Source: an uncultured delta proteobacterium | Lineage (GTDB): Bacteria > Desulfobacterota > Desulfobacteria > Desulfobacterales > JAFDCJ01 | Assembly: GCA_963769935.1 (NCBI GenBank) | Contig: CAVYNY010000032.1 | Coordinates: forward strand, 1 to 64,000 | Direction: 5' to 3' | Length of the DNA stretch: 64,000 nucleotides | Shown here: piece by piece, positions 1-64,000 of the stretch | Layout of the letters: each line of letters opens with the position of its first letter | Numbering within the stretch: position 1 is the stretch's first letter | Notes under the pieces: model-generated | What the model was told of the DNA's origin: nothing | Seen by the model: the letters and a program-made list of their open reading frames with translations, nothing else | The model's database searches: none | Program-made: the position numbers and the translations under genes

Positions 1-89
1 CCTACAACGACACTTAATATGATGTGATCTTTACATTTTTAACGCGGTCTGCCATACTACGCAACAACCCTTAAAAAAGGAGGCAGGCC

Positions 90-1375
90 ATGCTACCAAC
101 AATTCGGAGCGACGAATACCTTTACGCGGTTCCCAAGTTTGACCTTGATAAAGACGATATCAAGGATTTTATGAACGAACTAAGTGGCTTTCACGAACAG
201 TTCGCCGATTGTTTTCAACGCAGCGAGTCCAGAGAACACTTTTTGAAGTACATGGCCGGTCAGTTCAGCAATTTAGAACGTAAATCCATTGAACCCATTG
301 CCTTGGCAGTTATAGACGGCAACGTCAGGGCCCTGCAGCGTTTTGTCAGCGATGCCCCTTGGGACGAAGAGAATATGATACGCAAGTATCGTAGCCTTGT
401 TAACGAAGATCTCGGCAGCCCGGATGGTGCATTGATCTTCGATGAAACCGGCTTCGCAAAAAAGGGGCAAGACTCAATCGGTGTTGCCAGGCAATACTGC
501 GGAACCATCGGTAAAGTCGATGATTGCCAAGTCGGCGTCTTGGCCGCCTATGTTTCCGAGTATGGATACGCCTTGGTGGACAAGCAGTTGTTCATCCCGG
601 AACAGTGGTTCACAGACGATTATCTTGAACGTCGGAAAAAGAACAAGCTGCCCGCAGACACGGTGTTTCGAACCAAGCCTGAATTGGCAGCGCAGATGCT
701 TGGTGTTATCAGCACAGAAAAGATTCTGCCGTTCAAATATGTGCTGGCCGATGCGCTTTACGGCACAAGTCCTGAGTTTATTGCGGCGGTTGAGGCCTTG
801 CCGGATAAGACCTACTTCGTCCAGGTTCCCCAAAACACGCTATGTTGGCTCAAGCGGCCGATGACCATAACAAAAACCTATCGTTGGGGTGGTCGGACCC
901 GGACAAAGACCATCTGTAGATACCGACAGTAAACCATTGGCCGTTGAAGAGTTAGCTCATAATATCAACGACTATTTCTGGTACCGTCGCACGGTGTCTG
1001 AAGGCACCAAGGGACCGATCGTTTACGAGTTTACCAGACAGGGGGGTTATATACTACTAGGATGCCGGGCTTCTGAACAAGACCTTATGGCTGTTGATCC
1101 GGCGAACGCTGGGAGATGATCCCCAGTACAGCTACTTCATTAGCAACGCCTCATCGAGCACACGGCTGAAGACCCTGGTGTGGCTCAGTGGTTTGCGCTG
1201 GGCGATTGAGCAATGTTTCGAGGAGACCAAAACCGAACTGGGCATGGATCATTATGAAGTGCGCAAGTATCCCGGTTGGCATCACCACATATTAACGTGC
1301 ATGTTGGCACATTTTTTTCTCTGGCACCTGAAGATCAGGTTGGGAAAAAAAAGCACCGTCTATTACGCTGTCGCA
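90..1375 (+). mobile_element. IS701-family transposase, frameshifted (ORFs 90..932, 889..1119, 1094..1393) and 3'-truncated
   Basis: Motifs ERKSIEPIA, LQRFVSDAPWD, LIFDETGFAKKG, GVARQYCGTIGKVDDCQVGV, LADALYG, RWAIEQCFEETKTELGMDHYEVR..GWHHH are typical of IS701 DDE transposases. No right end is seen: the sequence switches to the AI-2E gene at ~1375. Confidence 0.85.
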
Positions 1376-1886
1376 TCAGCCTGGAACGAATAGATTCCGA
1401 TTCTTTCGTAGTTTTTGGCGAAGCCGGTTTAGAGGTTTGTCGCGCGGCTTCGGGCTTGCCCTTCTCTGTCTCGGTCTGGGAAATTTCAGTGGTGACTTCC
1501 GCCTGGAGTTTTGCCTCGGAAAGCACCGCTTGTTGCTCCATTTTGATCAGGGGCTTTTGGAGACGTTCCCAGTAAGAGGGCAACCGTTCCGAGAGCTTGG
1601 TGACCGCGTCACTCATCGGCCCGAAGAAAGCCCAGCCCGTCAAGGCAATTAACACAACCAATGCCGACACGATCAGCCCCGTCGCGCCTTTTCTTCCAGC
1701 CTTCAAAGCCCGCATCCGCAAGATCACCGGATTGACTGCGAGCGAGATCAGCAGAATCAGCAGAAACGAAAACAGAATGGGAGACAGCAGCGAGAACGTT
1801 TGGATGAACGCAAATAGCGCCGCTCCCAGTATCAAATAGGAAAGGAACGAGCGCGGCCGCTCGTCTGTTTTTGGATTGTTTGGCAT
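1376..1886 (-). pseudogene. AI-2E (PerM) family transporter, 3'-truncated at the IS junction
   Basis: N-terminal TM helices and LLISLAVNPVI..LSERLPSYWERLQ pattern. Only ~170 aa precede antisense IS701 sequence. Confidence 0.7.
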
Positions 1887-1971
1887 GGTATTTTCTCCCG
1901 TTGTTATCCTATCGCCCGACGACCGCGCAGGTTGAACAATGGACGATGCCCTGATTTTTTCTCAAAAACTC

Positions 1972-2364
1972 TTATTTCATAACTTTCTCATTCGATGAAA
2001 ACATATTGACAATAGTCTTGACAATTTCGCCAATCACCAAGGCATACTTTGCCAGATAATCAGCGGTCTCATTGATCGTCAATACTGTATCGGTGGTTTC
2101 ATGAGAAATGGTTCTGACGGCCTCACCCGCCTCACCAACGCTTTTTTTGACCTCTTCGCTGATTCTTACGGTATTCTCTGAAATCTCATTAATGTTGGGG
2201 ATGATTTGGTTAAAATGATCTTTGTTTCTTTGCAGCATGGTTGTGGCTTCTTTGATCAAGCCATTAATGTTTCTCAGCGTCACAATGGCGTATCCACCGG
2301 CCACTGCAATTAAAGCAAAAACGATAAATATGCCCAGTTCATTAAACGTAATGGATCCTTGCAT
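1972..2364 (-). CDS. DUF948/YoxC-like membrane-anchored coiled-coil protein
   Basis: N-terminal TM helix then helical repeat region. Adjacent to YtxH, a common pairing. Confidence 0.65.
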   Translation of the reverse strand: MQGSITFNELGIFIVFALIAVAGGYAIVTLRNINGLIKEATTMLQRNKDHFNQIIPNINEISENTVRISEEVKKSVGEAGEAVRTISHETTDTVLTINETADYLAKYALVIGEIVKTIVNMFSSNEKVMK

Positions 2365-2410
2365 AAGGTTGTCCTTTTTTTGCGTTTTGAAAAGCAGTTT
2401 TTACCCAACT

Positions 2411-2779
2411 CTATTTTGGGGATTCTTTCTTCTTATCTTCGTCTTCGCCTGATTTTTTCAAAGTTTCTTTTACGGCCTCAACGCCTTTTTGACCGGCTTC
2501 GCGCAAACGAGATCCCTTTTCCGTGGCCGAGGCGGATATTTTGGCTTTGGTTGCGGCCACATTATCTTTAAAATTCTTCATGGTTTCGCTGGTTTGATCG
2601 GCAATGATTTGCCGGGTTTCTTTGCCTGATTTTGGGGCGAACAGGATTCCGGCCGCAACCCCCAGTGCGGAGCCGATGCCGACCCCTATGACCATATTTT
2701 TGGTTCTGTTTCGTCGCATATCCTTTGCTCGCGAACTCCTGACTTTTTTCACTTGATTTGCCAATTCATTCAAAATCAT
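2411..2779 (-). CDS. YtxH domain protein
   Basis: GVGIGSALGVAAGILFAPKSGKETR signature; AGGAGG RBS before ATG at 2779. Confidence 0.85.
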   Translation of the reverse strand: MILNELANQVKKVRSSRAKDMRRNRTKNMVIGVGIGSALGVAAGILFAPKSGKETRQIIADQTSETMKNFKDNVAATKAKISASATEKGSRLREAGQKGVEAVKETLKKSGEDEDKKKESPK

Positions 2780-2998
2780 AATGTATCCTCCTATTTTGAT
2801 CATGTTCAACAACATAGTTTAACCCCCCTTTGCTAAATTTCGAAAGTTCAGCAAACTTTTCTACCGTCTTTCAGATAAAGTTTTTGGACTGCGGTATCAG
2901 TCGCCCCCCTTGTAGTCGTTTAATCACGCAAAAGGCGGCCTCGTGGCCGCCAATCGCCAATATAAAGTGTCAAGATGTGAGAAACAGCACCGAAGCAC

Positions 2999-3088
2999 CT
3001 ACCGTCGTCTTCTCCAATAGTAACCGCCTCCCCCGCCGAACACTAAAACCAACACTACGATGAGAATGATGAGAGTTGTCGTACTCAT
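2999..3088 (-). CDS. 29-aa small membrane protein (DUF3309-like), MSTTTLIILIVVLVLVFGGGGGYYWRRRR
   Basis: Translated by hand. AAAGGAGG RBS, one TM helix and a GGGGGYYW tail. It is the first gene downstream of a sigma54 promoter and is not in the ORF track. Confidence 0.75.
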   Translation of the reverse strand: MSTTTLIILIVVLVLVFGGGGGYYWRRRR

Positions 3089-3194
3089 GGTAATTTCCTC
3101 CCTTTAATTTGTTGTATTTTTTTGGTAGTTCCCGGAATACTTTTTCCGGGCGATTCATTTTCACTGATTATTATGCTTCTTATAATTCAATTAA

Positions 3195-3343
3195 TTCAAT
3201 TTTTGTGCCAGGTTTCCAATATTCAGCGTCGCGTCACCCATCATTTTGATTTATAAGAATAATTATTTAAAATAGCATTTGCAGGGCGGTCATTAACTGC
3301 CATATGGAAAGGGTTATATTTAACCACTGGTCATATTTGACCG
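3195..3343 (-). promoter_or_regulatory. sigma54-type promoter with IHF-like site and tandem palindromic UAS (copy 1)
   Basis: Minus strand TGGCAC-AAAAA-TTGA at 3210-3196; AATCAA-containing AT-rich site near 3240-3255; palindromes GGGTTATATTTAACCA (3311-3326) and TGGTCATATTTGACCG (3328-3343). Confidence 0.7.
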
Positions 3344-3411
3344 TTTTTAGGTCTCCTCAAATGTCGTGCCGATGCTATCGAGGTCAGATAGACGCACTCT
3401 CAGAATCTGCG

Positions 3412-4851
3412 TTACCCCTCCGGCTGTGCTACGGAGCCTGAATAAAATACGGTGCACGTTTTACCCTGAAGGAATTTCCACGCATCCTTGAGCGGATTCA
3501 ACACGGAACCGCCAATTGACTCAAAGATGCTTTCCTTCTCGATCTGTGGTTCACGGAAGGGCCCGTGCACTTTCTCGCTGTAAACGGCGCACCCTTGTTT
3601 ATCGAGGGCGGCTACGGTTACATCGACAAACTGCTCGTTGGTGAAGTTCAATCCCCCTGTCATGGCGATTCTTTGTTTTTCTGAGGCAAGGGCCACATCG
3701 CGCGCCTCGGCAATGCCGTTTTTTACCTTCCAGACCGAAACGAGTTTTCTGACGATCCCCTTTCCGCCCTGCGACGCTTCGTAGAGGCGTGCAAAATTGT
3801 AGCTCTTGGTGATTACCGGTCCGATGGGGCCCGCGAGCAAGAAGGCCGCCAAATCCACGAGGTTAAAGTTCCGGCTGCGTTCGTACTTCATGATAAACGC
3901 ATCGATATCGATGCTGGAGAGCATCAGGTTCTCCCCGTTCAAAGAAAGGTTGCCGTTAAGCGATCGCTTCAACTCATCAGCACTCTTGCCAATTGCCGTC
4001 AGGTCCGCGGAAAAGTTGATCGGCCCTTCTATGGTTTTCGGGGGGATTTTCTTGAGGGAGTATAGGTCAAAAAGGTCTTCGATCCTGACCCGATTTAGAT
4101 TATAGATTACCCTGTAATGCGGCGACGGCTCCGTCAGGTCCACATGAATGCTGCCGTTCCCGGTTCCGCCGGAGATGTTCATACTGACCGGGTTGATATC
4201 CAGTATTCCTTTTTCACCCGTGGCGCTCATTGCGAGGTTCATCAGGGTCAAACTATAGATTTTGAGTGTCTTGCATCTGGTATCCCCGGTAAATGAAATG
4301 TCCTTGAATGCTCCCAAGCTGTCCGTCCCGCTCGAGTGAAGGTTTCTAATGCTCAAATCCAAGTCATCGACTTCGATTTTCTCGCCGGATGTTTCATCCG
4401 TATAAACGAGGCTCCCCTGAGAGATGGATATCTTTTTCATGCCAAGAAGTTTTTCCCATGACGTGCGTGCCGGGTTTTCAAAATTAAGCATCCCGTTTTT
4501 GAACCGCGCTATGGAGAAGACCGGCTTGAAAAGCTCGACCTGGACTATCTTGATTTCGAACCTCGCGAGGGGGATGAGCTTCAGTCTTATCCTCATCTTC
4601 TCAATCGTAACGACATCCAATCCCTTGTTCCGCACGTTGACGTCCTTCAGCGATAGACCGAAGCCCGGGAAAAGGGCGATGCCCATCCTGCCTTTGATCC
4701 GGACATCCATTCCCAGAGCAGTAGACGCGGCCGCCTCGATCTGCGGTTTAAAGGCTTTGATATTGAGCAGAAGAGCGAGGATGCCTGCCAAGACAACCAG
4801 CGCGATGACGCCCGTTGTTATGAGCAGAACCTTTTTCTTATGGAGAATCAT
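3412..4851 (-). CDS. AsmA family protein
   Basis: N-terminal TM, then FKPQIEAAASTALG..LFPGFGLSLKDV AsmA-like start and beta-rich C-terminus. Confidence 0.8.
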   Translation of the reverse strand: MILHKKKVLLITTGVIALVVLAGILALLLNIKAFKPQIEAAASTALGMDVRIKGRMGIALFPGFGLSLKDVNVRNKGLDVVTIEKMRIRLKLIPLARFEIKIVQVELFKPVFSIARFKNGMLNFENPARTSWEKLLGMKKISISQGSLVYTDETSGEKIEVDDLDLSIRNLHSSGTDSLGAFKDISFTGDTRCKTLKIYSLTLMNLAMSATGEKGILDINPVSMNISGGTGNGSIHVDLTEPSPHYRVIYNLNRVRIEDLFDLYSLKKIPPKTIEGPINFSADLTAIGKSADELKRSLNGNLSLNGENLMLSSIDIDAFIMKYERSRNFNLVDLAAFLLAGPIGPVITKSYNFARLYEASQGGKGIVRKLVSVWKVKNGIAEARDVALASEKQRIAMTGGLNFTNEQFVDVTVAALDKQGCAVYSEKVHGPFREPQIEKESIFESIGGSVLNPLKDAWKFLQGKTCTVFYSGSVAQPEG

Positions 4852-4854
4852 GTT

Positions 4855-4977
4855 TCAGCTCCTCGGGCTCTTAGCAGGTACTTCTTTCTGTAAACACCTT
4901 TGCCTGTCCCGGCGGAGGTCCAAAGGGTTACACTCGTCATCGAGCTTTTCTTCGTACGCTTTTCTTTTGTCCTTCAT
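4855..4977 (-). pseudogene. Remnant of a small coiled-coil protein (MKDKRKAYEEKLD...)
   Basis: RBS plus an N-terminus resembling 'KRKAYEEKLDAQL' coiled-coil proteins, then divergent sequence. Confidence 0.45.
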
Positions 4978-5013
4978 AAGAGAACCTCCGTGATTGAAAC
5001 GTTTCGCCTTCCA

Positions 5014-5175
5014 TCAGCCCTTCTTCTTTCCCACGACCCGCAACACGATGCCGCCTACGAGGGAAATACCCCCCACGATCGGCGGAAGCGGAAGTGTTCT
5101 CGTCTTCTCAGCCGTCAGGTGGATGGGACCGAGATCGACGACCTTCTCTCTGGTCGTGTAACGGATGCCCTGATA
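5014..5175 (-). pseudogene. 5'-truncated small two-TM membrane protein (DUF3185-like): YQGIRYTTREKVVDLGPIHLTAEKTRTLPLPPIVGGISLVGGIV...
   Basis: Hand translation. No start codon or first TM: it begins 8 nt after the BON gene stop. Confidence 0.6.
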
Positions 5176-5183
5176 CCCGTCGC

Positions 5184-5501
5184 CTATTTTTTCACGTTCA
5201 GATCATTCTTTACGGATTTGACGCCTTGGACGCCTCGGGCGATTTCACCCGCTTTATCGACGGCCTGTTGAGAACCAACGAAGCCGCTCAGTTGAACGAT
5301 GCCTTTGTAAGTTTCCACACTGATTTCAAATGACTTGAGGAAATCATCGGCGGCAAGTTGGGATTTTACCTTCGTCGTGATGACCGAATCGTCAACGTAT
5401 TCACCCGCACCTTCCTGTTTGGATGTCGATGCACAGGCTGCAAAGCCGGTGATCAGCACCACGAGCATAAAACAGCGGATAAACATAAATCTCTTTTTCA
5501 T
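5184..5501 (-). CDS. BON domain lipoprotein (OsmY-like)
   Basis: Lipobox FAAC, GEYVDDSVITTKVK, ISVETYKGIVQLSGFV, VQGVKSVKNDL. Confidence 0.9.
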   Translation of the reverse strand: MKKRFMFIRCFMLVVLITGFAACASTSKQEGAGEYVDDSVITTKVKSQLAADDFLKSFEISVETYKGIVQLSGFVGSQQAVDKAGEIARGVQGVKSVKNDLNVKK

Positions 5502-5623
5502 AGCGGATACTCCTTTCCGATCTTTTCACGCCGAATACTTCATGCATTGCGGCATAATGGTATGAGTGTTTGATGCAGCCGGGGAAATGGCCTCAAAGGC
5601 GTGCCGGCGCATGATACGCCGTT

Positions 5624-5803
5624 TTATTTCCCCACGACCTTCTTGAACTTCCCGATCTTTTCTTGAACGTTCCCGTCTAAGTTTTCGGCTTTGCCTTCGG
5701 CTTCCAATTTGCGATTCTTGACTATTTTCCCAAGGATCTGCTTGCTCTTACCTTTCAATTGGTGCATCTTGCCTTCGGCGTTGTCTTGTGTGCTTGATTT
5801 CAT
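5624..5803 (-). CDS. csbD: CsbD family stress protein
   Basis: MKSSTQDNAEGKMHQLKGKSKQILGK...LEAEGKAENLDGNVQEKIG; AGGAGG RBS. Confidence 0.85.
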   Translation of the reverse strand: MKSSTQDNAEGKMHQLKGKSKQILGKIVKNRKLEAEGKAENLDGNVQEKIGKFKKVVGK

Positions 5804-5831
5804 GGTGTTCCTCCTGTCTTTCATTGGATTG

Positions 5832-6020
5832 TTACCCAATACGAATTGCTGAGATGTTTCCTATGACTCCAAAGACACTCAAAAGCCAGACAACGACTGC
5901 AATAACCACTACCACATTCAGAATTCTCTTTAGTGTAGATTGCATCGGTATGTAGCTGTTGATTACCCATAGTATCACCCCAACGATAACCAAAACGATT
6001 ACCAAATGAATGAGCGGCAT
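5832..6020 (-). CDS. Small two-TM membrane protein (Thivi_2564-like)
   Basis: LIHLVIVLVIVGVILWVINSYIPMQSTLKRILNVVVVIAVVVWLL pattern. Confidence 0.8.
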   Translation of the reverse strand: MPLIHLVIVLVIVGVILWVINSYIPMQSTLKRILNVVVVIAVVVWLLSVFGVIGNISAIRIG

Positions 6021-6064
6021 TGTTTATCTCCTTTCATGTGTTGCTTGTTGACCGTCAAAAAGTG

Positions 6065-6214
6065 TTAGGCTCGTCTTCGTCCTTGAATAAATTGAATCAA
6101 TATCACGATGATGGCGATGACCAGCAGGACATGAATGACGCCACCCAGCGTGTAGCCGGTAATCAATCCCAGCCCCCACAGAATTAAGAGAACCACAAAT
6201 AGGGTCCAAAGCAT
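6065..6214 (-). CDS. lmo0937-family small membrane protein (49 aa)
   Basis: Hand translation MLWTLFVVLLILWGLGLITGYTLGGVIHVLLVIAIIVILIQFIQGRRRA; AAGGAG RBS; below the track cutoff. Confidence 0.85.
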   Translation of the reverse strand: MLWTLFVVLLILWGLGLITGYTLGGVIHVLLVIAIIVILIQFIQGRRRA

Positions 6215-6311
6215 GATCGACTCCTTTCCAACAACGCTAAAATCTTTTTATGAAGGTCTACGATTTCCGGTCCTTCGGAGAAGCGCCAGGACGTAACCCT
6301 ACCCCCACGCT

Positions 6312-6746
6312 TCAATGTTTTCGCTTTCTGGACACCAGTGCTCCTTGGATTGTCCTTAGAAGTTCTTCCAGTCTAAAAGGTTTAAATATGACTGAGTCAA
6401 CAGGCTCTCTTTCCACCTTCCTCCGAACAGTCTCCCTGTCAGAGCCGGTTATCAGTATAACCGGCGTGCTTGGAGATCTTTCCTTGATATGGCGGGCCAA
6501 ACTCAAACCGTCCATGGCGGGCATCTGAAGGTCGGTTAAAACCAAATCGAAAGAGCTTTCGAGAAAGGCAGCCAGCGCTTCAATGCCGTTGCCGGCAAGC
6601 GCCACCTCAAATCCCATGAACCCAAGGAATGTAGAAACTGCGTTTCGAATGGTCCTGTTATCATCAGCCACCAGTATACGTCTGGGTATTGCTTGCGCTG
6701 TGTTTGAGTTAACTGATTTTTGGATCTTATTGATGGTCTCTCCCAT
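6312..6746 (-). CDS. Single-domain response regulator
   Basis: ILVADD, DLVLTDLQMPAMDGL, VILITG, FKPF receiver motifs. Confidence 0.9.
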   Translation of the reverse strand: MGETINKIQKSVNSNTAQAIPRRILVADDNRTIRNAVSTFLGFMGFEVALAGNGIEALAAFLESSFDLVLTDLQMPAMDGLSLARHIKERSPSTPVILITGSDRETVRRKVEREPVDSVIFKPFRLEELLRTIQGALVSRKRKH

Positions 6747-6842
6747 ACCACACCTATATTTTTGTGAACAATGATGTTACGTGCCCCTTTCTGTTCAGTT
6801 CAACAGTGCGGGGATTCCGATTCTACGGACGGAATTCGCCCA

Positions 6843-7148
6843 TTAAATCTCCACCACCCCTTCCGTACGATTAACGGTGTGGAATATCAGTTCACAGGGC
6901 TCTTGGAGAAGGTTCATCGCACCCCGCAGTACCCTAAAATGCTCCGACTTCAGGTGGGCCGTAAGGTCCTCCAGGGTATCCCATTCCTCTATAAGACAGA
7001 GTCCATTTTCATTCTGCAAACTCTGGCAGAAGTCGCAGCTCCGGCATCCCTTCTTCGTCCTTATGGCACGGGTCAGGGATACAATCGCATCTGACAGCTC
7101 CGCGCGCTTCTTAGAAATGACCTTCATTCGCATGAGGACCAGAATCAT
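6843..7148 (-). CDS. ABM (putative quinol monooxygenase) family protein
   Basis: KKGCRSCDF..LIEEWDTLEDLTAHLKSEHF. Confidence 0.8.
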   Translation of the reverse strand: MILVLMRMKVISKKRAELSDAIVSLTRAIRTKKGCRSCDFCQSLQNENGLCLIEEWDTLEDLTAHLKSEHFRVLRGAMNLLQEPCELIFHTVNRTEGVVEI

Positions 7149-7160
7149 ACAAGGCATAAA

Positions 7161-7176
7161 TGCAAATGGCTTGCCA
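7161..7176 (-). promoter_or_regulatory. Canonical sigma54 -24/-12 element
   Basis: Minus strand TGGCAA-GCCAT-TTGCA, directly upstream of the ABM gene. Confidence 0.6.
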
Positions 7177-7371
7177 CCCAGCGAAAGAAAACCATAAGTG
7201 CTGATTTAACAGGGGGTTAGATTGATAGAAGAGAAAACTAGAGAAGGTTGAAACGATCGGGTTGCCCTCAATATTCGGTGGAGCCTCCATATGTTGAGGG
7301 ATGCGTTGCGGTGAGTCAGCCGGCTTATTAGCTGAATTTTGCACGAACTGGAGGCGTTCAGCATTCAGGTA

Positions 7372-9353
7372 TTAACCTGACTCCTTGGTCCCCGGCCGGA
7401 CGATCCCGAGCTTATGCATTCTCGCTCTCAAGGTGCTCGGGTGGAGGCCCAGGATCGCAGCGGCCCCGTCCTTGCCCTCGATGCGCCATCGGGTTTCGGA
7501 AAGCATTTTAAGAATCTGGCTTCGCTCGGTCTCTTCCAAGGTTCTCATCTTAGATGATAATAGGGGGGGTGAATGTATCCAGTTTGTCCGCCAGATGCAA
7601 GACCGGCCCGGGGCACAAGATGACGGCCCGTTCAATGATGTTTTCCAGCTCCCGGACGTTCCCGGGCCACGGGTAATCCTGCAGCGCTTGCATCGTCTCA
7701 TTCGGAATGGACGTAATCTGTTTGCCCAATTTTTTGGCGAATCGCTCAACCAAGGCCTGGACCAGCAGCGGGATGTCTGCTATCCGCTGCCGCAGCGGAG
7801 GGACAGTGATGGGAAAGACGTTCAGCCGATAGAAAAGGTCCTGCCGAAACCAGCCCTTGCGGACCCCTTCCTCAAGGTCTCGATTGGTCGTCGCCACGAT
7901 CCGCACATCGACTTTGGTGGTATAGGACGAGCCCAGGCGCTCAAACTCGTTATGTTGAATCACCCGCAGGAGCTTGGCCTGGATCTCCAGCGGCAGTTCT
8001 CCGATCTCGTCCAGGCAAAGGGTGGACCCATTGGCGACCTCGAACCGGCCGGCCCGCCGGGTATCGGCCCCGGTAAATGCCCCCTTCTCCCGGCCGAACA
8101 ACTCGCTCTCTATTAAATTGGCCGGCAGGGCCGCACAGTTGACACTAATCAGCGGCCGATCCTTGCGCGGGCTCAGGTTGTGAATGGCGCTGGCGATCAA
8201 CTCCTTGCCCGTTCCGGTCTCACCAAGGACGAGGACCGTTGTGTTCATAGGAGCGACCTGCTCCGCTCGATAGAGAACATACCTGAGACCGTCACTTTGC
8301 CCGATAATATTTTCGAATCCATGTCTCATTTTGTTCTCGTTGCGGAAGTAAAGATTCTCGGTCTCGAGCTGATCTTTCATTGCCTTGATTTCAGAAAGAG
8401 CCCTCCGAAGCTCGACCGTCCGCTCCTCGACCTGCCGTTCGAGATTGTCATGGGCTTTTTGCAGCTTCCCATCCATCTTCTTGCGCTCGGTGATGTCCAC
8501 CATTACGACAATAATGCCGATGGCGCCTTTATGGGTGCTAAATGCGTTGGCCCTCAATAGAAAGGAAATAGGCTCGTTATCCCCATGCTTGGAAGTGACC
8601 TCAACTGCGTGGAGTAACTTGTCTCTCAGGGCAGATAGAAGGACAAAGGGAGTCCCGCCGGGATAGCGGAGGTGAAATGCCTCGTCAAACGACTCAAAGA
8701 TTGGGCTTCTACCGAAGAGCCTATCGGCCGACTGACTTGCACGGATGATGCGGCCCCGGGGGTCGCAAAGAACAACTATTTCCGCAGCGTGTTCGAGGAT
8801 CTGAGTTGTCAGTTTTTCCTCTGCCAACATCGTTTCAGTGCGCTTTTGCTCCGTCAGGTCGGTAACCACCATGCACACCGCGCCGGGCATATCCGTGAGC
8901 TGAAGAGGGCTTGCGGCAAGCAAGACCGGTGCAACATTTTCACCGCCGGTCTGTATGGCCAATTCTGTCTTACTGTTCCCCTTTAACCCCCGCTTAACCA
9001 ATGCCTCAAATAATAGCAAGGTCTGTTGCTGAAATGTATGGGTAGATGGAAGATCCGATAACTTTTTCCAGCGACCCTTTGACGATATCTGCAAAACGCT
9101 GGTTACAAAAAAGGATCGTGCCGTCGGGGGACAGGGTGACGGCCCCCTCGTTCATGGTTTCGACCATGACCCGGTAAGGATGATCGGCGCCCGTTAGGGT
9201 AAAGACCCGATCGCCTTCCGCCGTTGAGACAACCAGGGCATCCGCCTCACCGCCTCGGATAGCGCGCAGAGTTTCCTCGGCTTCCATCATCCGCGACGTG
9301 AGTCCCTGCAACTCATCCAAAAGTTGCCGGTGTGTTCTATCCGATTTGCTCAT
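7372..9353 (-). CDS. PAS-PAS sigma54-dependent enhancer-binding protein (NtrC/FhlA-type AAA+ and HTH); two apparent frameshifts (~9017 and the G7 run at 7563-7569)
   Basis: [63 protein letters not shown]. Spread over three ORFs (9006..9353, 7550..9094, 7372..7749) that join colinearly. Confidence 0.85.
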
Positions 9354-9363
9354 GGGTTCGTGC

Positions 9364-9708
9364 TCATGAATTATTGGCTTTCAGATCAATGCCCACCAGA
9401 AACCTTTCCGTATCCGACATGTCGCCGATGAGCCTGCGCAGCGGCAGGGGGAGCTTCTTGATGAGCGTTGGGGCGGCGATAATCTGCTCTCCCTTGGCCA
9501 GCTTGGGCTGCTGGTAGATGTCTATCACCTCGAGTTCGTAGCGGCCTGCCAGGTGTTTTTTACAGAGTTCCTGGACATTGGCGATGGCACGGGTTGACTT
9601 TGGGGTCATCCCGCTAACATATAGCCGAAGAACGTACTTTGCCGGGTCTCGTCCCGCCGCCTCTTTTTCGAATTCCGCAGTGCTCGTTTCTTTTCTTTTT
9701 CTCTTCAT
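9364..9708 (-). CDS. kaiB: KaiB-like protein (second copy)
   Basis: YVLRLYVSGMTPKSTRAI..YELEVIDIYQQPKLA..QIIAAPTLIKKLPLPLRRLIGDMS. Confidence 0.9.
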   Translation of the reverse strand: MKRKRKETSTAEFEKEAAGRDPAKYVLRLYVSGMTPKSTRAIANVQELCKKHLAGRYELEVIDIYQQPKLAKGEQIIAAPTLIKKLPLPLRRLIGDMSDTERFLVGIDLKANNS

Positions 9709-9763
9709 GGCTGTTAAACCAAAAGTTATAACTCCGGCAGACTTTCCCCTGACTCCTGATTTA

Positions 9764-10096
9764 TCATCCGGAGACAGGACGAATGTCGAGCCCCACCAGC
9801 ACGCGCTCGGTGTTGGCCAGATCTCCGATAATCTTTTTAAGCGGTTCCGGAAGCTTCCTTACCAGGGTCGGTATGGCAATAATCTGGTCCCCTTTGGCAA
9901 GCTGGGGATTCTTTAAAAGGTCGATCACTTCAATGCGGTATTTCCCCGCGAGGTGCTCTTCGCAGATTTTCTTTAAATTAGCAAAGGCCGTAATCGATTT
10001 CGGGGTCTGACCGGCTACATATAGCCGGAGATTCCAGATTTCTTTTGTCGAATCGGTCTTGGCCTTCTTCCTCTTTCCGGCTGAGGCAGCTTTCAT
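9764..10096 (-). CDS. kaiB: Circadian clock protein KaiB
   Basis: [62 protein letters not shown]. Confidence 0.95.
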
Positions 10097-10097
10097 C

Positions 10098-11840
10098 TTA
10101 CTCTCCTTTGCCTTTTCTTTTTCGAGCGCTTCGCCGGACTGTTGAAGGTTCCCCCTTGCGAAGATGCGCCATTTTTAAATGGTCTTCTGCCAGAAGCGCT
10201 TGTCTTTTCCGCTCTTCTTCCGCCATCAAATGCAGCTCTTCAGATTCCGCCTCGAACTCGGCACGGAGGGCTGCGATCTTTGCTTCCAGGGCCTTGCGCT
10301 TGCGCTCCTGCCCGCGCTGCCAGCGCTGCGCCTCCTGCCGGCGTGCCAGCTCGGAGGCCTTTTCCTTGGTTTCCTGGACTGCCCGGGCACTGCCGGTTAA
10401 GGCCTCGCCGGAACCGGTATAGATGTCGATCAGGTCAATGCCCTGGTTGGTGAGCAGGAACTCTTGAATCTGGTTGGAGTGGACCATGCCGCGGGACTTC
10501 AAAATGTAGAGGCCCCGGTTGCGTTCCCCTCTGAGTTCGATATCCCGCAGGAGAAGCCACGTATCGATCAGAGAAGATATCTCTTCACTCGTCCGTTCAA
10601 GGCTGCCTCCAAAATGGGTGAGGTCCGTCAGGAAAGTAGAGATCTCGTTCATCTTCAAATAATCGATCAGGCGCGTTAATATGGATTTGACCGATGATGC
10701 TGTTCCCGCGGCGATCAGGTTGCTGATCGGGTCTACAATGAAAACCCGGGGCTTGAACTCCTCGATCGCCTTGTGGAAGGTGACAAGATGCATCTCAAGG
10801 CCGAAAAGCGAAGGTCGGGCTGATTGAAACTTGAGAAGCCCCTGTTTCACCCACCGGCGGAGATCGATGCCGATGGAGCCCATGTTCCGGATGATCTGTC
10901 TGGGCGATTCCTCGAAGGCAAAATACAGGCAGCGCTCACCGCGCAGGCAGGCGGCGTCGGCAAAGGTGGCCGACAAACTCGTTTTGCCGGTGCCCGCCGT
11001 ACCGGAGACGAGGATGGTGCTGCCCCGGTAGAACCCCTTCCCATCAAGCATGGCATCCAACTTGGGGACGCCCGTGGAGATGCGCTCCGTGGATACGGGG
11101 TAGTCGAGCCCCAGGGAGCTGATCGGCAGGATAGAGACGCCCCTATCGTCTATCAGGAAGGGGTACTCGTCGGAGCCGTGCGATGAGCCGCGGTACTTGA
11201 CAATCCGCAGGCGGCGGGTCGTAATTTGCTCCTCGACGCGGAGGTCGAGGAAGATCACGCAATCGGCCACGTATTCTTCGAGCCCGTAGCGTGTCAGGGT
11301 CTTGTCGCCGCTTTCCCCCGTAACGACGGCCGTCACACCGCGCTCTTTCAACCAGTGAAAAAGCCGGCGAAGCTCTGCCCGAAGGATAGCCGTATTCGAC
11401 AGCCCGGAGAAAAGGGCTTCGATGGTATCTAAGACAACCCGCTTGGCTCCGATGGAATCAATGGCATTGCCCAGGCGGATGAACAATCCCTCCAAATCGT
11501 AATCACCCGTCTCCGCAATCTCGTTGCGCGCGATGTGGACGTGGTCCGTTGCGATGAGACCCCGCGACACCATGTCAGGGAGATCAAAACCAAAGGAGAT
11601 GAAGTTTTGCGCAAGATCCTCCGGCGTCTCCTCGAAAGTCATAATGACCCCGGGTTCGGCGTAATCCATGGCGCCCCGCATGAGAAACTCCATGGCAAAA
11701 AGTGTTTTGCCGGAACCCGCAGTGCCGCAGATCAGGGTCGACCTGCCCCTCGGAAGCCCGCCCTTCGTGATCTCATCGAGCCCCCTGATGCCCGTCGGGC
11801 ATTTTTCGAGAACATCAACAGCCTGTTTTGCCTTAACCAT
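10098..11840 (-). CDS. kaiC: Double-domain KaiC (KaiC2-like) with C-terminal coiled coil
   Basis: Two Walker A motifs ([16 protein letters not shown]), FEE motifs, phosphosite region [12 protein letters not shown], long charged coiled-coil tail; GGAGG RBS before ATG at 11840. Confidence 0.95.
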
Positions 11841-12189
11841 CGCCACCTCCCAGCATCATTACGAATCTGCAGTCATGCCCATAACAGAATCCGGCACTCC
11901 TTTGTTGGTGAATTATCAAAAAATCCATTACCAGACAATAGAAAAAACGCAGGATGTGCCCCGTCCAAAATCACCGGGATATTCAGGGCGTTCAGTAATG
12001 CAGGCTTATCGTCAGCTCCAGGTCTTGCCCGTCATAGCGGAAGCTGGCTGCGGAAAACGAAGGCGCGCCGTGGGCTTCCGGTCGATTGACTCATTCATGA
12101 TCTTGCTCCCGGCTCCAATCTGCATCGCCTGAGCGGGTCGAAGCGGAGCCCAGGGTTACTCCCGCCGGATTTCGCATTATCCCATCCGG

Positions 12190-12402
12190 GATTTGCGGTC
12201 CTTCGGAGAAGCGCCAGAACGTTACCCCACCCCCACGCTTCAATGTTTTCGCTCTCTGGACACCAGTGCTCCTTGGATTGTCCTTTGAAGGTTTTCCAGA
12301 CTAAAGGGTTTAAATATGACCGAGTCAACAGGTCCTCCTTCTGCCTTATTGCGAAGAGTCTCCCTGTCAGAGCCGGTTATCAGTATAACCGGCGTGCTTG
12401 GG
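12190..12402 (-). pseudogene. Diverged duplicate of the response-regulator 3' half and its downstream sequence (paralog of 6262-6473)
   Basis: Shared long blocks by eye, e.g. GGACACCAGTGCTCCTTGGATTGTCCTT and AGTCTCCCTGTCAGAGCCGGTTATCAGTATAACCGGCGTGCTTGG. Confidence 0.8.
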
Positions 12403-12470
12403 CCCCGCTTTCACAATTCCATAGACCGTGCACTGTAAAGAACCAACCGTCCATACATCTCAAGGGGTGG

Positions 12471-12764
12471 CTATTTTGTCTGAGACTCACCGACGTGTCT
12501 TTTTCCCAACTCCAGAATATTTTCCTTCAATTTCTGGATCTCCTTGTTCATGCTCCTGCCATGAAGGGATTTCTTTGCCAGCTTTGGTAGGGCCAAAACC
12601 GCCACAATTGCTCCACCAATGAGAGATGAATAAAAAATCAGGGCTGTAATAGATAGCTGAAAATTCCAGGTGAAAAACTTGAAATCCAGAGGCATACTGT
12701 TTTGTACAGCGGTGATGATAATTACCAAGAGAAGCAAAAAAGTGATGATTAACGAAAAATACAT
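12471..12764 (-). CDS. LapA (DUF1049) family membrane protein
   Basis: TM-AVQN-x-FFTW-TM-coiled-coil layout. Confidence 0.8.
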   Translation of the reverse strand: MYFSLIITFLLLLVIIITAVQNSMPLDFKFFTWNFQLSITALIFYSSLIGGAIVAVLALPKLAKKSLHGRSMNKEIQKLKENILELGKRHVGESQTK

Positions 12765-12806
12765 GATTATTCTCCTTTCTTCTTAGAAACTGTCCAAAGT
12801 TATATG

Positions 12807-12954
12807 GTCAAACTCCATGCCAGGTTTGAAAAGTTTAACCATATTGAATTCAATATATTGATTTATCATTGAATTTTTTTTTATAAGGGACCGCCAATGG
12901 AGGAAACTGAACGCAAAATCATGGTTGCATATGACCAATGGTCGTATATGACCA
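12807..12954 (-). promoter_or_regulatory. sigma54-type promoter with IHF site and tandem UAS (copy 2)
   Basis: TGGCAT-GGAGT-TTGA (12822-12808); AATCAA-TATA-TTG IHF consensus near 12851-12863; palindromes at 12922-12937 and 12939-12954. Confidence 0.75.
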
Positions 12955-13164
12955 TAATTTCTCGGATCTTTGATGGGGTGTAGGGTATTTTGTGTGAAGG
13001 AATACAAATTGACGGTGTTATTATGTGAGGCAAACTGCAAAAAGTGAAGAATTCCGGCCCAGCTTCCGGCCTATAGGGCTTCCAGCCCGGCTTCCTGCTC
13101 GTAGAGCCTACAGCTCGGAGAGAGGGAGGAAGCGGTCTTCAATGTCGAAATAAATTTTGCCGGC

Positions 13165-14715
13165 TTATGGCTGGCGGATATCCAGTTTTCGCATGCGGGC
13201 GCGCAGCGTGCTGCGGTCGAGTCCAAGGATTTCTGCAGCCCCGTTTTGGCCGCTTACCTTCCAATGAGCCTGTTCAAGCACCCGGACAATATAATCACGC
13301 TCAACCTCATTCAGTGTTTTTTTTGCGGTCGTTAAATCCTTGGGCGGCTTTTTTAATTCATCCACCAGGTGCAGTTTGGGACCCGAGGAATTGATTACCG
13401 CCCGTTCGAGGACGTTTTCAAGCTCCCTGACATTGCCGGGCCATTGATACTCCTGTAAGGCATTCATAACGCTCACCGGGATGCTTGCAATGTGCTTCCC
13501 CAGTCGCTTGGATATTTTAGCGACGAAAAAATCCACCAGCAGCGCCATGTCTTCCATCCGCTCTCGCAGCGGGGGCACCGTAATCGGAAAAATGTTTAGC
13601 CGGTACCAAAGATCTTCCCGAAACCGGCCCCGGCGGACCTCCTCTTCCAGCTGGCGGTTGGTGGCCGCAATCACCCGCACATCGACTTTGATCGTGCCGG
13701 AGCTGCCCAACCGTTCAAACTCGCCATCCTGGATGACCCTGAGCAGTTTGGGCTGCAGTTCCAGCGGCAGCTCCCCGATCTCATCCAGAAAAAGGGTGGC
13801 GCCGTCGGCCACTTCAAAGCGCCCCAACTGTCTGGCATGGGCACCGGTGAAAGCACCTTTCTCGTGGCCGAACAATTCACTTTCAATGAGGTTGGCGGGC
13901 AGGGTGGCGCAATTCACTTTCACTAAGGCCCGATCTTTACGCAGGCTTAAGTGATGAATGGCCCGGGCCACCAGCTCCTTGCCGGTACCGGTCTCACCGA
14001 GAACCAGAACGGTCGTATCGGTTGGGGCAATTTGTTCAACTTTATAGAATATATAATTGAGCGCGTTACTTTGGCCGATAACGTTTTCATAATTGTAGCG
14101 CGATTTGATTTCTTCCTGCAGATAGGCTCTCTCGGCCTCAAGCCGGTTCTTTAACTCCTTTATTTCGGAAAGAGCGGCCCTAAGATCAAGCTCGGCCTGC
14201 ATGCGCTCGGTAATATCCTGGATAGAACCGGACATCCGGATCGCTTCGCCCTCGCTGTTCCACATTGCCTGGCCGCGTGCGAGAAACCACAGGTACTCGC
14301 CGGATTTTTTCTGCAGGCGGTATTCGACCTTGTATGGTGCACGTTCTTGAAGATGGCGTTCGATCGCGGTCCAGATGGGCTCGGCGTCCTCCGGGTGCAG
14401 TCGGCTGCGGAAAGAATCTATCCGGCCGGGAAACTCCTCGGACGAGTACCCCAGGATTTCCCGGAAACGATCCGAGTAGAAGACGGTGTTCGACAGCAGG
14501 TCCCAGTCCCAGAGGCCGTCGGTCGAGCCTGCCAGGGCCAAAAGATAGCGCTCTTCACTGGTGCGCAAGGACGCTTTCGCCCGGCCGTGTCGCGACCGCT
14601 GTATGAACAGCCGGACGACAAGCAAGGTCACGCCGACACAGAAAAAAACCAGGACGATGATTGCCGTTGGTATAGAGCCCAAAACAACTCCTCTATCGCT
14701 TGCAGCTGTTGTCAA
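13165..14715 (-). CDS. TM-PAS sigma54-dependent enhancer-binding protein, possibly lacking its original N-terminal sensor
   Basis: TM helix, PAS_3 ([24 protein letters not shown]), GAFTGA AAA+ domain, [19 protein letters not shown]. Confidence 0.9.
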
Positions 14716-14911
14716 ATCTTACTTAAGCAAGCAGGAAACTGAAAATTGGTGACCCCAGATTTCACTCTCCGGCTTTCCCTGCCCAACCCAATAGGGCATG
14801 CTTGCTTGAACCTGCCATCAGTTTGGCTGCTTGCCGAAGTGCTCTGAAGGATATACCAGAATTAAGGTAATGTTTCAATCGGCGGCCTTAAATAATATAA
14901 AATAAGGCAGT

Positions 14912-15028
14912 TGCCAGGTTGCCGGGATGGGGATCTGCGTTGAAAAAACCGTCTTCGAGTATTTGTTTAATTGCGGCGTTGAGTCCTTGTTTTGCGAGAC
15001 TTTGAGCATCGTATCCGTCACCGGGACC
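14912..15028 (-). pseudogene. AarF/UbiB (ABC1) kinase fragment
   Basis: Hand translation ..SLAKQGLNAAIKQILEDGFFNADPHPGNL matches the ABC1 'GFFHADPHPGNL' motif. Confidence 0.65.
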
Positions 15029-15049
15029 GATATCTTTTATTTTTTTTCC

Positions 15050-15151
15050 AGACAGGATTTACAGAATTAATGGGATTTTTTTCGCCTGCGGCAAGCGAGA
15101 TGCCCTGCGGCCGAAGGCCCTTCTATCCAGACGATCCTTTAAATCCTGTCT
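15050..15151. repeat. Short intergenic element with terminal inverted repeats
   Basis: AGACAGGATTTA (15050) ... TAAATCCTGTCT (15140). Confidence 0.6.
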
Positions 15152-15216
15152 AATACTTTTCTAAAATTAGAATCCATTCCTCAGATTTTACGTTACTGTA
15201 TTTATGAAACTATGTA

Positions 15217-16695
15217 TTAAGCGGTTGCATGCATGCAGTTAAGCAACTCTTTGACTGCAACGGTTGCTATGCCGGAATTGATATCAGACATGGCGTAGGG
15301 AATAACCAACTCGTTGTTATGAATTAGCGCACCGCAGGAATAAACGACATTGGGGACATATCCCTCGCGCTCTTTCTTACGCGGGGCAATCAGCGGCTCA
15401 TCCAGGCGGGCGATTATTTTTGTCGGATTTTCAAGATCAAGCAGTATGGCGCCGATGCAATACTGACGCATGGGCCCGACGCCATGGGTGAGCACAATCC
15501 AGCCTTCATCGGTTTCGAGGGGGGAACCACAGTTGCCGATCTGGATGAATTCCCATGGATATTCAGGCTCCTGGATGATTTGGGATTCTTGCCAGAAATG
15601 GATATTGTCTGAGAACATGATATGATTGTTTTCACCGTCCTGGCGCGAGAGCATGACATAACGATCGCCAATTTTTCGCGGAAAAAGAGCCATGCCCTTG
15701 TTTTGTACGGCTTTGCCGTTGAGCGTTAAGATGTTGAATTTGATAAAATCCTTTGTTTCGATCAGTTGCGGCAAGATGGTACTACCGTTATAGGCGGTAT
15801 AGGTCGCATAATAGGTGACTTCCTGCCGGTTATCGAAAAATTGTACGAACCGGGCATCTTCAATGCCTCTGCTTTCGTTTTTCGAAACGGGAAAGATCAC
15901 CCGTTCGGATATGGGATGATCGGCATGGAAACTCACCTCATAATTGGAATCGGCAAGCCAGCACATAGCCTTGAAGGCTCTGTTTTGGAGCGTTTCAGAA
16001 AATAGCGGTTTTGCGCGCAGGATTCCAATTTTTTCGATTAATTCGTTATAAGTAAAATCTTCCGGCAGCCGGCTGAGAATATGGGCGGTTATCGCATTGC
16101 GGACCCCCATCTCATTCAGCTTGAGCTGGAAAGGATTGCGTTTGTAAATCGGGTCCAGTTGGAGATCCGGCGTTTCCACAAAATCACTGATCGGGTAGAA
16201 ACGGATCGTATTGCTCCGGTCAAGGACACCGCTGCGAAAGACAATTGACGAAACATGGCCTTCGCCGGTTGCCCGCAGGCTCATGATAAAGCGCAGGCTG
16301 CCTTTTTTCTGACGGCTCTGATCAGGATGGGGAACAATGGAAGGGTTAAAGAGGGCGGCCGATTCAATCGAGTACTCCTTTGTAAAATAGGCCCCGATGA
16401 GGGCCCTTTGAACATCGTTGAGCATTGCATCCCGCGGAACATAATCCTTCACCGCATTCAGGTGCCGCTCAAAAATGTGCCCGATATCTTCGTGCCGTCC
16501 GGAAAACTCAACCATTATTTTAGCAATTAAATTTTCGGCTGCCGCATCCGGCAAGCTCATTATGCGCTGAATTATTTTAGGGATGCGATACCTCTTATCG
16601 GGAAGATGAAGCCGGGTGATCACCCGTGAAGTATCCCCTACGATCTTATTGGCTTTTCTCTTAACATTCATCTTTTGACGCTTTTTAGGGTGCAT
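15217..16695 (-). CDS. GH130-family glycosidase/phosphorylase (long form); start may be 16671
   Basis: EYSIESAALFNPSIVPHPDQS, GIEDARFV, NKGMALFPRKI, GNCGSP, REGYVPNVVYSCG. Confidence 0.9.
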   Translation of the reverse strand: MHPKKRQKMNVKRKANKIVGDTSRVITRLHLPDKRYRIPKIIQRIMSLPDAAAENLIAKIMVEFSGRHEDIGHIFERHLNAVKDYVPRDAMLNDVQRALIGAYFTKEYSIESAALFNPSIVPHPDQSRQKKGSLRFIMSLRATGEGHVSSIVFRSGVLDRSNTIRFYPISDFVETPDLQLDPIYKRNPFQLKLNEMGVRNAITAHILSRLPEDFTYNELIEKIGILRAKPLFSETLQNRAFKAMCWLADSNYEVSFHADHPISERVIFPVSKNESRGIEDARFVQFFDNRQEVTYYATYTAYNGSTILPQLIETKDFIKFNILTLNGKAVQNKGMALFPRKIGDRYVMLSRQDGENNHIMFSDNIHFWQESQIIQEPEYPWEFIQIGNCGSPLETDEGWIVLTHGVGPMRQYCIGAILLDLENPTKIIARLDEPLIAPRKKEREGYVPNVVYSCGALIHNNELVIPYAMSDINSGIATVAVKELLNCMHATA

Positions 16696-16909
16696 ATCGC
16701 GGGGTCCTTAATGTCGATTGATACCTGAAACCAATTAGCAAATTTGGCTATGGCACAGCCTGTTTTCTCTGACCTGGCCCTTAGGACCAGGTTTTCGTTT
16801 CTGAATAAATAATTCACTGCATCGCACGTCTCTTCATTATGGCAGATCTTCAATCCCGGCCTGTCCTCGAAGTTGATTTTCCGGTCTGTAATCATCCGGC
16901 CATGCTCAT

Positions 16910-17851
16910 CTACAGCGGCGGCCGGGAGCCCGAGAGGCAGAGCGCCACCAGTTCATCGATGACGGCCGTGCCGGCGCACATGACCGTATCCGCGCCGCCC
17001 CAGTATATTTTCACCGTACCGTCGTCTTCCGGAACAGCGCCGCAGGTAAAGACGACATTGGGCACATAGCCGGTTACCTCCCAAGGATCCTCAGGCTGCA
17101 ATATCCACTGATCGGAAACGCCGATGATATTGGCCGGATCATCAAGGTCATGCAGGGCCGCGCCGAGACGATACACACTTCCGGACATCGTCTTAAAAAC
17201 GCCGTGGTAAATATGAAGCCAGCCCCTGTCGGTTTTAAACGGCGGTGCGCCGGGCCCGATTTTCATTTCATCCCAGTGGTAGGCCACCGGCTTCATAATC
17301 ACCCGGGAATCGCCCCAGTGCACGAGATCGGGAGAATAGGAAATCCAGATCGACCAGGACGAAATTTCGGAATGCGGCCGGTCCAAACGCACATACCGCC
17401 CGCCGAACTTTTCAGGGAAAATGACCACGTTGCGCAGGTCGGCCTGGGTGATCAGCGCAATCCGTTCCACTTTTTCAAAATCCCGGGTGCGCGCCAGGGC
17501 AATCCGCACGCCGTGACGGGAATAGGCGCTATAGGTCAGCAGGTACTGGTTTTCTACCCGGGAAATCCGCAGGTCTTCGACTCCGAACGCTTCGTATTCG
17601 GCAAAAACATTATCCGTTGAAGGTATCAGAAAGGGTCGGGGATGAACCGTAAAGGAAAAACCGTCCTCGCTGTCGGCCCGGCCGATGATGGAGCGCCCGT
17701 TTAGCAGATGCGACCTGAAAAGCATAATGTAGCGGCCGTTGTGTTTGACGATGCCCGCATTGTGAACGGTAGCTACCGGATACGGCACATCCTTGCTTGT
17801 CAGGATGGGGTTTTTTTTAAAACGTGTTATTATGGGATGATGCGTTTTCAT
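16910..17851 (-). CDS. GH130-family glycosidase/phosphorylase
   Basis: NPIL, HNAG, GVEDLRI, KIGPGAPP, GYVPNVVFTCG, YWGGADT. Confidence 0.9.
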   Translation of the reverse strand: MKTHHPIITRFKKNPILTSKDVPYPVATVHNAGIVKHNGRYIMLFRSHLLNGRSIIGRADSEDGFSFTVHPRPFLIPSTDNVFAEYEAFGVEDLRISRVENQYLLTYSAYSRHGVRIALARTRDFEKVERIALITQADLRNVVIFPEKFGGRYVRLDRPHSEISSWSIWISYSPDLVHWGDSRVIMKPVAYHWDEMKIGPGAPPFKTDRGWLHIYHGVFKTMSGSVYRLGAALHDLDDPANIIGVSDQWILQPEDPWEVTGYVPNVVFTCGAVPEDDGTVKIYWGGADTVMCAGTAVIDELVALCLSGSRPPL

Positions 17852-18867
17852 TGAGGTCTGTCCTGTAAAATCATTTCATAGACTTGTATGTATTCATCGA
17901 TCATGCGGTCGACGGTGAAATGCCGTTCAACATGGCGACGGCAGTCGGCGCGGTCGATCTCTTTAATACGTGCAACCGTTTCAATGGCCTCGTCCACGGT
18001 GTTGACCAAAAAACCACTTCGGCCGTTTTCGATAAGTTCCGGCATGCTGCCCCTATCAAAGGCGATCACGGGCGTACCGCAGGCCATGGATTCAATCACG
18101 GACAGACCAAAAGGCTCATCAAACTGGATGGGGTGCAATAGCGCGCAGGCCTTGCCGAGCATCCGGCTGCGCTCAGCGGGTCCGACGCTGCCGGCGTAAA
18201 TCACCTGGCTGTTGTCTATGTGAGGGGCGACATATTGGTCATAGTATGCCTGGTCCTGGATGATGCCCGCCAATATCAGCTTTTTATTGCAGGCCCGGGC
18301 GATGTTCAGGGCTTCGCGGGTCCCTTTATCCCGGTGAATGCGCCCGAAAAAAAGCAGGTGATCGTCCGGGGCAGGCTGAAAATCGAATTGCTGGATATCA
18401 ATGCCGTGATGAATGGTTTTGATATAATCAAGATCCGGCGAACGATCGGCATCGCTGATGGAAACATAGAAAACGCGGCCGTTGTATTTCTTGTAAACCG
18501 GCAGAATCCCGGGCGATGAAAAGCCGTGAATGGTGGTCACAACCGGGGAGGTGGTCAGGCCGGTATAAGTCAGAGGCAGGAAATCAAAATGGTTGTGGAT
18601 CAGGTCGTATGCATCGGCATGTTCGAAGAGCTCTGAAATGTGCAGGCACTCCCAGACTTTTGGTATGAGGGAGCGGTCTTCTTCATAGCCCCGCGGGCAG
18701 ACGGCGTGCAGCGTGCCGCTGGTCCGGGAATCCGCGGTTGCAAACAAGGTAACATCATGACCGCGCGCCACCAGCCCTTCGGTCAACAGTGACGCCACGC
18801 TTTCCCAGGGGCCGTAGTGGCGTGGCGGCGTGCGCCAGGCAATGGGCGAGAGCATCGCGATATGCAC
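17848..18867 (-). CDS. GT4 glycosyltransferase
   Basis: PPRHYGPWE, GHDVTLFA, FGRIHRDKG, EPFGLSVIESMACGTPV. Confidence 0.9.
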   Translation of the reverse strand: MHIAMLSPIAWRTPPRHYGPWESVASLLTEGLVARGHDVTLFATADSRTSGTLHAVCPRGYEEDRSLIPKVWECLHISELFEHADAYDLIHNHFDFLPLTYTGLTTSPVVTTIHGFSSPGILPVYKKYNGRVFYVSISDADRSPDLDYIKTIHHGIDIQQFDFQPAPDDHLLFFGRIHRDKGTREALNIARACNKKLILAGIIQDQAYYDQYVAPHIDNSQVIYAGSVGPAERSRMLGKACALLHPIQFDEPFGLSVIESMACGTPVIAFDRGSMPELIENGRSGFLVNTVDEAIETVARIKEIDRADCRRHVERHFTVDRMIDEYIQVYEMILQDRPQ

Positions 18868-18881
18868 GGCTGATCCTTTAC

Positions 18882-21188
18882 CTAATCGGCTTTCGGGGAC
18901 GATGACTGTTTAAGAACCTCGTCGGCATAAAGCTTTTGCAATGTCATCAGCGAAAGCAGCCAGGCCAGGGACGATTCGGCGCCTTCATTCTGGTTGATGC
19001 CGTCCGCCATCAACCCATCCCGGCAGCCGCCGGTCTTGGGATCATAGAGCGGCATATTCAGGTCGTTGTGTCCTAAAAACCAGTTAAAGCACATGACTGC
19101 ATTCTCAAACCAGGTGTGGTCCCGGGTAACATTAAAAGCTTCGACACAGGCTTCAACCATGGCGTTGGCTTCGACGGGCTGCTGGTCGAAACGGGCTCTG
19201 GGTCCGCCTTTTTCATACCAACCGGTGCTGCCGATGGGCGCAAAGTGATTGTCTTCGGTTTGGATGGCCAGCAGCCACTTGAGGGAATTGAGTCCCATAT
19301 CGATCATATCGTTGCGTTGCATCCGGCGGCCGGACAGCAGCAGAGCCTGGGGCAGTTTGCCGTTGGCATAGTTTAGAGCGTTCTCAAGCCAGGGCCAATC
19401 GTCTGTGGCATTGTTTTTAAACTGATCGAAAAGCCGGTCGGCAAGAACTTCCTGGATCCTGCGCACATCACTGTCACCGGAAAATTTATACAGGTAGGCA
19501 TGCATGCCCACCAGACAAAAAGCGATGGCGCGGGGCGAATGAAAATTCTCGACAGCTCGCAGGGCCTTGTTGAAAAGGGTTGTGCTCATTGCGAGATGCC
19601 CGGGATCGTCAAGAAAAGCCACTGCTTTGCCAAGGCACCAGAGTGCTCTGCCATGCGCATCCTCGGACCCGATCTCCTCCATCCATTGCCGCGAATAGGT
19701 CATGAAATTGCGGAAACGCCCATTTTTTTCATTATAGGCATACAGAAGAAATCCGAGATAATGACCGCTGAGAACATCAAGTCCCCAGCCGTTGGTCGGC
19801 AGGTATTTTTGACCCATGGCGGCGACCAGCAGCGCTCTGGCATTATCATCGGTGCAGTAGCCATGGGTGCGATCGGGAATGGTGTAGTTGGCATGCTGCA
19901 GGATGCCGGTATCATCGGTAAAGGCTTTCAGGTGATCGAGCTTGATCTCCGGGAGCTCGAAATTCGTGATGGCCTTGATGTTTTCAACATAGGAATGCCG
20001 GGGACGGGGGTTGCGGGTGCGGTTTTGCCGCACTTCACTGAAAACCTGGAGGTATTTTCGGGATACCTCTTTCCAGACTGCGTCACGGCTGAAGGTATAG
20101 GCTTTTTTGCGCATAGCGTGCCGTTCGACATCGTTGTCCAAAAGTCCGATAATTTGCTCCGCTAAGGCATCCGGATTGCGGAAGGGTACAATTCGGCCCC
20201 GGCCTTCGGCAAGCATCTCTGTGGCATACCAGTACGGTGTCGAAATGACGGCTTTGCCCGTGCCCATGGCATAGGCAAGGGTTCCGGAGGTAATCTGGGC
20301 TTCTTCCAGATAAGGGGTTACGTAAATATCGGCGATGCCGAGAAACTCACATAACTCCTTTAGTTCAACAAAACGATTTTGAAAAATGACATGCTCGCCG
20401 ATACCGAGTTTGCGCACGAGCTGCTGCAGCATGATTCGGTATGCATCCCCCTGCCACTTTAAAACATGCGGGTGGGTTGCGCCCAGGATAATATAGACCA
20501 CGTCAGGGTGTTTTTTTATAACCGCCGGCAGCGCCTGCAATACATTTTCGATGCCCTTATTTGAGGAAAGCAAGCCGAAGGTGAGCAGCACCTTTTTGCC
20601 TTCCACACCGAACTTGTCTTTGTTGAAGCTTGAATCAATAAACGGCGTATCCGGAATGCCGTGATGGATAAAGGCGATTTTCTCTTCGGGCACGGCATAG
20701 ATATCTTTGAGGAAGTCGGAGGCCTTGCGGCTCATCACCACCAGCTTATCGGACAGATCGGATAGCTTGCACATGACGTCACGATATTCCGGGGCGGGAT
20801 CTTTCAGAATCGTATGCAACGTTGTCACGACCGGCATGCGCAGATCACCCAACAGTTTCAGCAGGTGGCTGCCGGCCGGACCGCCGAAAAGACCGTATTC
20901 ATGCTGCACACAGACAATATCCGTCCGACTGATATTCATATATTGAGATGCGACACTATAATCGGTCAACTTGTTCTGATTGATCTCAAAGCGCACTTTT
21001 TCCGGATAGGGATATCCCTCGGGTTTGTCATTCATGGCTGCCGTCCAGCAGCAAATATCGGGGGCTTCCGCTGATAAGCCTTCAACCAGATCTGTGGTGA
21101 AGGTTGCGATACCGCACTGGCGGGGCAGATAGTTGCCGATTACGGCAACCGAGTCGATTCCCTCATAATACTTAATAACAGATGTCAT
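18882..21188 (-). CDS. GT4 glycosyltransferase fused to a six-hairpin glycosidase-like domain
   Basis: YLPRQCGIATFT, QHEYGLFGG, SGTLAYAMG, then GILQHA..GYCTDDNARAL..FDQQPVEA..NQNEGAES. Confidence 0.9.
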   Translation of the reverse strand: MTSVIKYYEGIDSVAVIGNYLPRQCGIATFTTDLVEGLSAEAPDICCWTAAMNDKPEGYPYPEKVRFEINQNKLTDYSVASQYMNISRTDIVCVQHEYGLFGGPAGSHLLKLLGDLRMPVVTTLHTILKDPAPEYRDVMCKLSDLSDKLVVMSRKASDFLKDIYAVPEEKIAFIHHGIPDTPFIDSSFNKDKFGVEGKKVLLTFGLLSSNKGIENVLQALPAVIKKHPDVVYIILGATHPHVLKWQGDAYRIMLQQLVRKLGIGEHVIFQNRFVELKELCEFLGIADIYVTPYLEEAQITSGTLAYAMGTGKAVISTPYWYATEMLAEGRGRIVPFRNPDALAEQIIGLLDNDVERHAMRKKAYTFSRDAVWKEVSRKYLQVFSEVRQNRTRNPRPRHSYVENIKAITNFELPEIKLDHLKAFTDDTGILQHANYTIPDRTHGYCTDDNARALLVAAMGQKYLPTNGWGLDVLSGHYLGFLLYAYNEKNGRFRNFMTYSRQWMEEIGSEDAHGRALWCLGKAVAFLDDPGHLAMSTTLFNKALRAVENFHSPRAIAFCLVGMHAYLYKFSGDSDVRRIQEVLADRLFDQFKNNATDDWPWLENALNYANGKLPQALLLSGRRMQRNDMIDMGLNSLKWLLAIQTEDNHFAPIGSTGWYEKGGPRARFDQQPVEANAMVEACVEAFNVTRDHTWFENAVMCFNWFLGHNDLNMPLYDPKTGGCRDGLMADGINQNEGAESSLAWLLSLMTLQKLYADEVLKQSSSPKAD

Positions 21189-21212
21189 ACCCGCTGCCTT
21201 TTTGTTCTACGT

Positions 21213-21338
21213 TTATCTTCCATTTGCCCAAATCGATTTCATTTTGTCTTTTTTTTGATTCCGTTTCTCCTTTAGGGTGTTCTTGGCTTTTTTCTGTTCT
21301 TCGCGGTTGCCTTTATCTTTTTTTCCCTTGTCTCCCAT
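21213..21338 (-). CDS. 41-aa basic protein MGDKGKKDKGNREEQKKAKNTLKEKRNQKKDKMKSIWANGR
   Basis: Hand translation; AAGGAG RBS; same strand as the flanking genes; not in the track. Confidence 0.55.
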   Translation of the reverse strand: MGDKGKKDKGNREEQKKAKNTLKEKRNQKKDKMKSIWANGR

Positions 21339-21396
21339 CTGATCTCCTTTTTATGAAAAAAGGTAACCCACAGAGGAGCTACCTTTAACAGCCGAC

Positions 21397-21747
21397 TTAT
21401 TTTTTAACGAGAAGTGCAACCCCATCGGAACACGCTTGAGCGACACCATAGTAAGCCTCTGTTTGCCCGGGCATTTTATTCCAGCCGCCCTTTTCAATGA
21501 ATTTATATCTCTCCCAGCTGTTTACTTTCTCAAATTCGCTGAATTTCTCCGCCTGGTTCGGGTCCTTCATGAATTGGGCGACGCAGATCGCCGCCTGACT
21601 CGCCAAGACGGCCTCTTTGGACATCTTTTCGCTGGTGGCGGCGGTAGACCAGCCCCCCCACGCAAAACCGATGATCATCGCGATGATTGCCCCGCAAATA
21701 AGGCCCCAAGTTCCAAACTTAACTTTTCCCGAAGTTTCCGGTTTCAT
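21397..21747 (-). CDS. Hypothetical membrane-anchored protein
   Basis: GGAGG RBS; TM GAIIAMIIGFAWGGW; Cys pair (AAICVAQF, AQACS). Confidence 0.7.
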   Translation of the reverse strand: MKPETSGKVKFGTWGLICGAIIAMIIGFAWGGWSTAATSEKMSKEAVLASQAAICVAQFMKDPNQAEKFSEFEKVNSWERYKFIEKGGWNKMPGQTEAYYGVAQACSDGVALLVKK

Positions 21748-21917
21748 GGATAATACCTCCCTTGAATGATGTTGTGATATTTTTGTTTGGGATGACCTTG
21801 CGACGTATGCATTGGATCAGGTCATCGGCCTTGGCCGATTTCTGTTGGATAGGAAAGGCTTTTGCACTTTTTTCGGTCAGAACCTCATTTCTGCGAGCGA
21901 TCCGGATGCCGTTCGGT

Positions 21918-23396
21918 TTAAAAAATGTAGAGTTCGCAGATTCTACGGTAATGGTAACCGTATATTGATAGCGTTATTGCCACGGAGATCTGTCTGGGTT
22001 TGCGGATCAGGGTCCAGAGCAGCAGTTGCCAGTAATGAAAACGCTCCTTTCCCAAAACCCCGAGCCGGAAAGCGGATCGAAAGAATGACAGGAAGCGCTG
22101 AATATTTATCGGCTGGTTGATTTCAGGCGCCTTCAGTTCTTTCAGCAGTGTTCTGACCCGCCGGTAATAGTTTTTCGGAGAATAAATCTGTTTCATTATC
22201 GATTGATAGCCGTCCAGAAGCCTGTCGAGGCCCATGCGGGGAATGATATTGGTGGTGCCGTCAACATTATCGCCGGAAAAGGTATTGACAACCCGACTTT
22301 CCCGTTGAAGCCGGTCAAAGAGACGCGTACCCGGAGGGGCCTGGAGCATCCCGACCATTGCGGTTACGATGCCGCTCTTTTGAATGAAATCGATCTGCCG
22401 CTGGAAAATGGAAGGCCTATCGCTGTCGAAGCCCACAATAAAACCGCCCATCACCTGCAACCCGGAACGATGGATAATTGCGACACTTTCAAGGAGGTCG
22501 CGGTTTTTATTCTGGGTTTTATGACATTCGGTGAGGCAGACCTCATCGGGCGACTCGATGCCGATAAAAACGGAATCGAATCCGGCCGTTACCATCATTT
22601 CCAGGAGTTCCGGGTCATCGGCGAGATTAATGGAGGCTTCCGTGAAAAAGACACAGCCTTTTTTACCTTGGCGCCATTCGATCAGGGCGGGCAGTAAATG
22701 CGTTTTAAGGTAATTCTTATTGCCGATAAAATTGTCATCCACAAAAAATATGCTGCCGCGCCAGCCGGAAGCATAAATACGGTCCAGTTCCGAGATGATT
22801 TGCCGAGGTGTTTTTAAGCGCGACCGGTGGCCGAATAAAGCCGTCACATTGCAGAATTCGCAGTTGAACGGGCAGCCTCTGGAAAACTGAATGCTCATGG
22901 ACGCGTATTTTTTAATTTTGACAAGATCCCAGGAGGGAGCCGGGGTATCGCCAAGATTGCAGAACCCAGCAGCCCTGTATACCTTTTGCGGATTTCCCTT
23001 TTGAAAGTCCGACAAAAAAGCCGGCAGTGTAAGCTCCGCTTCGTCGAGCACGAGATGATCCACCTGCTTGAATTCATCGGGCTCAGAAGTAAAAAGCGGC
23101 CCTCCCGCAACGACTTTCAAATTTGAAGCCTTACAACGGGCGATGATTTGTTCGGCCGATTTCCGTTGAACCGCCATGCCCCCGATAAAAGCCATATCCG
23201 CCCATAAAAGGTCTTTCTCCGTAAGGTTGTCCACATTTACGTCTACCAGGCGCTTGGGCCATGCCTCCGGCAACAGGGTCGCAACGGTGAGCAGGCCCAG
23301 CGGCGGGAAGGCCGCTTTCTTGCCGATAAAACTTAGAGCGTATGTAAAAGACCAGAAGGTCTCCGGAAATTTTGGGTAAATCAGGAGAATGTTCAT
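21918..23396 (-). CDS. B12-binding radical SAM protein (DUF4070 type), copy 1
   Basis: PPLGLLTVA, FSRGCPFNCEFC, FFVDDNFIG, GGFIVGFDSD. Confidence 0.92.
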   Translation of the reverse strand: MNILLIYPKFPETFWSFTYALSFIGKKAAFPPLGLLTVATLLPEAWPKRLVDVNVDNLTEKDLLWADMAFIGGMAVQRKSAEQIIARCKASNLKVVAGGPLFTSEPDEFKQVDHLVLDEAELTLPAFLSDFQKGNPQKVYRAAGFCNLGDTPAPSWDLVKIKKYASMSIQFSRGCPFNCEFCNVTALFGHRSRLKTPRQIISELDRIYASGWRGSIFFVDDNFIGNKNYLKTHLLPALIEWRQGKKGCVFFTEASINLADDPELLEMMVTAGFDSVFIGIESPDEVCLTECHKTQNKNRDLLESVAIIHRSGLQVMGGFIVGFDSDRPSIFQRQIDFIQKSGIVTAMVGMLQAPPGTRLFDRLQRESRVVNTFSGDNVDGTTNIIPRMGLDRLLDGYQSIMKQIYSPKNYYRRVRTLLKELKAPEINQPINIQRFLSFFRSAFRLGVLGKERFHYWQLLLWTLIRKPRQISVAITLSIYGYHYRRICELYIF

Positions 23397-23428
23397 ATCT
23401 CGAGACTCCTTTCTGCACATTTAGGGAA

Positions 23429-23758
23429 TTAGGTCTTTTTATCCCTGGCGGCGTTTACAGCCGCCATTCCTTCCGAATCGGAAACCGTGAGGATTTGAAT
23501 GTTCGGGGGTTCGCATAACAGGCTCTTTGTTCCAAGGATAACTCCGAATTTGGCCGACCTTATATGCTGGTCCAGATCTGCGCGGGTTTCCCATTCATCG
23601 ATCAGGCTGAAAACGTTCTCTGCTTCGATATCCCGGAAGACCTGATGGCTCAGACAACCCTTCTCCTTTCCCGTGGACTCAACCATTGAAAGAAGCGTTT
23701 GCATAACCTCTTTCTGCTTTTCGGGAAGTGCATTCATTGCTATCCTGACAAGGATCAC
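23429..23758 (-). CDS. ABM family protein, copy 2
   Basis: EKGCLSHQVF..LIDEWETRADLDQH; AAGGAGG RBS before GTG at 23758. Confidence 0.8.
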   Translation of the reverse strand: MILVRIAMNALPEKQKEVMQTLLSMVESTGKEKGCLSHQVFRDIEAENVFSLIDEWETRADLDQHIRSAKFGVILGTKSLLCEPPNIQILTVSDSEGMAAVNAARDKKT

Positions 23759-23969
23759 GGAAACCCTCCTTTCCACAACCGAATAAGATAGACGGTCTAA
23801 ATCAAACCCAAACCTTTTGCCAAATGTCGCAAAATTTATACAATCTATTGAAAATACAAATTATTATTCCATAGTTCCATTTGGGGCGAAGCCCCTGACT
23901 GGATATAAATTGGCGGCCTCTTTGCCCGGAACCGCATCCAAACAAATTCAAACTGTTCCTAATCACATA

Positions 23970-24119
23970 CTCAAACTTCGTGCCAGATTGGAAAAGTTTA
24001 ACTTTTTTGAACTCAACATATTGATTTATAAATTAATATTTTTATAAAAGCGGCTGAAAGTGGAGAGAGGACTGAACGTAAAATCAGGGTTACATATGAC
24101 CAATGGTCATATATGACCA
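23970..24119 (-). promoter_or_regulatory. sigma54-type promoter with IHF site and tandem UAS (copy 3); part of a ~260-bp diverged duplicate of 12805-13061
   Basis: TGGCAC-GAAGT-TTGA (23985-23971); AATCAA-TATG-TTG; GGGTTACATATGACCA (24087-24102) and the perfect palindrome TGGTCATATATGACCA (24104-24119). Confidence 0.8.
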
Positions 24120-24246
24120 TAACTTTACGGATCTTTGATGGGGTGTGGGGTATTCTGCGTGAAGGAATACGAATTGACGGTGTTATTCTGTGAGCCAAGC
24201 TGCAAAAAGTAAAGAATTCCGGCCCAGAGGGCCAGGATTTTTTACT

Positions 24247-25446
24247 TCAATCAGCCGGTAAGAATATATCCGGATACAGAATTTCAGCACATTCCGGGCA
24301 AATGCTGTGACTGAATTCAGCATCGGAGTGTTCCCTGACGTAGGCCTCGATTTGATTCCAATATCCTTTGTCATCCCGAATTTTCTTGCAATTGGCACAA
24401 ATGGGCAGCAAGCCTTTCAGAGTTTTGATATTGTCAAGCGCCGCCTGTAATTGGGAGATCAGTTTTTCGCGTTCTTCTTCTGCCTTTTTACGCTCGGTTA
24501 TATCTCTGGCGATGCCCTGGGTTCCCAAAAAGGCACCCAGCCCGAACTCTGCGGGTGAATACAATCCTTCCGCCGAGATTATGAAAACCTCCAAAGAAAC
24601 CGGACTTTGATTCTTGGTTATCAGTCTTGTCTCAAATGATTTTGTGCTCCTATCTCCTGTACGTCTCTCCTTGATTCTGTGAATTGTCTTGGACCTGTCC
24701 TCGGGATAAACGATCTTCATGACGTTGGTGCCTAATAGCTCTTCCGGCTGGTAGCCATATCGTTTTACGGAATCACTCACAAAAGTTATGCGGCCAGATG
24801 GGTCTAATCGATAGATGACGTCCGGCACGGTTTTGATTATGGAATCTAACTCCAGCTTGCTTGCAGCGAATGCCAGCTCTATTTGTTTGCGCTCGGTGAT
24901 ATCGCTTAAAGCAGATCGTATCACAATGCAGTTTCCGGCTTCCTCCACAACAGGGCGGCTATCGAGCTGAGCATAAAATTCAGTCCCATCATTTTTTGTC
25001 ATTCTCAGTTCACAAACTTGCTTCATTTTCGTTTCAAAAAGTTTTTGTCTGTGCAGGTAAAAACCATCCTGATCATCTCCGGCAATAAACTGAGAGAAGC
25101 GTCTTCCCGTCAGTTTTTTCCGTTCCATCCCCAGCATGGCTGCCCCCACAAGGTTCGCATCCAATATCAGCCCCTTATCGCTTATGCTAAAATAGCCTAT
25201 GGGCGCAAAATCATATAAATCTGTAACCTGATCCAGGGCTGCCTGCAGGTCCAGCTGGGTACTTCGCAGCTCCTCGTTTTGCATCTCCAGTTCAATCTGA
25301 TGCACCCTCAGCTCCTGGATCAGCTTATTGATATCCTCTAAGGGGATATCCGATAGATCGGAATTTCTTCCGAGCAGCCTTTTTTCCGCCATCCTTCGCA
25401 ATTCTTCAGAACTGGCTGGTTTGCGCATACTTTTACTCCATTTCAT
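24247..25446 (-). CDS. PAS-PAS protein with Cys/His-rich C-terminal tail and no kinase domain
   Basis: ELRVHQIELEMQNEEL, LYDFAPIGY, two PAS domains, tail LLPICANCKKIRDDKGYW..FSHSICPEC. Confidence 0.85.
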   Translation of the reverse strand: MKWSKSMRKPASSEELRRMAEKRLLGRNSDLSDIPLEDINKLIQELRVHQIELEMQNEELRSTQLDLQAALDQVTDLYDFAPIGYFSISDKGLILDANLVGAAMLGMERKKLTGRRFSQFIAGDDQDGFYLHRQKLFETKMKQVCELRMTKNDGTEFYAQLDSRPVVEEAGNCIVIRSALSDITERKQIELAFAASKLELDSIIKTVPDVIYRLDPSGRITFVSDSVKRYGYQPEELLGTNVMKIVYPEDRSKTIHRIKERRTGDRSTKSFETRLITKNQSPVSLEVFIISAEGLYSPAEFGLGAFLGTQGIARDITERKKAEEEREKLISQLQAALDNIKTLKGLLPICANCKKIRDDKGYWNQIEAYVREHSDAEFSHSICPECAEILYPDIFLPAD

Positions 25447-25477
25447 TTCTTTCAGCCCCGGTTAAATCGAAAAAAAA

Positions 25478-26959
25478 TTATAGAATATGTTTCTCGCATA
25501 TCCGCCGGAAGTGGTGGCCGTATATTGCAAGCGTGATGGTCAAGGGAAGCAGCCTGGGTTTGCGCACCAGGGTCCAGGTCATTAAATACCAGTATTGGAA
25601 TCGCTCCCTGCCCAGAATTCCAAGTAGAATACTGGTACGGAATAGCGCCAGAAATCGTTGAAGATCAAACCGTGTGTCCGTCTTGGAATTGCCAAATTCT
25701 TTGAGAAACACTCTTACCCGCCGATAATAATGCTTGGGGGAATAGATGTGTCCCATTACATACCGGTAGCCGTTCATGAGCTGATCGAGTCCCATCCTGG
25801 GGTGAATGTTGGTGGTGCCATCCACATTATCGCCGGAGATCGTCATAACCCGCAAGCGGTTATCCTTTTGCAGACGATCAAACAGCCTGGTTCCCGGTGG
25901 AGCCTGGAGCAGCCCTACCATGGCGGTTACAATGCCGCTTTTTTGGATAAAATCGATAAGCTGCTGGAAAGTTGATGGAGTATCGCTGTCAAAGCCGACA
26001 ATAAAGCCCCCCTGAACCTGCAACCCGGCGCGCTGCATAATCTTGACATCATTAAGAAGGTTCCGATTCTTGTTTTGAATTTTTTGACATTCGGTCAGGC
26101 TATCATCATTCGGCGATTCGATTCCAACGAAAACCGAATCGAAGCCCGCCTTGACCATCAACTCCATAAGTTCGTCGTCGTCGGCCAGGTTTATCGATGC
26201 TTCTGTGAAAAATATACACCCCTTCTTGTCTTGGCGCCATTCGATCAGCGCCGGCAGCAGTCGAGTTTTTAAGTATCGCTTGTTTCCAATAAAATTGTCG
26301 TCGACAAAAAAGATATTGCCACGCCAACCGTCACCATACATATGATCCAGTTCTGCAATCACCTGTTGGGCTGACTTCAGGCGGGGCCGGTGGCCGAAGA
26401 GAACCGTCACGTTACAGAAATCGCAGTTAAACGGGCACCCCCTGGAAAACTGAATGCTCATGGAAGCATATTTTTTCATATCTATCAGATTCCACGCGGG
26501 AGACGGGGTGTGATCGAGATCGCAGAAACCCGATGCCCTGTAAATCTTTTTCAGATCATCGTTTTTCAGGTCCTCAAGAAAAGACGGCAATGTTAATTCG
26601 GCCTCGTCGAGGACAAGGTGATCCACTTCCTCAAACGCATCCGGCTCTGCAGTAAAAAGCGGCCCCCCCGCGACGACTTTCAAATGCGCCGTCCGGCAGC
26701 GGGCTATTATTTGGTTGGCCGAGTCCCGTTGAACTGCCATTGCGCCGATGAAGGCTAGGTCTGCCCATGCGAGATCATCATCGGTGAGACCGTCCACGTT
26801 AACATCCACCAATCGCATGTGAAATTCAGCCGGCAACATGGCTGCGACGGTGAGCAAGCCAAGCGGTGGATAGGCGGCTTTCTTGCGGATAAATTTTAAA
26901 GCGTATTTGAAAGACCAAAACGTATCGGGAAACTTTGGGGAAATCAGAAGAATGTTCAT
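25478..26959 (-). CDS. B12-binding radical SAM protein (DUF4070 type), copy 2
   Basis: FSRGCPFNCDFC; closely paralogous to 21918..23396. Confidence 0.92.
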   Translation of the reverse strand: MNILLISPKFPDTFWSFKYALKFIRKKAAYPPLGLLTVAAMLPAEFHMRLVDVNVDGLTDDDLAWADLAFIGAMAVQRDSANQIIARCRTAHLKVVAGGPLFTAEPDAFEEVDHLVLDEAELTLPSFLEDLKNDDLKKIYRASGFCDLDHTPSPAWNLIDMKKYASMSIQFSRGCPFNCDFCNVTVLFGHRPRLKSAQQVIAELDHMYGDGWRGNIFFVDDNFIGNKRYLKTRLLPALIEWRQDKKGCIFFTEASINLADDDELMELMVKAGFDSVFVGIESPNDDSLTECQKIQNKNRNLLNDVKIMQRAGLQVQGGFIVGFDSDTPSTFQQLIDFIQKSGIVTAMVGLLQAPPGTRLFDRLQKDNRLRVMTISGDNVDGTTNIHPRMGLDQLMNGYRYVMGHIYSPKHYYRRVRVFLKEFGNSKTDTRFDLQRFLALFRTSILLGILGRERFQYWYLMTWTLVRKPRLLPLTITLAIYGHHFRRICEKHIL

Positions 26960-27162
26960 TGCATGAGATTCCTTTAACTTTTTAAAAAGGCATTCAGGCC
27001 AAAAGGGCGGATATGCTTTAAACTATAGGCAATTAGACCGGGCCAATATTTAATCTACAATTTCCAGGACCATTCTTTTCTTTACCTTCAATGGTTTCGA
27101 TGCATGCTGGAATAACGGAATATTGGAATGCTGGCTCTGGCGGAGTGAGATCTAATTTTAAT

Positions 27163-30147
27163 TTACCGCTCCGATAACCATGCCAGGTCCCTCTCGGTAG
27201 TTGCAATTTGAATGGGTTTGCCTGCGGCATCGGCTATCTTTGTAGCCGTGAGCCATATGTCCAACACCCGGCCGTCCTTTGTTTTACGCTTGGTTTTGAA
27301 GGACTTAATCTCTTTGCCGGCGCTTATCATTTTAATCAGCTCCAGGGTCTGTTGCTGCTTTTCCGGCGGGATGATATCGCGGATATTCATTTTCAAGGCT
27401 TCCGCCTGGCTGTAACCGTACATCCTTTCCGCCCCCTTGTTCCAAGCAAGGATGTTGCCGTCAAGGTCCTGGAGCGTTACGGCGTCATTTGAATCCTTGA
27501 TCACGGCTGCCAACCGAAGCTCTGCTGCCAATCGATGCTCGCGTTCCTCCAGTTCTTTTTCTTTTGTGACATCTGCAAATGTGATGACAACACCGTCAAT
27601 CACATTTTCAATTGTTCGGTAGGGGGCAACTCGCATTCTAAAATAGGAACCGTCGCTGGTTTGCACTTCCCTTTCCCTGAATACAAGGTCTTTTAATACC
27701 GCCCGCGCAACTTCAGAAATATCTGCATCCTCCAATTTGGTTGCAATATCGCCGATGGGCCGGCCGATATCCACCCGGATAAGGTTGACAACCCGGGTCG
27801 CATGGGAGGTGAAGCGTTTGATGCCCAGGTCATTGTTCAAAAAGATCGTGGGAACTTCGATGGCGTCAATCAGGTTCTTGAGGTCATTGTTGGCTTCGCT
27901 CAGTCCCTCAATTTTGCCCTGTAGTTCGGAGTTTACCGTAGTCAACTCCTCATTCATGGATTGCTGTTCCTCTTTGGATGTCTCTAGTTCCTCATTGGTG
28001 CTTTGAAGTTCCTCATTGGTGGACTGCAGCTCCTCATTGGTCGATTTGAGCTCTTCGTTGGAGGTTTCCAATTCCTCAATCGTTGTATGAAGATTTTCTT
28101 TGGCAAATTGTAATTCCCTCTCCAAAGTTTTGGTCCGCTCGTCTCCCTGTGTCGTTTGAAGCCCTTTCTTCTCGACAGGTTTTCCCTTTGCGACCGGTGT
28201 AACATCTTCGAATACAACCATCATCAGGCCTGATGGGGCCTTGGCATCCGACACCGGCCTTATGATTAAATCGATCATCCGGGTGCTGCCGTTGCCTTTA
28301 ACCGCTATCCCCTTATAAATAACTTCTTTTTTCCGGGTGGCCGCTTTATGAATTGCAGACGGCAGCTCAAGTTTCAGCTCTTCTCTGGCCATTCGATAAA
28401 TGCTCAATCTTGCCTCCCCCGGGGCGGGTTCGAGGTACCTGCCGGTTCGACCGTGGAAGTACAGGATCTCGCCCTTACCGTCTATAATCACACTGGGAGG
28501 TGCATAGAGTTCCGCCAGACTTTTTTCAGCCAGTTGCGCCACATCGATCTCTTTGGGCTTCCCTGGTTCCACCTCGTAAACTCTTTCCAGCGACGGTGTA
28601 TCAGAAAATGCGAACGCCGCGTGGGCTGAAGGGCCTGATCCTTTGCGCCGGAATATCTTCCATTTTTTGTCAATCGCGGTGAAGAGATCCGTGAGCCCGC
28701 CAGTGGTTTCGGAGGTGCCGAGAAACAGAATCCCCGCCGGATTTAAGCTGTAGTGAAAGAGGGGCAGGAGTTTTTTCTGAAGTTCAGCCTCAAAGTAAAT
28801 CAGCAAATTCCGGCAGCAGATCAGATCGAGTTTGGTGAAGGGCGGATCTTTAATAATGTCCTGAGGCGCAAAAACCAGCATCTCCCGGATGTCTTTTTTG
28901 ATGCGGTACATATTGTCTTCCGGCATAAAAAACCGTTTTAGACGGTTCGGACTCACATCGGCTGAAATACTTGCGGGGTATGCGCCGGCCCGGGCCGTAT
29001 CAATGGTGCTCTTGTCAATATCTGTAGCGAAAATCTGGATCCCCACGTGTCGTTTGAGCTTTTCCGTGCACTCCCGCAGCAGAATCGCTATGGAATAAGC
29101 CTCTTCGCCGCTGGAGCATCCGGGGACCCAGGCCCGGATCGTGTAATCATCGGATTTATCTTTAAGAAGCCGGGGCAATGCATGTTCCTCAAAGGCCTTG
29201 AAGGCCTCGGGGTCCCTGAAAAAGTTGGTGACCCCGATCAAAAGGTCCTTGAAAAGGCCCTCAACCTCAACCTTGTTTTCCTGGAGCAAGCGGACGTAGG
29301 TCGTTATTTTGTCTATCTGGTGAACCTGCATCCGCCGTTCAATGCGCCGGTGGATGGTATTTTTTTTGTAAGATGAAAAGTCATGTCCCGTGTGGGTTCT
29401 GAGCAGGATAAAGATCTTTTGCATCGCATCCGGAACTTCTCCTTCCGCTCTTATGAGTTTTGGGTCGACATTCCGGGTGGCGTATTTTGCATATGCGATC
29501 AATTGGGCGGGCATCTTTTCAGGGGGCAGGATGTAATCCACCAGATTGGTTTCAATGGCGCTTCTCGGCATACTGTCGTATTTGGCGGAATCCGGCGCCT
29601 GCACCATGGCCATCCCCAATCCCCCTTTGACGGACCTGAGTCCGAGGGTGCCGTCCGTCCCCATGCCGGACAGAATAATGCAAATAGCCTTCTCTCCCTG
29701 ATCCTGCGCCAAAGACCGGAAAAAGAAGTCAATGGGCAGCCTGGGACCGGCGGTCTTAAGGGGAGGGAAAAGCTGCAATATCCCGTTCAGAATGGCAAGG
29801 TCATAGTTGGGAGGAACGATGTATACGGCATTCGGCTGGACTTTGTCTCCGTCTTTTACCTGGGAGACATTCATTTTTGTGCTTTTTTGGATCAGTTCGG
29901 GCATCAGACTTACATGCGTGGGGTCCAGATGAGGCACCAGGATGAATCCCAGGCCGGAATCGCTGGACATATTCTGGAAAAATCTTTCGAAGGCTTCCAG
30001 TCCCCCTGCGGAGGCACCCATACCCACAATATGGAAATCACCGGTGTCTTTTGGCCCGGCAAGTGCCTTATTCTTTTTCTTCTTATCTTCCGCTTTCATT
30101 TTTGCATTGTTTTTGGTCTCGTCCGATTCATGCACAACCATATTCAA
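27163..30147 (-). CDS. CheB/CheR fusion with coiled coil and PAS domains; true start may be 30244 across a G8 frameshift
   Basis: GASAGGLEA, HLDP, LSGMGTDG (CheB); LLIGVTNFFRD, WVPGCSSGEEAYS, CRNLLIY (CheR); EELQSTNEEL repeats; PAS. Confidence 0.92.
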   Translation of the reverse strand: MNMVVHESDETKNNAKMKAEDKKKKNKALAGPKDTGDFHIVGMGASAGGLEAFERFFQNMSSDSGLGFILVPHLDPTHVSLMPELIQKSTKMNVSQVKDGDKVQPNAVYIVPPNYDLAILNGILQLFPPLKTAGPRLPIDFFFRSLAQDQGEKAICIILSGMGTDGTLGLRSVKGGLGMAMVQAPDSAKYDSMPRSAIETNLVDYILPPEKMPAQLIAYAKYATRNVDPKLIRAEGEVPDAMQKIFILLRTHTGHDFSSYKKNTIHRRIERRMQVHQIDKITTYVRLLQENKVEVEGLFKDLLIGVTNFFRDPEAFKAFEEHALPRLLKDKSDDYTIRAWVPGCSSGEEAYSIAILLRECTEKLKRHVGIQIFATDIDKSTIDTARAGAYPASISADVSPNRLKRFFMPEDNMYRIKKDIREMLVFAPQDIIKDPPFTKLDLICCRNLLIYFEAELQKKLLPLFHYSLNPAGILFLGTSETTGGLTDLFTAIDKKWKIFRRKGSGPSAHAAFAFSDTPSLERVYEVEPGKPKEIDVAQLAEKSLAELYAPPSVIIDGKGEILYFHGRTGRYLEPAPGEARLSIYRMAREELKLELPSAIHKAATRKKEVIYKGIAVKGNGSTRMIDLIIRPVSDAKAPSGLMMVVFEDVTPVAKGKPVEKKGLQTTQGDERTKTLERELQFAKENLHTTIEELETSNEELKSTNEELQSTNEELQSTNEELETSKEEQQSMNEELTTVNSELQGKIEGLSEANNDLKNLIDAIEVPTIFLNNDLGIKRFTSHATRVVNLIRVDIGRPIGDIATKLEDADISEVARAVLKDLVFREREVQTSDGSYFRMRVAPYRTIENVIDGVVITFADVTKEKELEEREHRLAAELRLAAVIKDSNDAVTLQDLDGNILAWNKGAERMYGYSQAEALKMNIRDIIPPEKQQQTLELIKMISAGKEIKSFKTKRKTKDGRVLDIWLTATKIADAAGKPIQIATTERDLAWLSER

Positions 30148-30272
30148 ACCTTCTCCTGGCTGCCCCCCCCTTGGAGCCTTGGATTTTTCTTTTTGCCGCC
30201 ATGTCGATGATGTGGGCTTTGGTGAGGGTGTCGCTCCCGGGCATGTTGGGATCTCCTTATAATGGAGGCTTT

Positions 30273-30301
30273 AGATTAACGGTAAGATTTCGATATGTCA
30301 A
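30273..30301 (-). promoter_or_regulatory. sigma70-type promoter
   Basis: Minus strand TTGACA-17 nt-TAATCT, followed by AAGGAG RBS and ATG at 30244. Confidence 0.6.
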
Positions 30302-30389
30302 TTAAAAATAGCTACCCTGTGATATTCACGCCCTGACATTTGCAGTTGCTCTGTTTACACTCGATCAAAAGTTTTATCAGACGCTTCAC

Positions 30390-30420
30390 TACCCAATACG
30401 AATTGCTGAGATGTTTCCTA
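30390..30420. repeat. 31-bp exact direct repeat of 5833-5863
   Basis: TACCCAATACGAATTGCTGAGATGTTTCCTA at both positions. Confidence 0.85.
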
Positions 30421-30497
30421 AGACTTCCCTGATGAGGCTTGATTTTGATTTGTCATTGAATATTTTTATATAAGCGACTGCCATTATGTCTACTTAA

Positions 30498-31502
30498 TTA
30501 GGGCCTTCTCTGCAATTCCACACTCAATAGGGAGATGTCGTCCTTGGGCACCGCATTATTGCCGAAGATCAAAAGTGATTCGAAAACCGCTGCCACCAGT
30601 CTGGCGACTGTCTGGTCCTTTAGTTCCTTCAGCCGGCTGTAAAATCGCTCATTGCCGTAAAACAGACCCTGTGCATTCTGATACTCATACACACCATCGG
30701 TATAAAAGATTAATTTGTCGCCTGCCAGGAGCTGCTCGTTTTCCTCTTCGTATATAATCGGTTCCTCATCGGACAGCCTCAGATCGATAGTCCCGAGCGG
30801 CCGGCCGCCTTTTCTCAAAAGCTTCAGGGTTCCGTTTTTGCGCAAAAGGATCGGCGGCGGGTGCCCGGCGCTGCTGGATGTCAACCTGCCGGTTTTAGCA
30901 TTTACAATGACATAGTTCATGGTAAAGAAATTGTTGAACCGGTCAAAGGTAAACTCCCGGTCAAGGAATTCGAGTACCTGCGCCGGTTTTCTTACGCGCT
31001 GCGCCTTAAGCGAATCCCGCGGCATCATCATCGTATGGCCGCTCTGGGGCTGTAAATATTGAAAGACGGAAACCGCCACCATCGCAGCCGGAACGCCGTG
31101 GCCGGCAACATCGATGATGTAAATGGCCCAATGTTCATTGTCCAACTGAGTGAGGTTGAATATATCGCCCCCGATTTTTTCGCAGGGTTTAAATTCCCAG
31201 GCTACCTTCAAACCTTCCAGGGAAGATGCTCTTCTGGGCAGGAGACTTCGCTGAATATTGGCGGCCGCCGACAGATCCTGATCGATGCGCTGTTGTTTGA
31301 GCATCAATTCGCGGTTCAGGGTTTTGAGCTTTTTTTCGAGGGCCGAATATTTGAAGATCAATTCGTGCAGGAGCCGGTTGTTGATCCGGCTGTCATTGAG
31401 CCGGGCGCGGCACTCCAGAAGCTGCCGGATCAGGGACAACCGCTGCATATCCGCGGGGCTGATCGGCTGGGGGGCATCCAGTAGGACGTCTTCGTATTTC
31501 AT
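30498..31502 (-). CDS. PP2C/SpoIIE (RsbU-like) serine phosphatase
   Basis: AANIQRSLLP, IGGDIF, IDVAGHGVPAA, SAGHPPP, FYTDGV, DDISLL. Confidence 0.92.
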   Translation of the reverse strand: MKYEDVLLDAPQPISPADMQRLSLIRQLLECRARLNDSRINNRLLHELIFKYSALEKKLKTLNRELMLKQQRIDQDLSAAANIQRSLLPRRASSLEGLKVAWEFKPCEKIGGDIFNLTQLDNEHWAIYIIDVAGHGVPAAMVAVSVFQYLQPQSGHTMMMPRDSLKAQRVRKPAQVLEFLDREFTFDRFNNFFTMNYVIVNAKTGRLTSSSAGHPPPILLRKNGTLKLLRKGGRPLGTIDLRLSDEEPIIYEEENEQLLAGDKLIFYTDGVYEYQNAQGLFYGNERFYSRLKELKDQTVARLVAAVFESLLIFGNNAVPKDDISLLSVELQRRP

Positions 31503-32368
31503 CAGCTGCCCGGGCTTTCAGCAAAACGGCTAAAATCCGGTTTGAAGTCCGCATCGAGGATCTCATCGATACCGACGTTTTCCAAAGACGCCAGGAGTCC
31601 GGCTACATGCCTGATGGTGTGCTTATCTTTGATAATACTGCCGTGTTGCGGTGCGATAATTTCGCAGGGAATCCGGGAAATTTTTTCAAGTGCATAGCGC
31701 AGGGCCCGGGTTGAAGTCATGATCTTATTGTGAAAATGAAGTATCCCTAAAACCGGGCAATCCGGCAGATTCCGGACACAGGAATCATCGTCCCGGCAAT
31801 GCAGACAGGCATCCGTCAATTGCAGGTACAATTCCCAATCCTTGCCGTAGCTGCCGAAAAGGTCGCTGGTAAAAAGGACCCTGGTCCTGGTATCGAAGGA
31901 TACGAAGCTGCCGGCCGCATGGGAGTAGGGGGTTTTGGTGAACTGAATTTTGCGGCCCGATGAAAACGTATACTCAAATTGCAGCTTGCTGAGCGCAACC
32001 AGGCGGGATGCCGTGGAATAGTGCCGGATAAACATCAGATTTTCAGAGGCCGATATGATTTTTAAATCCTGCCGGCCGATAATGTCTTCGAAATTGGGAA
32101 TACTTCCGCAGAGGTCGGGATCATAATGCTGGTACACCAGCGCCTGTATTTGTTGGGGAGCAATGCCGGTCTGCAGGATCTTCATCATAACGGTCGCAAA
32201 ATCGGGACGGCTCCCGCCGTCGATGACCACGGCTTCATCACCGTCGACAATCAGATACGGGTTGCAATGCAGCCCCGACGGAGCGTCGTAAAATCCCACC
32301 CAATAAATTCCCTCGGCAATTTCAACTGAACTTTCATAATCCTGCGCAGCGGATTCCGGTTTGACCAT
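31502..32368 (-). CDS. MBL-fold protein, ODP (oxygen-binding di-iron protein)/FprA-N type
   Basis: LHCNPYLIVDGDEAVVIDGG, QHYDPDLC, H..GSF, LFTSDLFG, IAPQHG; no flavodoxin domain. Confidence 0.8.
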   Translation of the reverse strand: MVKPESAAQDYESSVEIAEGIYWVGFYDAPSGLHCNPYLIVDGDEAVVIDGGSRPDFATVMMKILQTGIAPQQIQALVYQHYDPDLCGSIPNFEDIIGRQDLKIISASENLMFIRHYSTASRLVALSKLQFEYTFSSGRKIQFTKTPYSHAAGSFVSFDTRTRVLFTSDLFGSYGKDWELYLQLTDACLHCRDDDSCVRNLPDCPVLGILHFHNKIMTSTRALRYALEKISRIPCEIIAPQHGSIIKDKHTIRHVAGLLASLENVGIDEILDADFKPDFSRFAESPGS

Positions 32369-32557
32369 TCGTACGATCCCTTTTTATTGTCGAGATAAAA
32401 ACGTGTATGAGAATTAATCCTAATACATACGGGGATTGGTGACAAGCTGTTTGTTGCGGCAGGGTAATCGATCCTTCCGATTTGCTGCATAAAATCTTTG
32501 ACGACGTCCTCCAGAGTGCCGTAGATGAATGCCATGGGGTAGTGGAATAAATGAAAC

Positions 32558-32998
32558 CTACAGTTTCAAAAAGCCGTCCAGGGTCAGGCTGGTTGCCAGC
32601 ATCACGCTGTTAATATCCTGATGCGCGGTCCAGCTTTCAGCTTGTCCTGTATTGGGGATCAAGCCAGAATTTTTCGATTGCTTCGCCCAAACGGGCATAC
32701 CGTCGGAGGGCGCTGACCTGCGAATAGATGGCGTGAATATTAGCGAGCATCTTCGGATTTTCTTCAATCAAGCCCTCGATCCCATTCCAGACGGTCGTCG
32801 TATGTCTCATCGGACTTGCGTTCATTCATCTGCTTGCCGATTCGAAGTCCGCCGGTAAAGTTCAAGAAAGTTGCAAACGGCAAAAGCATCCGTCCAGAGA
32901 TATCGCCGCGGCGGCTTGGCAGCGGTTGCCAGGCCGGTTGCATCGGAGAATTCGGCCATGATCCCCTTAACAGTAGAAATGTCTGCCGGTTGGTTCAT
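32558..32998 (-). pseudogene. Internally deleted conserved hypothetical gene (RRYLWTDAFAVCNF ... HQDINSVMLATSL)
   Basis: N- and C-terminal motifs of a larger protein are joined across stops and frameshifts. Confidence 0.55.
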
Positions 32999-33088
32999 AT
33001 CAAATTAGATCCAGCATCGACCTCTTAGAAGCGACGGTCTTGCGTCTGCCTCTGTTAGATTGTTATGCGGATTTAGGCAACGTTAAAG

Positions 33089-34267
33089 CTAACACAGCTC
33101 ACCTTGGGCCTGGTCCTGCGTGTATTTCAAATCCGAAAGCAGCGACAACTCGGCTTTGGCAAGCTCCCGGCCCAAGTAGGCAGCATGGTCCAGCTGCGAA
33201 ATGAGCTTCTTCTCTATCAGGGTGGCACAAATACTCGCCGAATCCTTGCCCTCGATCATGTTCATGAGCCTTCCGTCGTTGCTGTAATGTTCAATCAGCA
33301 GCGGATGCTCTTTGCCTTTCATTACCATGATCACGAAATAGCCTGCCGGATCGAGTTTCAGTCGCTTCGCGGGTTTGGCCCTTTGAATCTCGAGCAAATC
33401 TACCTTCAGGCCGGCTTCGTATGGTTGAACCGCCTGTTTATCCAACAGCTCCAAGCGGCCGGCGAGTGTGGACCGGTCACTTTCGCCGATCAAGTCGACC
33501 GGCTGTATTTGCTTTCTGAAATGGCTGACTTCGCCTTCGGTAAGGTTTTTCAACACCGGCCTGGCGCCGCGGGCACCGATAATTCGCTTGGTTTTGTCAA
33601 AGCCGCTGCCGGATAGATTTAGAAGCGCATCACCCGGTAAATGTCCTTCGATGTCGCTGCCCCAGAGCACTAAATGGCGGAGGTGGGGGTTGGCGATGAC
33701 ATTCTTGACGAGATGCTCTACTCCGAGGTTCTCGGTGCTGATGGTCCCCAAGATTGCAATTTTAGAAGAAAGAATGCTTAATTCCGGTTCATCGAAGTGA
33801 ACCCCTTGCAGGAGAGCCACGGCAATCGATTTTGCAGCGTTAAATACGCGGTAGTCACCCGGCTGCGCGGGCCAGTTTTGGATGCTAAATTCATCCGGTC
33901 GGATGAGTTCCATCCTGCAAGGATCGATAGAATCTGCCTCAACTTCGTCAAGGCTGTCCATAACTTCATTGAATGTGTTGTATGCCGGAACCGGCAGACA
34001 CGGTTTGCACCCCATTCATCCGTGCATTTTCAGGAAATCAGCATCTTTGATCCAGCGCTCGAAATCATTTTCGATCTCCGCTAAACAGTGATCGGATTCG
34101 ATTTTTCGAAATCCCCTTATTTTTTCGTAAATGCTGTTTAGGACGTCTCCATAAAAGCATGAACATGTGCGGCACTTTTCGTGCTGCAGGATTTCCTTGA
34201 AGTCCGTGTGAATCCGCTTAAAAGCCGTGATTTTTTGCGCATGATGCGAGGATGCGGTATTTTTCAT
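33089..34267 (-). CDS. Candidate selenoprotein, 392 aa: Cys-rich N-domain (CxxCxC; U84-xx-C-xx-C) + MtrA-like domain + DUF4346-like domain
   Basis: ORFs 34016..34285 and 33089..34015 are in frame, separated only by TGA (GGA TGA ATG GGG TGC AAA CCG TGT). SECIS-like hairpin follows. MtrA-like TENLGVEHLVKNVIANPHLR..EGHLPGDAL; DUF4346-like LDPAGYFVI..ISQLDHAAYLGRELAKAE. GGAGG RBS before ATG at 34267. Confidence 0.75.
33979..34000 (-). promoter_or_regulatory. Putative bacterial SECIS hairpin
   Basis: mRNA UGU-C-UGCCG-GUUC-CGGCA-U-ACA starting 16 nt after the UGA; apical loop begins with G about 25 nt downstream. Confidence 0.6.
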
Positions 34268-34319
34268 CTTTTGCCTCCAGGGCATTAGGTCCGTCGCAGG
34301 ACCGGTGGTTTTTCCTAAT

Positions 34320-34448
34320 TCGTGCCTGAACGAAAAGTCTTCATTTGCGGCAGGTTGGGTTGAGCCCGAAAATCAGGCTCCTACGTCGATATGGATGCCC
34401 GAGGGCGAAACCCAACACAGCCGTTGGACGGGTTTTGTTCAACCACTA
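34320..34448. repeat. REP-containing MITE-like element; related inverted copy at 62245-62414
   Basis: Ends GTGCCTGAACGAAAAGTC ... TTTTGTTCAACCACTA; internal GGTTGGGTTGAG / GAAACCCAAC. Confidence 0.65.
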
Positions 34449-34471
34449 GTTAAGCTGTCACTGATTGCTTA

Positions 34472-34627
34472 GGGTTCACGAAAAAATTAATTCACAATTT
34501 TAGGCGTTGAGGCGCCCGGACGGCAAGGCGCGAAAACGCAGGAATATCTGGATATTCGGAGCCTTCGCAACGCAGCCGGGCGGGATGCATCGGCGTATAA
34601 AATGTGAAGTTATTTTTGAGTGAGCCC
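34472..34627. mobile_element. MITE with ~30-bp imperfect TIRs and TTA target duplication
   Basis: tta|GGGTTCACGAAAAAATTAATTCACAATTT ... AAAATGTGAAGTTATTTTTGAGTGAGCCC|tta. Confidence 0.75.
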
Positions 34628-35482
34628 TTAGATTAGCCGAATTGCGATGATATAAATTAAACATTTTTGCGCGACATGTCGAATGATCAGTGTAACGGCA
34701 TCAAGTATTGCATTGGGCTTAATAGACAGTTGCGGCGCAAATCATTAATTTCCAAATAAGTTGATTTGCTCAGCAAATTCATCTTTCCAGATGTTTCACC
34801 TCGTGCCGTCCGGGCTTTAACCTTCTGCCTCAATGCAGCCCAGGCTGCCGGGAAGAAGATTAGAGATTGTTATAATTTTACGGGATGTCAAAAATTATAC
34901 GTAAGATTTTATACATGACGGCATAATTATTGTGTATACATACAGCGTTTTTTTATTTGGCACGGTACGGTAATTTTAAAACAACTACAAAAAGTCGAAT
35001 ACTGCACTAATTATAACGTGTGTATAGCTGGTGAAACTAACATTCTTATCATGCTCCGGTCATCCTAGGGTTAAAGTCTAAAATTAATATCTAGGCTTGA
35101 GAACGCCGATTTTCCTTTAAACGAAGAAGCGGTACGAAAAAAGAAGTAAAAAGAGTAAATTCCAGCGTGAAAGAAAAACCAAATATGCCGCAATCGAATA
35201 CATGTTTCCGGAAAATTAAACCTGAACTTCTGTATTCCCGGAATACTGTCGCGATGCGGTGCAGGGCCGAAAGTGCACGAGCAAAAGAAATGCAGGTATT
35301 ATAGAAAGTCGAGCATCGGTATTAATATATGATTATATTGTGGCATTAAATGGACATTGCGACTGTGTAGATGCACAGAGAGAGGTAAGGCGGCAGCAAG
35401 ACCTGTAGGTGATTAACTGAAAACGGCAGGCCGTGTTTTAATTTACTATCACTGTCAAATCAGCCCGAACCGGCCGCCCACT

Positions 35483-38400
35483 TCAAATTTCAGGCGCCTT
35501 TTCAAGTTGGCCTAGCGAAATTCGGCGGGTTTTTGCTGATCCGGTCAACTTCTCCTGCAACCTGCCAGATAGATATAAATAACCGGCGTAATGTAAAGGG
35601 TCAGAAACTGGGAAAAAATCAGACCGCTCACGACGGCAAGACCAGGGGGCGACGGGCTTCAGTGCCTGCGCCATAGCTGAAGGCGATGGGCAGGGTTGCC
35701 AGGAGCGCCGCTATGGTGGTCATCATGATCGGGCGGAAACGCAGAATGCAGGCTTCGAAAATTGCCTCATCGGGCTTTCGGCCTGCGGTACGCTGGGCGC
35801 TCAGGGCGAAGTCAACTATCATGATCGCGTTCTTTTTAACGATTCCGATAAGCATGATGATACCACAAAGGCATAGATGCTCAAAGAGAGTTTGAAGATG
35901 AGAAGAGTCAGCAGGGCGAGAAAGAGGAAGGAAGGAAGAGAGAATAGTAGGGGATGGAGGAAACTTTCGTAGAGGACGCTCAGTACGATATAGATGACCA
36001 TATGGCCATAAACAGAAACTAGCACATAACTTCATAGATTATGGAACTACTGGGCTGTGCTTGGAAGCTGGTAGTCAGGGAGGCAGGCAGACGAAGCTCT
36101 CTGACAAGTCTGCTGATTTTTGCAACGGCATCTCACAGAGAGACATAGGCCTTAGATAGAAGGACAAAGTGACAGATGGAAGCTGCGAGGTATGGTTTAC
36201 GGTAAAGGGTAAGACGCGCTGGATAAAAGTGGTCACAGATTACAGGGGGATCAGAAGGCCGGTGGATGAGCGGGTGTAGAGCATGCTAAGGGCTGACGGG
36301 TACCGTTGATAGCGGGGTTACACTTCCAGGATCACCTGGTATTAGTTATAGGATGCATATATGATAGAAAATGAAGAGAGATATAAGAGATGTAGAGGGT
36401 GTTAAATTGCTGGGAGTAAAGATAAGGAAGTAGATTTGTAGAGATAGATGTAAAGGAAGATTGAGAGCTGAAGATTGAAGGTAGATGGTAAAATATGTAA
36501 TATGTAAGGTAGAGCAGCTAGGTTAAATAATAGAGGAAAATGGTAAAGCTAAAAAATGGATGGAAATGGATGGTGTACTGGTAGGGGATATAGGTAAGAT
36601 GCGATAAAAAAGAATAATAGGGGGGTTATGCAGGTAGAATATATATAGGGAATATAGGAAGATAGAAAGAAATATATGGATAAGTAAGAAGGAGATAAGA
36701 AGGAGATATGTGAGAGGAGAGAGAAAAAAGATGAAAAATAAAAGAGTAGAAGATAGATGAAGAAAAGATAGCTAAGAAAAAAGAAATAAAAGATAAAAAA
36801 AGGGTAAAAGGAAGATGAAAAGGGAGAAAGATTATGGAGTAGAAAAAAGGAGAAGAAGGAGAAATATAGGGAAGATAAGGTGAAAAAAAAGATATGGTAG
36901 GTGTAATGAATGGGAATAAATAATAAGAGGATAAAGAAAAAAAGATAAGAAGTGGAAGAAAAAAGGATAAAAGAAAAAAAAAGAAAGAAAAGGAAGTGAT
37001 ATAAAATATATAGAGAATATATAAAAAGGAAAGAAGAAAGGAGAAGAAAAAATAATAGGAAGAAGAAAAAAAAATAAAAGGTAGGATATAAAGGTGAGAA
37101 ATAAGAAATATGATGAAAAGAAAGGGAGAAAGAGTAAAAGAGAAAAATAAAGATAAAAGAATAGAAAGGAGATAGAGACTGCAAACTAGCGCAGCAGCCT
37201 CTAAGAAATAAGGCCGGAATAAATGTAGGGAGAGAGTATGGATATAATGGTAAAGAAGATTATATAGAAAAGTAAAGGGAGGAAGTAGAAAAAATATTTT
37301 ATAATTAGATATGAAGGAAGATGTTTAAAGAATAAAAATGGAGTAATAAAAGACAAAAAAAAAAAAAAAGGAAAGGGAATAGAGGAGAGATAGTAAAGGA
37401 TGTAATAGAGCAGATGCATCAAAGCGAAAGTTGCAATAATAGAAAGAGGAAGTGCAGACTGGGAATGATGGTGGCTGGCAGGTCCGCAAAAAGAGAAAGA
37501 ACAAAAATGAAGACACCCATACATGAGAGGGTGAACTAGAGATACTGAATAGAGTAAAGGATGGATAGGGAGAGGTAGTAGAGAATGTAGAGTTAAACAG
37601 AAGAGGGAATCTGAGAGAGAAAGGTAGGCAGAAGCATTTTGATAGAGTAGACAACAGAGACGGTGTTTGTGCAGGGCTGGCGTTGAATGGACAGGATGAA
37701 GGCGCGCTGGTACTTGTACGAACTAGCGACTTTGTGATTTTACACGCTGTCAAGGACTAGGAGAAGCTGGTAGAGATAGAATAGGTGAGAGTTGCGATAG
37801 GAGACGATGAGAGGGCGGTATATGGAAGAGTACAGAAGCTGGAAGGTTGCGGTGACTGTAAAGCCTGGTAGTTTACGCTCAGGGCGAAGGTGGGAAGATA
37901 GACGTTGGCGTAGGCAACGCATCTAAGACTTCTTAGATTAACAGGCAGTAGGAGGTCAGGGCATTAGGGTTCAACTGGACGCGCAAGGCGTATTTTTGGG
38001 AGCAGAAAACCTGGACTTGCGAGACGCTGTACACATGGAAATACGCTGCGCTATGAGGGTTTCAGCATATTCATCTACAGTAGACAGCGGCAGGATGAGT
38101 GAGCTGAGAGACACAAGTAGAATAGACTGCTAGGCAGGGTTGACTTTGCGGAATGAAGGGGGATTAGGCATTTAAGGCGGGAGAAGAGTTGGGCGAGGGA
38201 AATGGAGTTGTGACGTACAGCGCGCATCATCAATATAGCGATTCAGCGAGAACTGCAGCGTAATCTGGGAGGTACACAAGGCACTGGTGGAGGTCATAGA
38301 GTACAATAAGGCGATAGTGGTAAACTGTAGTTACAGCGGCGTAGAGACTGAAGAGGACATGGTCTAGGGACTGGCTAAAGGCAGGCTGGCGGAGACTGGA

Positions 38401-38533
38401 TAGTGGGAAAATACACATTAGGCAGGGCACTGACCGGGAGAAGCAGATAAGCTATGATGCAGAAAAGGAGAATAAACGCTATAAACAGCGTAGTCATTAC
38501 GGGGCGGCGGATAAAATGTTCGGAGATACTCAC
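35483..38533 (-). pseudogene. MdtB/MdtC-like RND permease with extreme coding-strand G loss
   Basis: N-terminus [31 protein letters not shown]-terminus [34 protein letters not shown]. The ~3.05 kb span matches a full gene, but the centre is unreadable and purine-rich on the + strand. Confidence 0.8.
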
Positions 38534-38589
38534 TGAACTTATACTCCGTTGATTTGCTGGGAGCCTCTGCGATTTTAGACATGGGAGCA

Positions 38590-39703
38590 GGGAAAAAGAC
38601 ACAGCTGGCTGTCTATCACGACGTTCTCTACGTTTTGCAGTCCCTTATCTATAATCGCTTCCTAGTTAACGGTTCTTTACACAAAGATGGGCAGATACTA
38701 CGCGGTAAGGTCAGGTTTGACCACAAAAACATATTGCTACTACTGTACCGTTTGAACGCTAGGGAAGGAACCACTATCGCTCCGGGCTTCTAGTGAGGGT
38801 CACCACAACGTTTACAAACTGGCTCGGCCAAAGCGACTTGTCTTTGTTGGGGAAGGAGGCCTTGAGCTGTATGGTTACGGTGGAGGGATCGACAGTGTTG
38901 TCCATGAAGGTCACTTCGCCGTTGGTAACCTGATCCTCACGGCTCGCAACGGTTGCCCCGACTCGAGCTTGCCTGAAGCCATGTATTTCCTCACGTCGGG
39001 CAGATATTTTTCCGGGATGAAAAAATTGACGTAAATGGGACTTATCTGGTTAATAATTACGAGAGGGTTTGCAGCATCATTGGATTTGACGAGGTTTACA
39101 CGGTCAACCTTCAAGGCTCCGAGGCAGCCGTCGATGGGAGAATTGATGAAGCAGTGGCTCAATTGAAGCTTTCCATTTTCAATGGCCGCCTCGTCCGCCT
39201 GGACAGTAGCCTTGAGCGCCGCGGCATTGGCTATGACCTGATCGTGCTGCTCATGGAAACATACCCTTTTCCAACGACGGATGTAACGCGTTTGAGCTCT
39301 TAGAGGGCGTTTTCGAGCTGGGCATTGTCTTCGCCAGAGCGGCTTGCATCTGTTTAAGCTGGGCTTGGACAAACCTTGGATCGATCGTGAAAAGCGGGGC
39401 GCCTGCCGCCACGCATTGGCCATCCTTAAAGTGAACCGCTACCAACTCTCCATCGACCTGGGCCTTTACCGATACGGTAGCGTAGGCCTGGACAGTCCCT
39501 ACGGCCTGAATCTGGATGGGCACGGTTTTCTCAGTCACGGCCTGGACGCTGACGGGCAAGGTCGTCTCTGCGGTGGGCAGCGCTTCGGGCTCAGAAGCAG
39601 CGTCTTTGAACAACGGCAACAACATTCATGACTACTAAGAGTGAAATCATGCAGCGCAAAGACGAGTCTGGAAAGATGAATAAATTAGATGGCGTTTTCA
39701 TGG
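38590..39703 (-). pseudogene. MdtA-like RND periplasmic adaptor, frameshifted (ends approximate)
   Basis: VGTVQAYATVSVKAQVDGEL..LFTIDPR; INSPIDG; LVIINQISPIYV; found in several frames. Confidence 0.8.
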
Positions 39704-39838
39704 ATATTTGTATCCTTATAACTTGATCCTTTTTAGAGCGACAGGTGCTCGATCCTCTGCAGGAGATCTGAGAGCGGAAATAGTGTTGGTGCCGGCGCTT
39801 TAATCGCATGGACACTCAGTGCACGCGGCTCGAGTCTA

Positions 39839-41213
39839 CTCAGCTCCGGGGACGGAAATGCCATCCTCCCCGAGGGCTTTGAAAAGGCTTATCAAAGCTG
39901 TTGAAACTCCCTGCTCGTTCTGGACGAGTTGGTCTTACCTGAAATAAGGACGCCGACTCTGCAGGACGTTAGAAAGTCTACCAGGCCTTTAACATACAAT
40001 TCACTGGAGATATCAACGGCTTGACGGTTGGCCGTAACGCTCCACGAGGGAACGGCGCGTCTCCTGATTCTTAGAGTAAATGACAATGGCATTTCAACGT
40101 CCTCCAAGGCCCGAGGACCGTATTCTCATAAAAAAGGAGCGCCTGTCCTGACGGGCGCTTTGCACCTCGATCGTCGCTCTGATTTTGCGGCGTCAAAAAG
40201 AGGCCATTGCACGCTGGGTCCGGAGTCAAAAGCGGCTGTCCGGGGTCACGAAATCCGAGGCCTTCGTGCTTAGCAGGCCATACGTGCCGGTCACGAAAAG
40301 CTTGGGAACAGGGCAGCTGTTGCAACCCTATGCGGGCAGTCGCCGCCGCAAGTTCGCGCTCGGCACGGCGGATGTCAGGGCGTCGGCGCAGAATCCGATG
40401 GTAAGCCGATCGGCACTTGCGGCGGCACCGGCGGAATGGATCCCTCTTCAAGAGTTCTCCAAGCAATGCTTCCGGCTCCAAGCCAGGAGTACGGCCAAAC
40501 GATGGATCGCTTGCGGATAGAGATTCCAGGGGAGGGACCTTGGCCTCCGTTGTCGCAAGCAGGGTTTGCGACTGAGCAACGCCAGAATATTGCCAGGCCG
40601 GCCTCATATCGCCCCCGCGTAGATACAGGGTCTGCTGTTCTGATTTGATATTTTCCCGGGCGATGGCGATCCGGCGCTGATTGCCGCGTACCGCGAGGTA
40701 GTTTGCGGCAACCTCTCCCAGTAACGTCACCAGGACATCACGGCGATTCTCCTCTGAAGCGGCAAAGTGAGCTTCGGCCGCCTCACAGACCGCCGCACAC
40801 CGCCGAACAGGTCAATTTCCCAGCCGGCATCGAAGCCGGCCTGAAACAGGTTGTAATCGTTGCCCGCCTGGTTGGTTGAGGTGTTCTTACTCTGACTGAT
40901 GCGGGTGTATGATCCTGAAGTATCAATGGTCGGGTAGGCCTGTGAACCGCTATCTCAGATGTGCCGTGCCTCACGGATGCGAGCCTGGGCCAGTTCAGGT
41001 CCTTATTGAACGAACGGCGCGATCGATGAGGGAGTCGAGTTCTTTATCCCCGAAAAGGGTCCACCAGCGCAGCACTTCCAGTGGGCCGGCCGAGAGTCCT
41101 GCGCGCTCTGTCTCTTCCCAGTTGGCCGGGACCACGGGCTCGGGTTTCCGATAATCTGGACCGACCGTGCAGCCGAGGATAGAAACTAACAACAAAAATC
41201 CAAAAGCTCGCAT
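39839..41213 (-). pseudogene. NodT/OprM-type efflux outer-membrane lipoprotein, frameshifted
   Basis: ILGCTVGPDY, WWTLFGDKELDSLIDRA, LLGEVAANYL, LRRRPDIRRAERELAAATARIG. Confidence 0.85.
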
Positions 41214-41284
41214 TGAAAACCTGTCCCTTCACCGCCACGGAAGCATTTAGAAAGACTCCTAATTGTTGAGGCGTTTATTTTTCT

Positions 41285-41437
41285 TTAAGGGTAAAGGTCG
41301 TTTTGATGGAATGTCTGGCGCGGTTGGTTGACGGCAGTTTTCAGGGGGTTTGTATCGCGAATGCCACGAGAGCCTCCTGATGAGCAAATAATCCGATCAC
41401 GGAATTCAAAAATTTCCGATATGGCAAGATAGCGCAT
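41285..41437 (-). pseudogene. Truncated Doc/Fic toxin, preceded by an antitoxin 3' remnant (..KLYKRLA, TGATG overlap)
   Basis: Hand translation MRYLAISEIFEFRDRIICSSGGSRGIRDTNPLKTAVNQPRQTFHQNDLYP*; stops before the catalytic HPFxDGN motif. Confidence 0.7.
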
Positions 41438-41768
41438 CAGGCCAGCCGTTTATAAAGTTTCTTATTTAAAAAAAAACGTCAATATCGACCTAAAATACAT
41501 CATCATCCCAAAATTCTCAAGGATAATTACCAGATAACCCCTAAACGCCGCAGTCGGCGCAATTTTTGCTGTATTATAAGGCGCTTATTGATGAAGTCGG
41601 AGTGAATGGCTATAATGGAAGTGCCGACATGCATAATCGCTTAAAATATGGACAGAATACACAAGATTTCAGATATAATCTTTGGAAAAAGCATTGATCC
41701 GGTCTGATAGTATACTTATTTTTAAAAACCATGCTAACTCTACAGGGACAATTCATAAGGAGCCGAAC

Positions 41769-41903
41769 ATGACCTTTCACGTATCGTTGCAGCCGTTATT
41801 GGCAATCATAGCAGGGGTCCTGATCCTGGTTAGGCCCCGCCTGTTAAGTCACATCGTTGCCATATTTTTGATTTTATTCGGCATCCTGGGTTTGGTTCGC
41901 TAA
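41769..41903 (+). CDS. DUF3096-like small membrane protein
   Basis: QPLLAIIAGVLILVRPRLLSHIVAIFLILFGILGL; AAGGAG RBS. Confidence 0.85.
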   Translation: MTFHVSLQPLLAIIAGVLILVRPRLLSHIVAIFLILFGILGLVR

Positions 41904-42130
41904 ATTAAAATTCAATTTGGAGACGGAGATAAAAAATGAACTGAAGAAGGCGATCGACATGATGCGATCACAATATTTCAGGGATGAGGCCAGGCAAGAG
42001 AAAGTATGGCCGCCGATTGTATCACCAGACAAAAGATATCTTCCGATTGCGCCTGCTGTTGGAATTGCAGCCGATAAAGAAAAGGTGATAATCAACGATC
42101 GGATAAACGTTTTTCAAAATTCTGTCGAGA

Positions 42131-43951
42131 ATGTCTATGGATTCAACGCCAGAAAAAATGGGTTCTCGCGAGGGCACTGATAATAAAGAGTTTTCGAGCG
42201 CCGCCGCCGAGAAAAATCATATGGATAGAGCGGCCGTTATCACCCCGTTGCCGCACCGGTATATCATTAAAGATTCAAACGACGGCCGAATTCTGACCTG
42301 TCTCGAAACACCCAATATTGCAGTTCATATTGAAGCCGGAATGACGATCTCCGCCTCAGCCGCCCGCAAGTCGTCTCCCGGCGCCATATACCTCGACGGC
42401 GCCGCTCAAAGTGAACCTTTCATGGATAATGAGAAGCAGATTTACAACTTTGACCACCATGAAGGATGTTTGCGGCCGTTTACGCTTTCAACCTGCGAGC
42501 AGGTCCTGGTAATGATTTTTAAGGGCCTGGACCTGCGCGGCCGGGATTGGAGGGTATTTGCCAACGAACCGGACTTGGACACAATCCTGGCAATCTGGCT
42601 CATTTTAAACCATCTGCGGATTCAAAAAAAAGATTCCGGCCGTCTGCAGTTCTTATATGCGCTGGTTCGGCTGGAGGGTATCATAGATTCTCACGGATTG
42701 GAAATGACCGGGTTCAGCGGATTGCCACCGGAACTTGTTAAAAAAACAAAAAAAGTGATCGACTATTTGCGTGCCGAAGAAATTGATTTAAAAAAGAACG
42801 CTATATGGGAGGAAATCGACCGCCTGGAACACACCGCCTTGATATTGCAGAAAATCGACCGAATCATCTACAGATCCAATGATCTGGCCGATTTTAAAGA
42901 ACTAAGCGAACTGTCACGGATTGAATTGGGAGGCAGCCGCATTGCCGTTGTCGTCGAAGCCGATCTGGGCATTTACGAGCTTGAACCCCACCTGCAAAGG
43001 GTGTATGGCGAAAGCATCGGGCTGGTGATTCTCAAAAAGGGAGAAGGCATTTATACTCTGCGTCGTTTAGATCCCTTCATGCCGGGTGATCTGAATGACG
43101 TGTATCGAATATTGAACTATATTGATCCCGCCGTCCGATGCCGCACAAACAGCAATCAATGGGGCGGATCCGGCGACATTGGCGGCTCGCCGCGAGGAAT
43201 TTCTACCAAACTGAGCCCCGCCGAAATTGCCCAGGCCTGCCGCGACGCCTTTCAGAATCCCAGACCGGCCGCCTATGTGATTCATTTTATCTATGCCCTA
43301 ATGGCAGTAATTGCAATAGTTGGGGCGGCTGTCGCAAGCGATTTATATCTTCCGTCCGGTTCCTGGCTCAACAAGACACCTGCACTCGGGCTGGTTTCAA
43401 AAACATATTTTTCTTTTTTCGGCGCCCTAGTATTTTTCACGGCCGTCGTCATCTTTTTGATATCACGACGGCGGTTGTGGCGATTTGGATTTGGCATCCC
43501 GCGCGGCAAAGATTGGTGGATTTGTTTGCCGGTTGTCCTGCTGGCTGCGATGGCAAACGGTGTCTATTTTCCAAATTCAGCTTTTCAATTTTTGAATTTC
43601 AATAAAAGCATAGTATATGTTTTTATCGCCATTCCTTTGGCATCCGAGTTGCTGTTCCGTGGTTTGGCCTACGGTATTTTAGCCGGGGACATCGGTGTTC
43701 AGAGCTGCAACACCCCATGGTCCTTTTCATATGCAGCGGTTGCTGCGGCAATTTTGTATGCCGGCTTTATCACATGCCTCACGTTCCTTCCGGAGATGTC
43801 CCAGGGAGCATTTCAAGCGAAAATCGTTGCCGAAACCGCCTTTGCTGCATTTGCCTTTGGACTCGCCAATGGCATTGTCAGGGAAAGGAGTCAGAGCATC
43901 CTCCCGGCCGTTGTTTTTCACGCCATGGCCATGGCTGTTTTCGTCTTTTAA
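42131..43951 (+). CDS. DHH-like hydrolase domain fused to a CPBP/Abi-like multi-TM domain
   Basis: YLDG, NFDHHEG, NEPDLDT, WGGSGDIGGSPRG; C-terminal TMs with SELLFRG and RERSQSILPAVVFH. Confidence 0.7.
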   Translation: MSMDSTPEKMGSREGTDNKEFSSAAAEKNHMDRAAVITPLPHRYIIKDSNDGRILTCLETPNIAVHIEAGMTISASAARKSSPGAIYLDGAAQSEPFMDNEKQIYNFDHHEGCLRPFTLSTCEQVLVMIFKGLDLRGRDWRVFANEPDLDTILAIWLILNHLRIQKKDSGRLQFLYALVRLEGIIDSHGLEMTGFSGLPPELVKKTKKVIDYLRAEEIDLKKNAIWEEIDRLEHTALILQKIDRIIYRSNDLADFKELSELSRIELGGSRIAVVVEADLGIYELEPHLQRVYGESIGLVILKKGEGIYTLRRLDPFMPGDLNDVYRILNYIDPAVRCRTNSNQWGGSGDIGGSPRGISTKLSPAEIAQACRDAFQNPRPAAYVIHFIYALMAVIAIVGAAVASDLYLPSGSWLNKTPALGLVSKTYFSFFGALVFFTAVVIFLISRRRLWRFGFGIPRGKDWWICLPVVLLAAMANGVYFPNSAFQFLNFNKSIVYVFIAIPLASELLFRGLAYGILAGDIGVQSCNTPWSFSYAAVAAAILYAGFITCLTFLPEMSQGAFQAKIVAETAFAAFAFGLANGIVRERSQSILPAVVFHAMAMAVFVF

Positions 43952-44036
43952 AGGACAAGGTTTATGCTAACATTGAAAGCCTGTCCCTCCGGGTCAGGAT
44001 TGTTTACCGCTACAAAATTTTTTGATGAAGCCTCTG

Positions 44037-45167
44037 TTATTCGAGGAAAAAATGCAGCCCTAAGCCGAAAAATTGTATATTGTTTTCATAAAATTGTCCG
44101 TTGGGTGAATTTCCGTTGTAATACTCAAACAGCAACTGAACCTTGCGGCTCAGAAAATCCGGATTTTCAAACTGAATTCCGGCGCGGGCCGACACGTCCG
44201 TGTTCCAGTTGCTTTCCTGTCGATTCTGGATATCCAGCGCCACTACCGGGCGCAGCGCCTCTTCAAACCAAGACTTCTTGCCACGGTACTCCAGTCCATA
44301 CTCAACGGACCACGGGTCCAGATTCGACGGGTCCCGGTGAAAAAGGTAGCCCCCACCGGCATAAACGCGGAATCCGGCCGGCAAATTATAGGAAAGCAGA
44401 CTGTTTACGCTTTCATAGCTCAAATTGATGCGCTCATCGCTTTGCCCGCGCAAAAGGTACTCGTCGCCCAGATGGGAACTCTGATGAAAAACGCGCGTCA
44501 TATTGGAAAAATCGCCTTTCTTTAGCGTTAGAGGGATGCCGACCATATAGTCCGCGTTAATCAGATCAAAGGATTGGGAATCGAGGTCGAAGATGGAAAA
44601 AACTCCTGCCTGGACTCCAAGCTGCATAGTTGACTTCCATGGTCCGCGAAAACGGTACAGGCCGATTGACTCACCGAAATTGGTGGACGCCACATTGCGG
44701 AGCTGGTCGTTGCTTATATATCGCTGAAATGAGGCTGAAAAATGCGGCCACCGCGGGTCGCCGAGCAAAGGTTGAAACAGCAGGGATTTAGGCAAAAACA
44801 CCGGCAGATGCACACCCGGCTCTGAAGTTTCTTTAAATGCTTTCGGTTGAACACCTGCCGCTTCCGTCGGCTTGCTTTCCGGGACAAATTCAATCCCCAG
44901 GACGCCGGGCACATCGGAAAGCATTTTGCGCAGCTCCGTTTTTTCTTCTTCTGATAATGACTCACCCTGAAGGTATATCACACCGGCGGCGACCCTGATG
45001 GATTCGACGGTGCCGGGATAATTCATGGCAACTACGGCTGTTGCGTAACCCTGGATAAATTCATCGCCGGGCAGCGCGGCCTGCACTCCCAAATCTGTAA
45101 ACTGCCATAAGGCGAACAGCGCCAATATCCAAATCCGGATGGTCTGTTTCTTCAAAAGATTTATCAT
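44037..45167 (-). CDS. DUF1207-like exported (outer-membrane beta-strand) protein
   Basis: Signal peptide; LFQPLLGDPRWP, DLINADY, HQSSHLGDE, EYYNGNSPNGQF. Confidence 0.75.
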   Translation of the reverse strand: MINLLKKQTIRIWILALFALWQFTDLGVQAALPGDEFIQGYATAVVAMNYPGTVESIRVAAGVIYLQGESLSEEEKTELRKMLSDVPGVLGIEFVPESKPTEAAGVQPKAFKETSEPGVHLPVFLPKSLLFQPLLGDPRWPHFSASFQRYISNDQLRNVASTNFGESIGLYRFRGPWKSTMQLGVQAGVFSIFDLDSQSFDLINADYMVGIPLTLKKGDFSNMTRVFHQSSHLGDEYLLRGQSDERINLSYESVNSLLSYNLPAGFRVYAGGGYLFHRDPSNLDPWSVEYGLEYRGKKSWFEEALRPVVALDIQNRQESNWNTDVSARAGIQFENPDFLSRKVQLLFEYYNGNSPNGQFYENNIQFFGLGLHFFLE

Positions 45168-45511
45168 ATCTGCCTCCTTGGAGATAAATGTTGGCCACTC
45201 GCGCGACTATAGCATGAATTCCAAAATTATATCTTTGTAAAACGGATTTCAATGGATGAGAGATTGTCCACGTCCCTTTCAAGGGGGCTTCCCGCTCAGC
45301 TTGTCCCGCGCACGGGTGTCGGATCGGGCAATTTATGGTCGAGGCCGGTGACGGCCGCCGGGGTCGCGTCAATTCGGTTAGAGATGTGGAAGCTCGACGT
45401 CCAGGTCGGCAAGCCGGCCTGCTCGGCCTGCACCAACCGGGGACAAGGGCTCGGGGCGGTTGGCCAGGACACGCCAAAGGGGCTCTCCGGTTGCAACTCT
45501 AATTTTATAGT

Positions 45512-46293
45512 CTAGGCCACCGTTGCCCGTACATAGCAGAAACAGGCACCCGTTTTTCCGGCCGATGATCCGTCCTTGAGGGTGAGATACCTTTTCTGCA
45601 TGTCTTCCGGCGTAAGATGTTCAATAAGGGCCAAGCCTCTCTCCGAGAGAAAGGATCCTATCTCTTCTCTTTTGATAGTGAACTGCATGCGCTCGCCGGG
45701 AGAGTGGGTTTTCATGAATTCACGATGTTCTTTTACACCGTAAGCCTCGTCCATACCGGGAAAAGTGCCGTAATAGTCGAAACAGACGGTGCTGCCGCAC
45801 GGCGAGTTTTCCCGGATGAAGCCGAGCGTGCTATCGATCGCCTCCGCGGGCAGATAATAGGTTACCCCTTCCCAGATATAGAGCGACCTTTGTTCTTTGT
45901 CGAAGCCCGCTGAAAACAGGGCATCTGTTCCACTGTCTTCTCGGACGCCTTCACCTCGCTTATGATACCAATCACATTGCCGGAAGGGTCCTTCAACGTG
46001 GCCGTTCTCATCCCGACCATCGTTGTCAGGTCTGTGTGGGGGGTCGCCCCCAGTTCGCACAACCGCCGGTGGGCTAAAACGGCATCCTCCACGGCCCAGT
46101 AAACGATGGCCCCATCCTGCGCGTTTGATGATTTTTCACGCGGTGCCAGGCTCAAGACAGATGGGCCGACAAGGAATGCTACTCCAACGGGCGAATCGAA
46201 CACCGGCTCCTTACCGAGGACCTGCCGGTACCATTCCTTGGCCTTTTTCAAATCGGATACGCCATAGACGATCCTTCCCGGACTCTTGAAAAT
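45512..46293 (-). pseudogene. VOC/glyoxalase + LCM-type SAM methyltransferase fusion, internally deleted and frameshifted; start codon reads ATT
   Basis: VOC: AKEWYRQVLG..VYWAVED..KDPSGNVIG. MTase C-half: IWEGVTYYLPAEAID..VCFDY. The MTase N-half is missing. Confidence 0.7.
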
Positions 46294-46396
46294 GTTCTTC
46301 TCCTAAAGGCTTCCCGCCGGATATTGCGGTTTTAATATTAGACATCGGCTTACCTCCATGCAATAAAAAAAGATATAACCATCGGTTTCACTGTTG

Positions 46397-47509
46397 TTAA
46401 CGGTGAGCACTGTCTATGGCCTGCTTTAAGTCTGCGATCAGGTCTTGTCCGTCTTCGCAGCCAACGCTCAAACGAATGAAACCTTCTGCGACTTTGTCGC
46501 CGCCCCAGCGCGCACGCCGTTCTGCAGTCGTATGCAATCCGCCGAAGCTGGTCGCTTCAAATACCAGGCCGCAGTTCCCCAGGAATTTTTCAGCCAGAGC
46601 CCGATTTCCCAATTCAAAACTGATGACCGGACCGAAGAAATTCATTTGGCGCGAGGCCGTTGGATAGGCCGGGTCTGTGGGCAGCCCCGGATAGCGCAAT
46701 CCTTGAACTTCGGAACGCGAAGCGAGGAACTCCGCAATCGCCAGCGCATTTTTGCCCTGACGTTCAATCCGCATATCCAGCGTAGCCAGGGATCGGTGGG
46801 CCAGCCAGACTTCCATCGGCCCCGGGGCTGCCCCCATTTGCGTTCGCCATGTTCGAAGTTTATTTGCCCAGTCAGCGTCACGCACCGACACATGACCCAG
46901 AATCAGATCGCTGTGCCCCGTTGTGGCCTTCGTATCCGAGGAAAGCGAAAAATCAGCGCCCAAGGCCAGCGGCTGCTGTCCAAGACAAGACGGCGTGGTG
47001 TTATCCACCACCACCAGCGCCCCGGCGGCATGGGCCGCTTCCGACAACACAGCAATGTCACAGACGTCCAGGCAGGGGTTGCTGGGGGTCTCCAACCACA
47101 GGAGTTTTGCGCCCTGGAGATGCTCCTTTTGGGCGTTGCCTGCGGTGGGAGCAAGACGGACCTCCACGCCAAGGGTCGTGAAAAACCCGCCGGCGATCAT
47201 GCGGGCCGTGTAGTAGGCGTCCGACGGCATAACCAGACGGTCACCCGATTTAAGCGTCAAACCGAGTGTGGCCGCAACCGCCGCCATGCCGGAGGAGAAA
47301 ACCACGGTATCTGTGCCTCCCTCCAGTTCACTGATGGCCCTTTCGTAGGCGGTCCAGGTTGGATTGTGATAACGTCCATAGGTGTAGGGCGAACTTGCCG
47401 GATCGCCGGTCAAGTGGTATGCCCCCGCGAAGGTGGGACCAGGCAGGAAGGCCTCACCTTGCGTGATGTCGGGCAAGCCTGCTCGGACTACACGAGTTGC
47501 ATTTTTCAT
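46397..47509 (-). CDS. Cystathionine gamma-lyase/synthase family PLP enzyme
   Basis: YGRYHNPT, FSSGMAA, WLETPSNP, VVDNT, SDTK..GHSD, TSFGG, IRLSVGCE. Confidence 0.9.
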   Translation of the reverse strand: MKNATRVVRAGLPDITQGEAFLPGPTFAGAYHLTGDPASSPYTYGRYHNPTWTAYERAISELEGGTDTVVFSSGMAAVAATLGLTLKSGDRLVMPSDAYYTARMIAGGFFTTLGVEVRLAPTAGNAQKEHLQGAKLLWLETPSNPCLDVCDIAVLSEAAHAAGALVVVDNTTPSCLGQQPLALGADFSLSSDTKATTGHSDLILGHVSVRDADWANKLRTWRTQMGAAPGPMEVWLAHRSLATLDMRIERQGKNALAIAEFLASRSEVQGLRYPGLPTDPAYPTASRQMNFFGPVISFELGNRALAEKFLGNCGLVFEATSFGGLHTTAERRARWGGDKVAEGFIRLSVGCEDGQDLIADLKQAIDSAHR

Positions 47510-47560
47510 AAGACACCTCATCCCCCAGTTGCCGGTCATGCAAAATCCCAAGAAAATATT

Positions 47561-47827
47561 TTATTTCAGGTGCCCACCTACTTCCGCTTGCAAAAGCACA
47601 TCCTCGATTGCATCTACCAGGTTCCGGGCAGCCTGCTCACTGAGTTCTACAGCGACCCTGGCCCCCGGACCCAAGTCTTCGTTGACAAAATCGATATTCA
47701 AGGCATGCTCCATGGAAATATGGAAGGGGTGGTCATAGGAAACGTTGGCCTGATTGAGGGTAAACCATCCCTTTGTTCCTTTGCCGCTGCCGTCGATATT
47801 AACTTTTTTGACAATCATGGTACACAT
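47561..47827 (-). CDS. Conserved hypothetical protein (DUF6295-like)
   Basis: MCTMI..GSGKG..GWF..YDHPFH..EHALNIDF..GPGARVAVEL. Confidence 0.75.
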   Translation of the reverse strand: MCTMIVKKVNIDGSGKGTKGWFTLNQANVSYDHPFHISMEHALNIDFVNEDLGPGARVAVELSEQAARNLVDAIEDVLLQAEVGGHLK

Positions 47828-47845
47828 TTTAGTCTTCCTCTCTGA

Positions 47846-48607
47846 TCAACCGGTCGCAAGATATTTACTCAGGAAAGCGAAAATCTTCTCCCACCCATCT
47901 ACTGCCTGCTGCTGCCGGTAATTCGGTCTGTTATAGTAAAAGAAGCCGTGTCCCGCGCCCGGATACCTGTGGAATTCATAGGGCTTCCCGCACTTTTTTA
48001 ATTCTTCTTCGTGCAGAGCAACTTGTTCGGGGGCAGGGCTGGTATCTTCTTCGCCAAAGAGACCCAAAATCGGACAAGATAGATCTTTGGTGTAGTCAAG
48101 GGGAGCAACCGGATGTTTGGAGTTCAAATCCGCTTCTGTCATTACCACCCCTCCACCCCAACAATCCACGACCGCATCAAACCCTCCTACCCGGCAGGCT
48201 GCCAGATATGCATGCCGGCCGCCGGAACAAGTTCCAAACACGCCCACCTTGCCGTTGAGATAAGGCAGTGACCGCAGGTACAACATTGCTCCTTCGATAT
48301 CACGTACGGCCTGATCATCAGGAATTCCTCCATCGCCGCGAACTTTGGCGGCCACATCTTCCGGAGTCCCGTGACCTGAACGGAAATAAAGGTTAGGAGA
48401 GACAGCGGCATACCCGTGGTGAGCGAACTTGCGCGTGGCTTCCCGGTACCATTCATCCCATCCCGGCATATGGTGGGCCAAAACCAGTCCTGGAAACGGT
48501 CCGGCACCCAACGGGCGGGCAAAATAGGCATTAATCAACTCGTCATCATCACCCGAAATGCTGATCGTCTCCGCTAACATACCCTCATACATATTTGTTT
48601 GATACAT
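47846..48607 (-). CDS. Dienelactone hydrolase family protein
   Basis: GTCSGG nucleophile motif, GEED, YPGAGHGF. Confidence 0.9.
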   Translation of the reverse strand: MYQTNMYEGMLAETISISGDDDELINAYFARPLGAGPFPGLVLAHHMPGWDEWYREATRKFAHHGYAAVSPNLYFRSGHGTPEDVAAKVRGDGGIPDDQAVRDIEGAMLYLRSLPYLNGKVGVFGTCSGGRHAYLAACRVGGFDAVVDCWGGGVVMTEADLNSKHPVAPLDYTKDLSCPILGLFGEEDTSPAPEQVALHEEELKKCGKPYEFHRYPGAGHGFFYYNRPNYRQQQAVDGWEKIFAFLSKYLATG

Positions 48608-49010
48608 AATTTTCTCCTTTTGGATCGGATTGAACTTGACTCGTAAATTTTCATCCCGCTGGCGGCAGATTCTGAATTTTCCTGCCGGAGATGATTTTTA
48701 TGCGACAAGATGGAGGCGCGCCATGAAACCGGTACGGCTTCGGGTAACTTCCATTTTCCAATGCTTGTCTGCTCGGCTTTGATCGCATCCTGCAAGGAAT
48801 AAGAGAGACGGCCAGCGTCAGGCCAAGCGCAAAAAAGTCCGACGCGTTTTTTATGAGAGCTTCCTTAGAATCGATATTTGAAGGACTGCCAGGCGCGAGT
48901 GTTACGGCCGAACGCTACGGATCACCGACCGGCGGTATGGACTTGCGAACTATTACGGACGTTAACGGTAAACCCGCCGGCTGATTCCAGTCAGGTGAAC
49001 ATGATAAATC

Positions 49011-49178
49011 TTAATCACTAATCAAGATTTGACAAGAAAGCGCCTTTCCATGCTTTTGAAATAATTTCTGCGCCTCACTGGAGTTGAATTTCACGCCGGC
49101 ATCGCGCAGAATCTCCATCGATGCGTTATGGATTTGGCTGAGTTCATAGCCTCTAAAAATTTGCATGCGGTCGGTCAT
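49011..49178 (-). pseudogene. N-terminal fragment of an MttB-family methyltransferase
   Basis: Hand translation MTDRMQIF..LSQIHNASMEILRDAGVKFNSSEAQKLFQKHG, then an early stop. Confidence 0.55.
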
Positions 49179-49225
49179 AGAACATTTTCCTTATTCTTAT
49201 GCGTTGGGTAGTGTTAGGTTTCGCC

Positions 49226-50020
49226 TCAATATCTGAAGTGTTTGATCGGTTCTCCCTTTTCTTCGATTTCGGTCATGGCTTCGATGCCGATCTGAAGATG
49301 CTTGTCGGCCCAAAGCGTGGTGATCAGCTCATCCGACGCTTCGGTTTTGACACCCTCCGGCGCAACCGGCACATCCGAGACCAGCAGCAGCGCCCCTCGC
49401 GCAATCTCATTGTAGTGCCCGACGATGAAAATGGTGGCCGTTTCCATGTCGATGGCAATGCAGGTCATCTGTTTCAATTTTTCGTGGAATCGCTTGTCAT
49501 GCTCCCAGAGGCGACGGTTGGTCGTGTACACAACGCCCGTTCGATACTCCAGCCCGTGCTGGACGATTTTTTCCGAGACGAATTTATGCAGTTTGAAGGA
49601 CGGAAGGGCCGGTACTTCAGCCGGGAAATAGTCATTGCTGGTTCCTTCACCTCGAATCGCGGCAATCGGGAGAATAAAGTTGCCCAGCTCGGTAGACTTC
49701 TTAAGGCCGCCGCATTTGCCGAGAAACAACACCCCTTTCGGTTGACGGGCGCAAAGTAAATCCATGACCGTCGCAGCGTTTGGGGACCCCATACTGAAAT
49801 TGATAATCGTCAGCCCGGAATCGTTGGTTGCAGCCTGCATCGGTCTTTTTTCGCCATAAACATCGCATTTAAACCTTTCGGCGAAATCGGTCAGGTAGTA
49901 TTTGAAGTTCGTCAGAAGTATATAGTCGCCAAAAAGATCAAGCTGCATTCCGGTGTATCGCGGAAGCCAGTTTCTGGCAATCTGCAGTCGGTCTAGTACT
50001 TTCATGGATTCCATCCTCAC
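49226..50020 (-). CDS. amn: AMP nucleosidase (short form)
   Basis: NWLPRYTG, YILLTNF, GSPNAATVMDLL, LFLGKCGGL, YTTNRRLWEH, IDMETAT. Confidence 0.9.
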   Translation of the reverse strand: MRMESMKVLDRLQIARNWLPRYTGMQLDLFGDYILLTNFKYYLTDFAERFKCDVYGEKRPMQAATNDSGLTIINFSMGSPNAATVMDLLCARQPKGVLFLGKCGGLKKSTELGNFILPIAAIRGEGTSNDYFPAEVPALPSFKLHKFVSEKIVQHGLEYRTGVVYTTNRRLWEHDKRFHEKLKQMTCIAIDMETATIFIVGHYNEIARGALLLVSDVPVAPEGVKTEASDELITTLWADKHLQIGIEAMTEIEEKGEPIKHFRY

Positions 50021-50124
50021 AGCATCTCAGAGTGAAAAACCTGCAATGCAGGTTAGTACCTGAGCTTTGCTCGTAGTTTTATCATCGATGAACAAGACTG
50101 AATATCCGTAATATAGGTTATGTG

Positions 50125-50784
50125 CTATTCAAGCTTTGGGCCAGTGATTTCACACTCTTTGAATATCCGGAAGGATTCTTTCAGGTCCTTTATTTCATTT
50201 TGCAGCGATTCTACCGCCAATTCAAGTTTTTCGATCCGTTCGGCCGAAACGGGTGCAGCGGCTCTGAGCGAAGGGGCTTCCTCCGGTTCTGCAAGGGTCG
50301 CATCGCCGCCGAGCCGGTGGGCAAAGCGGGATTCCTTGCGGCCGGGAAGACGCGCAAGCCGCCGGACCAGACCCCATTCTTCAAGATTCTCCAGAGTTTT
50401 CAGCACCGCTTCCAGATCTTCGAAATTGCACAGCCGGGAGGTGCGGCTGCGGATTTCGCCGGTGGTCTGGGGTCCGCGCAACAGCAATACACACATGGCG
50501 GCAGTTTCCCGGGGCACGAAGTTGAACTTCTGCGAAAATCGTTCTTCATATTTTGGTACCCGGCTTATGTTGCTTTGATTCAACAGACCCTTTTGATCCA
50601 GGCTACCGGCGGCAGCCTCTATCGTCGGTTCGTCATAGGAACTCACCGGATCGCGGCTCGATTTCTGGTTGCAGGCATTGGTCAGGGCGTTTAACGAGAG
50701 GGGGTAATAATCCGGGGTGGACAGGGCCTTTTCCATGAGGCTGCCTAGTACCCGGACCTCAATTTCATTCAGGATAATATCCAT
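50125..50784 (-). CDS. YceH/DUF480 family protein
   Basis: EVRVLGSLMEK..TPDYYPLSLNALTNACNQKSSRDP, LLLRGPQTTGEIRSR. Confidence 0.92.
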   Translation of the reverse strand: MDIILNEIEVRVLGSLMEKALSTPDYYPLSLNALTNACNQKSSRDPVSSYDEPTIEAAAGSLDQKGLLNQSNISRVPKYEERFSQKFNFVPRETAAMCVLLLRGPQTTGEIRSRTSRLCNFEDLEAVLKTLENLEEWGLVRRLARLPGRKESRFAHRLGGDATLAEPEEAPSLRAAAPVSAERIEKLELAVESLQNEIKDLKESFRIFKECEITGPKLE

Positions 50785-50872
50785 ATATGCCTTTCTGAGG
50801 AAAAATTTGGGTCGTCTTCATTTTTGACAGAATATAGTATACTTCGAATCTAAAAACAGGTTCTTATTCCAA

Positions 50873-52051
50873 TTAATTCTTTACTATAATTTTTTCAATC
50901 GTTCGGCTTAACAGACGCAGATCCTGCAGCGCACCCATGGGCAAAAAGTAATCCACATAGGGCAGGGCGGTGCGCATCCCCTGGCAGATCGGCCGGTAGT
51001 CCCTGGTCCTCAGCAGCGGATTCAGCCAGATGATCTTATGGGTCCGACGCTTGAGCAGGGCCATCTGAGCTTCTAAAAGGTCTACTTCCCCGCGGTCCCA
51101 GCCGTCGCTGAAGATCATGACGATATCTTTGCCCGACAGCAGCCGCCGGCCGTAGCTTTCGGAAAAGCTGCTCAGACAGTGGCCGATTCTGGTGCCCCCG
51201 CCCCAATCCGGAACAACCTCAGGCAGCCGCTTCCAGGCCGCCGAAAAATCGCCGGCGTCAAATAACCCGGTGGCGCGGGAAAGACCGGTCGAAAAAAAGA
51301 AAATTTCCGTGCGGCGATCAACCCGCTTCAGCGCGTGGATGAACTGCAGGATCATAAGGGTATAAACATCCATGGACCCGCTGACGTCGCAAAAAAAGAC
51401 CACCCGGCGCTTTTTTGTTTTGCGCTTCTTATAGTCCAGGAATATGAGTTCCCCGCCGAACTGCATGTTTTTGCGCAGTATTCTTCTCAAAGAAATCTGC
51501 CTGCCGTGCATCGTGTATTGAAGACGCCGGGACGGGCGGTTTCTGACGGGCAGCAGCATTTGACGGATCGTTTCATACAAGTCCCGGGAGGCCGCAAATT
51601 CAAGCTCGCGGGCTGCACTCGTTTTGTTCAGCGAGTCCGGGCTGTAGCGGATGGCTCCCGGCTGTTTCGAAGCCGGTTCATCCGGACCAGGAAGCCCGAA
51701 ATCATTGCGGGTTTTCGTTCCGGCAGATTGCAGTTCGTCGTCCTGCGGGAGATCCTGGATGCTTTCAGCGGCGGACGTTTGGGCGGTGCGATATTTGCCG
51801 AGCCAGAAGGTATTAAACAACCGGTCGAATACAACAATATCTTTCCTGCGGCAAATGAGGCAGGTCTGCAGCAGACACCTGAATTGGTTCGGGTTGAAAA
51901 TATCGATCAGGGGCAGACCCTGGAGGGCATCTAAAACGGCGGGCAGGGAGACTGCGGCCCCATTGTCTCGCAGCAGATGGGAGAAGCCGGTGATGTTCTC
52001 GACCAATCCTGCGCCGGTTGGCCGGGGTTTTGCGGTAATTTTATCGGGCAT
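50873..52051 (-). CDS. VWA-domain CoxE-like protein
   Basis: CDVSGSM, DWGGGTRIG, FSDGWDRG, IIWLNPL. Confidence 0.9.
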   Translation of the reverse strand: MPDKITAKPRPTGAGLVENITGFSHLLRDNGAAVSLPAVLDALQGLPLIDIFNPNQFRCLLQTCLICRRKDIVVFDRLFNTFWLGKYRTAQTSAAESIQDLPQDDELQSAGTKTRNDFGLPGPDEPASKQPGAIRYSPDSLNKTSAARELEFAASRDLYETIRQMLLPVRNRPSRRLQYTMHGRQISLRRILRKNMQFGGELIFLDYKKRKTKKRRVVFFCDVSGSMDVYTLMILQFIHALKRVDRRTEIFFFSTGLSRATGLFDAGDFSAAWKRLPEVVPDWGGGTRIGHCLSSFSESYGRRLLSGKDIVMIFSDGWDRGEVDLLEAQMALLKRRTHKIIWLNPLLRTRDYRPICQGMRTALPYVDYFLPMGALQDLRLLSRTIEKIIVKN

Positions 52052-52970
52052 TGGAGTCTGAATAGGAAGTCAACAGCCGGGTTCGTTTGCCCGGGTCGGT
52101 CCAGATGTTCGATTTAAACTTTTGAATGTCTTCACGGTATTTGAAGATGCAGCCCAGCGTAATTTCAACCGTGTCTTCATCCAGCCCATGGCGCTGGAGT
52201 TTGATCAGGGCCTCCGCCCAGTCCAGGGTTTCGGAAATACCCGGCTTTTTCGTGAACTCTTCCCGGCGGATATTCTGCATGAAGATGGCAACCTGATGGG
52301 CCAGAGATTCCGCGATGTCCGGCACCCTGGCTTGAATAATCTGCAGCTCTTTGTCCAGGTCCGGATAGTCGATCCAGTGGTAAAGACATCGCCGCTTGAG
52401 GGCGTCATGAATGTCGCGCGTTCGATTGGAGGTGATCACGACCATGGGCTTGTGGGCGGCCTTCAGGGTACCGATCTCAGGAATTGAAACCTGAAATTCC
52501 GAAAGAATCTCCAGCAGAAAGGCTTCGAACTCCTCATCGGCGCGGTCCAGTTCATCAATCAGGAGAACCGGCGGGGTGCCCTGGGAGTTCAAGATGGCTT
52601 CCAGCAGCGGCCGTTTCACAAGATACGGCTCACTGTAGATGACATCGCCCATTTCTTCCGGCGAGAGATTGCACTGCTCGTCCATTTTAATGCGCAGCAG
52701 CTGCTTGGGATAATTCCATTCGTACAATGCCGTATTGGCATCCAGTCCTTCGTAGCACTGGAGTCTGATCAGTTTGGCAGCGAGGATGTCTGAAAGGACG
52801 ATCGCAACTTCCGTTTTGCCGACCCCCGGCTCTCCCTCCAGAAATACGGGCTTGTTAAGATGGTAGGCCAGATAAATGACCGTTGCCAGGGATTGATCGG
52901 CAATATAGCGTCGGGCGGCCATATGTTCGCGGATCGCGTCGATGGAGGTAAAACGGTCAGAACTGGTCAT
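52041..52970 (-). CDS. MoxR/CoxD AAA+ ATPase
   Basis: LEGEPGVGKT, LQCYEGLD..ALYEWNY, LLIDELDRADEEFEAFLLE, HDALKRRC. Confidence 0.92.
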   Translation of the reverse strand: MTSSDRFTSIDAIREHMAARRYIADQSLATVIYLAYHLNKPVFLEGEPGVGKTEVAIVLSDILAAKLIRLQCYEGLDANTALYEWNYPKQLLRIKMDEQCNLSPEEMGDVIYSEPYLVKRPLLEAILNSQGTPPVLLIDELDRADEEFEAFLLEILSEFQVSIPEIGTLKAAHKPMVVITSNRTRDIHDALKRRCLYHWIDYPDLDKELQIIQARVPDIAESLAHQVAIFMQNIRREEFTKKPGISETLDWAEALIKLQRHGLDEDTVEITLGCIFKYREDIQKFKSNIWTDPGKRTRLLTSYSDSNAR

Positions 52971-53046
52971 GCGTAGGGCCTCATTTAGCTTTGTCGTAAA
53001 ATAGTTTGTTTGGGTATCAATTTGTTTGGGTTTCAGGTGCCGGCAC

Positions 53047-53290
53047 AAATCAAAATCACAAATTCCAACTCACAAATTTCAAATAAATTACAATAACCGA
53101 AATTCAAAATTCCAAACGGAATTTCATCTGCTTGGGGATTGCTTCAGATAGATACATCCTCTTTCATCGGGAAAGCACGAAAAAAATAATTTTTTAGCTG
53201 TATTTCTCGGTTCGGCTCGTTTCGGTCATTTAGTATTGTGATTTGGGATTTATTTGTAATTTGGTGCTTGGAGCTTGGGATTTATGCATT
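53047..53290. repeat. Intergenic inverted repeat built of degenerate AAATYMC-type heptamers; similar element at 60705-60842
   Basis: AAATCACAAATTCCAA.. arm paired with TTTGGGATTTATTTG..TTTGGTGCTTG arm. Confidence 0.6.
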
Positions 53291-53408
53291 TTGATGTTGG
53301 GACTTATACCTTTCCGGCTGTGCTTCGTCTTTAGTTCCGGCATTCTGGGATTCGACATGATGCCCGCCTGGTTTGCCTGCAGTCTCTTACAGGTAACGGA
53401 TTTTCAGA

Positions 53409-53897
53409 TCAATAGAAGGGGAACTTCTCCCAGAATTCTTTGTCATTTTTTTTCCAGTCCGGGCCGAATCTTTTTTCGAAAAATGACCCCATCCGGTCGT
53501 ACCAGCGGATCCAGGGGTTTTTCCCCATTTCCCGGGCCTGCAGGATATCGTCCAAATAAGGTTCAATATCGCTCATTTCTTCCTTGGGAAAATAGGAGGC
53601 CGCACCCTCTTTGCAGGATTTGACGAGGCTCTCGGGAGACAAGGCATGGGCGGTCAACATGACGGCTGTCATTTTCTTTTGAGCGGCAATTTTCAGCAGG
53701 TCGAAACCCCTGACGCCCATAATGTCCAGGATAACCAGATCGAAGTATTTATCCTGCAGATACGCTTCGGCTTCTTCGAAGCTCGATGCTTTCGTAACCT
53801 GACACGACGATAGAATCTCTTCCAGAGCGTCGAGCACATCCGGTTCATCATCGACAATCAAAATGCGTTTGCCTTCCAGGTACTTATATTCCGACAT
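53409..53897 (-). CDS. Response regulator (receiver + short C-terminal tail)
   Basis: ILIVDDE, LDIMGV, MLTAHA, FPKE. Confidence 0.88.
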   Translation of the reverse strand: MSEYKYLEGKRILIVDDEPDVLDALEEILSSCQVTKASSFEEAEAYLQDKYFDLVILDIMGVRGFDLLKIAAQKKMTAVMLTAHALSPESLVKSCKEGAASYFPKEEMSDIEPYLDDILQAREMGKNPWIRWYDRMGSFFEKRFGPDWKKNDKEFWEKFPFY

Positions 53898-54009
53898 GAT
53901 AGGTTCTCTGTGGTTTTTTTAACCCAATTGGTTTGGCCATTAAGGCAATGAGCCGCGAAGGTTAAGGCATTGCTTTTTTGGATCTAAAATTTGGATAAAA
54001 TCCCCTTCT

Positions 54010-54060
54010 TCTTTTATCTTCTAATCTTCTAATCTTCTGATCTTCTTATCTTCTAACCTT
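54010..54060. repeat. Tandem 8-mer (TCTTCTAA-like) repeat
   Basis: TCTTCTAA TCTTCTAA TCTTCTGA TCTTCTTA TCTTCTAA. Confidence 0.7.
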
Positions 54061-54063
54061 CAC

Positions 54064-54825
54064 TCAACCGGTGACGGGAATCTCCTTGATACAGCGAAAT
54101 CCGAGCCATTGGGCGCCGTTGACGGGATCTTCCGGCGTCCAGCGGCAAGTCACCCTGACAAAGGTGGCCGAACCCAGAAAGCAGCCCCCCCGCATCGGCA
54201 GGCTGCCCTTGAGCCATTCCCCTTCACATATCTCCCAGACATTGCCGCACATATCATAGCAGCCATAAGGGCTGATGCCCCGGTCGAATATGCCTATTTC
54301 AGATGTCAGCTGCAAATCGTACTCCCTGGAATTGCAGTTGTTCGGCAAGAACTCGCGGCCCCAGGCCCACCAGCGGCCGTCGGACCCGCGGCCGGCCTTT
54401 TCCCAGTGTTTTTCCGTGGGAAGGGTTTTGCCCGCCCAGCTTGCATAGGCCCGGGCATCGTCCCAGCCGACGAATACAACCGGCTGCATCGGTTTGCCCC
54501 ATTCAGGGTGATTGATCAGCATCGGCCGGCGGTGTCCGGTCGCTTCGATGAACCTGCGGTACTGGTAGTTTGTAACCGGATACCGGTCGATATAATAAGA
54601 ATCGAGATACTCCATGCGTGCGGGTATTTCCGTGGCAAACACCGGATTTTCGCGATCATCCAGCATAAATATCTGGTAGATCGCTTCCTCCTCCATTCCC
54701 ATGGTAAATTCACCGGCCGGAACCAGCACCATCTCGGCATTGTCAATGGGCGCGACGACGGCCTCCGGCAAAGGGCCGGGGCCCAACATACGCCTTATGT
54801 CCCATCTATCTTCCATTTTGACCAA
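54064..54825 (-). CDS. FGE-sulfatase (SUMF1) domain protein
   Basis: MVLVPAGEFTMG, YPVTNYQY, LPTEKHWEKAGRG, YDMCGNVWE, LGFRC. Confidence 0.9.
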   Translation of the reverse strand: MVKMEDRWDIRRMLGPGPLPEAVVAPIDNAEMVLVPAGEFTMGMEEEAIYQIFMLDDRENPVFATEIPARMEYLDSYYIDRYPVTNYQYRRFIEATGHRRPMLINHPEWGKPMQPVVFVGWDDARAYASWAGKTLPTEKHWEKAGRGSDGRWWAWGREFLPNNCNSREYDLQLTSEIGIFDRGISPYGCYDMCGNVWEICEGEWLKGSLPMRGGCFLGSATFVRVTCRWTPEDPVNGAQWLGFRCIKEIPVTG

Positions 54826-55031
54826 CCGAATACGCCCGGAAAATTTTTTTCATTATTCCAAAACTCCGGTACTCCAACACTCCTGAGGTCTAATTCAAAG
54901 GTCCCCCTTTGGGGTCGGATTCCCTCGCCTCTTATGAAAGCGGCATCCTGCCAACCGGCGGTTTCAGATTACAAAATAATCAGCGGTAAAGCAATCAAGA
55001 AATTTTTTCGGGGCGTATCGAAAGAATATGC

Positions 55032-55081
55032 TTGACAACCCGGGCGGAAAGCCGTACTTTGTTATGAGCATATACTCATAA
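55032..55081 (+). promoter_or_regulatory. sigma70 promoter with an adjacent palindromic operator
   Basis: TTGACA (55032)-17 nt-TACTTT (55055), then TTATGAGCATATACTCATAA (55062-55081). Confidence 0.75.
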
Positions 55082-55115
55082 AGGGGGAAAACAGGGAAAA
55101 ACAAGGAGATGAATT

Positions 55116-55544
55116 ATGAAATTAGCCATTAGCACAATCGGCCAGGATTTGCAAGCCCGACTGGATCCTCGTTTTGGAAGATGTTCCTATTTCCTGATTG
55201 TCGATCCGGACACCATGGAATTTGAGGCTTTCGCCAATGAATATGCCACCCTGGGCAGCGGCGCCGGTGTTCAAGCAGCCCAGTTCGTAGCCTCCAAGGG
55301 CGCCGTAGCGGTGATTACCGGACATTGCGGTCCGAGAGCCATGGACGTGCTTTCTGCAAGCGGGATCAAGGTGTTTGCCGGACAGGACGGCAGCGCCAAT
55401 GATGTTGTAAGCGCTTACAAAAATGGTGATTTGACCCCCACAACTGTTGCAACAACCGGGGTTCATGCCGGAATGGGAGGCAGGCGCGGATCGGGTCGGG
55501 GTATGGGTCGTGGCCAGGGAAGCAGACAAGGCCAAGGCAGGTGA
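55116..55544 (+). CDS. NifB/NifX-family protein
   Basis: DPRFGRCSYF, GAGVQAAQ, ITGHCGPRA; Gly/Arg tail. Confidence 0.9.
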   Translation: MKLAISTIGQDLQARLDPRFGRCSYFLIVDPDTMEFEAFANEYATLGSGAGVQAAQFVASKGAVAVITGHCGPRAMDVLSASGIKVFAGQDGSANDVVSAYKNGDLTPTTVATTGVHAGMGGRRGSGRGMGRGQGSRQGQGR

Positions 55545-55627
55545 GGCCGATATCCGGCAGAGGGCGGGCCGAATTTAGAGAGCGGGACGAAACAGATAAG
55601 TAATTACGAATTGGAGCACTAAGTGAT

Positions 55628-56479
55628 ATGATCATCAGCGTTGCCAGTGGAAAAGGGGGGACCGGAAAAACGATGGTGTCGACGAATCTGGCCGTGTCCC
55701 TGGGGTCTAACGTTCAGTTGCTGGACTGTGATGTCGAGCAGCCCAATGCACATTTATTTATGCGTCCGGTTTTTGAACGAACCGAAACCGTTACAACCCC
55801 GGTTCCCGAAATCGATCCGGACAAATGCACCCTTTGCGGCAAATGCAGTGAAATATGCCGCTTTAACGCCATCGTCATCGTCGCTGAAACAGTTTTGCCC
55901 TTTGAAGAATTATGCCACAGTTGCGGCGGCTGCCTGGCGGTCTGTCCTGAAAAGGCCATTACCGAAAAAGGCCGCGAAATGGGTGTTATCCAAACCGGCC
56001 GCTGCAACGGTGTCGGCTTCATTCACGGCATATTAAGAGTGGGTGAAGCCATGTCGCCGCCGTTGATAAAAAAGGTGCTGTCTTTTGCGGATCCGGCTCA
56101 GCTCAATATCGTGGATGCCCCGCCGGGGACATCATGTCCGGTCATCGAAACCATGAAAAGAGCCGATTTCATTCTGCTGGTAACCGAGCCGACCCCATTC
56201 GGCCTTCATGATCTGAAACTGGCGGTCGAGGCGGCCCGGATTCTGAATATCCCCTGCGGTCTGTTAATCAACCGCTCTGATTTAGGAGACAATCAGGTTA
56301 AAGCGTATGCCGACCGGGAAAATCTGCCGGTTCTCATGGAGATTCCCTATGATCGGCGGATCGCCGAGGCCTATTCCAGAGGGGAACTGATTGTGGAAGC
56401 AATGCCGGAATGGAAGAAGAAATTCTGTGAGCTTTATCAAAAGATAAGGCAGTTGGTAGATGAAACTAAAAGTGTTTAG
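55628..56479 (+). CDS. MinD-like P-loop ATPase with inserted ferredoxin domain
   Basis: SGKGGTGKT, CTLCGKCSEIC, CHSCGGCLAVC, DAPPGTSCPV. Confidence 0.9.
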   Translation: MIISVASGKGGTGKTMVSTNLAVSLGSNVQLLDCDVEQPNAHLFMRPVFERTETVTTPVPEIDPDKCTLCGKCSEICRFNAIVIVAETVLPFEELCHSCGGCLAVCPEKAITEKGREMGVIQTGRCNGVGFIHGILRVGEAMSPPLIKKVLSFADPAQLNIVDAPPGTSCPVIETMKRADFILLVTEPTPFGLHDLKLAVEAARILNIPCGLLINRSDLGDNQVKAYADRENLPVLMEIPYDRRIAEAYSRGELIVEAMPEWKKKFCELYQKIRQLVDETKSV

Positions 56480-56512
56480 TGTTTGGTGTATAGGGAAGGT
56501 GGAAACCTGTCT

Positions 56513-57379
56513 ATGAAAGAATTGGTAATTATAAGCGGGAAAGGCGGTACCGGCAAGACCAGTTTAGTGGCTGCCTTCGCATCCCTGGCGGAAAAAAAGG
56601 TTCTGTGTGATGCGGACGTGGATGCCGCCGATCTGCATTTAATAATGAATCCTAAGGTGGTCCGGCAGAGTGATTTTCAGTCGGGCAATACGGCTGTCAT
56701 CGACAATGACCGCTGCACGGGATGCGGCCTGTGCCGTGAATTGTGCCGCTGGGATGCCATCAGCGAGGATTATAAAGTCAATCCGATCGACTGTGAAGGC
56801 TGCGGGGTCTGCGTCTATTTTTGCCCGGAAAATGCGATCGATTTTCCGGAAAATACGTGCGGTGAGTGGTTTGTCTCGGACACCCGGTTCGGCCCCATGG
56901 TGCATGCCCGGCTGGGCATCGCTGAAGAAAATTCAGGCAAGCTGGTTACCCTGGTGCGGAAGGAAGCCGGCAAGCTGGCCGAAAAAAGGGATCTTGATTT
57001 AATCCTAACCGACGGCCCGCCCGGGGTGGGGTGTCCGGTAATTGCATCCATCGGCGGCGCTGCTGCCGTGCTGATCGTAACCGAGCCCACCGTTTCGGGC
57101 ATTCATGATATGGAGCGGGTGGCCCAGCTGGCAGCCCATTTCAGGGTGCCGGCCCTGGTCTGTGTCAACAAGTTTGATCTCAACCTGGAGCTGACCCGGA
57201 AGATTGAAAAGTATGCCGCAGAGCACAACATAACCTGCCTGGGACGTATTGCCTTTGATCCCATTTTCACCAGAGCCATGGTCCAGGCCCAAACCGTTTT
57301 TGAATACAGCAATGGATCACAGGTAAAACAGGAAATAGAAGCAATTTGGCAGGGGATAAAAAAAATGCTAAAAATATAA
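56513..57379 (+). CDS. MinD-like P-loop ATPase with inserted ferredoxin domain (paralog)
   Basis: SGKGGTGKT, CTGCGLCRELC, CEGCGVCVYFC, DGPPGVGCPV. Confidence 0.9.
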   Translation: MKELVIISGKGGTGKTSLVAAFASLAEKKVLCDADVDAADLHLIMNPKVVRQSDFQSGNTAVIDNDRCTGCGLCRELCRWDAISEDYKVNPIDCEGCGVCVYFCPENAIDFPENTCGEWFVSDTRFGPMVHARLGIAEENSGKLVTLVRKEAGKLAEKRDLDLILTDGPPGVGCPVIASIGGAAAVLIVTEPTVSGIHDMERVAQLAAHFRVPALVCVNKFDLNLELTRKIEKYAAEHNITCLGRIAFDPIFTRAMVQAQTVFEYSNGSQVKQEIEAIWQGIKKMLKI

Positions 57380-57440
57380 AAACGCATTCGTTTTAATTCG
57401 TGGTTTTTTCAAACATCTTAATTAATAGGAGGAATACCCA

Positions 57441-57773
57441 ATGAAATTCGCCGTACCTTTAGCTGAAGGAAAACTTACCGCTCATTTTGGACATTGCAAG
57501 GAATTTGCACTGGTTGATGTGAATAATAATGAGATCACGCAAAATGAGACCCTTGTGCCGCCGCCCCATGAACCCGGTGTGCTGCCCAAATGGCTCCACG
57601 AAATGGGCGCCGATGTTATCATTGCCGGCGGCATGGGTGCCAGGGCCATGGATCTTTTTACGCAAAACGGCATCAAGGTGATTGTGGGCGCGCCGTCATT
57701 GACGCCGGAAGAACTGGTCAAACTGTATCTCGACAACAAACTGCAATCCGGCAGCAACGTCTGTGATCACTAG
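57441..57773 (+). CDS. NifB/NifX-family protein
   Basis: AHFGHC, PPHEPGVLP, IAGGMG, NVCDH. Confidence 0.9.
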   Translation: MKFAVPLAEGKLTAHFGHCKEFALVDVNNNEITQNETLVPPPHEPGVLPKWLHEMGADVIIAGGMGARAMDLFTQNGIKVIVGAPSLTPEELVKLYLDNKLQSGSNVCDH

Positions 57774-57837
57774 CGAATAAGAGGTCAGTCCGGCCGTGGC
57801 CAAAACAACGGCCGGTCTGATCAAAAAAGAAACCTTT

Positions 57838-58266
57838 ATGGAACCCGAGAAATTCGATTTTTGGCAGATTCATTCGCAGCACTATCTGGAAATGGCCTTT
57901 CGCAACGATCGGCGTGAAATCATAAGACAGCCTGACGGATATGGTAAAAGGGTCGGCGAATGCGGGGATACCGTGGAGATTTATTTATCCATCCGCGATG
58001 ACCGCATCCAAAGGGTGTCATTTCAAACCGACGGCTGCATGAATACCAGTGCCTGTGCCAATACCGTGGGCGAGCTGGCCGAAGGTAGAAAAGTAGACGA
58101 GGCCTGGGATATCACGCCGGAGGATATCATCGCTTACCTGGAAACACTCCCGCCGGCGAATACCCACTGCGCGGAACTGGCGGCCGGCGCATTGTATCTG
58201 GCCTTGGTGAATTATAAGGAACTTAAACGCCAGCCCTGGAAAAAGTTGTATTCGGGGAATTCCTAA
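57838..58266 (+). CDS. IscU/NifU-N-like Fe-S scaffold
   Basis: GECGDT, DGCMNTSAC, HCAELA. Confidence 0.85.
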   Translation: MEPEKFDFWQIHSQHYLEMAFRNDRREIIRQPDGYGKRVGECGDTVEIYLSIRDDRIQRVSFQTDGCMNTSACANTVGELAEGRKVDEAWDITPEDIIAYLETLPPANTHCAELAAGALYLALVNYKELKRQPWKKLYSGNS

Positions 58267-58404
58267 TAAGTTCGAAATTATTCAGATATAGTTGGTGTGA
58301 TTGCAGATGCGAATTCGGACTGCCCGATTGCACCACCGTAATTATGAATAAGAGCACTTAGAATTCTACGGCTAAAACCATTGGTAATATGGGTTGAGCC
58401 TGAA

Positions 58405-58458
58405 TATCCAGCATCGAGCATCCAGCATCCAGCATCGAGTATGCAATATCCAGCATCG
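58405..58458. repeat. Tandem 7-mer (CCAGCAT/CGAGCAT) repeat
   Basis: ATCCAGC ATCGAGC ATCCAGC ATCCAGC ATCGAGT ... Confidence 0.7.
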
Positions 58459-58465
58459 ACGGCTC

Positions 58466-60568
58466 TCACTGCTGCATGGCCTTGCGGCAGCGGGCCAGGA
58501 TGCTCAACACTTCAAAAGGCTCTTCAATCAGCGGGAAGGTCGGCACACCCCGGGGCTCCAGAAATGCTTTGGCCGCCTCCATGTGCTGCTTTTGGCCGGA
58601 GAAGGTGACGTAAAGAGGTTTTTCCGGATAGCGTTTGGCCAAATCGACGATAAAATCCATCGGAGGCACACCGGTTTCCTCGGTGATCATCAGAATCATG
58701 ACCACGGCATCAATGTTGGCGTCTCTGAGCACGGCCTCGGCGCCGTCCCGATAAGCCTGCTCGACGCCGGTGACCGTGGCGGCCGGCCAGATGTCCACCG
58801 GGTTTCGCATCCGGATGTAGGGCGGGCTGATGTCCTGCAGATAGCGCCGGGTTTTTTCTTCCAACTGCGGCACTTGCAGCCCCCAGCGCCGGTGGCAAAG
58901 ATCGGTCATGCATACCAGCATGGCGCCGGAAGGCGCCAGAAAGCTGACCCGGTTTCCCGCGGGCAGCGGCATGGCCGAAAGCGCCTTGGCCGCCAGAATC
59001 AGGTGGGAGTAGTCATAGATCCTGACCACACCGGCCTGCTGCAGGGCGCCTTCGATAATGCGGTCGTCCGAGGCCAGGGCGGCGGTGTGGGCCACGGCCG
59101 CCCGGGAGCCTTCGGCGGTGCTTCCGCCTTTGAGAAGAATCACCGGTTTGGTGCGCGTTACCCGGCGGGCGACTTCCAGAAAGCGCCGGGGCTTTTTAAA
59201 GCTTTCCACGTAAACGAAGATGGCTTTGGTTTCCGGATCCCGACCGTAATATTCGAGCACTTCGCTCTCTTCCACATCCAGCTTGTTGCCCATACCCAGC
59301 ACCCGGGCCACGCCGTAGTGTTCGCCGGATATGATGTAGCGCATGGTGTGGGTGGCGAAATTTCCGGTCTGGGCCAGGTAGGAAACATGGCCGCGCGGAA
59401 TTTTGCCGAGCGGGAAAAAACTTGAAGTGAAGTTATGGGGCGTCGACGTATGTCCCGAGGTGTTGGGGCCTATGGCTCGGACCCCGGTTTCGCGGATGGC
59501 CTGAATCGTTTCCTGCTGAAGTTTTTCGCCCTGCTCATCCACCTCGGCAAACCCGCTGGCGGCCATGACGACGGCCTTGGCCCCTTTGGCGGCACAGTCC
59601 CGGATGGCCTGCGGCGTCGCGCTGGCCGGCAGAATGATGATGGCCAGATCGATGCTGTCCGGCAGATCCTGGATGGAAGGGTAAACCCGATGCCCCAGAA
59701 TTTCGCCGCCCTTGGGGTTGACCAGATACAGTTTGCCGCCGAATTCATTGGCCAGAATGTTTTTAATGACGTCGTTGCCGGCCTTGTGGGGTGTCTGGGA
59801 GGCACCGACAACGGCCACACTGCGGGGTTCAAACAGAACATCCAGGTTGCCGGAAACCGGCTCCTCGGCGGGCGCCTGCGGCTGCGGCGCCTGCAGCACC
59901 ACCAGGGCGTCGACGGCCACCGGCAGGCCGTCGCGGACAATCAGGGGGTTGATGTCAATTTCGCGGATGGCGGGATGGTCTAATCCGATCCGGCCCAGCT
60001 GCTGCAGGCAGTGGCTGAGTTGATCGGTGGAAACGGGCGCCATGCCGCGGATGCCCTTTAAAATCCCGGCCCCTTGGATTTCGGCCGGCATTGCCCGGGC
60101 GTCCCGGTCGCTCAACGGAGCCACCCGGAAGGAAACGTCGCCCAGGGCTTCGGTGAGAATGCCGCCCAGGCCGAACATGACGCAGGGACCGAACTGGGGA
60201 TCCCGGATCAGACCCATCACCAACTCGCGCGGGCCGGCAACCATTTCCTGGACCAGGATCGCGCCGCCCAGATCGCGGGCTTGGGGGGCCAGCCGATCAT
60301 AGGCGCGTTTTAATTCGACGGCATCCCTGATTCCCAGCTCGATGAGACCCATTTCGGTCTTATGTTGGGCGGCGGCGGCGCAGGCCTTTAAGGCCACCGG
60401 ATAACCGATGCGATCGGCGGCCTGTTCGACGTCTGCCAAATCCTCCGCCAAAAATTCCGTAGTCGTCGGGATTCCGTATACTGCCAGAATCCGTTTGCTG
60501 TCATATTCGGACAGGGTGTTGCGTCCGGCCGCAAGGGCCTCTGCGATAATGGTCTCAACTGATTTCAC
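58466..60568 (-). CDS. ADP-forming acyl-CoA synthetase family (ATP-grasp + CoA-binding)
   Basis: LSEYDSKRIL, HKTEMG, DPQFGPCVMFGLGG, DINPL, AVVGAS, GPNT, HTAALA. Confidence 0.9.
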   Translation of the reverse strand: MKSVETIIAEALAAGRNTLSEYDSKRILAVYGIPTTTEFLAEDLADVEQAADRIGYPVALKACAAAAQHKTEMGLIELGIRDAVELKRAYDRLAPQARDLGGAILVQEMVAGPRELVMGLIRDPQFGPCVMFGLGGILTEALGDVSFRVAPLSDRDARAMPAEIQGAGILKGIRGMAPVSTDQLSHCLQQLGRIGLDHPAIREIDINPLIVRDGLPVAVDALVVLQAPQPQAPAEEPVSGNLDVLFEPRSVAVVGASQTPHKAGNDVIKNILANEFGGKLYLVNPKGGEILGHRVYPSIQDLPDSIDLAIIILPASATPQAIRDCAAKGAKAVVMAASGFAEVDEQGEKLQQETIQAIRETGVRAIGPNTSGHTSTPHNFTSSFFPLGKIPRGHVSYLAQTGNFATHTMRYIISGEHYGVARVLGMGNKLDVEESEVLEYYGRDPETKAIFVYVESFKKPRRFLEVARRVTRTKPVILLKGGSTAEGSRAAVAHTAALASDDRIIEGALQQAGVVRIYDYSHLILAAKALSAMPLPAGNRVSFLAPSGAMLVCMTDLCHRRWGLQVPQLEEKTRRYLQDISPPYIRMRNPVDIWPAATVTGVEQAYRDGAEAVLRDANIDAVVMILMITEETGVPPMDFIVDLAKRYPEKPLYVTFSGQKQHMEAAKAFLEPRGVPTFPLIEEPFEVLSILARCRKAMQQ

Positions 60569-60654
60569 ACGACCTCCTTATGAGTTCAATCTGATATTTT
60601 AATCCCCCGCCGTCGGATGGAGCGGATAAAACCGTCCTTGCCGATGGCCGGGTG

Positions 60655-60905
60655 CTGGAGTTATGGAGTACTGGAGTGTTGGAGTATTGAAGTGTTAAAT
60701 CGATTTAAAATTCCAAATAACAAAATACAAATCTCAAACAAATCACAATGACCAAAATTTGAAATTCAAAACAGGTCTTCTTGTTTGAATATTGGAATTT
60801 GGGATTTATTTGGAGTTTGGTGCTTGTAATTTGGTATTTTTCAATGCTGCAATACTCCATTACCCCAATACCCCATTTCTCCACTTCTTTAATATTTCAC
60901 CACTC
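60655..60905. repeat. Nested intergenic inverted repeats (TGGAGT-type octamers around the heptamer hairpin); octamer arms also at 62122-62180 and 63497-63580
   Basis: GGAGTTATGGAGTACTGGAGTGTTGGAGTA ... CAATACTCCATTACCCCAATACCCC. Confidence 0.6.
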
Positions 60906-61090
60906 CCAAAGCTTAATTCCAGAGCCTCTTGAGAAATCGATTCTTGTTACTAAGCCGAGCACAAATCAATAGACATAAATGTATTTAAAATCGAAAGCAA
61001 ACCTTCACCTTGCGCCGAATGCCCTGCGCCGAATGCCATTTCGAAATTAATAAAACAATGGTGGCTGATCGGAACATCTTTTATGTCTAC

Positions 61091-62035
61091 TTAATTATGG
61101 CCTTCTCTGTAAAACCCGGTCTGGTCCTTGCCTTTGAGGCCCAGCATTTGCCGGGCTTCAGCCGGATCGGCAATATCGAAACTGAGTTCGGAGATAATCC
61201 GCCGTATCTTGGCGACCAGATCGGCATTGCTCTTGGCCAGCTCGCCTCGCCCGATATAAAGGTTGTCCTCCAATCCCACCCGGACGCAGCCCCCCATAAC
61301 CACTCCCACCGTTCCCAGATTGAGCTCGTGGCGGCCGACGGACAGCACCGAAAAGATGTAGTCCTCTCCAAAGAGCTTGTCGGCGGTGGATTTCATAAAA
61401 ACCAGGTTTTCCACCGAAGGCTGAATGGCGCCGTGGATACCCAGGATCAACTGGATCCAGAAAGGCGGCCGGATGACGTTGCGGTCCGCCCAATAGGCCG
61501 TATTGTATAAATGGCCGACGTCATAGCATTCCAGCTCCGGCTTGGTGCCGCATTCCTCCATGATTTTAAAGATGCGCTCCTGATCGTAAAAGGTGTTTTT
61601 GAAAACCAGGTCCCTGGAGGACTCCAGGTAGGATTTTTCCCAGTCATATTTATATTCCCTGACGCGGTCCATCATCGGGAAAAGGCCGAAGTTGATGGAT
61701 CCCATGTTGATGGATGCCAGCTCCGGCTCGAGGGCCCGCACGGCCACCATGCGTTCTTCAGGCGTCATGGTCGGCGCCCCGCCGGTGGTGATGCAAATCA
61801 CGGCATCGCTCTGCTGATGCACCCGGCGGCAGAAGGTTTGAAATAAATCGAGATCCATGGTCGGACGCCCGTTTTGCGGATCCCGGGCGTGCAGATGCAC
61901 GGTGGCGGCCCCGGCTTCGGCGGCGGCCACCGCCTCGGCGGCGATCTGCTCCGGTGTGATGGGAAGATACGGCGAAAGCGAAGGGACGTGGATCGACCCG
62001 GTGACGGCACAGTTGATAATTACTTTGCGGCTCAT
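61091..62035 (-). CDS. 3-keto-5-aminohexanoate cleavage (BKACE/DUF849) enzyme
   Basis: CAVTG, LPITPEQI, VHLHARDP, TTGG, ASINMGS, PELECYD, RVGLEDN. Confidence 0.93.
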   Translation of the reverse strand: MSRKVIINCAVTGSIHVPSLSPYLPITPEQIAAEAVAAAEAGAATVHLHARDPQNGRPTMDLDLFQTFCRRVHQQSDAVICITTGGAPTMTPEERMVAVRALEPELASINMGSINFGLFPMMDRVREYKYDWEKSYLESSRDLVFKNTFYDQERIFKIMEECGTKPELECYDVGHLYNTAYWADRNVIRPPFWIQLILGIHGAIQPSVENLVFMKSTADKLFGEDYIFSVLSVGRHELNLGTVGVVMGGCVRVGLEDNLYIGRGELAKSNADLVAKIRRIISELSFDIADPAEARQMLGLKGKDQTGFYREGHN

Positions 62036-62244
62036 GCATTCCTCCTGGGGTGAAAATTTACGGAACGATGAATAAAATGTGGTAATTTTAGAGTTGTCTG
62101 AATTTCATGAAAGTTTTTATTTTGGAGTAAGATGGAGTAATGGAAAAAGACATCGATCCTTAAGCCAGTACTCCATACCTGCCATTCCCGTTTCCCATAA
62201 ACCATATATGACCCTGAAGGTGGAATTTTTCAGGGCGGATTAAT

Positions 62245-62414
62245 TAGTAGTTGACCGAAAACCCGCCCATAGCGCAGTGTTGGGTTTCGTCCTCAGGAAT
62301 CCATGTCGCCGCAAGAGATTGATTTTCGTAGGTTGGGTTGAGGGACGAAACCCAACGTTATCGATCGGACTCAACCCAACCTATTGGAAATCAGGACTTT
62401 TCGTTCAGGCACTA
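62245..62414. repeat. REP-containing MITE-like element, inverted relative of 34320-34448
   Basis: TAGTAGTTGACCGAAAA ... CTTTTCGTTCAGGCACTA; internal GTAGGTTGGGTTGAG..CTCAACCCAACCTA. Confidence 0.7.
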
Positions 62415-62422
62415 ATTAGAAA

Positions 62423-63400
62423 TTATTCCTCTTCCTGCGCCCATTCCTTCTTAACCAGCTTGAGGCGGGCGTAGAATTTGCGGTCCCGCTCGCGGCGCAT
62501 GGCATCGGCAGCTCCGGGACCGAAATCGTAAAATCCGCCCGAGGTCTTCAACCCCAGCCGTCCGGCCTGCACCTGCTTCGCCAGCAGGCGCGGCGGTTTA
62601 AAGTAGGGTTTGCCGAGTCTGGCATACAGGTACTCGAATACGCTCATATAAGTGTCCGCGCCGGCCTGATCCATTATTTCAAAGGGACCGTAAGCTCCCA
62701 GCCGGAAACCGAACGAGCTTTTGACGACGCTATCCACCTCAGCCGGCGTGGCCAGCCCCTCTTCGACCAGAGCGATGGCTTCGGCGGCCAGGGCCATTTG
62801 AATGCGGTTGGCCACAAAGCCGGGTGCGCTTTTGCAAACCGTGGGCATTTTACCCAGGCCGGTCAAAAACTTCATCATAAGATCGATGTTGGCCTGGCTG
62901 GCGCCTTGGCCGGGGATCACCTCCACGCAGGGCGTGATCTGGGGTGGATGGAACCAGTGGGTTCCGATGATTCGCTCCGGGTTGGGCACGCCGGCGGCCA
63001 GCTCGTTGATGTCGTAGGAGGAGGTGTTGGAGGCCAGGATGGCCTGCGGGGCGGCTTTTTGACCGAGTATATTCCAGACGCTGCGCTTGAGTTCAAAATT
63101 TTCGCTGACGGCTTCCAGAACATAATCGGCAGCCGCCAGGTTGCCCTCCAGATCGGTGGTAAAATTGATCCTTGACAGGGTGGCTGCTTTTTCAGAGGCA
63201 GCCAGTTCACCCAGCTCGATCATGTAGTCGAGGTTGTCCCGGATCCAGCCCCGGGCGCGATCCAGGAATTCATCCTTTTGATCCACCAGATAAACCTGGA
63301 GCTTGTTTAGGGCCAGAAGCTGGGCAAAGCCGTGGCCCATGATGCCGGCCCCTACGACCAGGGCGGTGTCGATTGTTCCCGTGATTTTTTTTTCCTGCAT
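62423..63400 (-). CDS. 3-hydroxyacyl-CoA dehydrogenase
   Basis: VGAGIMGHG, EAVSE, ASNTSS, HWFHPP, PGFVANR, GPFEIMD. Confidence 0.93.
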   Translation of the reverse strand: MQEKKITGTIDTALVVGAGIMGHGFAQLLALNKLQVYLVDQKDEFLDRARGWIRDNLDYMIELGELAASEKAATLSRINFTTDLEGNLAAADYVLEAVSENFELKRSVWNILGQKAAPQAILASNTSSYDINELAAGVPNPERIIGTHWFHPPQITPCVEVIPGQGASQANIDLMMKFLTGLGKMPTVCKSAPGFVANRIQMALAAEAIALVEEGLATPAEVDSVVKSSFGFRLGAYGPFEIMDQAGADTYMSVFEYLYARLGKPYFKPPRLLAKQVQAGRLGLKTSGGFYDFGPGAADAMRRERDRKFYARLKLVKKEWAQEEE

Positions 63401-63582
63401 TTTTCACTCTCATAACTTTTAGAGGTTAATGTTTTTCGGTTCCATGAACCAAAACAAGGTAGTCCAAATTGAAAGCTTTTATTCTGAATTAATCTCGGAG
63501 TCTTGGAGTGATGGAGTGTTGGAGTAATGGTAAATTGTTAGCCGTCTTTTTTCAATACTCCATCACTCGATCACTCCAAGAC

Positions 63583-64000
63583 TTACTGCTCATGGTTCGG
63601 TTGTTTCTGCTTCTTGGCTGGGGTCTCCTTTTCAAAAGGCGCTTTTGCCGCCGGCCTCCGGCTGGCCTCCTGCCGCGCATGGAAGCCGCAGGTATTGCGT
63701 ATCATCAGGACGGGGTCGATTAGAAATTTTTTCACCACGTGTTCGGATTCGCCCTTAATTTTGGCCAAAAGCTGCTCGACCGCCAAACGGCCCAAGGTGA
63801 TCTTCTGATGCGAGATGGTGGTCAAATCGATGCCGGGAAGCCCGGCCATTTCAATGTCGTCAAAGCCCACCAGGGCCATGTCATCGGGCGACTTGAGGCC
63901 GTTTTCCGCCAGGGCCTGGAGAACACCCATCGCCATGATGTCATTGGCGGAGAATATGGCGGTGGGCTGCGGCCTGGTTCGGATGATTTCCAGCCCCAGC
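63583..64000 (-). CDS. LacI-family regulator, C-terminal part (runs off the window)
   Basis: PTAIFSANDIMAMG, SPDDMALVGFDDI, LTTI. Confidence 0.9.
   Translation of the reverse strand, partial: LGLEIIRTRPQPTAIFSANDIMAMGVLQALAENGLKSPDDMALVGFDDIEMAGLPGIDLTTISHQKITLGRLAVEQLLAKIKGESEHVVKKFLIDPVLMIRNTCGFHARQEASRRPAAKAPFEKETPAKKQKQPNHEQ

Follow-up and report, generated by a model that had tools for sequence, protein, structure and literature searches.

The window, the whole 64,000-nt stretch of DNA analyzed here, carries three similar elements, each comprising a pair of 16-bp palindromes (the type-1 operator), an IHF-type site, and a sigma54-type promoter-like site on the minus strand. It also holds two activator genes, EBP1 and EBP2, a kaiC-kaiB-kaiB cluster, and a second kind of operator pair (type 2):

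3002..3088, minus strand: 28-aa hydrophobic ORF with a GGAGG ribosome site, first gene after promoter 1
near 3184, 12796, and 23959, minus strand: predicted transcription starts of promoters 1, 2, and 3, placed by standard −24/−12 geometry
3196..3210, minus strand: sigma54-type promoter 1, TGGCACAAAAATTGA, read from the sequence as TGGCAC-AAAAA-TTGA (GG-N10-GA)
3239..3251, minus strand: IHF-type site of promoter 1, AATCAAAATGATG, 1 mismatch
3311..3343, no strand: type-1 operator pair 1, two imperfect TGGTCATATATGACCA palindromes, 17-bp period
7162..7176, minus strand: sigma54-type promoter, TGGCAA-GCCAT-TTGC, with the canonical GC and at a distance of 89 nt from the type-2 pair
7266..7299, no strand: type-2 operator pair, consensus CCTCAATATATTGAGG, 18-bp period, with EBP2 as its likely reader
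7372..9353, minus strand: Kai-linked activator EBP2, PAS-PAS-AAA+-HTH
9364..11846, minus strand: kaiC-kaiB-kaiB, downstream of promoter 2 and directly upstream of EBP2
12471..12764, minus strand: LapA-domain small membrane protein, first gene after promoter 2
12808..12822, minus strand: sigma54-type promoter 2, TGGCATGGAGTTTGA, read as TGGCAT-GGAGT-TTGA
12851..12863, minus strand: IHF-type site of promoter 2, AATCAATATATTG, exact
12922..12954, no strand: type-1 operator pair 2, which follows the gene of the likely cognate activator after 211 nt
13165..14715, minus strand: likely cognate activator EBP1, start codon uncertain
15217..23776, minus strand: genes after promoter 3, presumably cotranscribed
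23971..23985, minus strand: sigma54-type promoter 3, TGGCACGAAGTTTGA, read as TGGCAC-GAAGT-TTGA
24014..24026, minus strand: IHF-type site of promoter 3, AATCAATATGTTG, exact
24087..24119, no strand: type-1 operator pair 3, distal site a perfect palindrome

The promoter, palindrome, and IHF-type motifs of the original prediction were all present where it had placed them, and its observation as a whole is confirmed. The 16-mers at 3311/3328, 12922/12939, and 24087/24104 show 4 + 2, 3 + 1, and 3 + 0 mismatches to TGGTCATATATGACCA. The start of the IHF-type 13-mer precedes TGGC by exactly 41 nt at all three promoters, and the expected IHF-type site between operator and promoter, a near match in copy 1, has 1, 0, and 0 mismatches. 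Copies 2 and 3 are duplicates (75–90% identity over ~270 nt), and a truncated leader remnant lies near 30435.

We scanned the 8.0-Mb genome for paired palindromes and found exactly eight, three in the window and five on contig C38. At the 17-bp period, eight pairs had 3–6 total mismatches, none had 7–10, and nine had 11; at other periods (15, 16, and 18–22), no pair in the genome fell under 9 mismatches, and a reversed-pattern control gave 0 matches in 61 genomes. Chance is ruled out as the source of the eight pairs. TGGCAY-N5-TTGA lies 99–101 nt downstream of the pair in all eight copies, each with GG at −24 and the TTG of the −12 box exactly 10 nt on, and intergenic TGGCAY-Nk-TTGN sites of this genome peak at k = 5. 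An exact IHF site accompanies 5/8 regulon promoters vs. 4/80 other sigma54-like sites. The genome encodes 12 IHF/HU-family genes and a single rpoN. By descent, the eight copies sort into about three or four groups (identity outside the motifs of 0.55–0.83 within and 0.28–0.45 between), so GA at the −12 box in 8/8 does not amount to eight independent events.

The type-1 pair is present in 22 of 61 relatives, and dozens of related sediment bacteria share its layout, with examples in named genomes of the Desulfobacterales and Desulfobulbales. Among 131 distinct pairs from GTDB loci, 98 have a TGG[CT]-N7-TT site 95–105 nt from the pair’s proximal edge, with a peak at 100. In a comparison set of 95 type-1 promoters <70% identical, the IHF 13-mer (≤2 mismatches) was found at offset −41 in 51 cases and at −40 in 19, whereas none of nine other offsets had more than 3. 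This retention of motif set and spacing supports the earlier suggestion of an operator selected rather than merely duplicated, and the proposed local sigma54 regulon is matched by sites that cluster in one 10- to 75-kb island per genome along with one activator. Five sequence features of the broad sigma54/enhancer-binding-protein class were found: promoter geometry, upstream palindromes (about 80–150 bp), an IHF-type site, an rpoN gene, and, linked to the sites, an activator that has AAA+, GAFTGA, and HTH. One could instead take the palindromes for operators of another protein, such as a repressor or nucleoid protein, or for relics of leader duplication beside partly dead promoters; several copies are indeed clear duplicates, and frameshifts, a transposase, and the leader remnant point to decay of the island. 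However, motif and spacing are kept where the spacer sequence diverges, the pair tracks one activator clade, and a sister palindrome tracks the sister clade. We consider this explanation very improbable.

The operator had been assigned to one of two activators with very similar HTHs. That assignment is supported and can be narrowed to EBP1 through gene linkage and HTH co-occurrence; both HTHs do end in STLRARM, but the two preceding residues differ. EBP1 has a hydrophobic N-terminal helix, a PAS_3 domain, a sigma54 AAA+ domain with GAFTGA, and a Fis-type HTH with the recognition helix RSTLRAR; a paralogue 88% identical to it is encoded at C38:21387-22922. The gene for an EBP1-type activator usually sits just upstream of a type-1 pair, and the matching HTH words, with overlapping loci kept in, read [DNE]RSTLRAR in 48/48 cases from type-1 loci and [HN][PAS]STLR[AF]R in 16/16 from type-2 loci. 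HTH matches of at least 70 bits, a threshold set after the scores were seen, came from 18 genomes, all pair-positive, and from none of 39 pair-negative genomes, although such co-occurrence counts overstate the association because related genomes are not independent. A strong activator match is lacking in 4 of the 22 pair-positive relatives (G004, G009, G024, and G045), three of which are fragmented; G024 has a partial HTH adjoining a site. In all five further large-contig or complete genomes, an RSTLRAR activator lies inside the site cluster. The EBP1 and EBP2 groups formed separate clades in a quick tree (SH-aLRT 96 and 100), both within one larger clade. EBP1 at 13165–14715 is the likely reader of the type-1 pair.

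In this assembly, the EBP2 reading frame is shifted twice (near 9016 and 7575). Both in the window and in other genomes, EBP2 precedes an operator of its own and a GC promoter. This type-2 operator pair did not figure in the original prediction. Genes behind its promoter encode ABM, REC, DUF5670, THIVI_2564-family, CsbD, BON, and AsmA proteins. The type-1 promoters had been read as the output of the Kai module, which would have to act through EBP2 or through a Kai-controlled EBP1. The kaiC-kaiB-kaiB genes do lie between both activators, the shared larger clade and STLRARM ending are compatible with such a link, and similar genes are driven by both regulons. However, the Kai-linked activator belongs to a separate clade with its own operator (7266–7299) and canonical promoter; the type-1 pair, at ≤1 mismatch, occurred in 0/30 other type-2 genomes of a 401-genome sample, and the two types occupy mostly different lineages. 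KaiC is missing from most motif-bearing genomes: matches (E ≤ 1e-60) were found in 2/21 other type-1 relatives, far from the sites, and also in four pair-negative genomes, while 0/5 further large-contig or complete type-1 genomes had one. Just 1 of 80 loci has kaiC <4 kb from a pair, and there the promoter points into kaiC. A regulator both linked to and co-occurring with kaiC/kaiB was found for the type-2 activator only (2/19 other type-2 regions and this window). Kai output through the type-1 promoters is, on this evidence, highly unlikely; the Kai genes may be a target of a type-1 promoter rather than its source.

We then considered the −12 dinucleotide. The replacement of GC by GA stood in all three window copies, yet it is not obligatory: the 95 type-1 promoters comprise 65 with GA and 22 with GC. 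Since A occupies −12 in 8/8 promoters here and C is found in only 22/95 homologous ones, the type-1 promoter departs from strict GG-N10-GC and is filed as a sigma54 variant. Nor does GA mark the regulon exclusively, as other intergenic TGGCAY-N5-TTGN sites of this genome include 60 GC and 20 GA, an excess over background of about 54 and 13. The preference for GA is strong but not absolute. It might nonetheless be a selected specificity device: the activator clade would perform best on GA promoters, or be insulated by them, and cross-activation of the island by about 60 other activators would be blocked. The mostly GC sites elsewhere in the genome, its three type-2 sites (all GC), and the type-2 promoters across genomes (30/32 GC) fit such a device. 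Against it, the 22 GC promoters share the same operator and spacing, and the GA/GC split follows lineage (Desulfobacterales, 18 GA and 1 GC; Desulfobulbales, 8 GA, 11 GC, and 2 GT), as does the separation of types 1 and 2. The few ancestors behind the eight copies also weigh against it, as does the single rpoN, which implies no specialized sigma54 paralogue. The device is possible but doubtful. It concerns the role of GA only and is compatible with our main reading. Most likely, GA is a lineage-tolerated −12 variant that became the norm in the regulon by inheritance; mild selection for a weaker promoter that depends on its activator may have contributed. In the window, GA is followed by C in copy 2 and by G in copy 3, and one of these two bases follows it in 10/65 GA promoters. 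In vitro, the Aquifex dhsU promoter was not robustly transcribed when C or G came right after the GC motif (PMC10083551), so window copies 2 and 3 are possibly weak.

Turning to the targets, the 28-aa ORF behind promoter 1 matches no Pfam family and is separated by a terminator-like hairpin (2951–2934) from ytxH, DUF948-like, and AI-2E genes (2815–1335). Behind promoter 2, kaiC follows the LapA-domain gene after a 625-nt gap. Promoter 3 precedes genes for an ABM protein, a B12/radical-SAM DUF4070 protein, a 116-aa membrane protein, two GT4 glycosyltransferases, and two GH130 proteins. We scanned 75 type-1 first genes, chosen by a simple rule under which some picks were wrong frames, and found ABM (15), BON (7), B12 radical SAM (4), GT4 (3), and KhpA (2). 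Singletons were Band 7, PRC, DUF5670, DUF3309, GroEL, DsrD, PagL, Lar, a histidine kinase, a transposase, and the activator itself; 33/75 matched no family at 1e-6. In other genomes, CsbD-like first genes were recognized by eye and by blast to the window’s CsbD. General-stress markers (BON, CsbD, DUF5670, PRC, and Band 7) thus occur among the targets, and by gene family the type-1 targets appear to resemble general-stress-type genes. Within the window, the classic stress genes (CsbD, BON, and DUF5670) stand behind the type-2 promoter, not the type-1 ones. RpoS and SigB models found nothing over cutoff in this genome, and by sequence the promoters are of the sigma54 type, which does not fit control by a dedicated sigma70-family factor.

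Taken together, we judge it probable (roughly 0.8) that one conserved module, made of paired palindromes, an IHF-type site, and a GG-N10-GA promoter-like site, occurs here three times and is likely a sigma54 enhancer-promoter read by the FhlA-like EBP1 and switching on a general-stress-type island. The original interpretation as a whole is partly supported. Two activator dimers would bind the paired TGGTCATATATGACCA sites at about −159 to −126, IHF would bend the DNA at about −67 to −55, and the AAA+ ring would contact sigma54-RNA polymerase at the −24/−12 site to open the promoter, with the fixed 95- to 105-nt spacing preserving their helical phasing. Orthologues keep the output end (AAA+, HTH, and operator), but their N-terminal sensors are swapped; the inducing cue, likely PAS-sensed, is thus probably variable. 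A more ambitious proposal is that Desulfobacterales and relatives run their general stress response through sigma54 and sister activators with interchangeable sensors and matched codes (RSTLRAR, TGGTCA, and −12 GA vs. PSTLRAR, CCTCAA, −12 GC, and a relaxed −24 flank), with no stress sigma factor. Here, two sisters would be chained, EBP1 driving kaiCBB-EBP2 and Kai-gated EBP2 a second wave of stress genes, and the −12 base would help select the activator. As a joint claim, we think this rather unlikely.

The module defines a regulon precise enough to test, from activator, operator, and IHF site to promoter and predicted stress-survival targets, in sediment sulfate reducers and relatives without RpoS and SigB, and Desulfosarcina alkanivorans PL12 is a named cultured carrier. 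It also supplies a natural set of dozens of sigma54-type promoters with A for the normally conserved −12 C, which GC-keyed scans would miss and which permit a direct test of that base’s role. The sister operator/HTH pair offers a clean two-residue recognition-code experiment, and the type-2 system corrects where Kai output should be sought.

General stress regulons under RpoS, SigB, and EcfG typically include BON/OsmY, CsbD, DUF5670/lmo0937, YtxH, PRC-barrel, and Band 7 genes. Such genes recur among type-1 targets or in the island, but here they would answer to sigma54 and a one-component activator, and the island that carries them is patchily distributed. Our literature search found no paper on the type-1 operator and activator pair, nor the operator sequence. 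The best NCBIfam match of EBP1 is FhlA, at 414.7 bits far below the family cutoff of 830, and EBP1 was rejected as FhlA proper. FhlA input domains are GAF, whereas that of EBP1 is PAS. The accessible part of PMC4987338 gives the Escherichia coli/Salmonella FhlA site as CATTTCGTACGAAATG, a 16-bp palindrome like the type-1 operator; the palindromes differ, and no hyc, hyp, or fdhF occurs among the 75 first genes, so an FhlA regulon was set aside. In Desulfovibrio vulgaris, of the same phylum, the available portion of PMC4641369 lists several stress-related EBP regulons and gives the DVU2894 site as yGTCA-N6-TGACr with promoter consensus tTGCt. The GTCA half-site is similar, but the type-1 site is GTCA-N4-TGAC and paired, and its 4-nt center excludes a DVU2894/FlrA-like site; type-1 motif strings were absent from the accessible text and supplements of that paper. 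Natural −12 variation has a precedent in Bradyrhizobium japonicum, where two RpoN promoter classes differ at −12 (PMC3162934, in part); that species has two RpoN copies, unlike this genome with one. In Pseudomonas KaiC-histidine kinase modules, KaiC is tied to stress resistance and binds the N-terminal PAS of the next gene’s product, according to the accessible part of bioRxiv 10.1101/2022.01.26.477890. This is relevant to EBP2, although the Kai-adjacent PAS protein here is a sigma54 activator with a type-2, not a type-1, operator. Overall, the type-1 architecture is of the classical sigma54 type. As the available parts of PMC4987338 and PMC7962754 describe for NtrC/glnAp2, NifA/nifH, and NorR/norV, it combines GG-N10-G, palindromes roughly 80–150 bp upstream, an IHF-type site between, and an activator with GAFTGA and a Fis-type HTH; it differs from them in the A for C at −12 in most copies and in two 16-bp sites at a 17-bp period with nearly invariant 95- to 105-nt spacing.

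We recovered the three promoter-like sites (3210, 12822 and 23985, minus strand), their paired palindromes and their IHF-type sites at exactly the positions where the original prediction had placed them. The whole 8.0-Mb genome was then scanned for paired TGGTCATATATGACCA sites with a 17-bp period, the double palindrome that we call type-1. The scan gave eight pairs: the window has three, and the other five fall within the initial 23 kb of contig C38. Total mismatches per pair were 3-6 in these eight, no pair had 7-10, and nine had 11; at other periods, the same scan gave no TGGTCATATATGACCA pair with fewer than 9. All eight copies carried TGGCAY-N5-TTGA 99-101 nt from the pair. The IHF 13-mer, which begins 41 nt upstream of TGGC, was exact in 5 of 8 type-1 promoters versus 4 of 80 other sigma54-like sites. 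The copies are not independent, since they sort by descent into about three or four groups. A remnant of a type-1 leader with an A/T tract and an IHF-like site, lacking operator and promoter, lies at 30390-30483 upstream of a cheB/cheR-PAS gene, fused to 36 nt copied from a THIVI_2564-family gene (5833-5868). Four contig ends (the starts of C38 and of C32, the window's contig, and the ends of C1 and C36) carry type-1 sites, a type-2 site (a second operator family) and a related activator, and these parts may belong to one fragmented island.

Across genomes, the type-1 pair was present in 22 of the 61 in a set of relatives, where the reversed pattern gave no matches, and an exact-match scan of GTDB found at least 119 stretches with it. 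The 80 titled stretches among the matches listed belong mostly to Desulfobacterales, Desulfobulbales and unclassified deltaproteobacteria. In the GTDB loci among the matches listed, 98 of 131 distinct pairs (125 of the 131 with enough flank on both sides) had a sigma54-type site at 95-105 nt, with 42 hits at exactly 100. A looser pattern, GG-N10-G, matched at 94-104 in 26 of the 33 pairs that the strict pattern missed, a figure uncontrolled for chance and kept outside the counts. We pooled all loci (the GTDB ones being those among the matches listed) and retained promoters less than 70% identical over the spacer. Among the 95 that remained, the operator, A/T tract, IHF site and -24/-12 boxes were conserved, and the remaining sequence was not. 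Each of five genomes that were complete or had large contigs kept its sites within one 10-75 kb stretch, apart from a single outlier in one of them (G459), and in a phylum-wide sample the pair was rare (6/401 genomes). With its layout kept across dissimilar promoters and its sites clustered in one island per genome, the predicted local regulon stands: the type-1 element is real, conserved and well defined, a selected, island-local module. In one record titled Treponema sp. (L108), two type-1-like pairs lie side by side and lack a sigma54 site at the expected spacing; they may have arisen by chance, be the site of a different protein or come from a binning problem.

The activators and the type-2 operators are placed as follows.

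13165-14715, minus strand: EBP1, the likely type-1 reader, with a hydrophobic helix, PAS_3, a sigma54 AAA+ domain with GAFTGA, and an HTH
9353-7372, minus strand: EBP2, the Kai-linked activator and likely type-2 reader, with two frameshifts in this assembly
7266-7299: type-2 pair, consensus CCTCAATATATTGAGG, 18-bp period, directly downstream of EBP2
C1:164977 and C9:82328: the other type-2 copies, making three in the genome

Relatives of EBP1 occur in about 50 type-1 loci among the matches listed, typically just upstream of the pair; the other activators in type-1 loci were one unrelated protein (L065) and one type-2 HTH fragment (L080). The 48 HTH words that matched in type-1 loci all read [DNE]RSTLRAR, and the 16 HTH words next to type-2 sites all read [HN][PAS]STLR[AF]R. 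At 70 bits, a threshold chosen after the scores were viewed, the HTH was hit in 18 genomes, all pair-positive, and in 0 of 39 pair-negative genomes, with four pair-positive genomes giving no such hit. In all five extra genomes, an RSTLRAR activator lay inside the site cluster. The cultured Desulfosarcina alkanivorans PL12 has both the activator and two type-1 sites. The N-terminal sensor varies among EBP1 orthologues (a membrane helix plus PAS_3, PAS_4 alone, PAS-PAS_3 or a long PocR-containing form), and the best-scoring match of EBP1 was FhlA, yet far below the FhlA cut-off. Searching solved structures with the HTH gave weak Fis/NtrC4 matches (E 0.03-0.8) that put the R/P difference at the position aligned with the R of Fis NRGTLR, a residue that reads bases. 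In a quick tree, from which the frameshifted window EBP2 was left out, the EBP1 and EBP2 groups formed separate clades. Downstream of two sister activators, NASTLRFR (L160, G020:C2) and NPSTLRGR (L149, G015:C382), we saw other AT-centered tandem palindromes with sigma54-like sites, which hints that an HTH-operator code extends beyond types 1 and 2.

The type-2 pair was found in 31 of 401 genomes. Of 34 sites examined, 32 had a promoter at 89-99 nt, and 30 of those 32 carried GC at -13/-12; we excluded nine weak hits at 112-114 nt, which fall within the activator gene. This operator family with GC promoters goes with the HPSTLRAR activator clade. In the window, the pair is followed by TGGCAAGCCATTTGC (promoter 7176-7162) and then an ABM gene. 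Its distance to the promoter is 89 nt versus the usual 96-99, and this copy may be damaged. At 7575 and near 9016, contigs of close relatives are one base shorter; the EBP2 breaks thus appear confined to this strain or this assembly. The -24 box of type-2 promoters is mostly TGGCAG or TGGCAA, not TGGCAC/T; the sister regulons thus each depart from consensus at a different box. At window 7148 and at L172, L174, L177, L182, L184-L186, L190, L191, L193, L195 and L197, the ABM start codon follows the T of TGGC by only 27-29 nt. This puts the codon at about +2 to +4 and suggests that type-2 promoters give leaderless mRNAs.

The type-1 promoters had also been proposed as the output of the Kai module, and this claim moves to type-2. 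In the window, kaiC-kaiB-kaiB runs straight into the EBP2 gene, and intact kaiCBB-EBP2-operator runs were present in 2 of the 19 type-2 regions fetched (G432 and G197). Of the 21 other relatives carrying type-1, two had KaiC, far from the sites, and none of five further genomes had it. Since EBP2 has its own operator and KaiC is scarce near type-1, any Kai output is the type-2 regulon. A Kai-adjacent PAS link has precedent in Pseudomonas (bioRxiv 10.1101/2022.01.26.477890). Conversely, the Kai genes may themselves be a type-1 target. Promoter 2 (12822-12808, minus strand) points into kaiC across lapA and a 625-nt gap, and kaiC occurs in 1 of 80 type-1 loci among the matches listed (L083), where the promoter also points into it. 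Our scan of 1000-15300 showed no clear terminator in the lapA-kaiC gap, save a weak hit at 11963. That sigma70 promoter and terminator scan was at chance level (11 vs. 11.3 and 23 vs. 17.4), making the hairpin at 2951 weak evidence as well. One RNA contig spans 12520-12757; such contigs, from relatives in public runs (best share 0.49), are mute on starts or levels. The last part of the REC gene (6262-6473) has a 91% duplicate of 212 nt between lapA and kaiC (12190-12401), which points to recent rearrangement of the island.

The proposal that GA replaces GC at -13/-12 held in softened form: GA dominates the 95 dissimilar type-1 promoters (65) and is not required, the others having GC (22), GT (5) or GG (3). 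Named loci among the matches listed split by lineage, with 18 GA and 1 GC in Desulfobacterales and 8 GA, 11 GC and 2 GT in Desulfobulbales. Intergenic TGGCAY-N5-TTGN sites of this genome end in C (60), A (28), T (12) or G (4), where wrong spacers give a background of about 6 per base; this leaves roughly 13 GA sites outside the regulon. Together with the lineage pattern, these make GA a tolerated second class in this genome, enriched in the type-1 regulon. A dedicated second sigma54 for GA promoters was ruled out by the single rpoN. Easing by GA of the demand for A/T at the following base was unsupported (A/T in 55/65 GA vs. 19/22 GC promoters). In window copies 2 and 3 that base is C or G, and we therefore doubt their full activity; PMC10083551 reports C or G there as nonpermissive on one promoter in vitro and present in 14% of E. 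coli promoters. Variation at -12 in Bradyrhizobium japonicum is mentioned in PMC3162934.

Among 75 first genes scanned, we found 15 ABM, 7 BON, 4 B12 radical SAM, 3 GT4 and 2 KhpA, 11 single families and 33 genes without a family. CsbD-like, Band 7 and KhpA-like genes recurred among the targets. The set resembles general stress regulons; neither RpoS nor SigB scored over cut-off in this genome. The window's CsbD, BON and DUF5670 genes stand behind the type-2 promoter. In single genomes, the first target was groEL (L064:2283-3782) or dsrD, the dissimilatory sulfite reduction regulator, directly after a type-1 promoter (L082:3501-3740); a groEL copy also lies within the island on the opposite strand (C38:16587-18221). 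Three B12/radical-SAM DUF4070 paralogues are present (window 21918-23420 and 25478-26959; C38:7726-9204), and this family lay within 4 kb of the pair in 19 of 80 type-1 loci among the matches listed vs. 1 of 19 type-2 regions. At 33089-34015, an MtrA-like domain (methanogen methyltransferase subunit A) is fused to DUF4346, in a bacterium.

Four motif strings gave no literature matches, and neither operator nor regulon was described in that mostly open-access search, which may miss older GA promoters. The available text and supplements of a Desulfovibrio regulome paper (PMC4641369) do not list the type-1 motif, and the nearest site in them has a 6-nt center, unlike type-1. Type-1 binding, IHF bending, start sites (near 3184, 12796 and 23959) and induction are predicted from sequence. 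The layout itself is the classical enhancer-IHF-sigma54 arrangement described in PMC4987338 and PMC7962754. What sets type-1 apart from the known sigma54 cases is the operator, the bias towards GA and the stress-type targets.

Follow-up and report, generated by a model that had tools for sequence, protein, structure and literature searches.

A KaiA-less kaiC-kaiB-kaiB operon ending in a sigma-54 activator gene, with a Kai-linked N-terminal segment and an adjacent predicted promoter cassette

Background

The route from KaiA-less KaiBC systems to gene expression is an open question, and according to PMC5520375 the non-cyanobacterial Kai systems must use an output other than SasA-RpaA. The KaiBC hourglass of Rhodobacter sphaeroides is among the closest described systems, although no output protein is named for it in the available part of its report (PMC10076222). 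PAS genes beside kai genes outside the cyanobacteria have been noted in the work on KidA, whose PAS-ABC region is described as binding fold-switched KaiB (PMC9478674), and the KaiC of Pseudomonas putida is reported to bind the N-terminal PAS domain of its kinase (10.1101/2022.01.26.477890). Here we describe a locus in a 64,000-nt stretch of DNA (the window) from an uncultured delta proteobacterium, a probable anaerobe judging by the taxa of its nearest relatives, in which a kai operon ends in a gene encoding a sigma-54 enhancer-binding protein (bEBP). Kinase outputs conceal their targets, whereas in this variant the activator, its predicted binding site, the promoter and the target genes adjoin one another, and the question of Kai output therefore becomes testable in a laboratory strain with four proteins and one reporter.

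Results and discussion

The kai operon

The operon consists of the following genes:

10098..11846, minus strand: kaiC, KaiC2/Rhodobacter type (Pfam PF06745 twice, E 6.5e-110)
9764..10096, minus strand: kaiB-a, the more conserved subtype, nearest R. sphaeroides KaiB (PF07689; 8FWJ_M, E 6.7e-31)
9364..9708, minus strand: kaiB-b, the second subtype, with an N-terminal helix of its own (PF07689; 8FWJ_M, E 1.4e-26)
7372..9353, minus strand: sigma-54 enhancer-binding protein gene with two one-base insertions in this assembly (spread over three frames)

All four lie on the minus strand and are separated by 1, 55 and 10 nt in the order kaiC, kaiB-a, kaiB-b, activator. A GTG start gives a KaiC of 582 aa, with an alternative ATG at 11840, and motif inspection finds Walker A and catalytic EE motifs in both ATPase halves. 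The closest PDB entry is 8DBA (E 2.1e-190), which aligns over residues 14-557, including the C-terminal coiled-coil extension, and whose Ser-Ser phosphosites align with S424-S425. The two KaiB proteins are 60% identical to each other and differ in conservation, the mean distance across 69 loci being 0.16 for kaiB-a and 0.33 for kaiB-b. The earlier note, made from the sequence alone, had read these genes as a co-directional, closely spaced group of kaiC (with Ser-Ser sites and a coiled-coil tail), two kaiB genes and a PAS-PAS-AAA+(GAFTGA)-HTH gene, and the Pfam, PDB and motif matches uphold that reading. Its statement that kaiA is lacking extends to the whole genome (96.7% complete), where PF07688 has no match while the Synechococcus elongatus control is positive; its statement that the window lacks a histidine kinase likewise stands, since five kinase queries, each with 4-78 hits elsewhere in the genome, find none there. 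The genome does encode rpoN, and a second, distinct kai locus (kaiC-kaiB-PAS kinase) is found on contig C25.

That KaiC retains both the phosphosites and the coiled-coil tail known from R. sphaeroides (PMC10076222) speaks for a true day timer of the hourglass kind, driving daily sigma-54 transcription. We consider such a timer improbable: the R. sphaeroides hourglass is described as needing an outside ATP/ADP swing from photosynthesis (same source), most carriers of the present locus bear the names of Desulfobacterales and Syntrophales MAGs, and other non-cyanobacterial Kai systems are reported to act in stress (PMC11372060).

The activator and its N-terminal segment

The activator is built as an N-terminal segment, two PAS domains, a coiled coil, an AAA+ domain (GAFTGA at about 8066-8083) and a Fis HTH, with neither a GAF nor a receiver domain. 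Domain matches are to PF00158 (E 2.7e-69), PF25601 and PF02954, and Walker A and B, GAFTGA and HTH are all retained. Databases name proteins of this kind 'formate hydrogenlyase transcriptional activator' or 'sigma 54-interacting regulator'. The segment itself is as follows:

9168..9353, minus strand: Kai-linked N-terminal segment of the activator (kaiB-linked across genomes; belongs to no Pfam family)

A helix (residues 8-33) and a beta-hairpin (40-51) are predicted within it. A profile search found no PDB relative, the best match (E 0.025) being a coiled coil. An AF2 model of residues 1-175 from an intact orthologue has a mean pLDDT of 78, the hairpin scoring about 55-63; Foldseek with this model returned generic PAS proteins and nothing else, and a structure Atlas search gave unnamed clusters exclusively (top 0.92). 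The model of the full-length activator was poor (pLDDT 61, pTM 0.35) and was left unused.

An even sample of 400 genomes across the phylum contains 25 strong hits in 24 genomes, which head 17 kinases, five bEBPs, one HD-GYP protein, one LuxR-HTH protein and one PAS-only protein; the earlier note had named the same N-terminus on Kai-linked PAS kinases, and these 17 kinases behind kaiB bear this out. A kaiB gene lies upstream in all 24 of the phylum-sample hits with upstream DNA, directly upstream in 77/78 genome loci, and upstream in 10 of 11 hits in a second phylum, the eleventh having only about 110 nt of upstream sequence. Among 13 weaker matches to the segment (24-39 bits), eight have no kai genes nearby. 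In two loci (L017 and L058) kaiB-b and the segment form a unit without kaiC or kaiB-a, and in two others (L030 and L082) they are duplicated as a pair with another output. The segment behaves as an exchangeable input module that travels with the second kaiB.

Conservation of the kai-activator linkage

The earlier note had inferred that a Kai-associated input module is here fused to a sigma-54 activator, and had suggested a gene-neighbourhood survey as a check. The fusion is confirmed in that the segment leads into a sigma-54 AAA+ domain in 60 of the 78-79 genome loci, 45 of these 60 having one intact frame through the HTH while some others stop at a contig edge. The survey finds the linkage conserved in other genomes: kaiC and two kaiB genes lie upstream in 42/43 segment-AAA+ loci that have at least 3.3 kb of upstream DNA. 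Kai-linked AAA+ domains occupy three places in the tree and do not form one clade (AU p 1e-54 on 24 chosen rows), and therefore the fusion formed or was exchanged on at least three separate occasions.

These observations bear on whether the genes merely lie in the same stress island and are transcribed together, with no contact between their products, the activator serving its cassette unaided while the Kai proteins have a different output. Stress-type genes are indeed patched together in the window, along with a second activator and an IS, a similar island is present on contig C38, and the locus is patchy within the genus, kaiB being found in only 1/22 other genomes. Nevertheless, strong segments are tied to kaiB in nearly every locus counted above, whatever the output domain, and their fusion to AAA+ cores recurred, so that we regard an absence of contact as very improbable indeed.

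Two frameshifts in the activator gene

The reading frame of the activator is broken at two positions, both located by alignment to the same five orthologous DNA sequences:

about 9012..9017, minus strand: first frameshift, a single additional base within PAS1
about 7572..7576, minus strand: second frameshift, one extra base between the AAA+ lid and the HTH

The earlier note had placed breaks at about 9017 and in 7563-7569. Both breaks are real features of the assembled sequence and the first position holds, but the second does not: a location within the run of seven C at 7563-7569 was rejected, as the alignments put the extra base a few nucleotides earlier. Intact relatives (P0001, P0003 and P0004) are 656-659 aa long and 91-93% identical to the middle piece of the activator.

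A question separate from the function of the family, and confined to this genome, is whether the gene is a recent pseudogene and the operon output has been lost here. Local loss of function is possible because a 2-kb gene with two frameshifts stands out from the assembly background, in which 2/61 AAA+ domains are split and one other break occurs in about 90 kb covered by homologues. The insertions are independent, neither is in a homopolymer, the assembly is otherwise clean, and 7/55 orthologues are broken too. On the other hand, no further gaps occur across 2,029 aligned nt, every catalytic motif is intact, the dN/dS of the activator pieces is 0.14-0.48 as against 0.08-0.43 among intact orthologues, three intact cassettes persist in the genome, and an unreadable A/G-rich block lies at 36.0-38.5 kb on the same contig. 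We place the chance of a pseudogene slightly short of even, sequencing error and recent loss standing at about even odds as causes of the breaks. The frameshifts in this copy leave the family-level claim unaffected, and intact activator copies are common in related anaerobes.

The promoter cassette and predicted targets

Beyond what the earlier note reported, a predicted promoter with tandem palindromes and a -24/-12 element follows the activator gene:

7266..7299, no strand assigned: two imperfect 16-nt palindromes in tandem with 2 nt between them, a predicted upstream activator site (36/38 orthologous promoters)
7161..7177, minus strand: sigma-54 -24/-12 element (GG-N10-GC), a consensus match conserved in orthologues
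6843..7148, minus strand: ABM-family gene, first predicted target (PF03992)
6312..6746, minus strand: single-domain response regulator (PF00072)
5184..6020, minus strand: farther along, genes for a small membrane protein, CsbD and BON (family matches; without a cassette of their own here)

With the window excluded from the training set of the matrix, its palindromes score 24.3 and 20.5 bits. They lie 88 nt from the -24/-12 element, the spacing being 94-99 nt in 35/36 orthologues, and the ATG of the ABM gene follows 12 nt past the -12 element (near-leaderless). The response regulator is possibly co-transcribed with the ABM gene, and families of the small membrane protein, CsbD and BON type trail the promoter cassette in other genomes.

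Across loci, a -24/-12 site is found within 450 nt past the activator gene in 38/53 cases, compared with 0/53 on the opposite strand and 0.77 in shuffles, and this downstream promoter is absent in 15/53 bEBP loci. The full cassette occurs in 41/54 bEBP loci, in none of eight loci with another output and in none of the 20 phylum-sample loci whose output is not a bEBP. The positive count is partly circular, bEBP loci having served to train the matrix, and less sequence is covered at the negative loci (1.7-8.5 kb in the phylum sample). Thirteen of the 54 bEBP loci have no cassette at all in the DNA examined around them. Genome-wide there are three cassettes, as against 0 and 1 in two shuffled genomes. 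The 118 ORFs behind cassettes include ABM (18), BON (8), DUF3309 (6), OmpA (5), CsbD (4), PEP-CTERM (4) and DUF932 (4) members, 50 belonging to no family.

Two wider regulatory schemes were considered and rejected. Autoregulation is not a general feature: a sigma-54 site lies 5' of kaiC in 2/53 loci and the full cassette in only one (L074), and therefore there is no general feedback loop. Nor does the window hold a regulon of many promoters, since a single cassette is found across 1-36 kb. Scans for sigma-70 promoters and terminators gave results at chance level. Related activators without the segment are encoded elsewhere in the genome (13165-14715 of the window, and contigs C36 and C38) and could share the palindrome site.

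Proposed mechanism

Taking the sequence comparisons together, we think it probable that the segment docks Kai proteins and that Kai state gates, without a phosphorelay, a conserved sigma-54 cassette that precedes genes for stress and envelope functions. On the model of R. sphaeroides KaiBC, the ATP/ADP ratio would govern both the phosphorylation of KaiC and its binding of KaiB, and in a non-photosynthetic anaerobe an energy-state switch or delay would be more likely than a day clock. The helix-hairpin segment and PAS1 would read Kai state through KaiB-b, and this readout would release or restrain assembly of the AAA+ ring via the long coiled coil. As established bEBP biology suggests, the activator would sit with its HTH on the tandem palindromes, some 90-100 nt ahead of the -24/-12 element, and open the sigma-54 complex from there.

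The most likely docking partner of the segment is the second KaiB, kaiB-b, which probably acts as an adaptor for the output protein. Distance correlations single out no partner, the partial r being 0.32 for KaiB-b and 0.36 for KaiB-a, and PAS1 distances follow KaiC CII best (partial r 0.46). The segment and PAS1 might instead bind KaiC (or KaiB-a) directly, or the signal might be reversed, the PAS domains sensing a cue and tuning KaiB/KaiC in the manner of KidA, in which case ligands of the PAS domains would be the main switch of the activator. P. putida KaiC is reported to bind PAS without any KaiB (10.1101/2022.01.26.477890), and KidA is described as acting on the clock and not as an output (PMC9478674); PAS2, moreover, varies between orthologues (P0003 versus P0063), and two loci (L076 and L158) have only a kaiB-a-type gene upstream. 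Against these alternatives, the kaiB-b and segment pair recurs without kaiC and is duplicated as a unit in the loci noted above, and an output role suits better than an input role the way in which a single segment is followed by kinase, HD-GYP, LuxR or AAA+ domains in turn. We therefore hold direct KaiC binding or a reversed signal to be unlikely, though not negligible.

If docking through the second KaiB is correct, the candidate docking segment and the role of that KaiB would extend to the far commoner kinase, HD-GYP and LuxR forms. More tentatively, and with rather less than an even prospect of being right, the segment may be a general output plug of KaiA-less Kai systems via a dedicated adaptor KaiB. 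The sigma-54 fusion would then be the first link that runs directly from Kai proteins to RNA polymerase; it would have a defined DNA site and a stress regulon, and in anaerobic sediment bacteria the energy charge of the cell would switch it. No published description of a kai-sigma-54 activator linkage was found in a search of mostly open-access literature, and such genes could be among the entries of the neighbourhood tables that supplement PMC5520375, PMC10278575 and the Pseudomonas preprint.

Comparison with known systems

Like the present locus, the R. sphaeroides KaiBC hourglass (8DBA, 8FWI, 8FWJ), as described in PMC10076222, has no KaiA, a Ser-Ser pair and a coiled-coil tail, and both KaiB proteins here match R. 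sphaeroides KaiB best in the PDB. The present system differs in its two KaiB subtypes, its presumably non-photosynthetic host and the activator within the operon. The kaiC-kaiB-PAS/histidine-kinase operons reported for Rhodopseudomonas palustris and R. sphaeroides (PMC4794148; PMC5520375) have the same order with the PAS protein last, and kinase forms in the genomes sampled carry the same N-terminal segment as the activator. Here, however, the last gene encodes AAA+-HTH instead of HisKA/HATPase, which would give a one-component route to a recognisable DNA site.

The N-terminal PAS region of KidA from S. elongatus is likewise a likely KaiB contact, but KidA is described as a GGDEF-EAL protein outside the kai operon that tunes period (PMC9478674). 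SasA-RpaA/CikA of the KaiABC clock ties Kai state to transcription, as is proposed here, but through a phosphorelay with a KaiB-like domain, and the KaiABC circadian oscillator itself differs in possessing KaiA. The KaiC systems of Pseudomonas (10.1101/2022.01.26.477890) and Legionella (as cited in PMC11372060) are also non-cyanobacterial, are linked to stress and work with a PAS protein; that of Pseudomonas differs in having no KaiB and in using a kinase and a single-domain regulator. With PAS-regulated sigma-54 EBPs the activator shares the GAFTGA AAA+ core, the Fis HTH and tandem sites about 100 nt from the -24/-12 element, but its input, in place of a GAF or receiver domain, is the Kai-linked segment.

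Organisation of the kai operon

The four genes are found at the places and on the strand proposed in the earlier note, and their Pfam domains agree with the proposed order kaiC-kaiB-kaiB-activator:

10098-11846, minus strand, kaiC (Pfam KaiC)
9764-10096, minus strand, first kaiB, kaiB-a (Pfam KaiB)
9364-9708, minus strand, second kaiB, kaiB-b (Pfam KaiB)
9353-7372, minus strand, activator gene in three pieces (Pfam PAS, PAS_9, Sigma54_activat, AAA lid and HTH_8)

They are separated by gaps of 1, 55 and 10 nt. The solved structure nearest to KaiC is R. sphaeroides KaiC (8DBA, E 2.1e-190, residues 14-557), in an alignment that extends over the tail and the paired serines (S424-S425 in this protein), and R. 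sphaeroides KaiB is the best match of KaiB-a and KaiB-b alike. The window forms the beginning of contig C32 in a genome of 8.0 Mb (41 contigs, 96.7% complete, 5.4% contamination), which encodes rpoN. No histidine kinase domain was found within the window, as the earlier note had it, and no KaiA was found anywhere in this 96.7% complete genome.

A 212-bp direct repeat (91%; 6262-6473 and 12190-12401) flanks the kai block, overlaps the 3' end of a receiver gene and may be a trace of insertion of the block. A second sigma-54 activator (13165-14715; membrane anchor-PAS-AAA+-HTH) has an 87% identical copy on another contig (C38:21279-22926), which also carries 75-94% copies of several further genes of the same island. 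The contig starts with a DDE_5 transposase beside a shortened AI-2E transporter gene (90-932 and 1335-1886). Consecutive genes at 30498-34015 encode a SpoIIE-type phosphatase, an ODP-family metallo-beta-lactamase-fold protein and an MtrA-PterinBD fusion, and a MITE-like element of 163 bp (34468-34631) is repeated at 91-95% identity in many places of the genome, at least 10 of them listed. An unreadable A/G-rich block of low complexity (36000-38500, GC skew 0.58), lying amid RND efflux gene fragments, appears to be an assembly artefact caused by poor reads.

Frameshifts in the activator gene

Compared with five orthologous DNA sequences, the activator gene has one extra base at ~9012-9017 and one at ~7572-7576, and four of the five alignments contain no further gap. 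Intact relatives are 656-659 aa long, with 91-93% identity across the middle piece, and the core motifs are all intact. Values of dN/dS for the pieces (0.14-0.48, some middle pieces taking in a second PAS without a match) overlap those between intact orthologues (0.08-0.43). Apart from the activator breaks the assembly is clean: 2 of 61 AAA+ domains are split, and ~90 kb covered by homologues elsewhere holds one weakly supported break. Broken orthologues number 4/13 in a set presumed to be long-read and 3/42 among others. We give sequencing error and recent loss about equal weight, and the activator copy in this genome may be broken.

Conservation of the kai-activator linkage

The first 115 activator residues match 967 longer proteins, and among the best 120 of these, 93 carry GAFTGA. 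In species genomes a scan detected 97 relatives; 79 loci from among them, a set skewed toward close relatives, were examined. The segment (the Kai-linked N-terminal part of the activator, 9168-9353, ahead of two PAS domains) was located by tblastn in 78 and by profile in the 79th, which likewise has two kaiB genes upstream. Among the 78, a kaiB ends within 700 nt upstream in 77, an AAA+ domain follows in 60, and one frame is intact through the HTH in 45. The neighbourhood survey suggested in the earlier note thus finds the linkage conserved, with kaiC and two kaiB genes at 42 of the 43 activator loci having at least 3.3 kb of upstream DNA.

When 400 genomes were drawn evenly across the phylum, 52/401 (own genome counted) contained a match. 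Among 38 places examined, with a cut-off of 50 bits placed where the scores show a gap, 25 matches in 24 genomes were strong: 17 histidine kinases, 5 sigma-54 activators and one each of HD-GYP, LuxR-HTH and PAS-only proteins. All 24 strong loci having upstream DNA have kaiB directly upstream; as the earlier note proposed, Kai-linked kinases share the segment. The two surveys overlap in 4 of the 5 activator loci. The 13 weak matches comprise 5 preceded by a kaiC-kaiB pair of a different subtype and 8 with no kai gene in the vicinity. A second phylum, sampled by 400 genomes around a Methylobacter record, gave a match in 10 of them (11 with the centre), and 10/11 have kaiB upstream; GAFTGA was not seen in the 1.5 kb examined per place, which falls short of the ends of long proteins. 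The best 150 representatives of 50% clusters include 3 with a sigma-54 AAA+ domain and, by a crude pattern, 90 with kinase-like motifs. By these counts the kinase form predominates, with the activator form as a minor but real branch (5/400 genomes).

Other outputs are also found. The segment-PAS unit is joined to a LuxR-type HTH at four loci (L146 by Pfam; L085, L089 and L090 by eye), a putative second one-component Kai output, and to PAS-GAF-HD-GYP at L147, suggesting Kai-linked cyclic-dinucleotide turnover. Three proteins (P0121, P0124 and P0202) have two segment copies each. A second kai locus of another subtype in the same genome (contig C25, L022:3904-7169) encodes KaiC, a single KaiB and a PAS kinase whose segment is divergent in form; the contig is small and may be a contaminant.

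The segment and the second KaiB

No Pfam family covers the segment, no relative of it was found in the PDB, and its Atlas matches are unnamed clusters only. AF2 predicts a helix (8-33), a beta-hairpin of low confidence (40-51) and a PAS domain (69-165). KaiB-b has diverged twice as much as KaiB-a (mean distance 0.33 vs 0.16). We favour KaiB-b as a putative adaptor between the Kai proteins and the segment because kaiB-b and the segment stand alone or are repeated with a different output: two loci (L017, L058) have the pair with neither kaiC nor kaiB-a nearby, and the pair is repeated behind a full operon in L030 (kinase followed by activator, with a partial second kaiB) and L082 (activator then kinase). 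At L076 and L158 the sole upstream kaiB is of the kaiB-a type, and distance correlations pick out no partner.

Kai-linked AAA+ domains occupy three places (44, 5 and 1) in a tree of 97 rows. A careful tree built on 24 rows selected from these rejects a single clade (AU p 1.4e-54), so the segment was fused to activator cores repeatedly, or exchanged among paralogues.

A predicted promoter cassette

Beside the activator lies a predicted output site, absent from the earlier note, which with its copies in the same genome comprises:

7177-7161, sigma-54 element GG-N10-GC (consensus match)
7266-7299, pair of imperfect palindromes (16 nt each, 2 nt between them), predicted site
C1:164879, minus strand, cassette copy preceding a ~101-aa gene with a PEP-CTERM-like tail (by eye)
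C9:82459, plus strand, cassette copy preceding a ~101-aa gene with a PEP-CTERM-like tail, then AAA-type and TPR-like genes (by eye)

A GG-N10-GC element occurs within 450 nt past the activator stop in 38/53 loci, mostly at ~157 nt (opposite strand 0/53; shuffles 0.77). Tandem palindromes precede it in 36 of these 38 promoters, 35 of them with a spacing of 94-99 nt; at 88 nt, the pair in the window sits nearer by roughly one helical turn. With the window left out of their training, matrices recover three cassettes in the genome (window, C1 and C9), against 0 and 1 in two shuffled genomes, and the ~101-aa genes behind the C1 and C9 copies are paralogous to each other. Cassettes, 71 altogether, occur at 41/54 main-clade activator loci, counts that are partly circular; none was found at 8 loci with another output or, in the phylum sample, at 20 loci without an activator, these negative loci being shorter. 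The HTH helices of paralogous activators in the genome are similar but non-identical, and these might use the same site.

The 118 ORFs behind cassettes include ABM (18), BON (8), DUF3309 (6), OmpA (5), CsbD, PEP-CTERM and DUF932 (4 each), DUF4398 (3), and glutaredoxin and receiver proteins (2 each); 50 have no family, some of them probably spurious. BON and CsbD are markers of general-stress regulons. The ABM start codon (window 7148) lies 11-13 nt past the -12 element in most loci having the gene, which predicts a near-leaderless mRNA, and its first codons are retained even where a different gene follows. Seven cassettes lie within 18 kb at L074, including one 272 nt ahead of kaiC; feedback on kaiC is possible in that genome only.

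Proposed mechanism and relation to known systems

Gene order, domains, conservation and the cassette are the established part of the mechanism. KaiC phosphorylation and KaiB binding would track ATP/ADP, as described for R. sphaeroides in the accessible part of PMC10076222; the segment-PAS1 unit would sense Kai state via KaiB-b, and a coiled coil would relay the signal to the AAA+ ring. With the ring kept at the palindromes by the HTH, sigma-54 polymerase would open at the promoter of the ABM gene and at the other copies of that promoter. We regard this mechanism as a whole as moderately likely and, for these hosts, favour an energy-state switch over a day clock.

We found no description of a kai-sigma-54 activator linkage in searches of openly available articles, supplements excluded, and the accessible portions of PMC12288465, PMC11665890, PMC10278575 and PMC11372060 do not mention a sigma-54 output; the variant is apparently new to the literature. 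It gives a readable transcriptional output, the Kai-activator coupling itself being putative. KidA (PMC9478674) and the Pseudomonas KaiC-PAS kinase (10.1101/2022.01.26.477890), as far as the text available from each goes, offer precedents for PAS contacts. The operon is a conserved variant of the KaiA-less Kai operon, and among the closest known systems, judged from the accessible text of the reports, are the R. sphaeroides hourglass (PMC10076222) and the kaiC-B-PAS/HK operon (PMC4794148, PMC5520375).

Follow-up and report, generated by a model that had tools for sequence, protein, structure and literature searches.

An in-frame UGA within a six-Cys/Sec domain points to a hidden selenoprotein gene with a predicted MtrA-type cobalamin-binding domain in an uncultured delta proteobacterium

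Two kinds of described system come closest to the gene examined here. One is the group of bacterial selenoproteins that carry their SECIS element within the open reading frame, in which, according to a 2026 review (PMC13188914), UGA stands at a conserved cysteine and the genome encodes the selenocysteine (Sec) machinery, two features that recur at this locus; the legend to Fig. 2 of the same review sets out a consensus model of the bacterial element with four constraints. The other is MtrA of the methanogen Mtr complex, together with its soluble homologues (5LAA, 5L8X; PMC4915002), with which the protein studied here shares its fold at about 34% identity and from which it retains the His/Glu relay and the residues of the nucleotide pocket, whereas it differs in its bacterial host, in an added N-terminal six-Cys/Sec domain and in a C-terminal DUF4346 domain that replaces the membrane anchor. 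The model NF002128 (PRK00964.1-6, 390 aa, “tetrahydromethanopterin S-methyltransferase subunit A”) spans residues 8-390 of the protein, across the UGA, which means that the Cys form of the architecture has already been modelled. Unlike a full member of that model, the protein stays under its cut-off of 568 bits, with a score of 293.6, as do the four Cys homologs tested (253-525), and the model carries no selenoprotein name and a label that fits the middle domain only. The recoding mechanism considered below is ordinary, and the three-domain protein is known already but misnamed and uncharacterised.

The gene lies in a 64,000-nt stretch of the assembly GCA_963769935.1 (CAVYNY010000032.1:1-64000), the whole of which is hereafter called the window. 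As the initial annotation had proposed, two ORFs (34016-34285 and 33089-34015) share one frame with nothing other than a TGA codon (34018-34016) between them, an arrangement that we confirmed on the minus strand; the plus-strand reading of 33089-34267 is full of stops and was rejected. Reading the TGA as U from the ATG at 34267 gives a minus-strand product of 392 aa, with Sec84 predicted within H-G-U-M-G-C-K-P-C (residues 82-90). The GGAGG ribosome-binding site and the CRTCSC and EGHLPG motifs named in the initial annotation were all located, the latter two at residues 32-37 and around H209 of the translation, respectively. Its U-x-x-C-x-x-C motif is present as well, and is better written as U-x-G-C-x-x-C, the latter half of a six-Cys domain. 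The features are as follows, with the basis for each in brackets.

33089..34267, minus strand: read-through coding sequence comprising the six-Cys/Sec domain, the MtrA-type domain and DUF4346 (translation; NF002128 over residues 8-390)
34274..34278, minus strand: GGAGG ribosome-binding site, 6 nt 5' of the ATG at 34267 (sequence)
33938..34267, minus strand: N-terminal helical six-Cys/Sec domain, about residues 1-110, without a Pfam family and also found as a stand-alone protein (predicted fold, profiles)
34157..34174, minus strand: C-x-x-C-x-C motif, C32, C35 and C37 (sequence, alignment)
34016..34018, minus strand: in-frame UGA, predicted Sec84 (translation, homolog codons, contigs)
33998..34018, minus strand: U-x-G-C-x-x-C motif, U84, C87 and C90 (sequence, alignment)
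33979..34000, minus strand: predicted SECIS hairpin, with conserved core at 33983-33996 and GUUC loop at 33988-33991 (homolog alignment, constraint, rules from PMC13188914)
33434..33883, minus strand: MtrA-type cobalamin-binding domain, residues 129-278 (Pfam, fold, residues)
33641..33643, minus strand, within the MtrA-type domain: predicted cobalt ligand H209, with E179 (comparison with MtrA residues)
33113..33355, minus strand: PterinBD-DUF4346, residues 305-385, with invariant E326, H327, H361 and Y364 (Pfam, alignment)

The gene is isolated in the window, with a frameshifted RND efflux operon on one side and ODP, SpoIIE and CheBR signalling genes on the other. An Rfam scan of the window gave no match, and promoter and terminator scans returned counts no higher than in shuffles. 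Just upstream of the gene there is a dispersed non-coding repeat in two blocks (34312-34455), which has 29 blastn matches in the genome including itself (78-88% identity), folds as a long hairpin of about -55 kcal/mol (a value taken without a shuffle control) and matches nothing in Rfam. Between the gene and the ODP gene, at about 32400-33030 on the minus strand, fragments resemble a frameshifted or decayed ORF.

Homologs were examined at 91 loci from genomes and metagenomes, 84 of which show the motif, including the window locus and one stand-alone copy of the N-terminal domain (L036). The codon at position 84 of these motif loci is TGA in 16, TGC or TGT in 68, and TAA or TAG in none, as the initial annotation would expect of a selenoprotein and its Cys relatives. 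Left out before this count were L041 and L043, whose matches begin near residue 130, and seven motif-less loci, among which L070 was read by hand and holds a 17th TGA, L073 is broken up by other sequence and the remaining five start further downstream. L070 (1-600) and L073 (800-1200) are homologs split by inserted sequence, and L070 keeps both the TGA and the hairpin. The TGA loci are 47% to 73% identical to the window protein, and tblastn alignments continue across the stop at these identities, which indicates coding conservation on both sides. The codon 3' of the TGA is CTG in 15 of the 16 TGA loci, so that a separate downstream ORF would usually lack a start codon; at the window locus an ATG follows the TGA immediately. 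Readthrough with Trp or another residue was rejected because every one of the 68 non-TGA loci has Cys in this column.

Fourteen TGA rows and the Cys row L054 form one clade (SH-aLRT 100), on a long branch (1.09), in a tree made by a quick method with midpoint rooting from the 74 rows, out of 84, that were left once short and identical ones had been removed. The TGA loci are therefore kin and their counts are not independent, for which reason we claim no p-value. Three database relatives of L054 (76-89% identical to it) terminate exactly before position 84, which suggests that L054 is a reversion to Cys, and as the tree is midpoint-rooted, a history of one gain plus one reversion stays a suggestion. 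The full-length gene is patchy, with 3 carriers among the 301 genomes of the order and none among the 7 of the genus, and a GTDB pattern scan with the single protein as query found only one locus.

The hairpin described in the initial annotation is present, starting at nt +16 after the UGA and bearing a GUUC apical loop 24 nt from it on an upper stem of 5 bp; the lower UGU/ACA stem drawn there is not conserved. The segment from +16 to +45 folds at -9.9 kcal/mol, and the hairpin fits all four constraints of the bacterial model as given in the Fig. 2 legend of PMC13188914, which it resembles in its 4-nt loop beginning with G-U 24 nt downstream, its stem of at least 4 bp and its energy below -7.5 kcal/mol. 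When the SECIS rule from that legend was applied, 11 of the 12 distinct TGA sequences passed, as against 5 of the 62 with Cys; L053 failed on energy, and the Cys row L054 failed the rule too. Because 103 of 4000 random TGAs of the same genome passed a similar rule at that energy, the hairpin alone is weak and only modestly unusual, and the real evidence is conservation. Among 14 TGA genes, three of the four fourfold-degenerate sites within the hairpin are invariant compared with none of 35 elsewhere in the gene, and the sequence 3' of the UGA is under extra constraint. No compensatory base changes were seen in the hairpin among these 14 genes, in which the core pairs do not vary and are hence uninformative on this point; 3 of the 14 have lost the closing pair, and the lower stem varies.

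The Sec machinery that the initial annotation named for checking is encoded in the genome, with selB, two selD genes (each with an in-frame TGA) and tRNA-Sec (selC) all over the cut-off. A selA is likewise over the cut-off, with two frameshifts that spread it over three frames (G000:C22 678107-679500), and since that contig's two tuf genes are frameshifted as well (721200-722400 and 736600-737850), an assembly error is the likelier cause of the break. The frameshifts in selA, tuf and the RND efflux operon (window 35600-41200), together with a low-complexity stretch near 36100-38000, point to an error-prone assembly. All 11 genomes with a homolog that were tested, among them carriers of the Cys form, have both selA and selB, and the presence of the machinery therefore does not discriminate between the two forms. 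ARAGORN also calls a tRNA-Pyl (G000:C11:285724-285797), so that this genome may decode both Sec and pyrrolysine.

Two readings would deny the codon its recoding. The many indels of this error-prone genome, which hit selA, tuf and, at about 35.6-41 kb, the efflux operon, invite the idea that TGA is an assembly error for TGC or TGT; however, contigs of runs X1 (33934-34227) and X3 (33920-34053), both from study P1, which may be the source of the assembly itself, match the codon position with 0 differing letters, and TGA occurs at 16 other loci. Sequencing error, which the initial annotation had raised as a matter for the reads, was rejected on these two grounds, and we give it a negligible chance. 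The UGA might instead be a true stop, leaving either an 83-aa and a 308-aa protein made by TGA-ATG coupling or a pseudogene beside a dead selA, as could be read from the ATG right after the TGA in the window, from the frameshifts in selA and from the downstream piece standing alone in 119 of the 120 best database matches. Yet TGA is used exclusively at 17 loci down to 47% identity, synonymous sites are frozen where the SECIS would lie, and the tuf frameshifts are of the same kind as those of selA. A split gene is unlikely, moreover, because CTG follows the TGA in 15 of 16 loci and because the break would remove one Cys and cut through a six-Cys domain found intact elsewhere as a small stand-alone protein. 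We consider a true stop very improbable, and it is with high confidence that we predict a single selenoprotein gene from the two ORFs, in which SelB would read the hairpin and insert Sec84.

That standard annotation would split the gene had been foreseen, and it holds: the N-terminal domain is absent from 119 of the 120 best database matches, of which one is full-length (a Cys form), 63 begin at most 7 residues after position 84 and 56 begin later. The named close matches are labelled Desulfobacterales. The NCBIfam selenoprotein models gave no match to the protein. The terms MtrA, tetrahydromethanopterin methyltransferase and DUF4346 are absent from Table 1 of the 2026 review, which covers 119 families (PMC13188914); “tetrahydromethanopterin” and “DUF4346” are absent from the main texts of deep-Sep and BSepDB, for which the search listing did not return “MtrA” either; the accessible text of the 2022 Haft preprint has none of MtrA, tetrahydromethanopterin and DUF4346; and that of PMC1976440 has neither “MtrA” nor “tetrahydromethanopterin”. 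PMC11378808 and PMC11291895 treat MtrA in other contexts, and the literature searched yielded neither “DUF4346” nor a paper on the three-domain protein family. With the families of Haft and Tolstoy 2025 and of Haft and Gwadz 2023 compared through the review table and the 2022 preprint, this selenoprotein family is apparently uncatalogued, and the earlier remark that no catalogued family could be recognised stands for the lists compared (Table 1 of PMC13188914 and the others above). Against these catalogues, as far as their accessible parts go, it would be a new selenoprotein family, none of those listed being built on the MtrA cobalamin fold, and recognizing it would correct a systematic annotation error in which the gene is cut at the UGA.

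The predicted model of the protein has a mean pLDDT of 90 and a pTM of 0.72. A corrinoid-type MtrA domain had been proposed from the outset, and it is supported by Pfam (MtrA, PF04208; E 1e-35, 122.9 bits against a cut-off of 25), by the predicted fold (Z 22.8 and rmsd 1.9 over 158 residues against the cobalamin-bound MtrA 5LAA) and by conserved cobalamin-binding residues. T178, E179, N180, G182, N189 and H209 occur in 66 of 66 rows and Y139 in 61 of 66, and the former six are spaced as T53, E54, N55, G57, N64 and H84 in MtrA, as reported in PMC4915002. The middle domain is thus likely to bind cobalamin base-off through H209 with E179, in the manner of MtrA. Assignment as a true Mtr subunit A (TIGR01111) was rejected at 104 bits against a cut-off of 249, and no mtr genes (mtrEDCBAFGH context) were found among the annotated neighbours.

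The N-terminal domain is modelled as a helical bundle carrying the C-x-x-C-x-C and U/C-x-G-C-x-x-C motifs. Its comparison with solved structures returned only helical bundles of a generic kind (at best Z 9.2, with rmsd 2.0 and 69 aligned), Foldseek returned nothing at E 0.001 or better, and no Fe-S family in Pfam or NCBIfam matched it. A profile of the domain recovers 455 clusters at E 0.001 or better. That the six Cys never vary in the aligned rows is in part a product of the selection of those rows by motifs. Six stand-alone six-Cys helical proteins were noted (L036:5968-6213, L145, L146, L147, L148 and L151), which are without a Pfam or NCBIfam model and of which L151 has only five of the six Cys; of the remaining matches to the six-Cys profile (L149, L150, L152-L154), four weak ones are Fe-S or other false positives and one is a fragment.

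The surroundings of the Cys relatives are rich in genes for metal(loid)s. An ArsR/SmtB gene lies at most 2.5 kb upstream in 33 of the 52 Cys loci with enough flank, and in none of 11 TGA loci. Recurrent neighbours among the 91 loci are thioredoxin-like proteins (27), CcdA/DsbD (19), a GCCGSP membrane protein (12), SMR (10), P1B ATPase (6) and MerC-like proteins (6); thioredoxin-like, CcdA, SMR, P1B and MerC-like neighbours are all absent from the TGA loci. The Cys relatives also adjoin CDF, CusCBA-like, ArsC and ArsP genes and, in one case, a mer operon (the scan for further neighbours covered 96 of the 150 listed), and the metals concerned are mixed, namely As, Hg and Cd/Zn/Cu. Neighbours of the TGA loci are unrelated and often mobile, and the metal link of the Sec clade is thinner than that of the Cys branches. 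At one TGA locus (L061) an ArsP-family permease gene is directly upstream. At another, in genome G514, the gene directly upstream of the TGA homolog (L134:9124-9879) is ArsM-like, scores below model cut-offs and itself contains an in-frame TGA, and this genome is a candidate for holding two tandem hidden selenoproteins.

Two of the six stand-alone copies follow an ArsP permease gene, one of them (L036) between arsP and arsM of an arsR-arsP-arsM-acr3 operon and the other (L147) after padR-arsP, while four have no metal neighbour. The 32 longer proteins picked from the 150 profile matches listed include one ArsR fusion (P0332), and a reading of eight by eye gave further fusions, to the GCCGSP membrane protein or to exported thioredoxin-like partners. 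The GCCGSP membrane protein itself (L110:1573-2076 and 11 other loci; P0259, P0286, P0290) is co-encoded and sometimes fused with the Cys form and has no family match; its reading as MerT/MerC-like is unsupported (best MerC E 0.47). Elsewhere in the genome that carries the window gene, hgcA (G000:C11:436156-437133) and arsM (G000:C18:41719-42564) score over their cut-offs and are unlinked to the gene.

Metal(loid) handling is favoured by the ArsR neighbours, by the fusions and by ars operons that hold the domain on its own, and gene context thus makes it reasonably likely that the family serves metal(loid) resistance or homeostasis. In the mechanism that we propose, SelB would decode the UGA as Sec84 via the hairpin, a toxic metal or metalloid would be held in the six-Cys/Sec domain, a methyl group would pass between cobalt and the held ion, and DUF4346 would bind the methyl carrier (a role suggested by its Pfam name only); in the Cys relatives, the co-encoded thioredoxin-like and CcdA-like proteins and the membrane proteins with Cys pairs would provide reductant and transport for the ion. 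Methyl transfer as the chemistry, whether it methylates or demethylates, with Sec84 serving as a softer and more reactive ligand, is a tentative proposal drawn from the same context. Taken as a whole, our best reading is that the protein uses B12 to pass a methyl group onto or off a metal(loid) bound by the six-Cys/Sec domain, a reading to which we assign a probability of roughly 0.4.

Other functions have to be weighed against this reading. The protein may be a general corrinoid or C1 selenoprotein, in which an Fe-S cluster and a redox-active pair would re-reduce cobalamin and the metal-island siting of the Cys relatives would reflect mobility, or the Sec clade may have changed function. The domain's C-x-x-C-x-x-C spacing, which we take to resemble ferredoxin-type motifs, would suit such a role, as would the unrelated and often mobile neighbours of the TGA loci with their lack of ArsR (0/11), the long branch of the Sec clade (1.09) and the patchy occurrence of the gene (3/301 in the order, 0/7 in the genus). 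But no Fe-S family in Pfam or NCBIfam matched, two TGA loci have ars-type genes directly upstream, and the ArsR fusion is hard to ascribe to location alone; this account is rather unlikely in our judgement. We also regard as unlikely a selenoprotein that handles metal(loid)s with no methyl transfer, its Cys/Sec domain being a chaperone, sink or sensor and its cobalamin a redox centre or signal that reduces the bound ion or reports cobalt or B12 status. The metal(loid) neighbourhoods fit that account equally, the six-Cys domain occurs without MtrA in ars operons, the fusions to ArsR, the Cys-pair membrane protein and exported thioredoxin-like domains suit traffic or sensing, and the genome already has hgcA and arsM elsewhere. 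Against it, the cobalt-ligand relay is conserved in full without variation, MtrA carries a methyl group where it has been characterised (PMC4915002), and DUF4346 keeps invariant His, Glu and Tyr, as expected of an active site.

If B12-dependent methyl transfer is correct, the family would provide a second B12 route to metal(loid) methyl chemistry, widespread as the Cys form, with a Sec form that has been hidden in sediment anaerobes because annotators cut the gene at the UGA; such transfer would also matter for how arsenic and mercury cycle through wetlands and sediments. The six-Cys bundle would likewise represent a metal(loid)-binding module of a new kind, one able to act on its own in ars operons. 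These results bear on the role of bacterial MtrA homologues, for which the evidence leans to metal(loid) handling and not to methanogenesis.

The most specific form of the proposal, which gene context suggests and which we consider doubtful as a whole, is a single-chain enzyme dependent on both cobalamin and Sec that methylates or demethylates a toxic metal(loid) on an MtrA fold, unrelated to HgcAB and ArsM. The HgcA/HgcB system, as described in PMC11588087, is similar by function only, pairing a cobalamin domain with a Cys-rich partner on a soft metal, and it has Sec variants in related anaerobes (PMC13188914). Unlike HgcA, which is Cys-ligated, the window protein has the MtrA fold with a predicted His-on arrangement, and it has neither a membrane domain nor a 2x[4Fe-4S] ferredoxin; HgcA (NF040863) did not match the protein, and what the search of the genome gave, hgcA on C11 and a weak hit on C16, lies away from this locus. 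No ArsM model matched the window protein either, and ArsM differs from it as a Rossmann enzyme that depends on SAM and has no cobalamin. ArsM and its Sec forms (NF008823, NF041536, NF041537, NF047649) are nevertheless similar in that Cys or Sec hold the metalloid for methylation, and arsM adjoins the six-Cys domain in L036, as an ArsM-like gene does the TGA homolog in G514.
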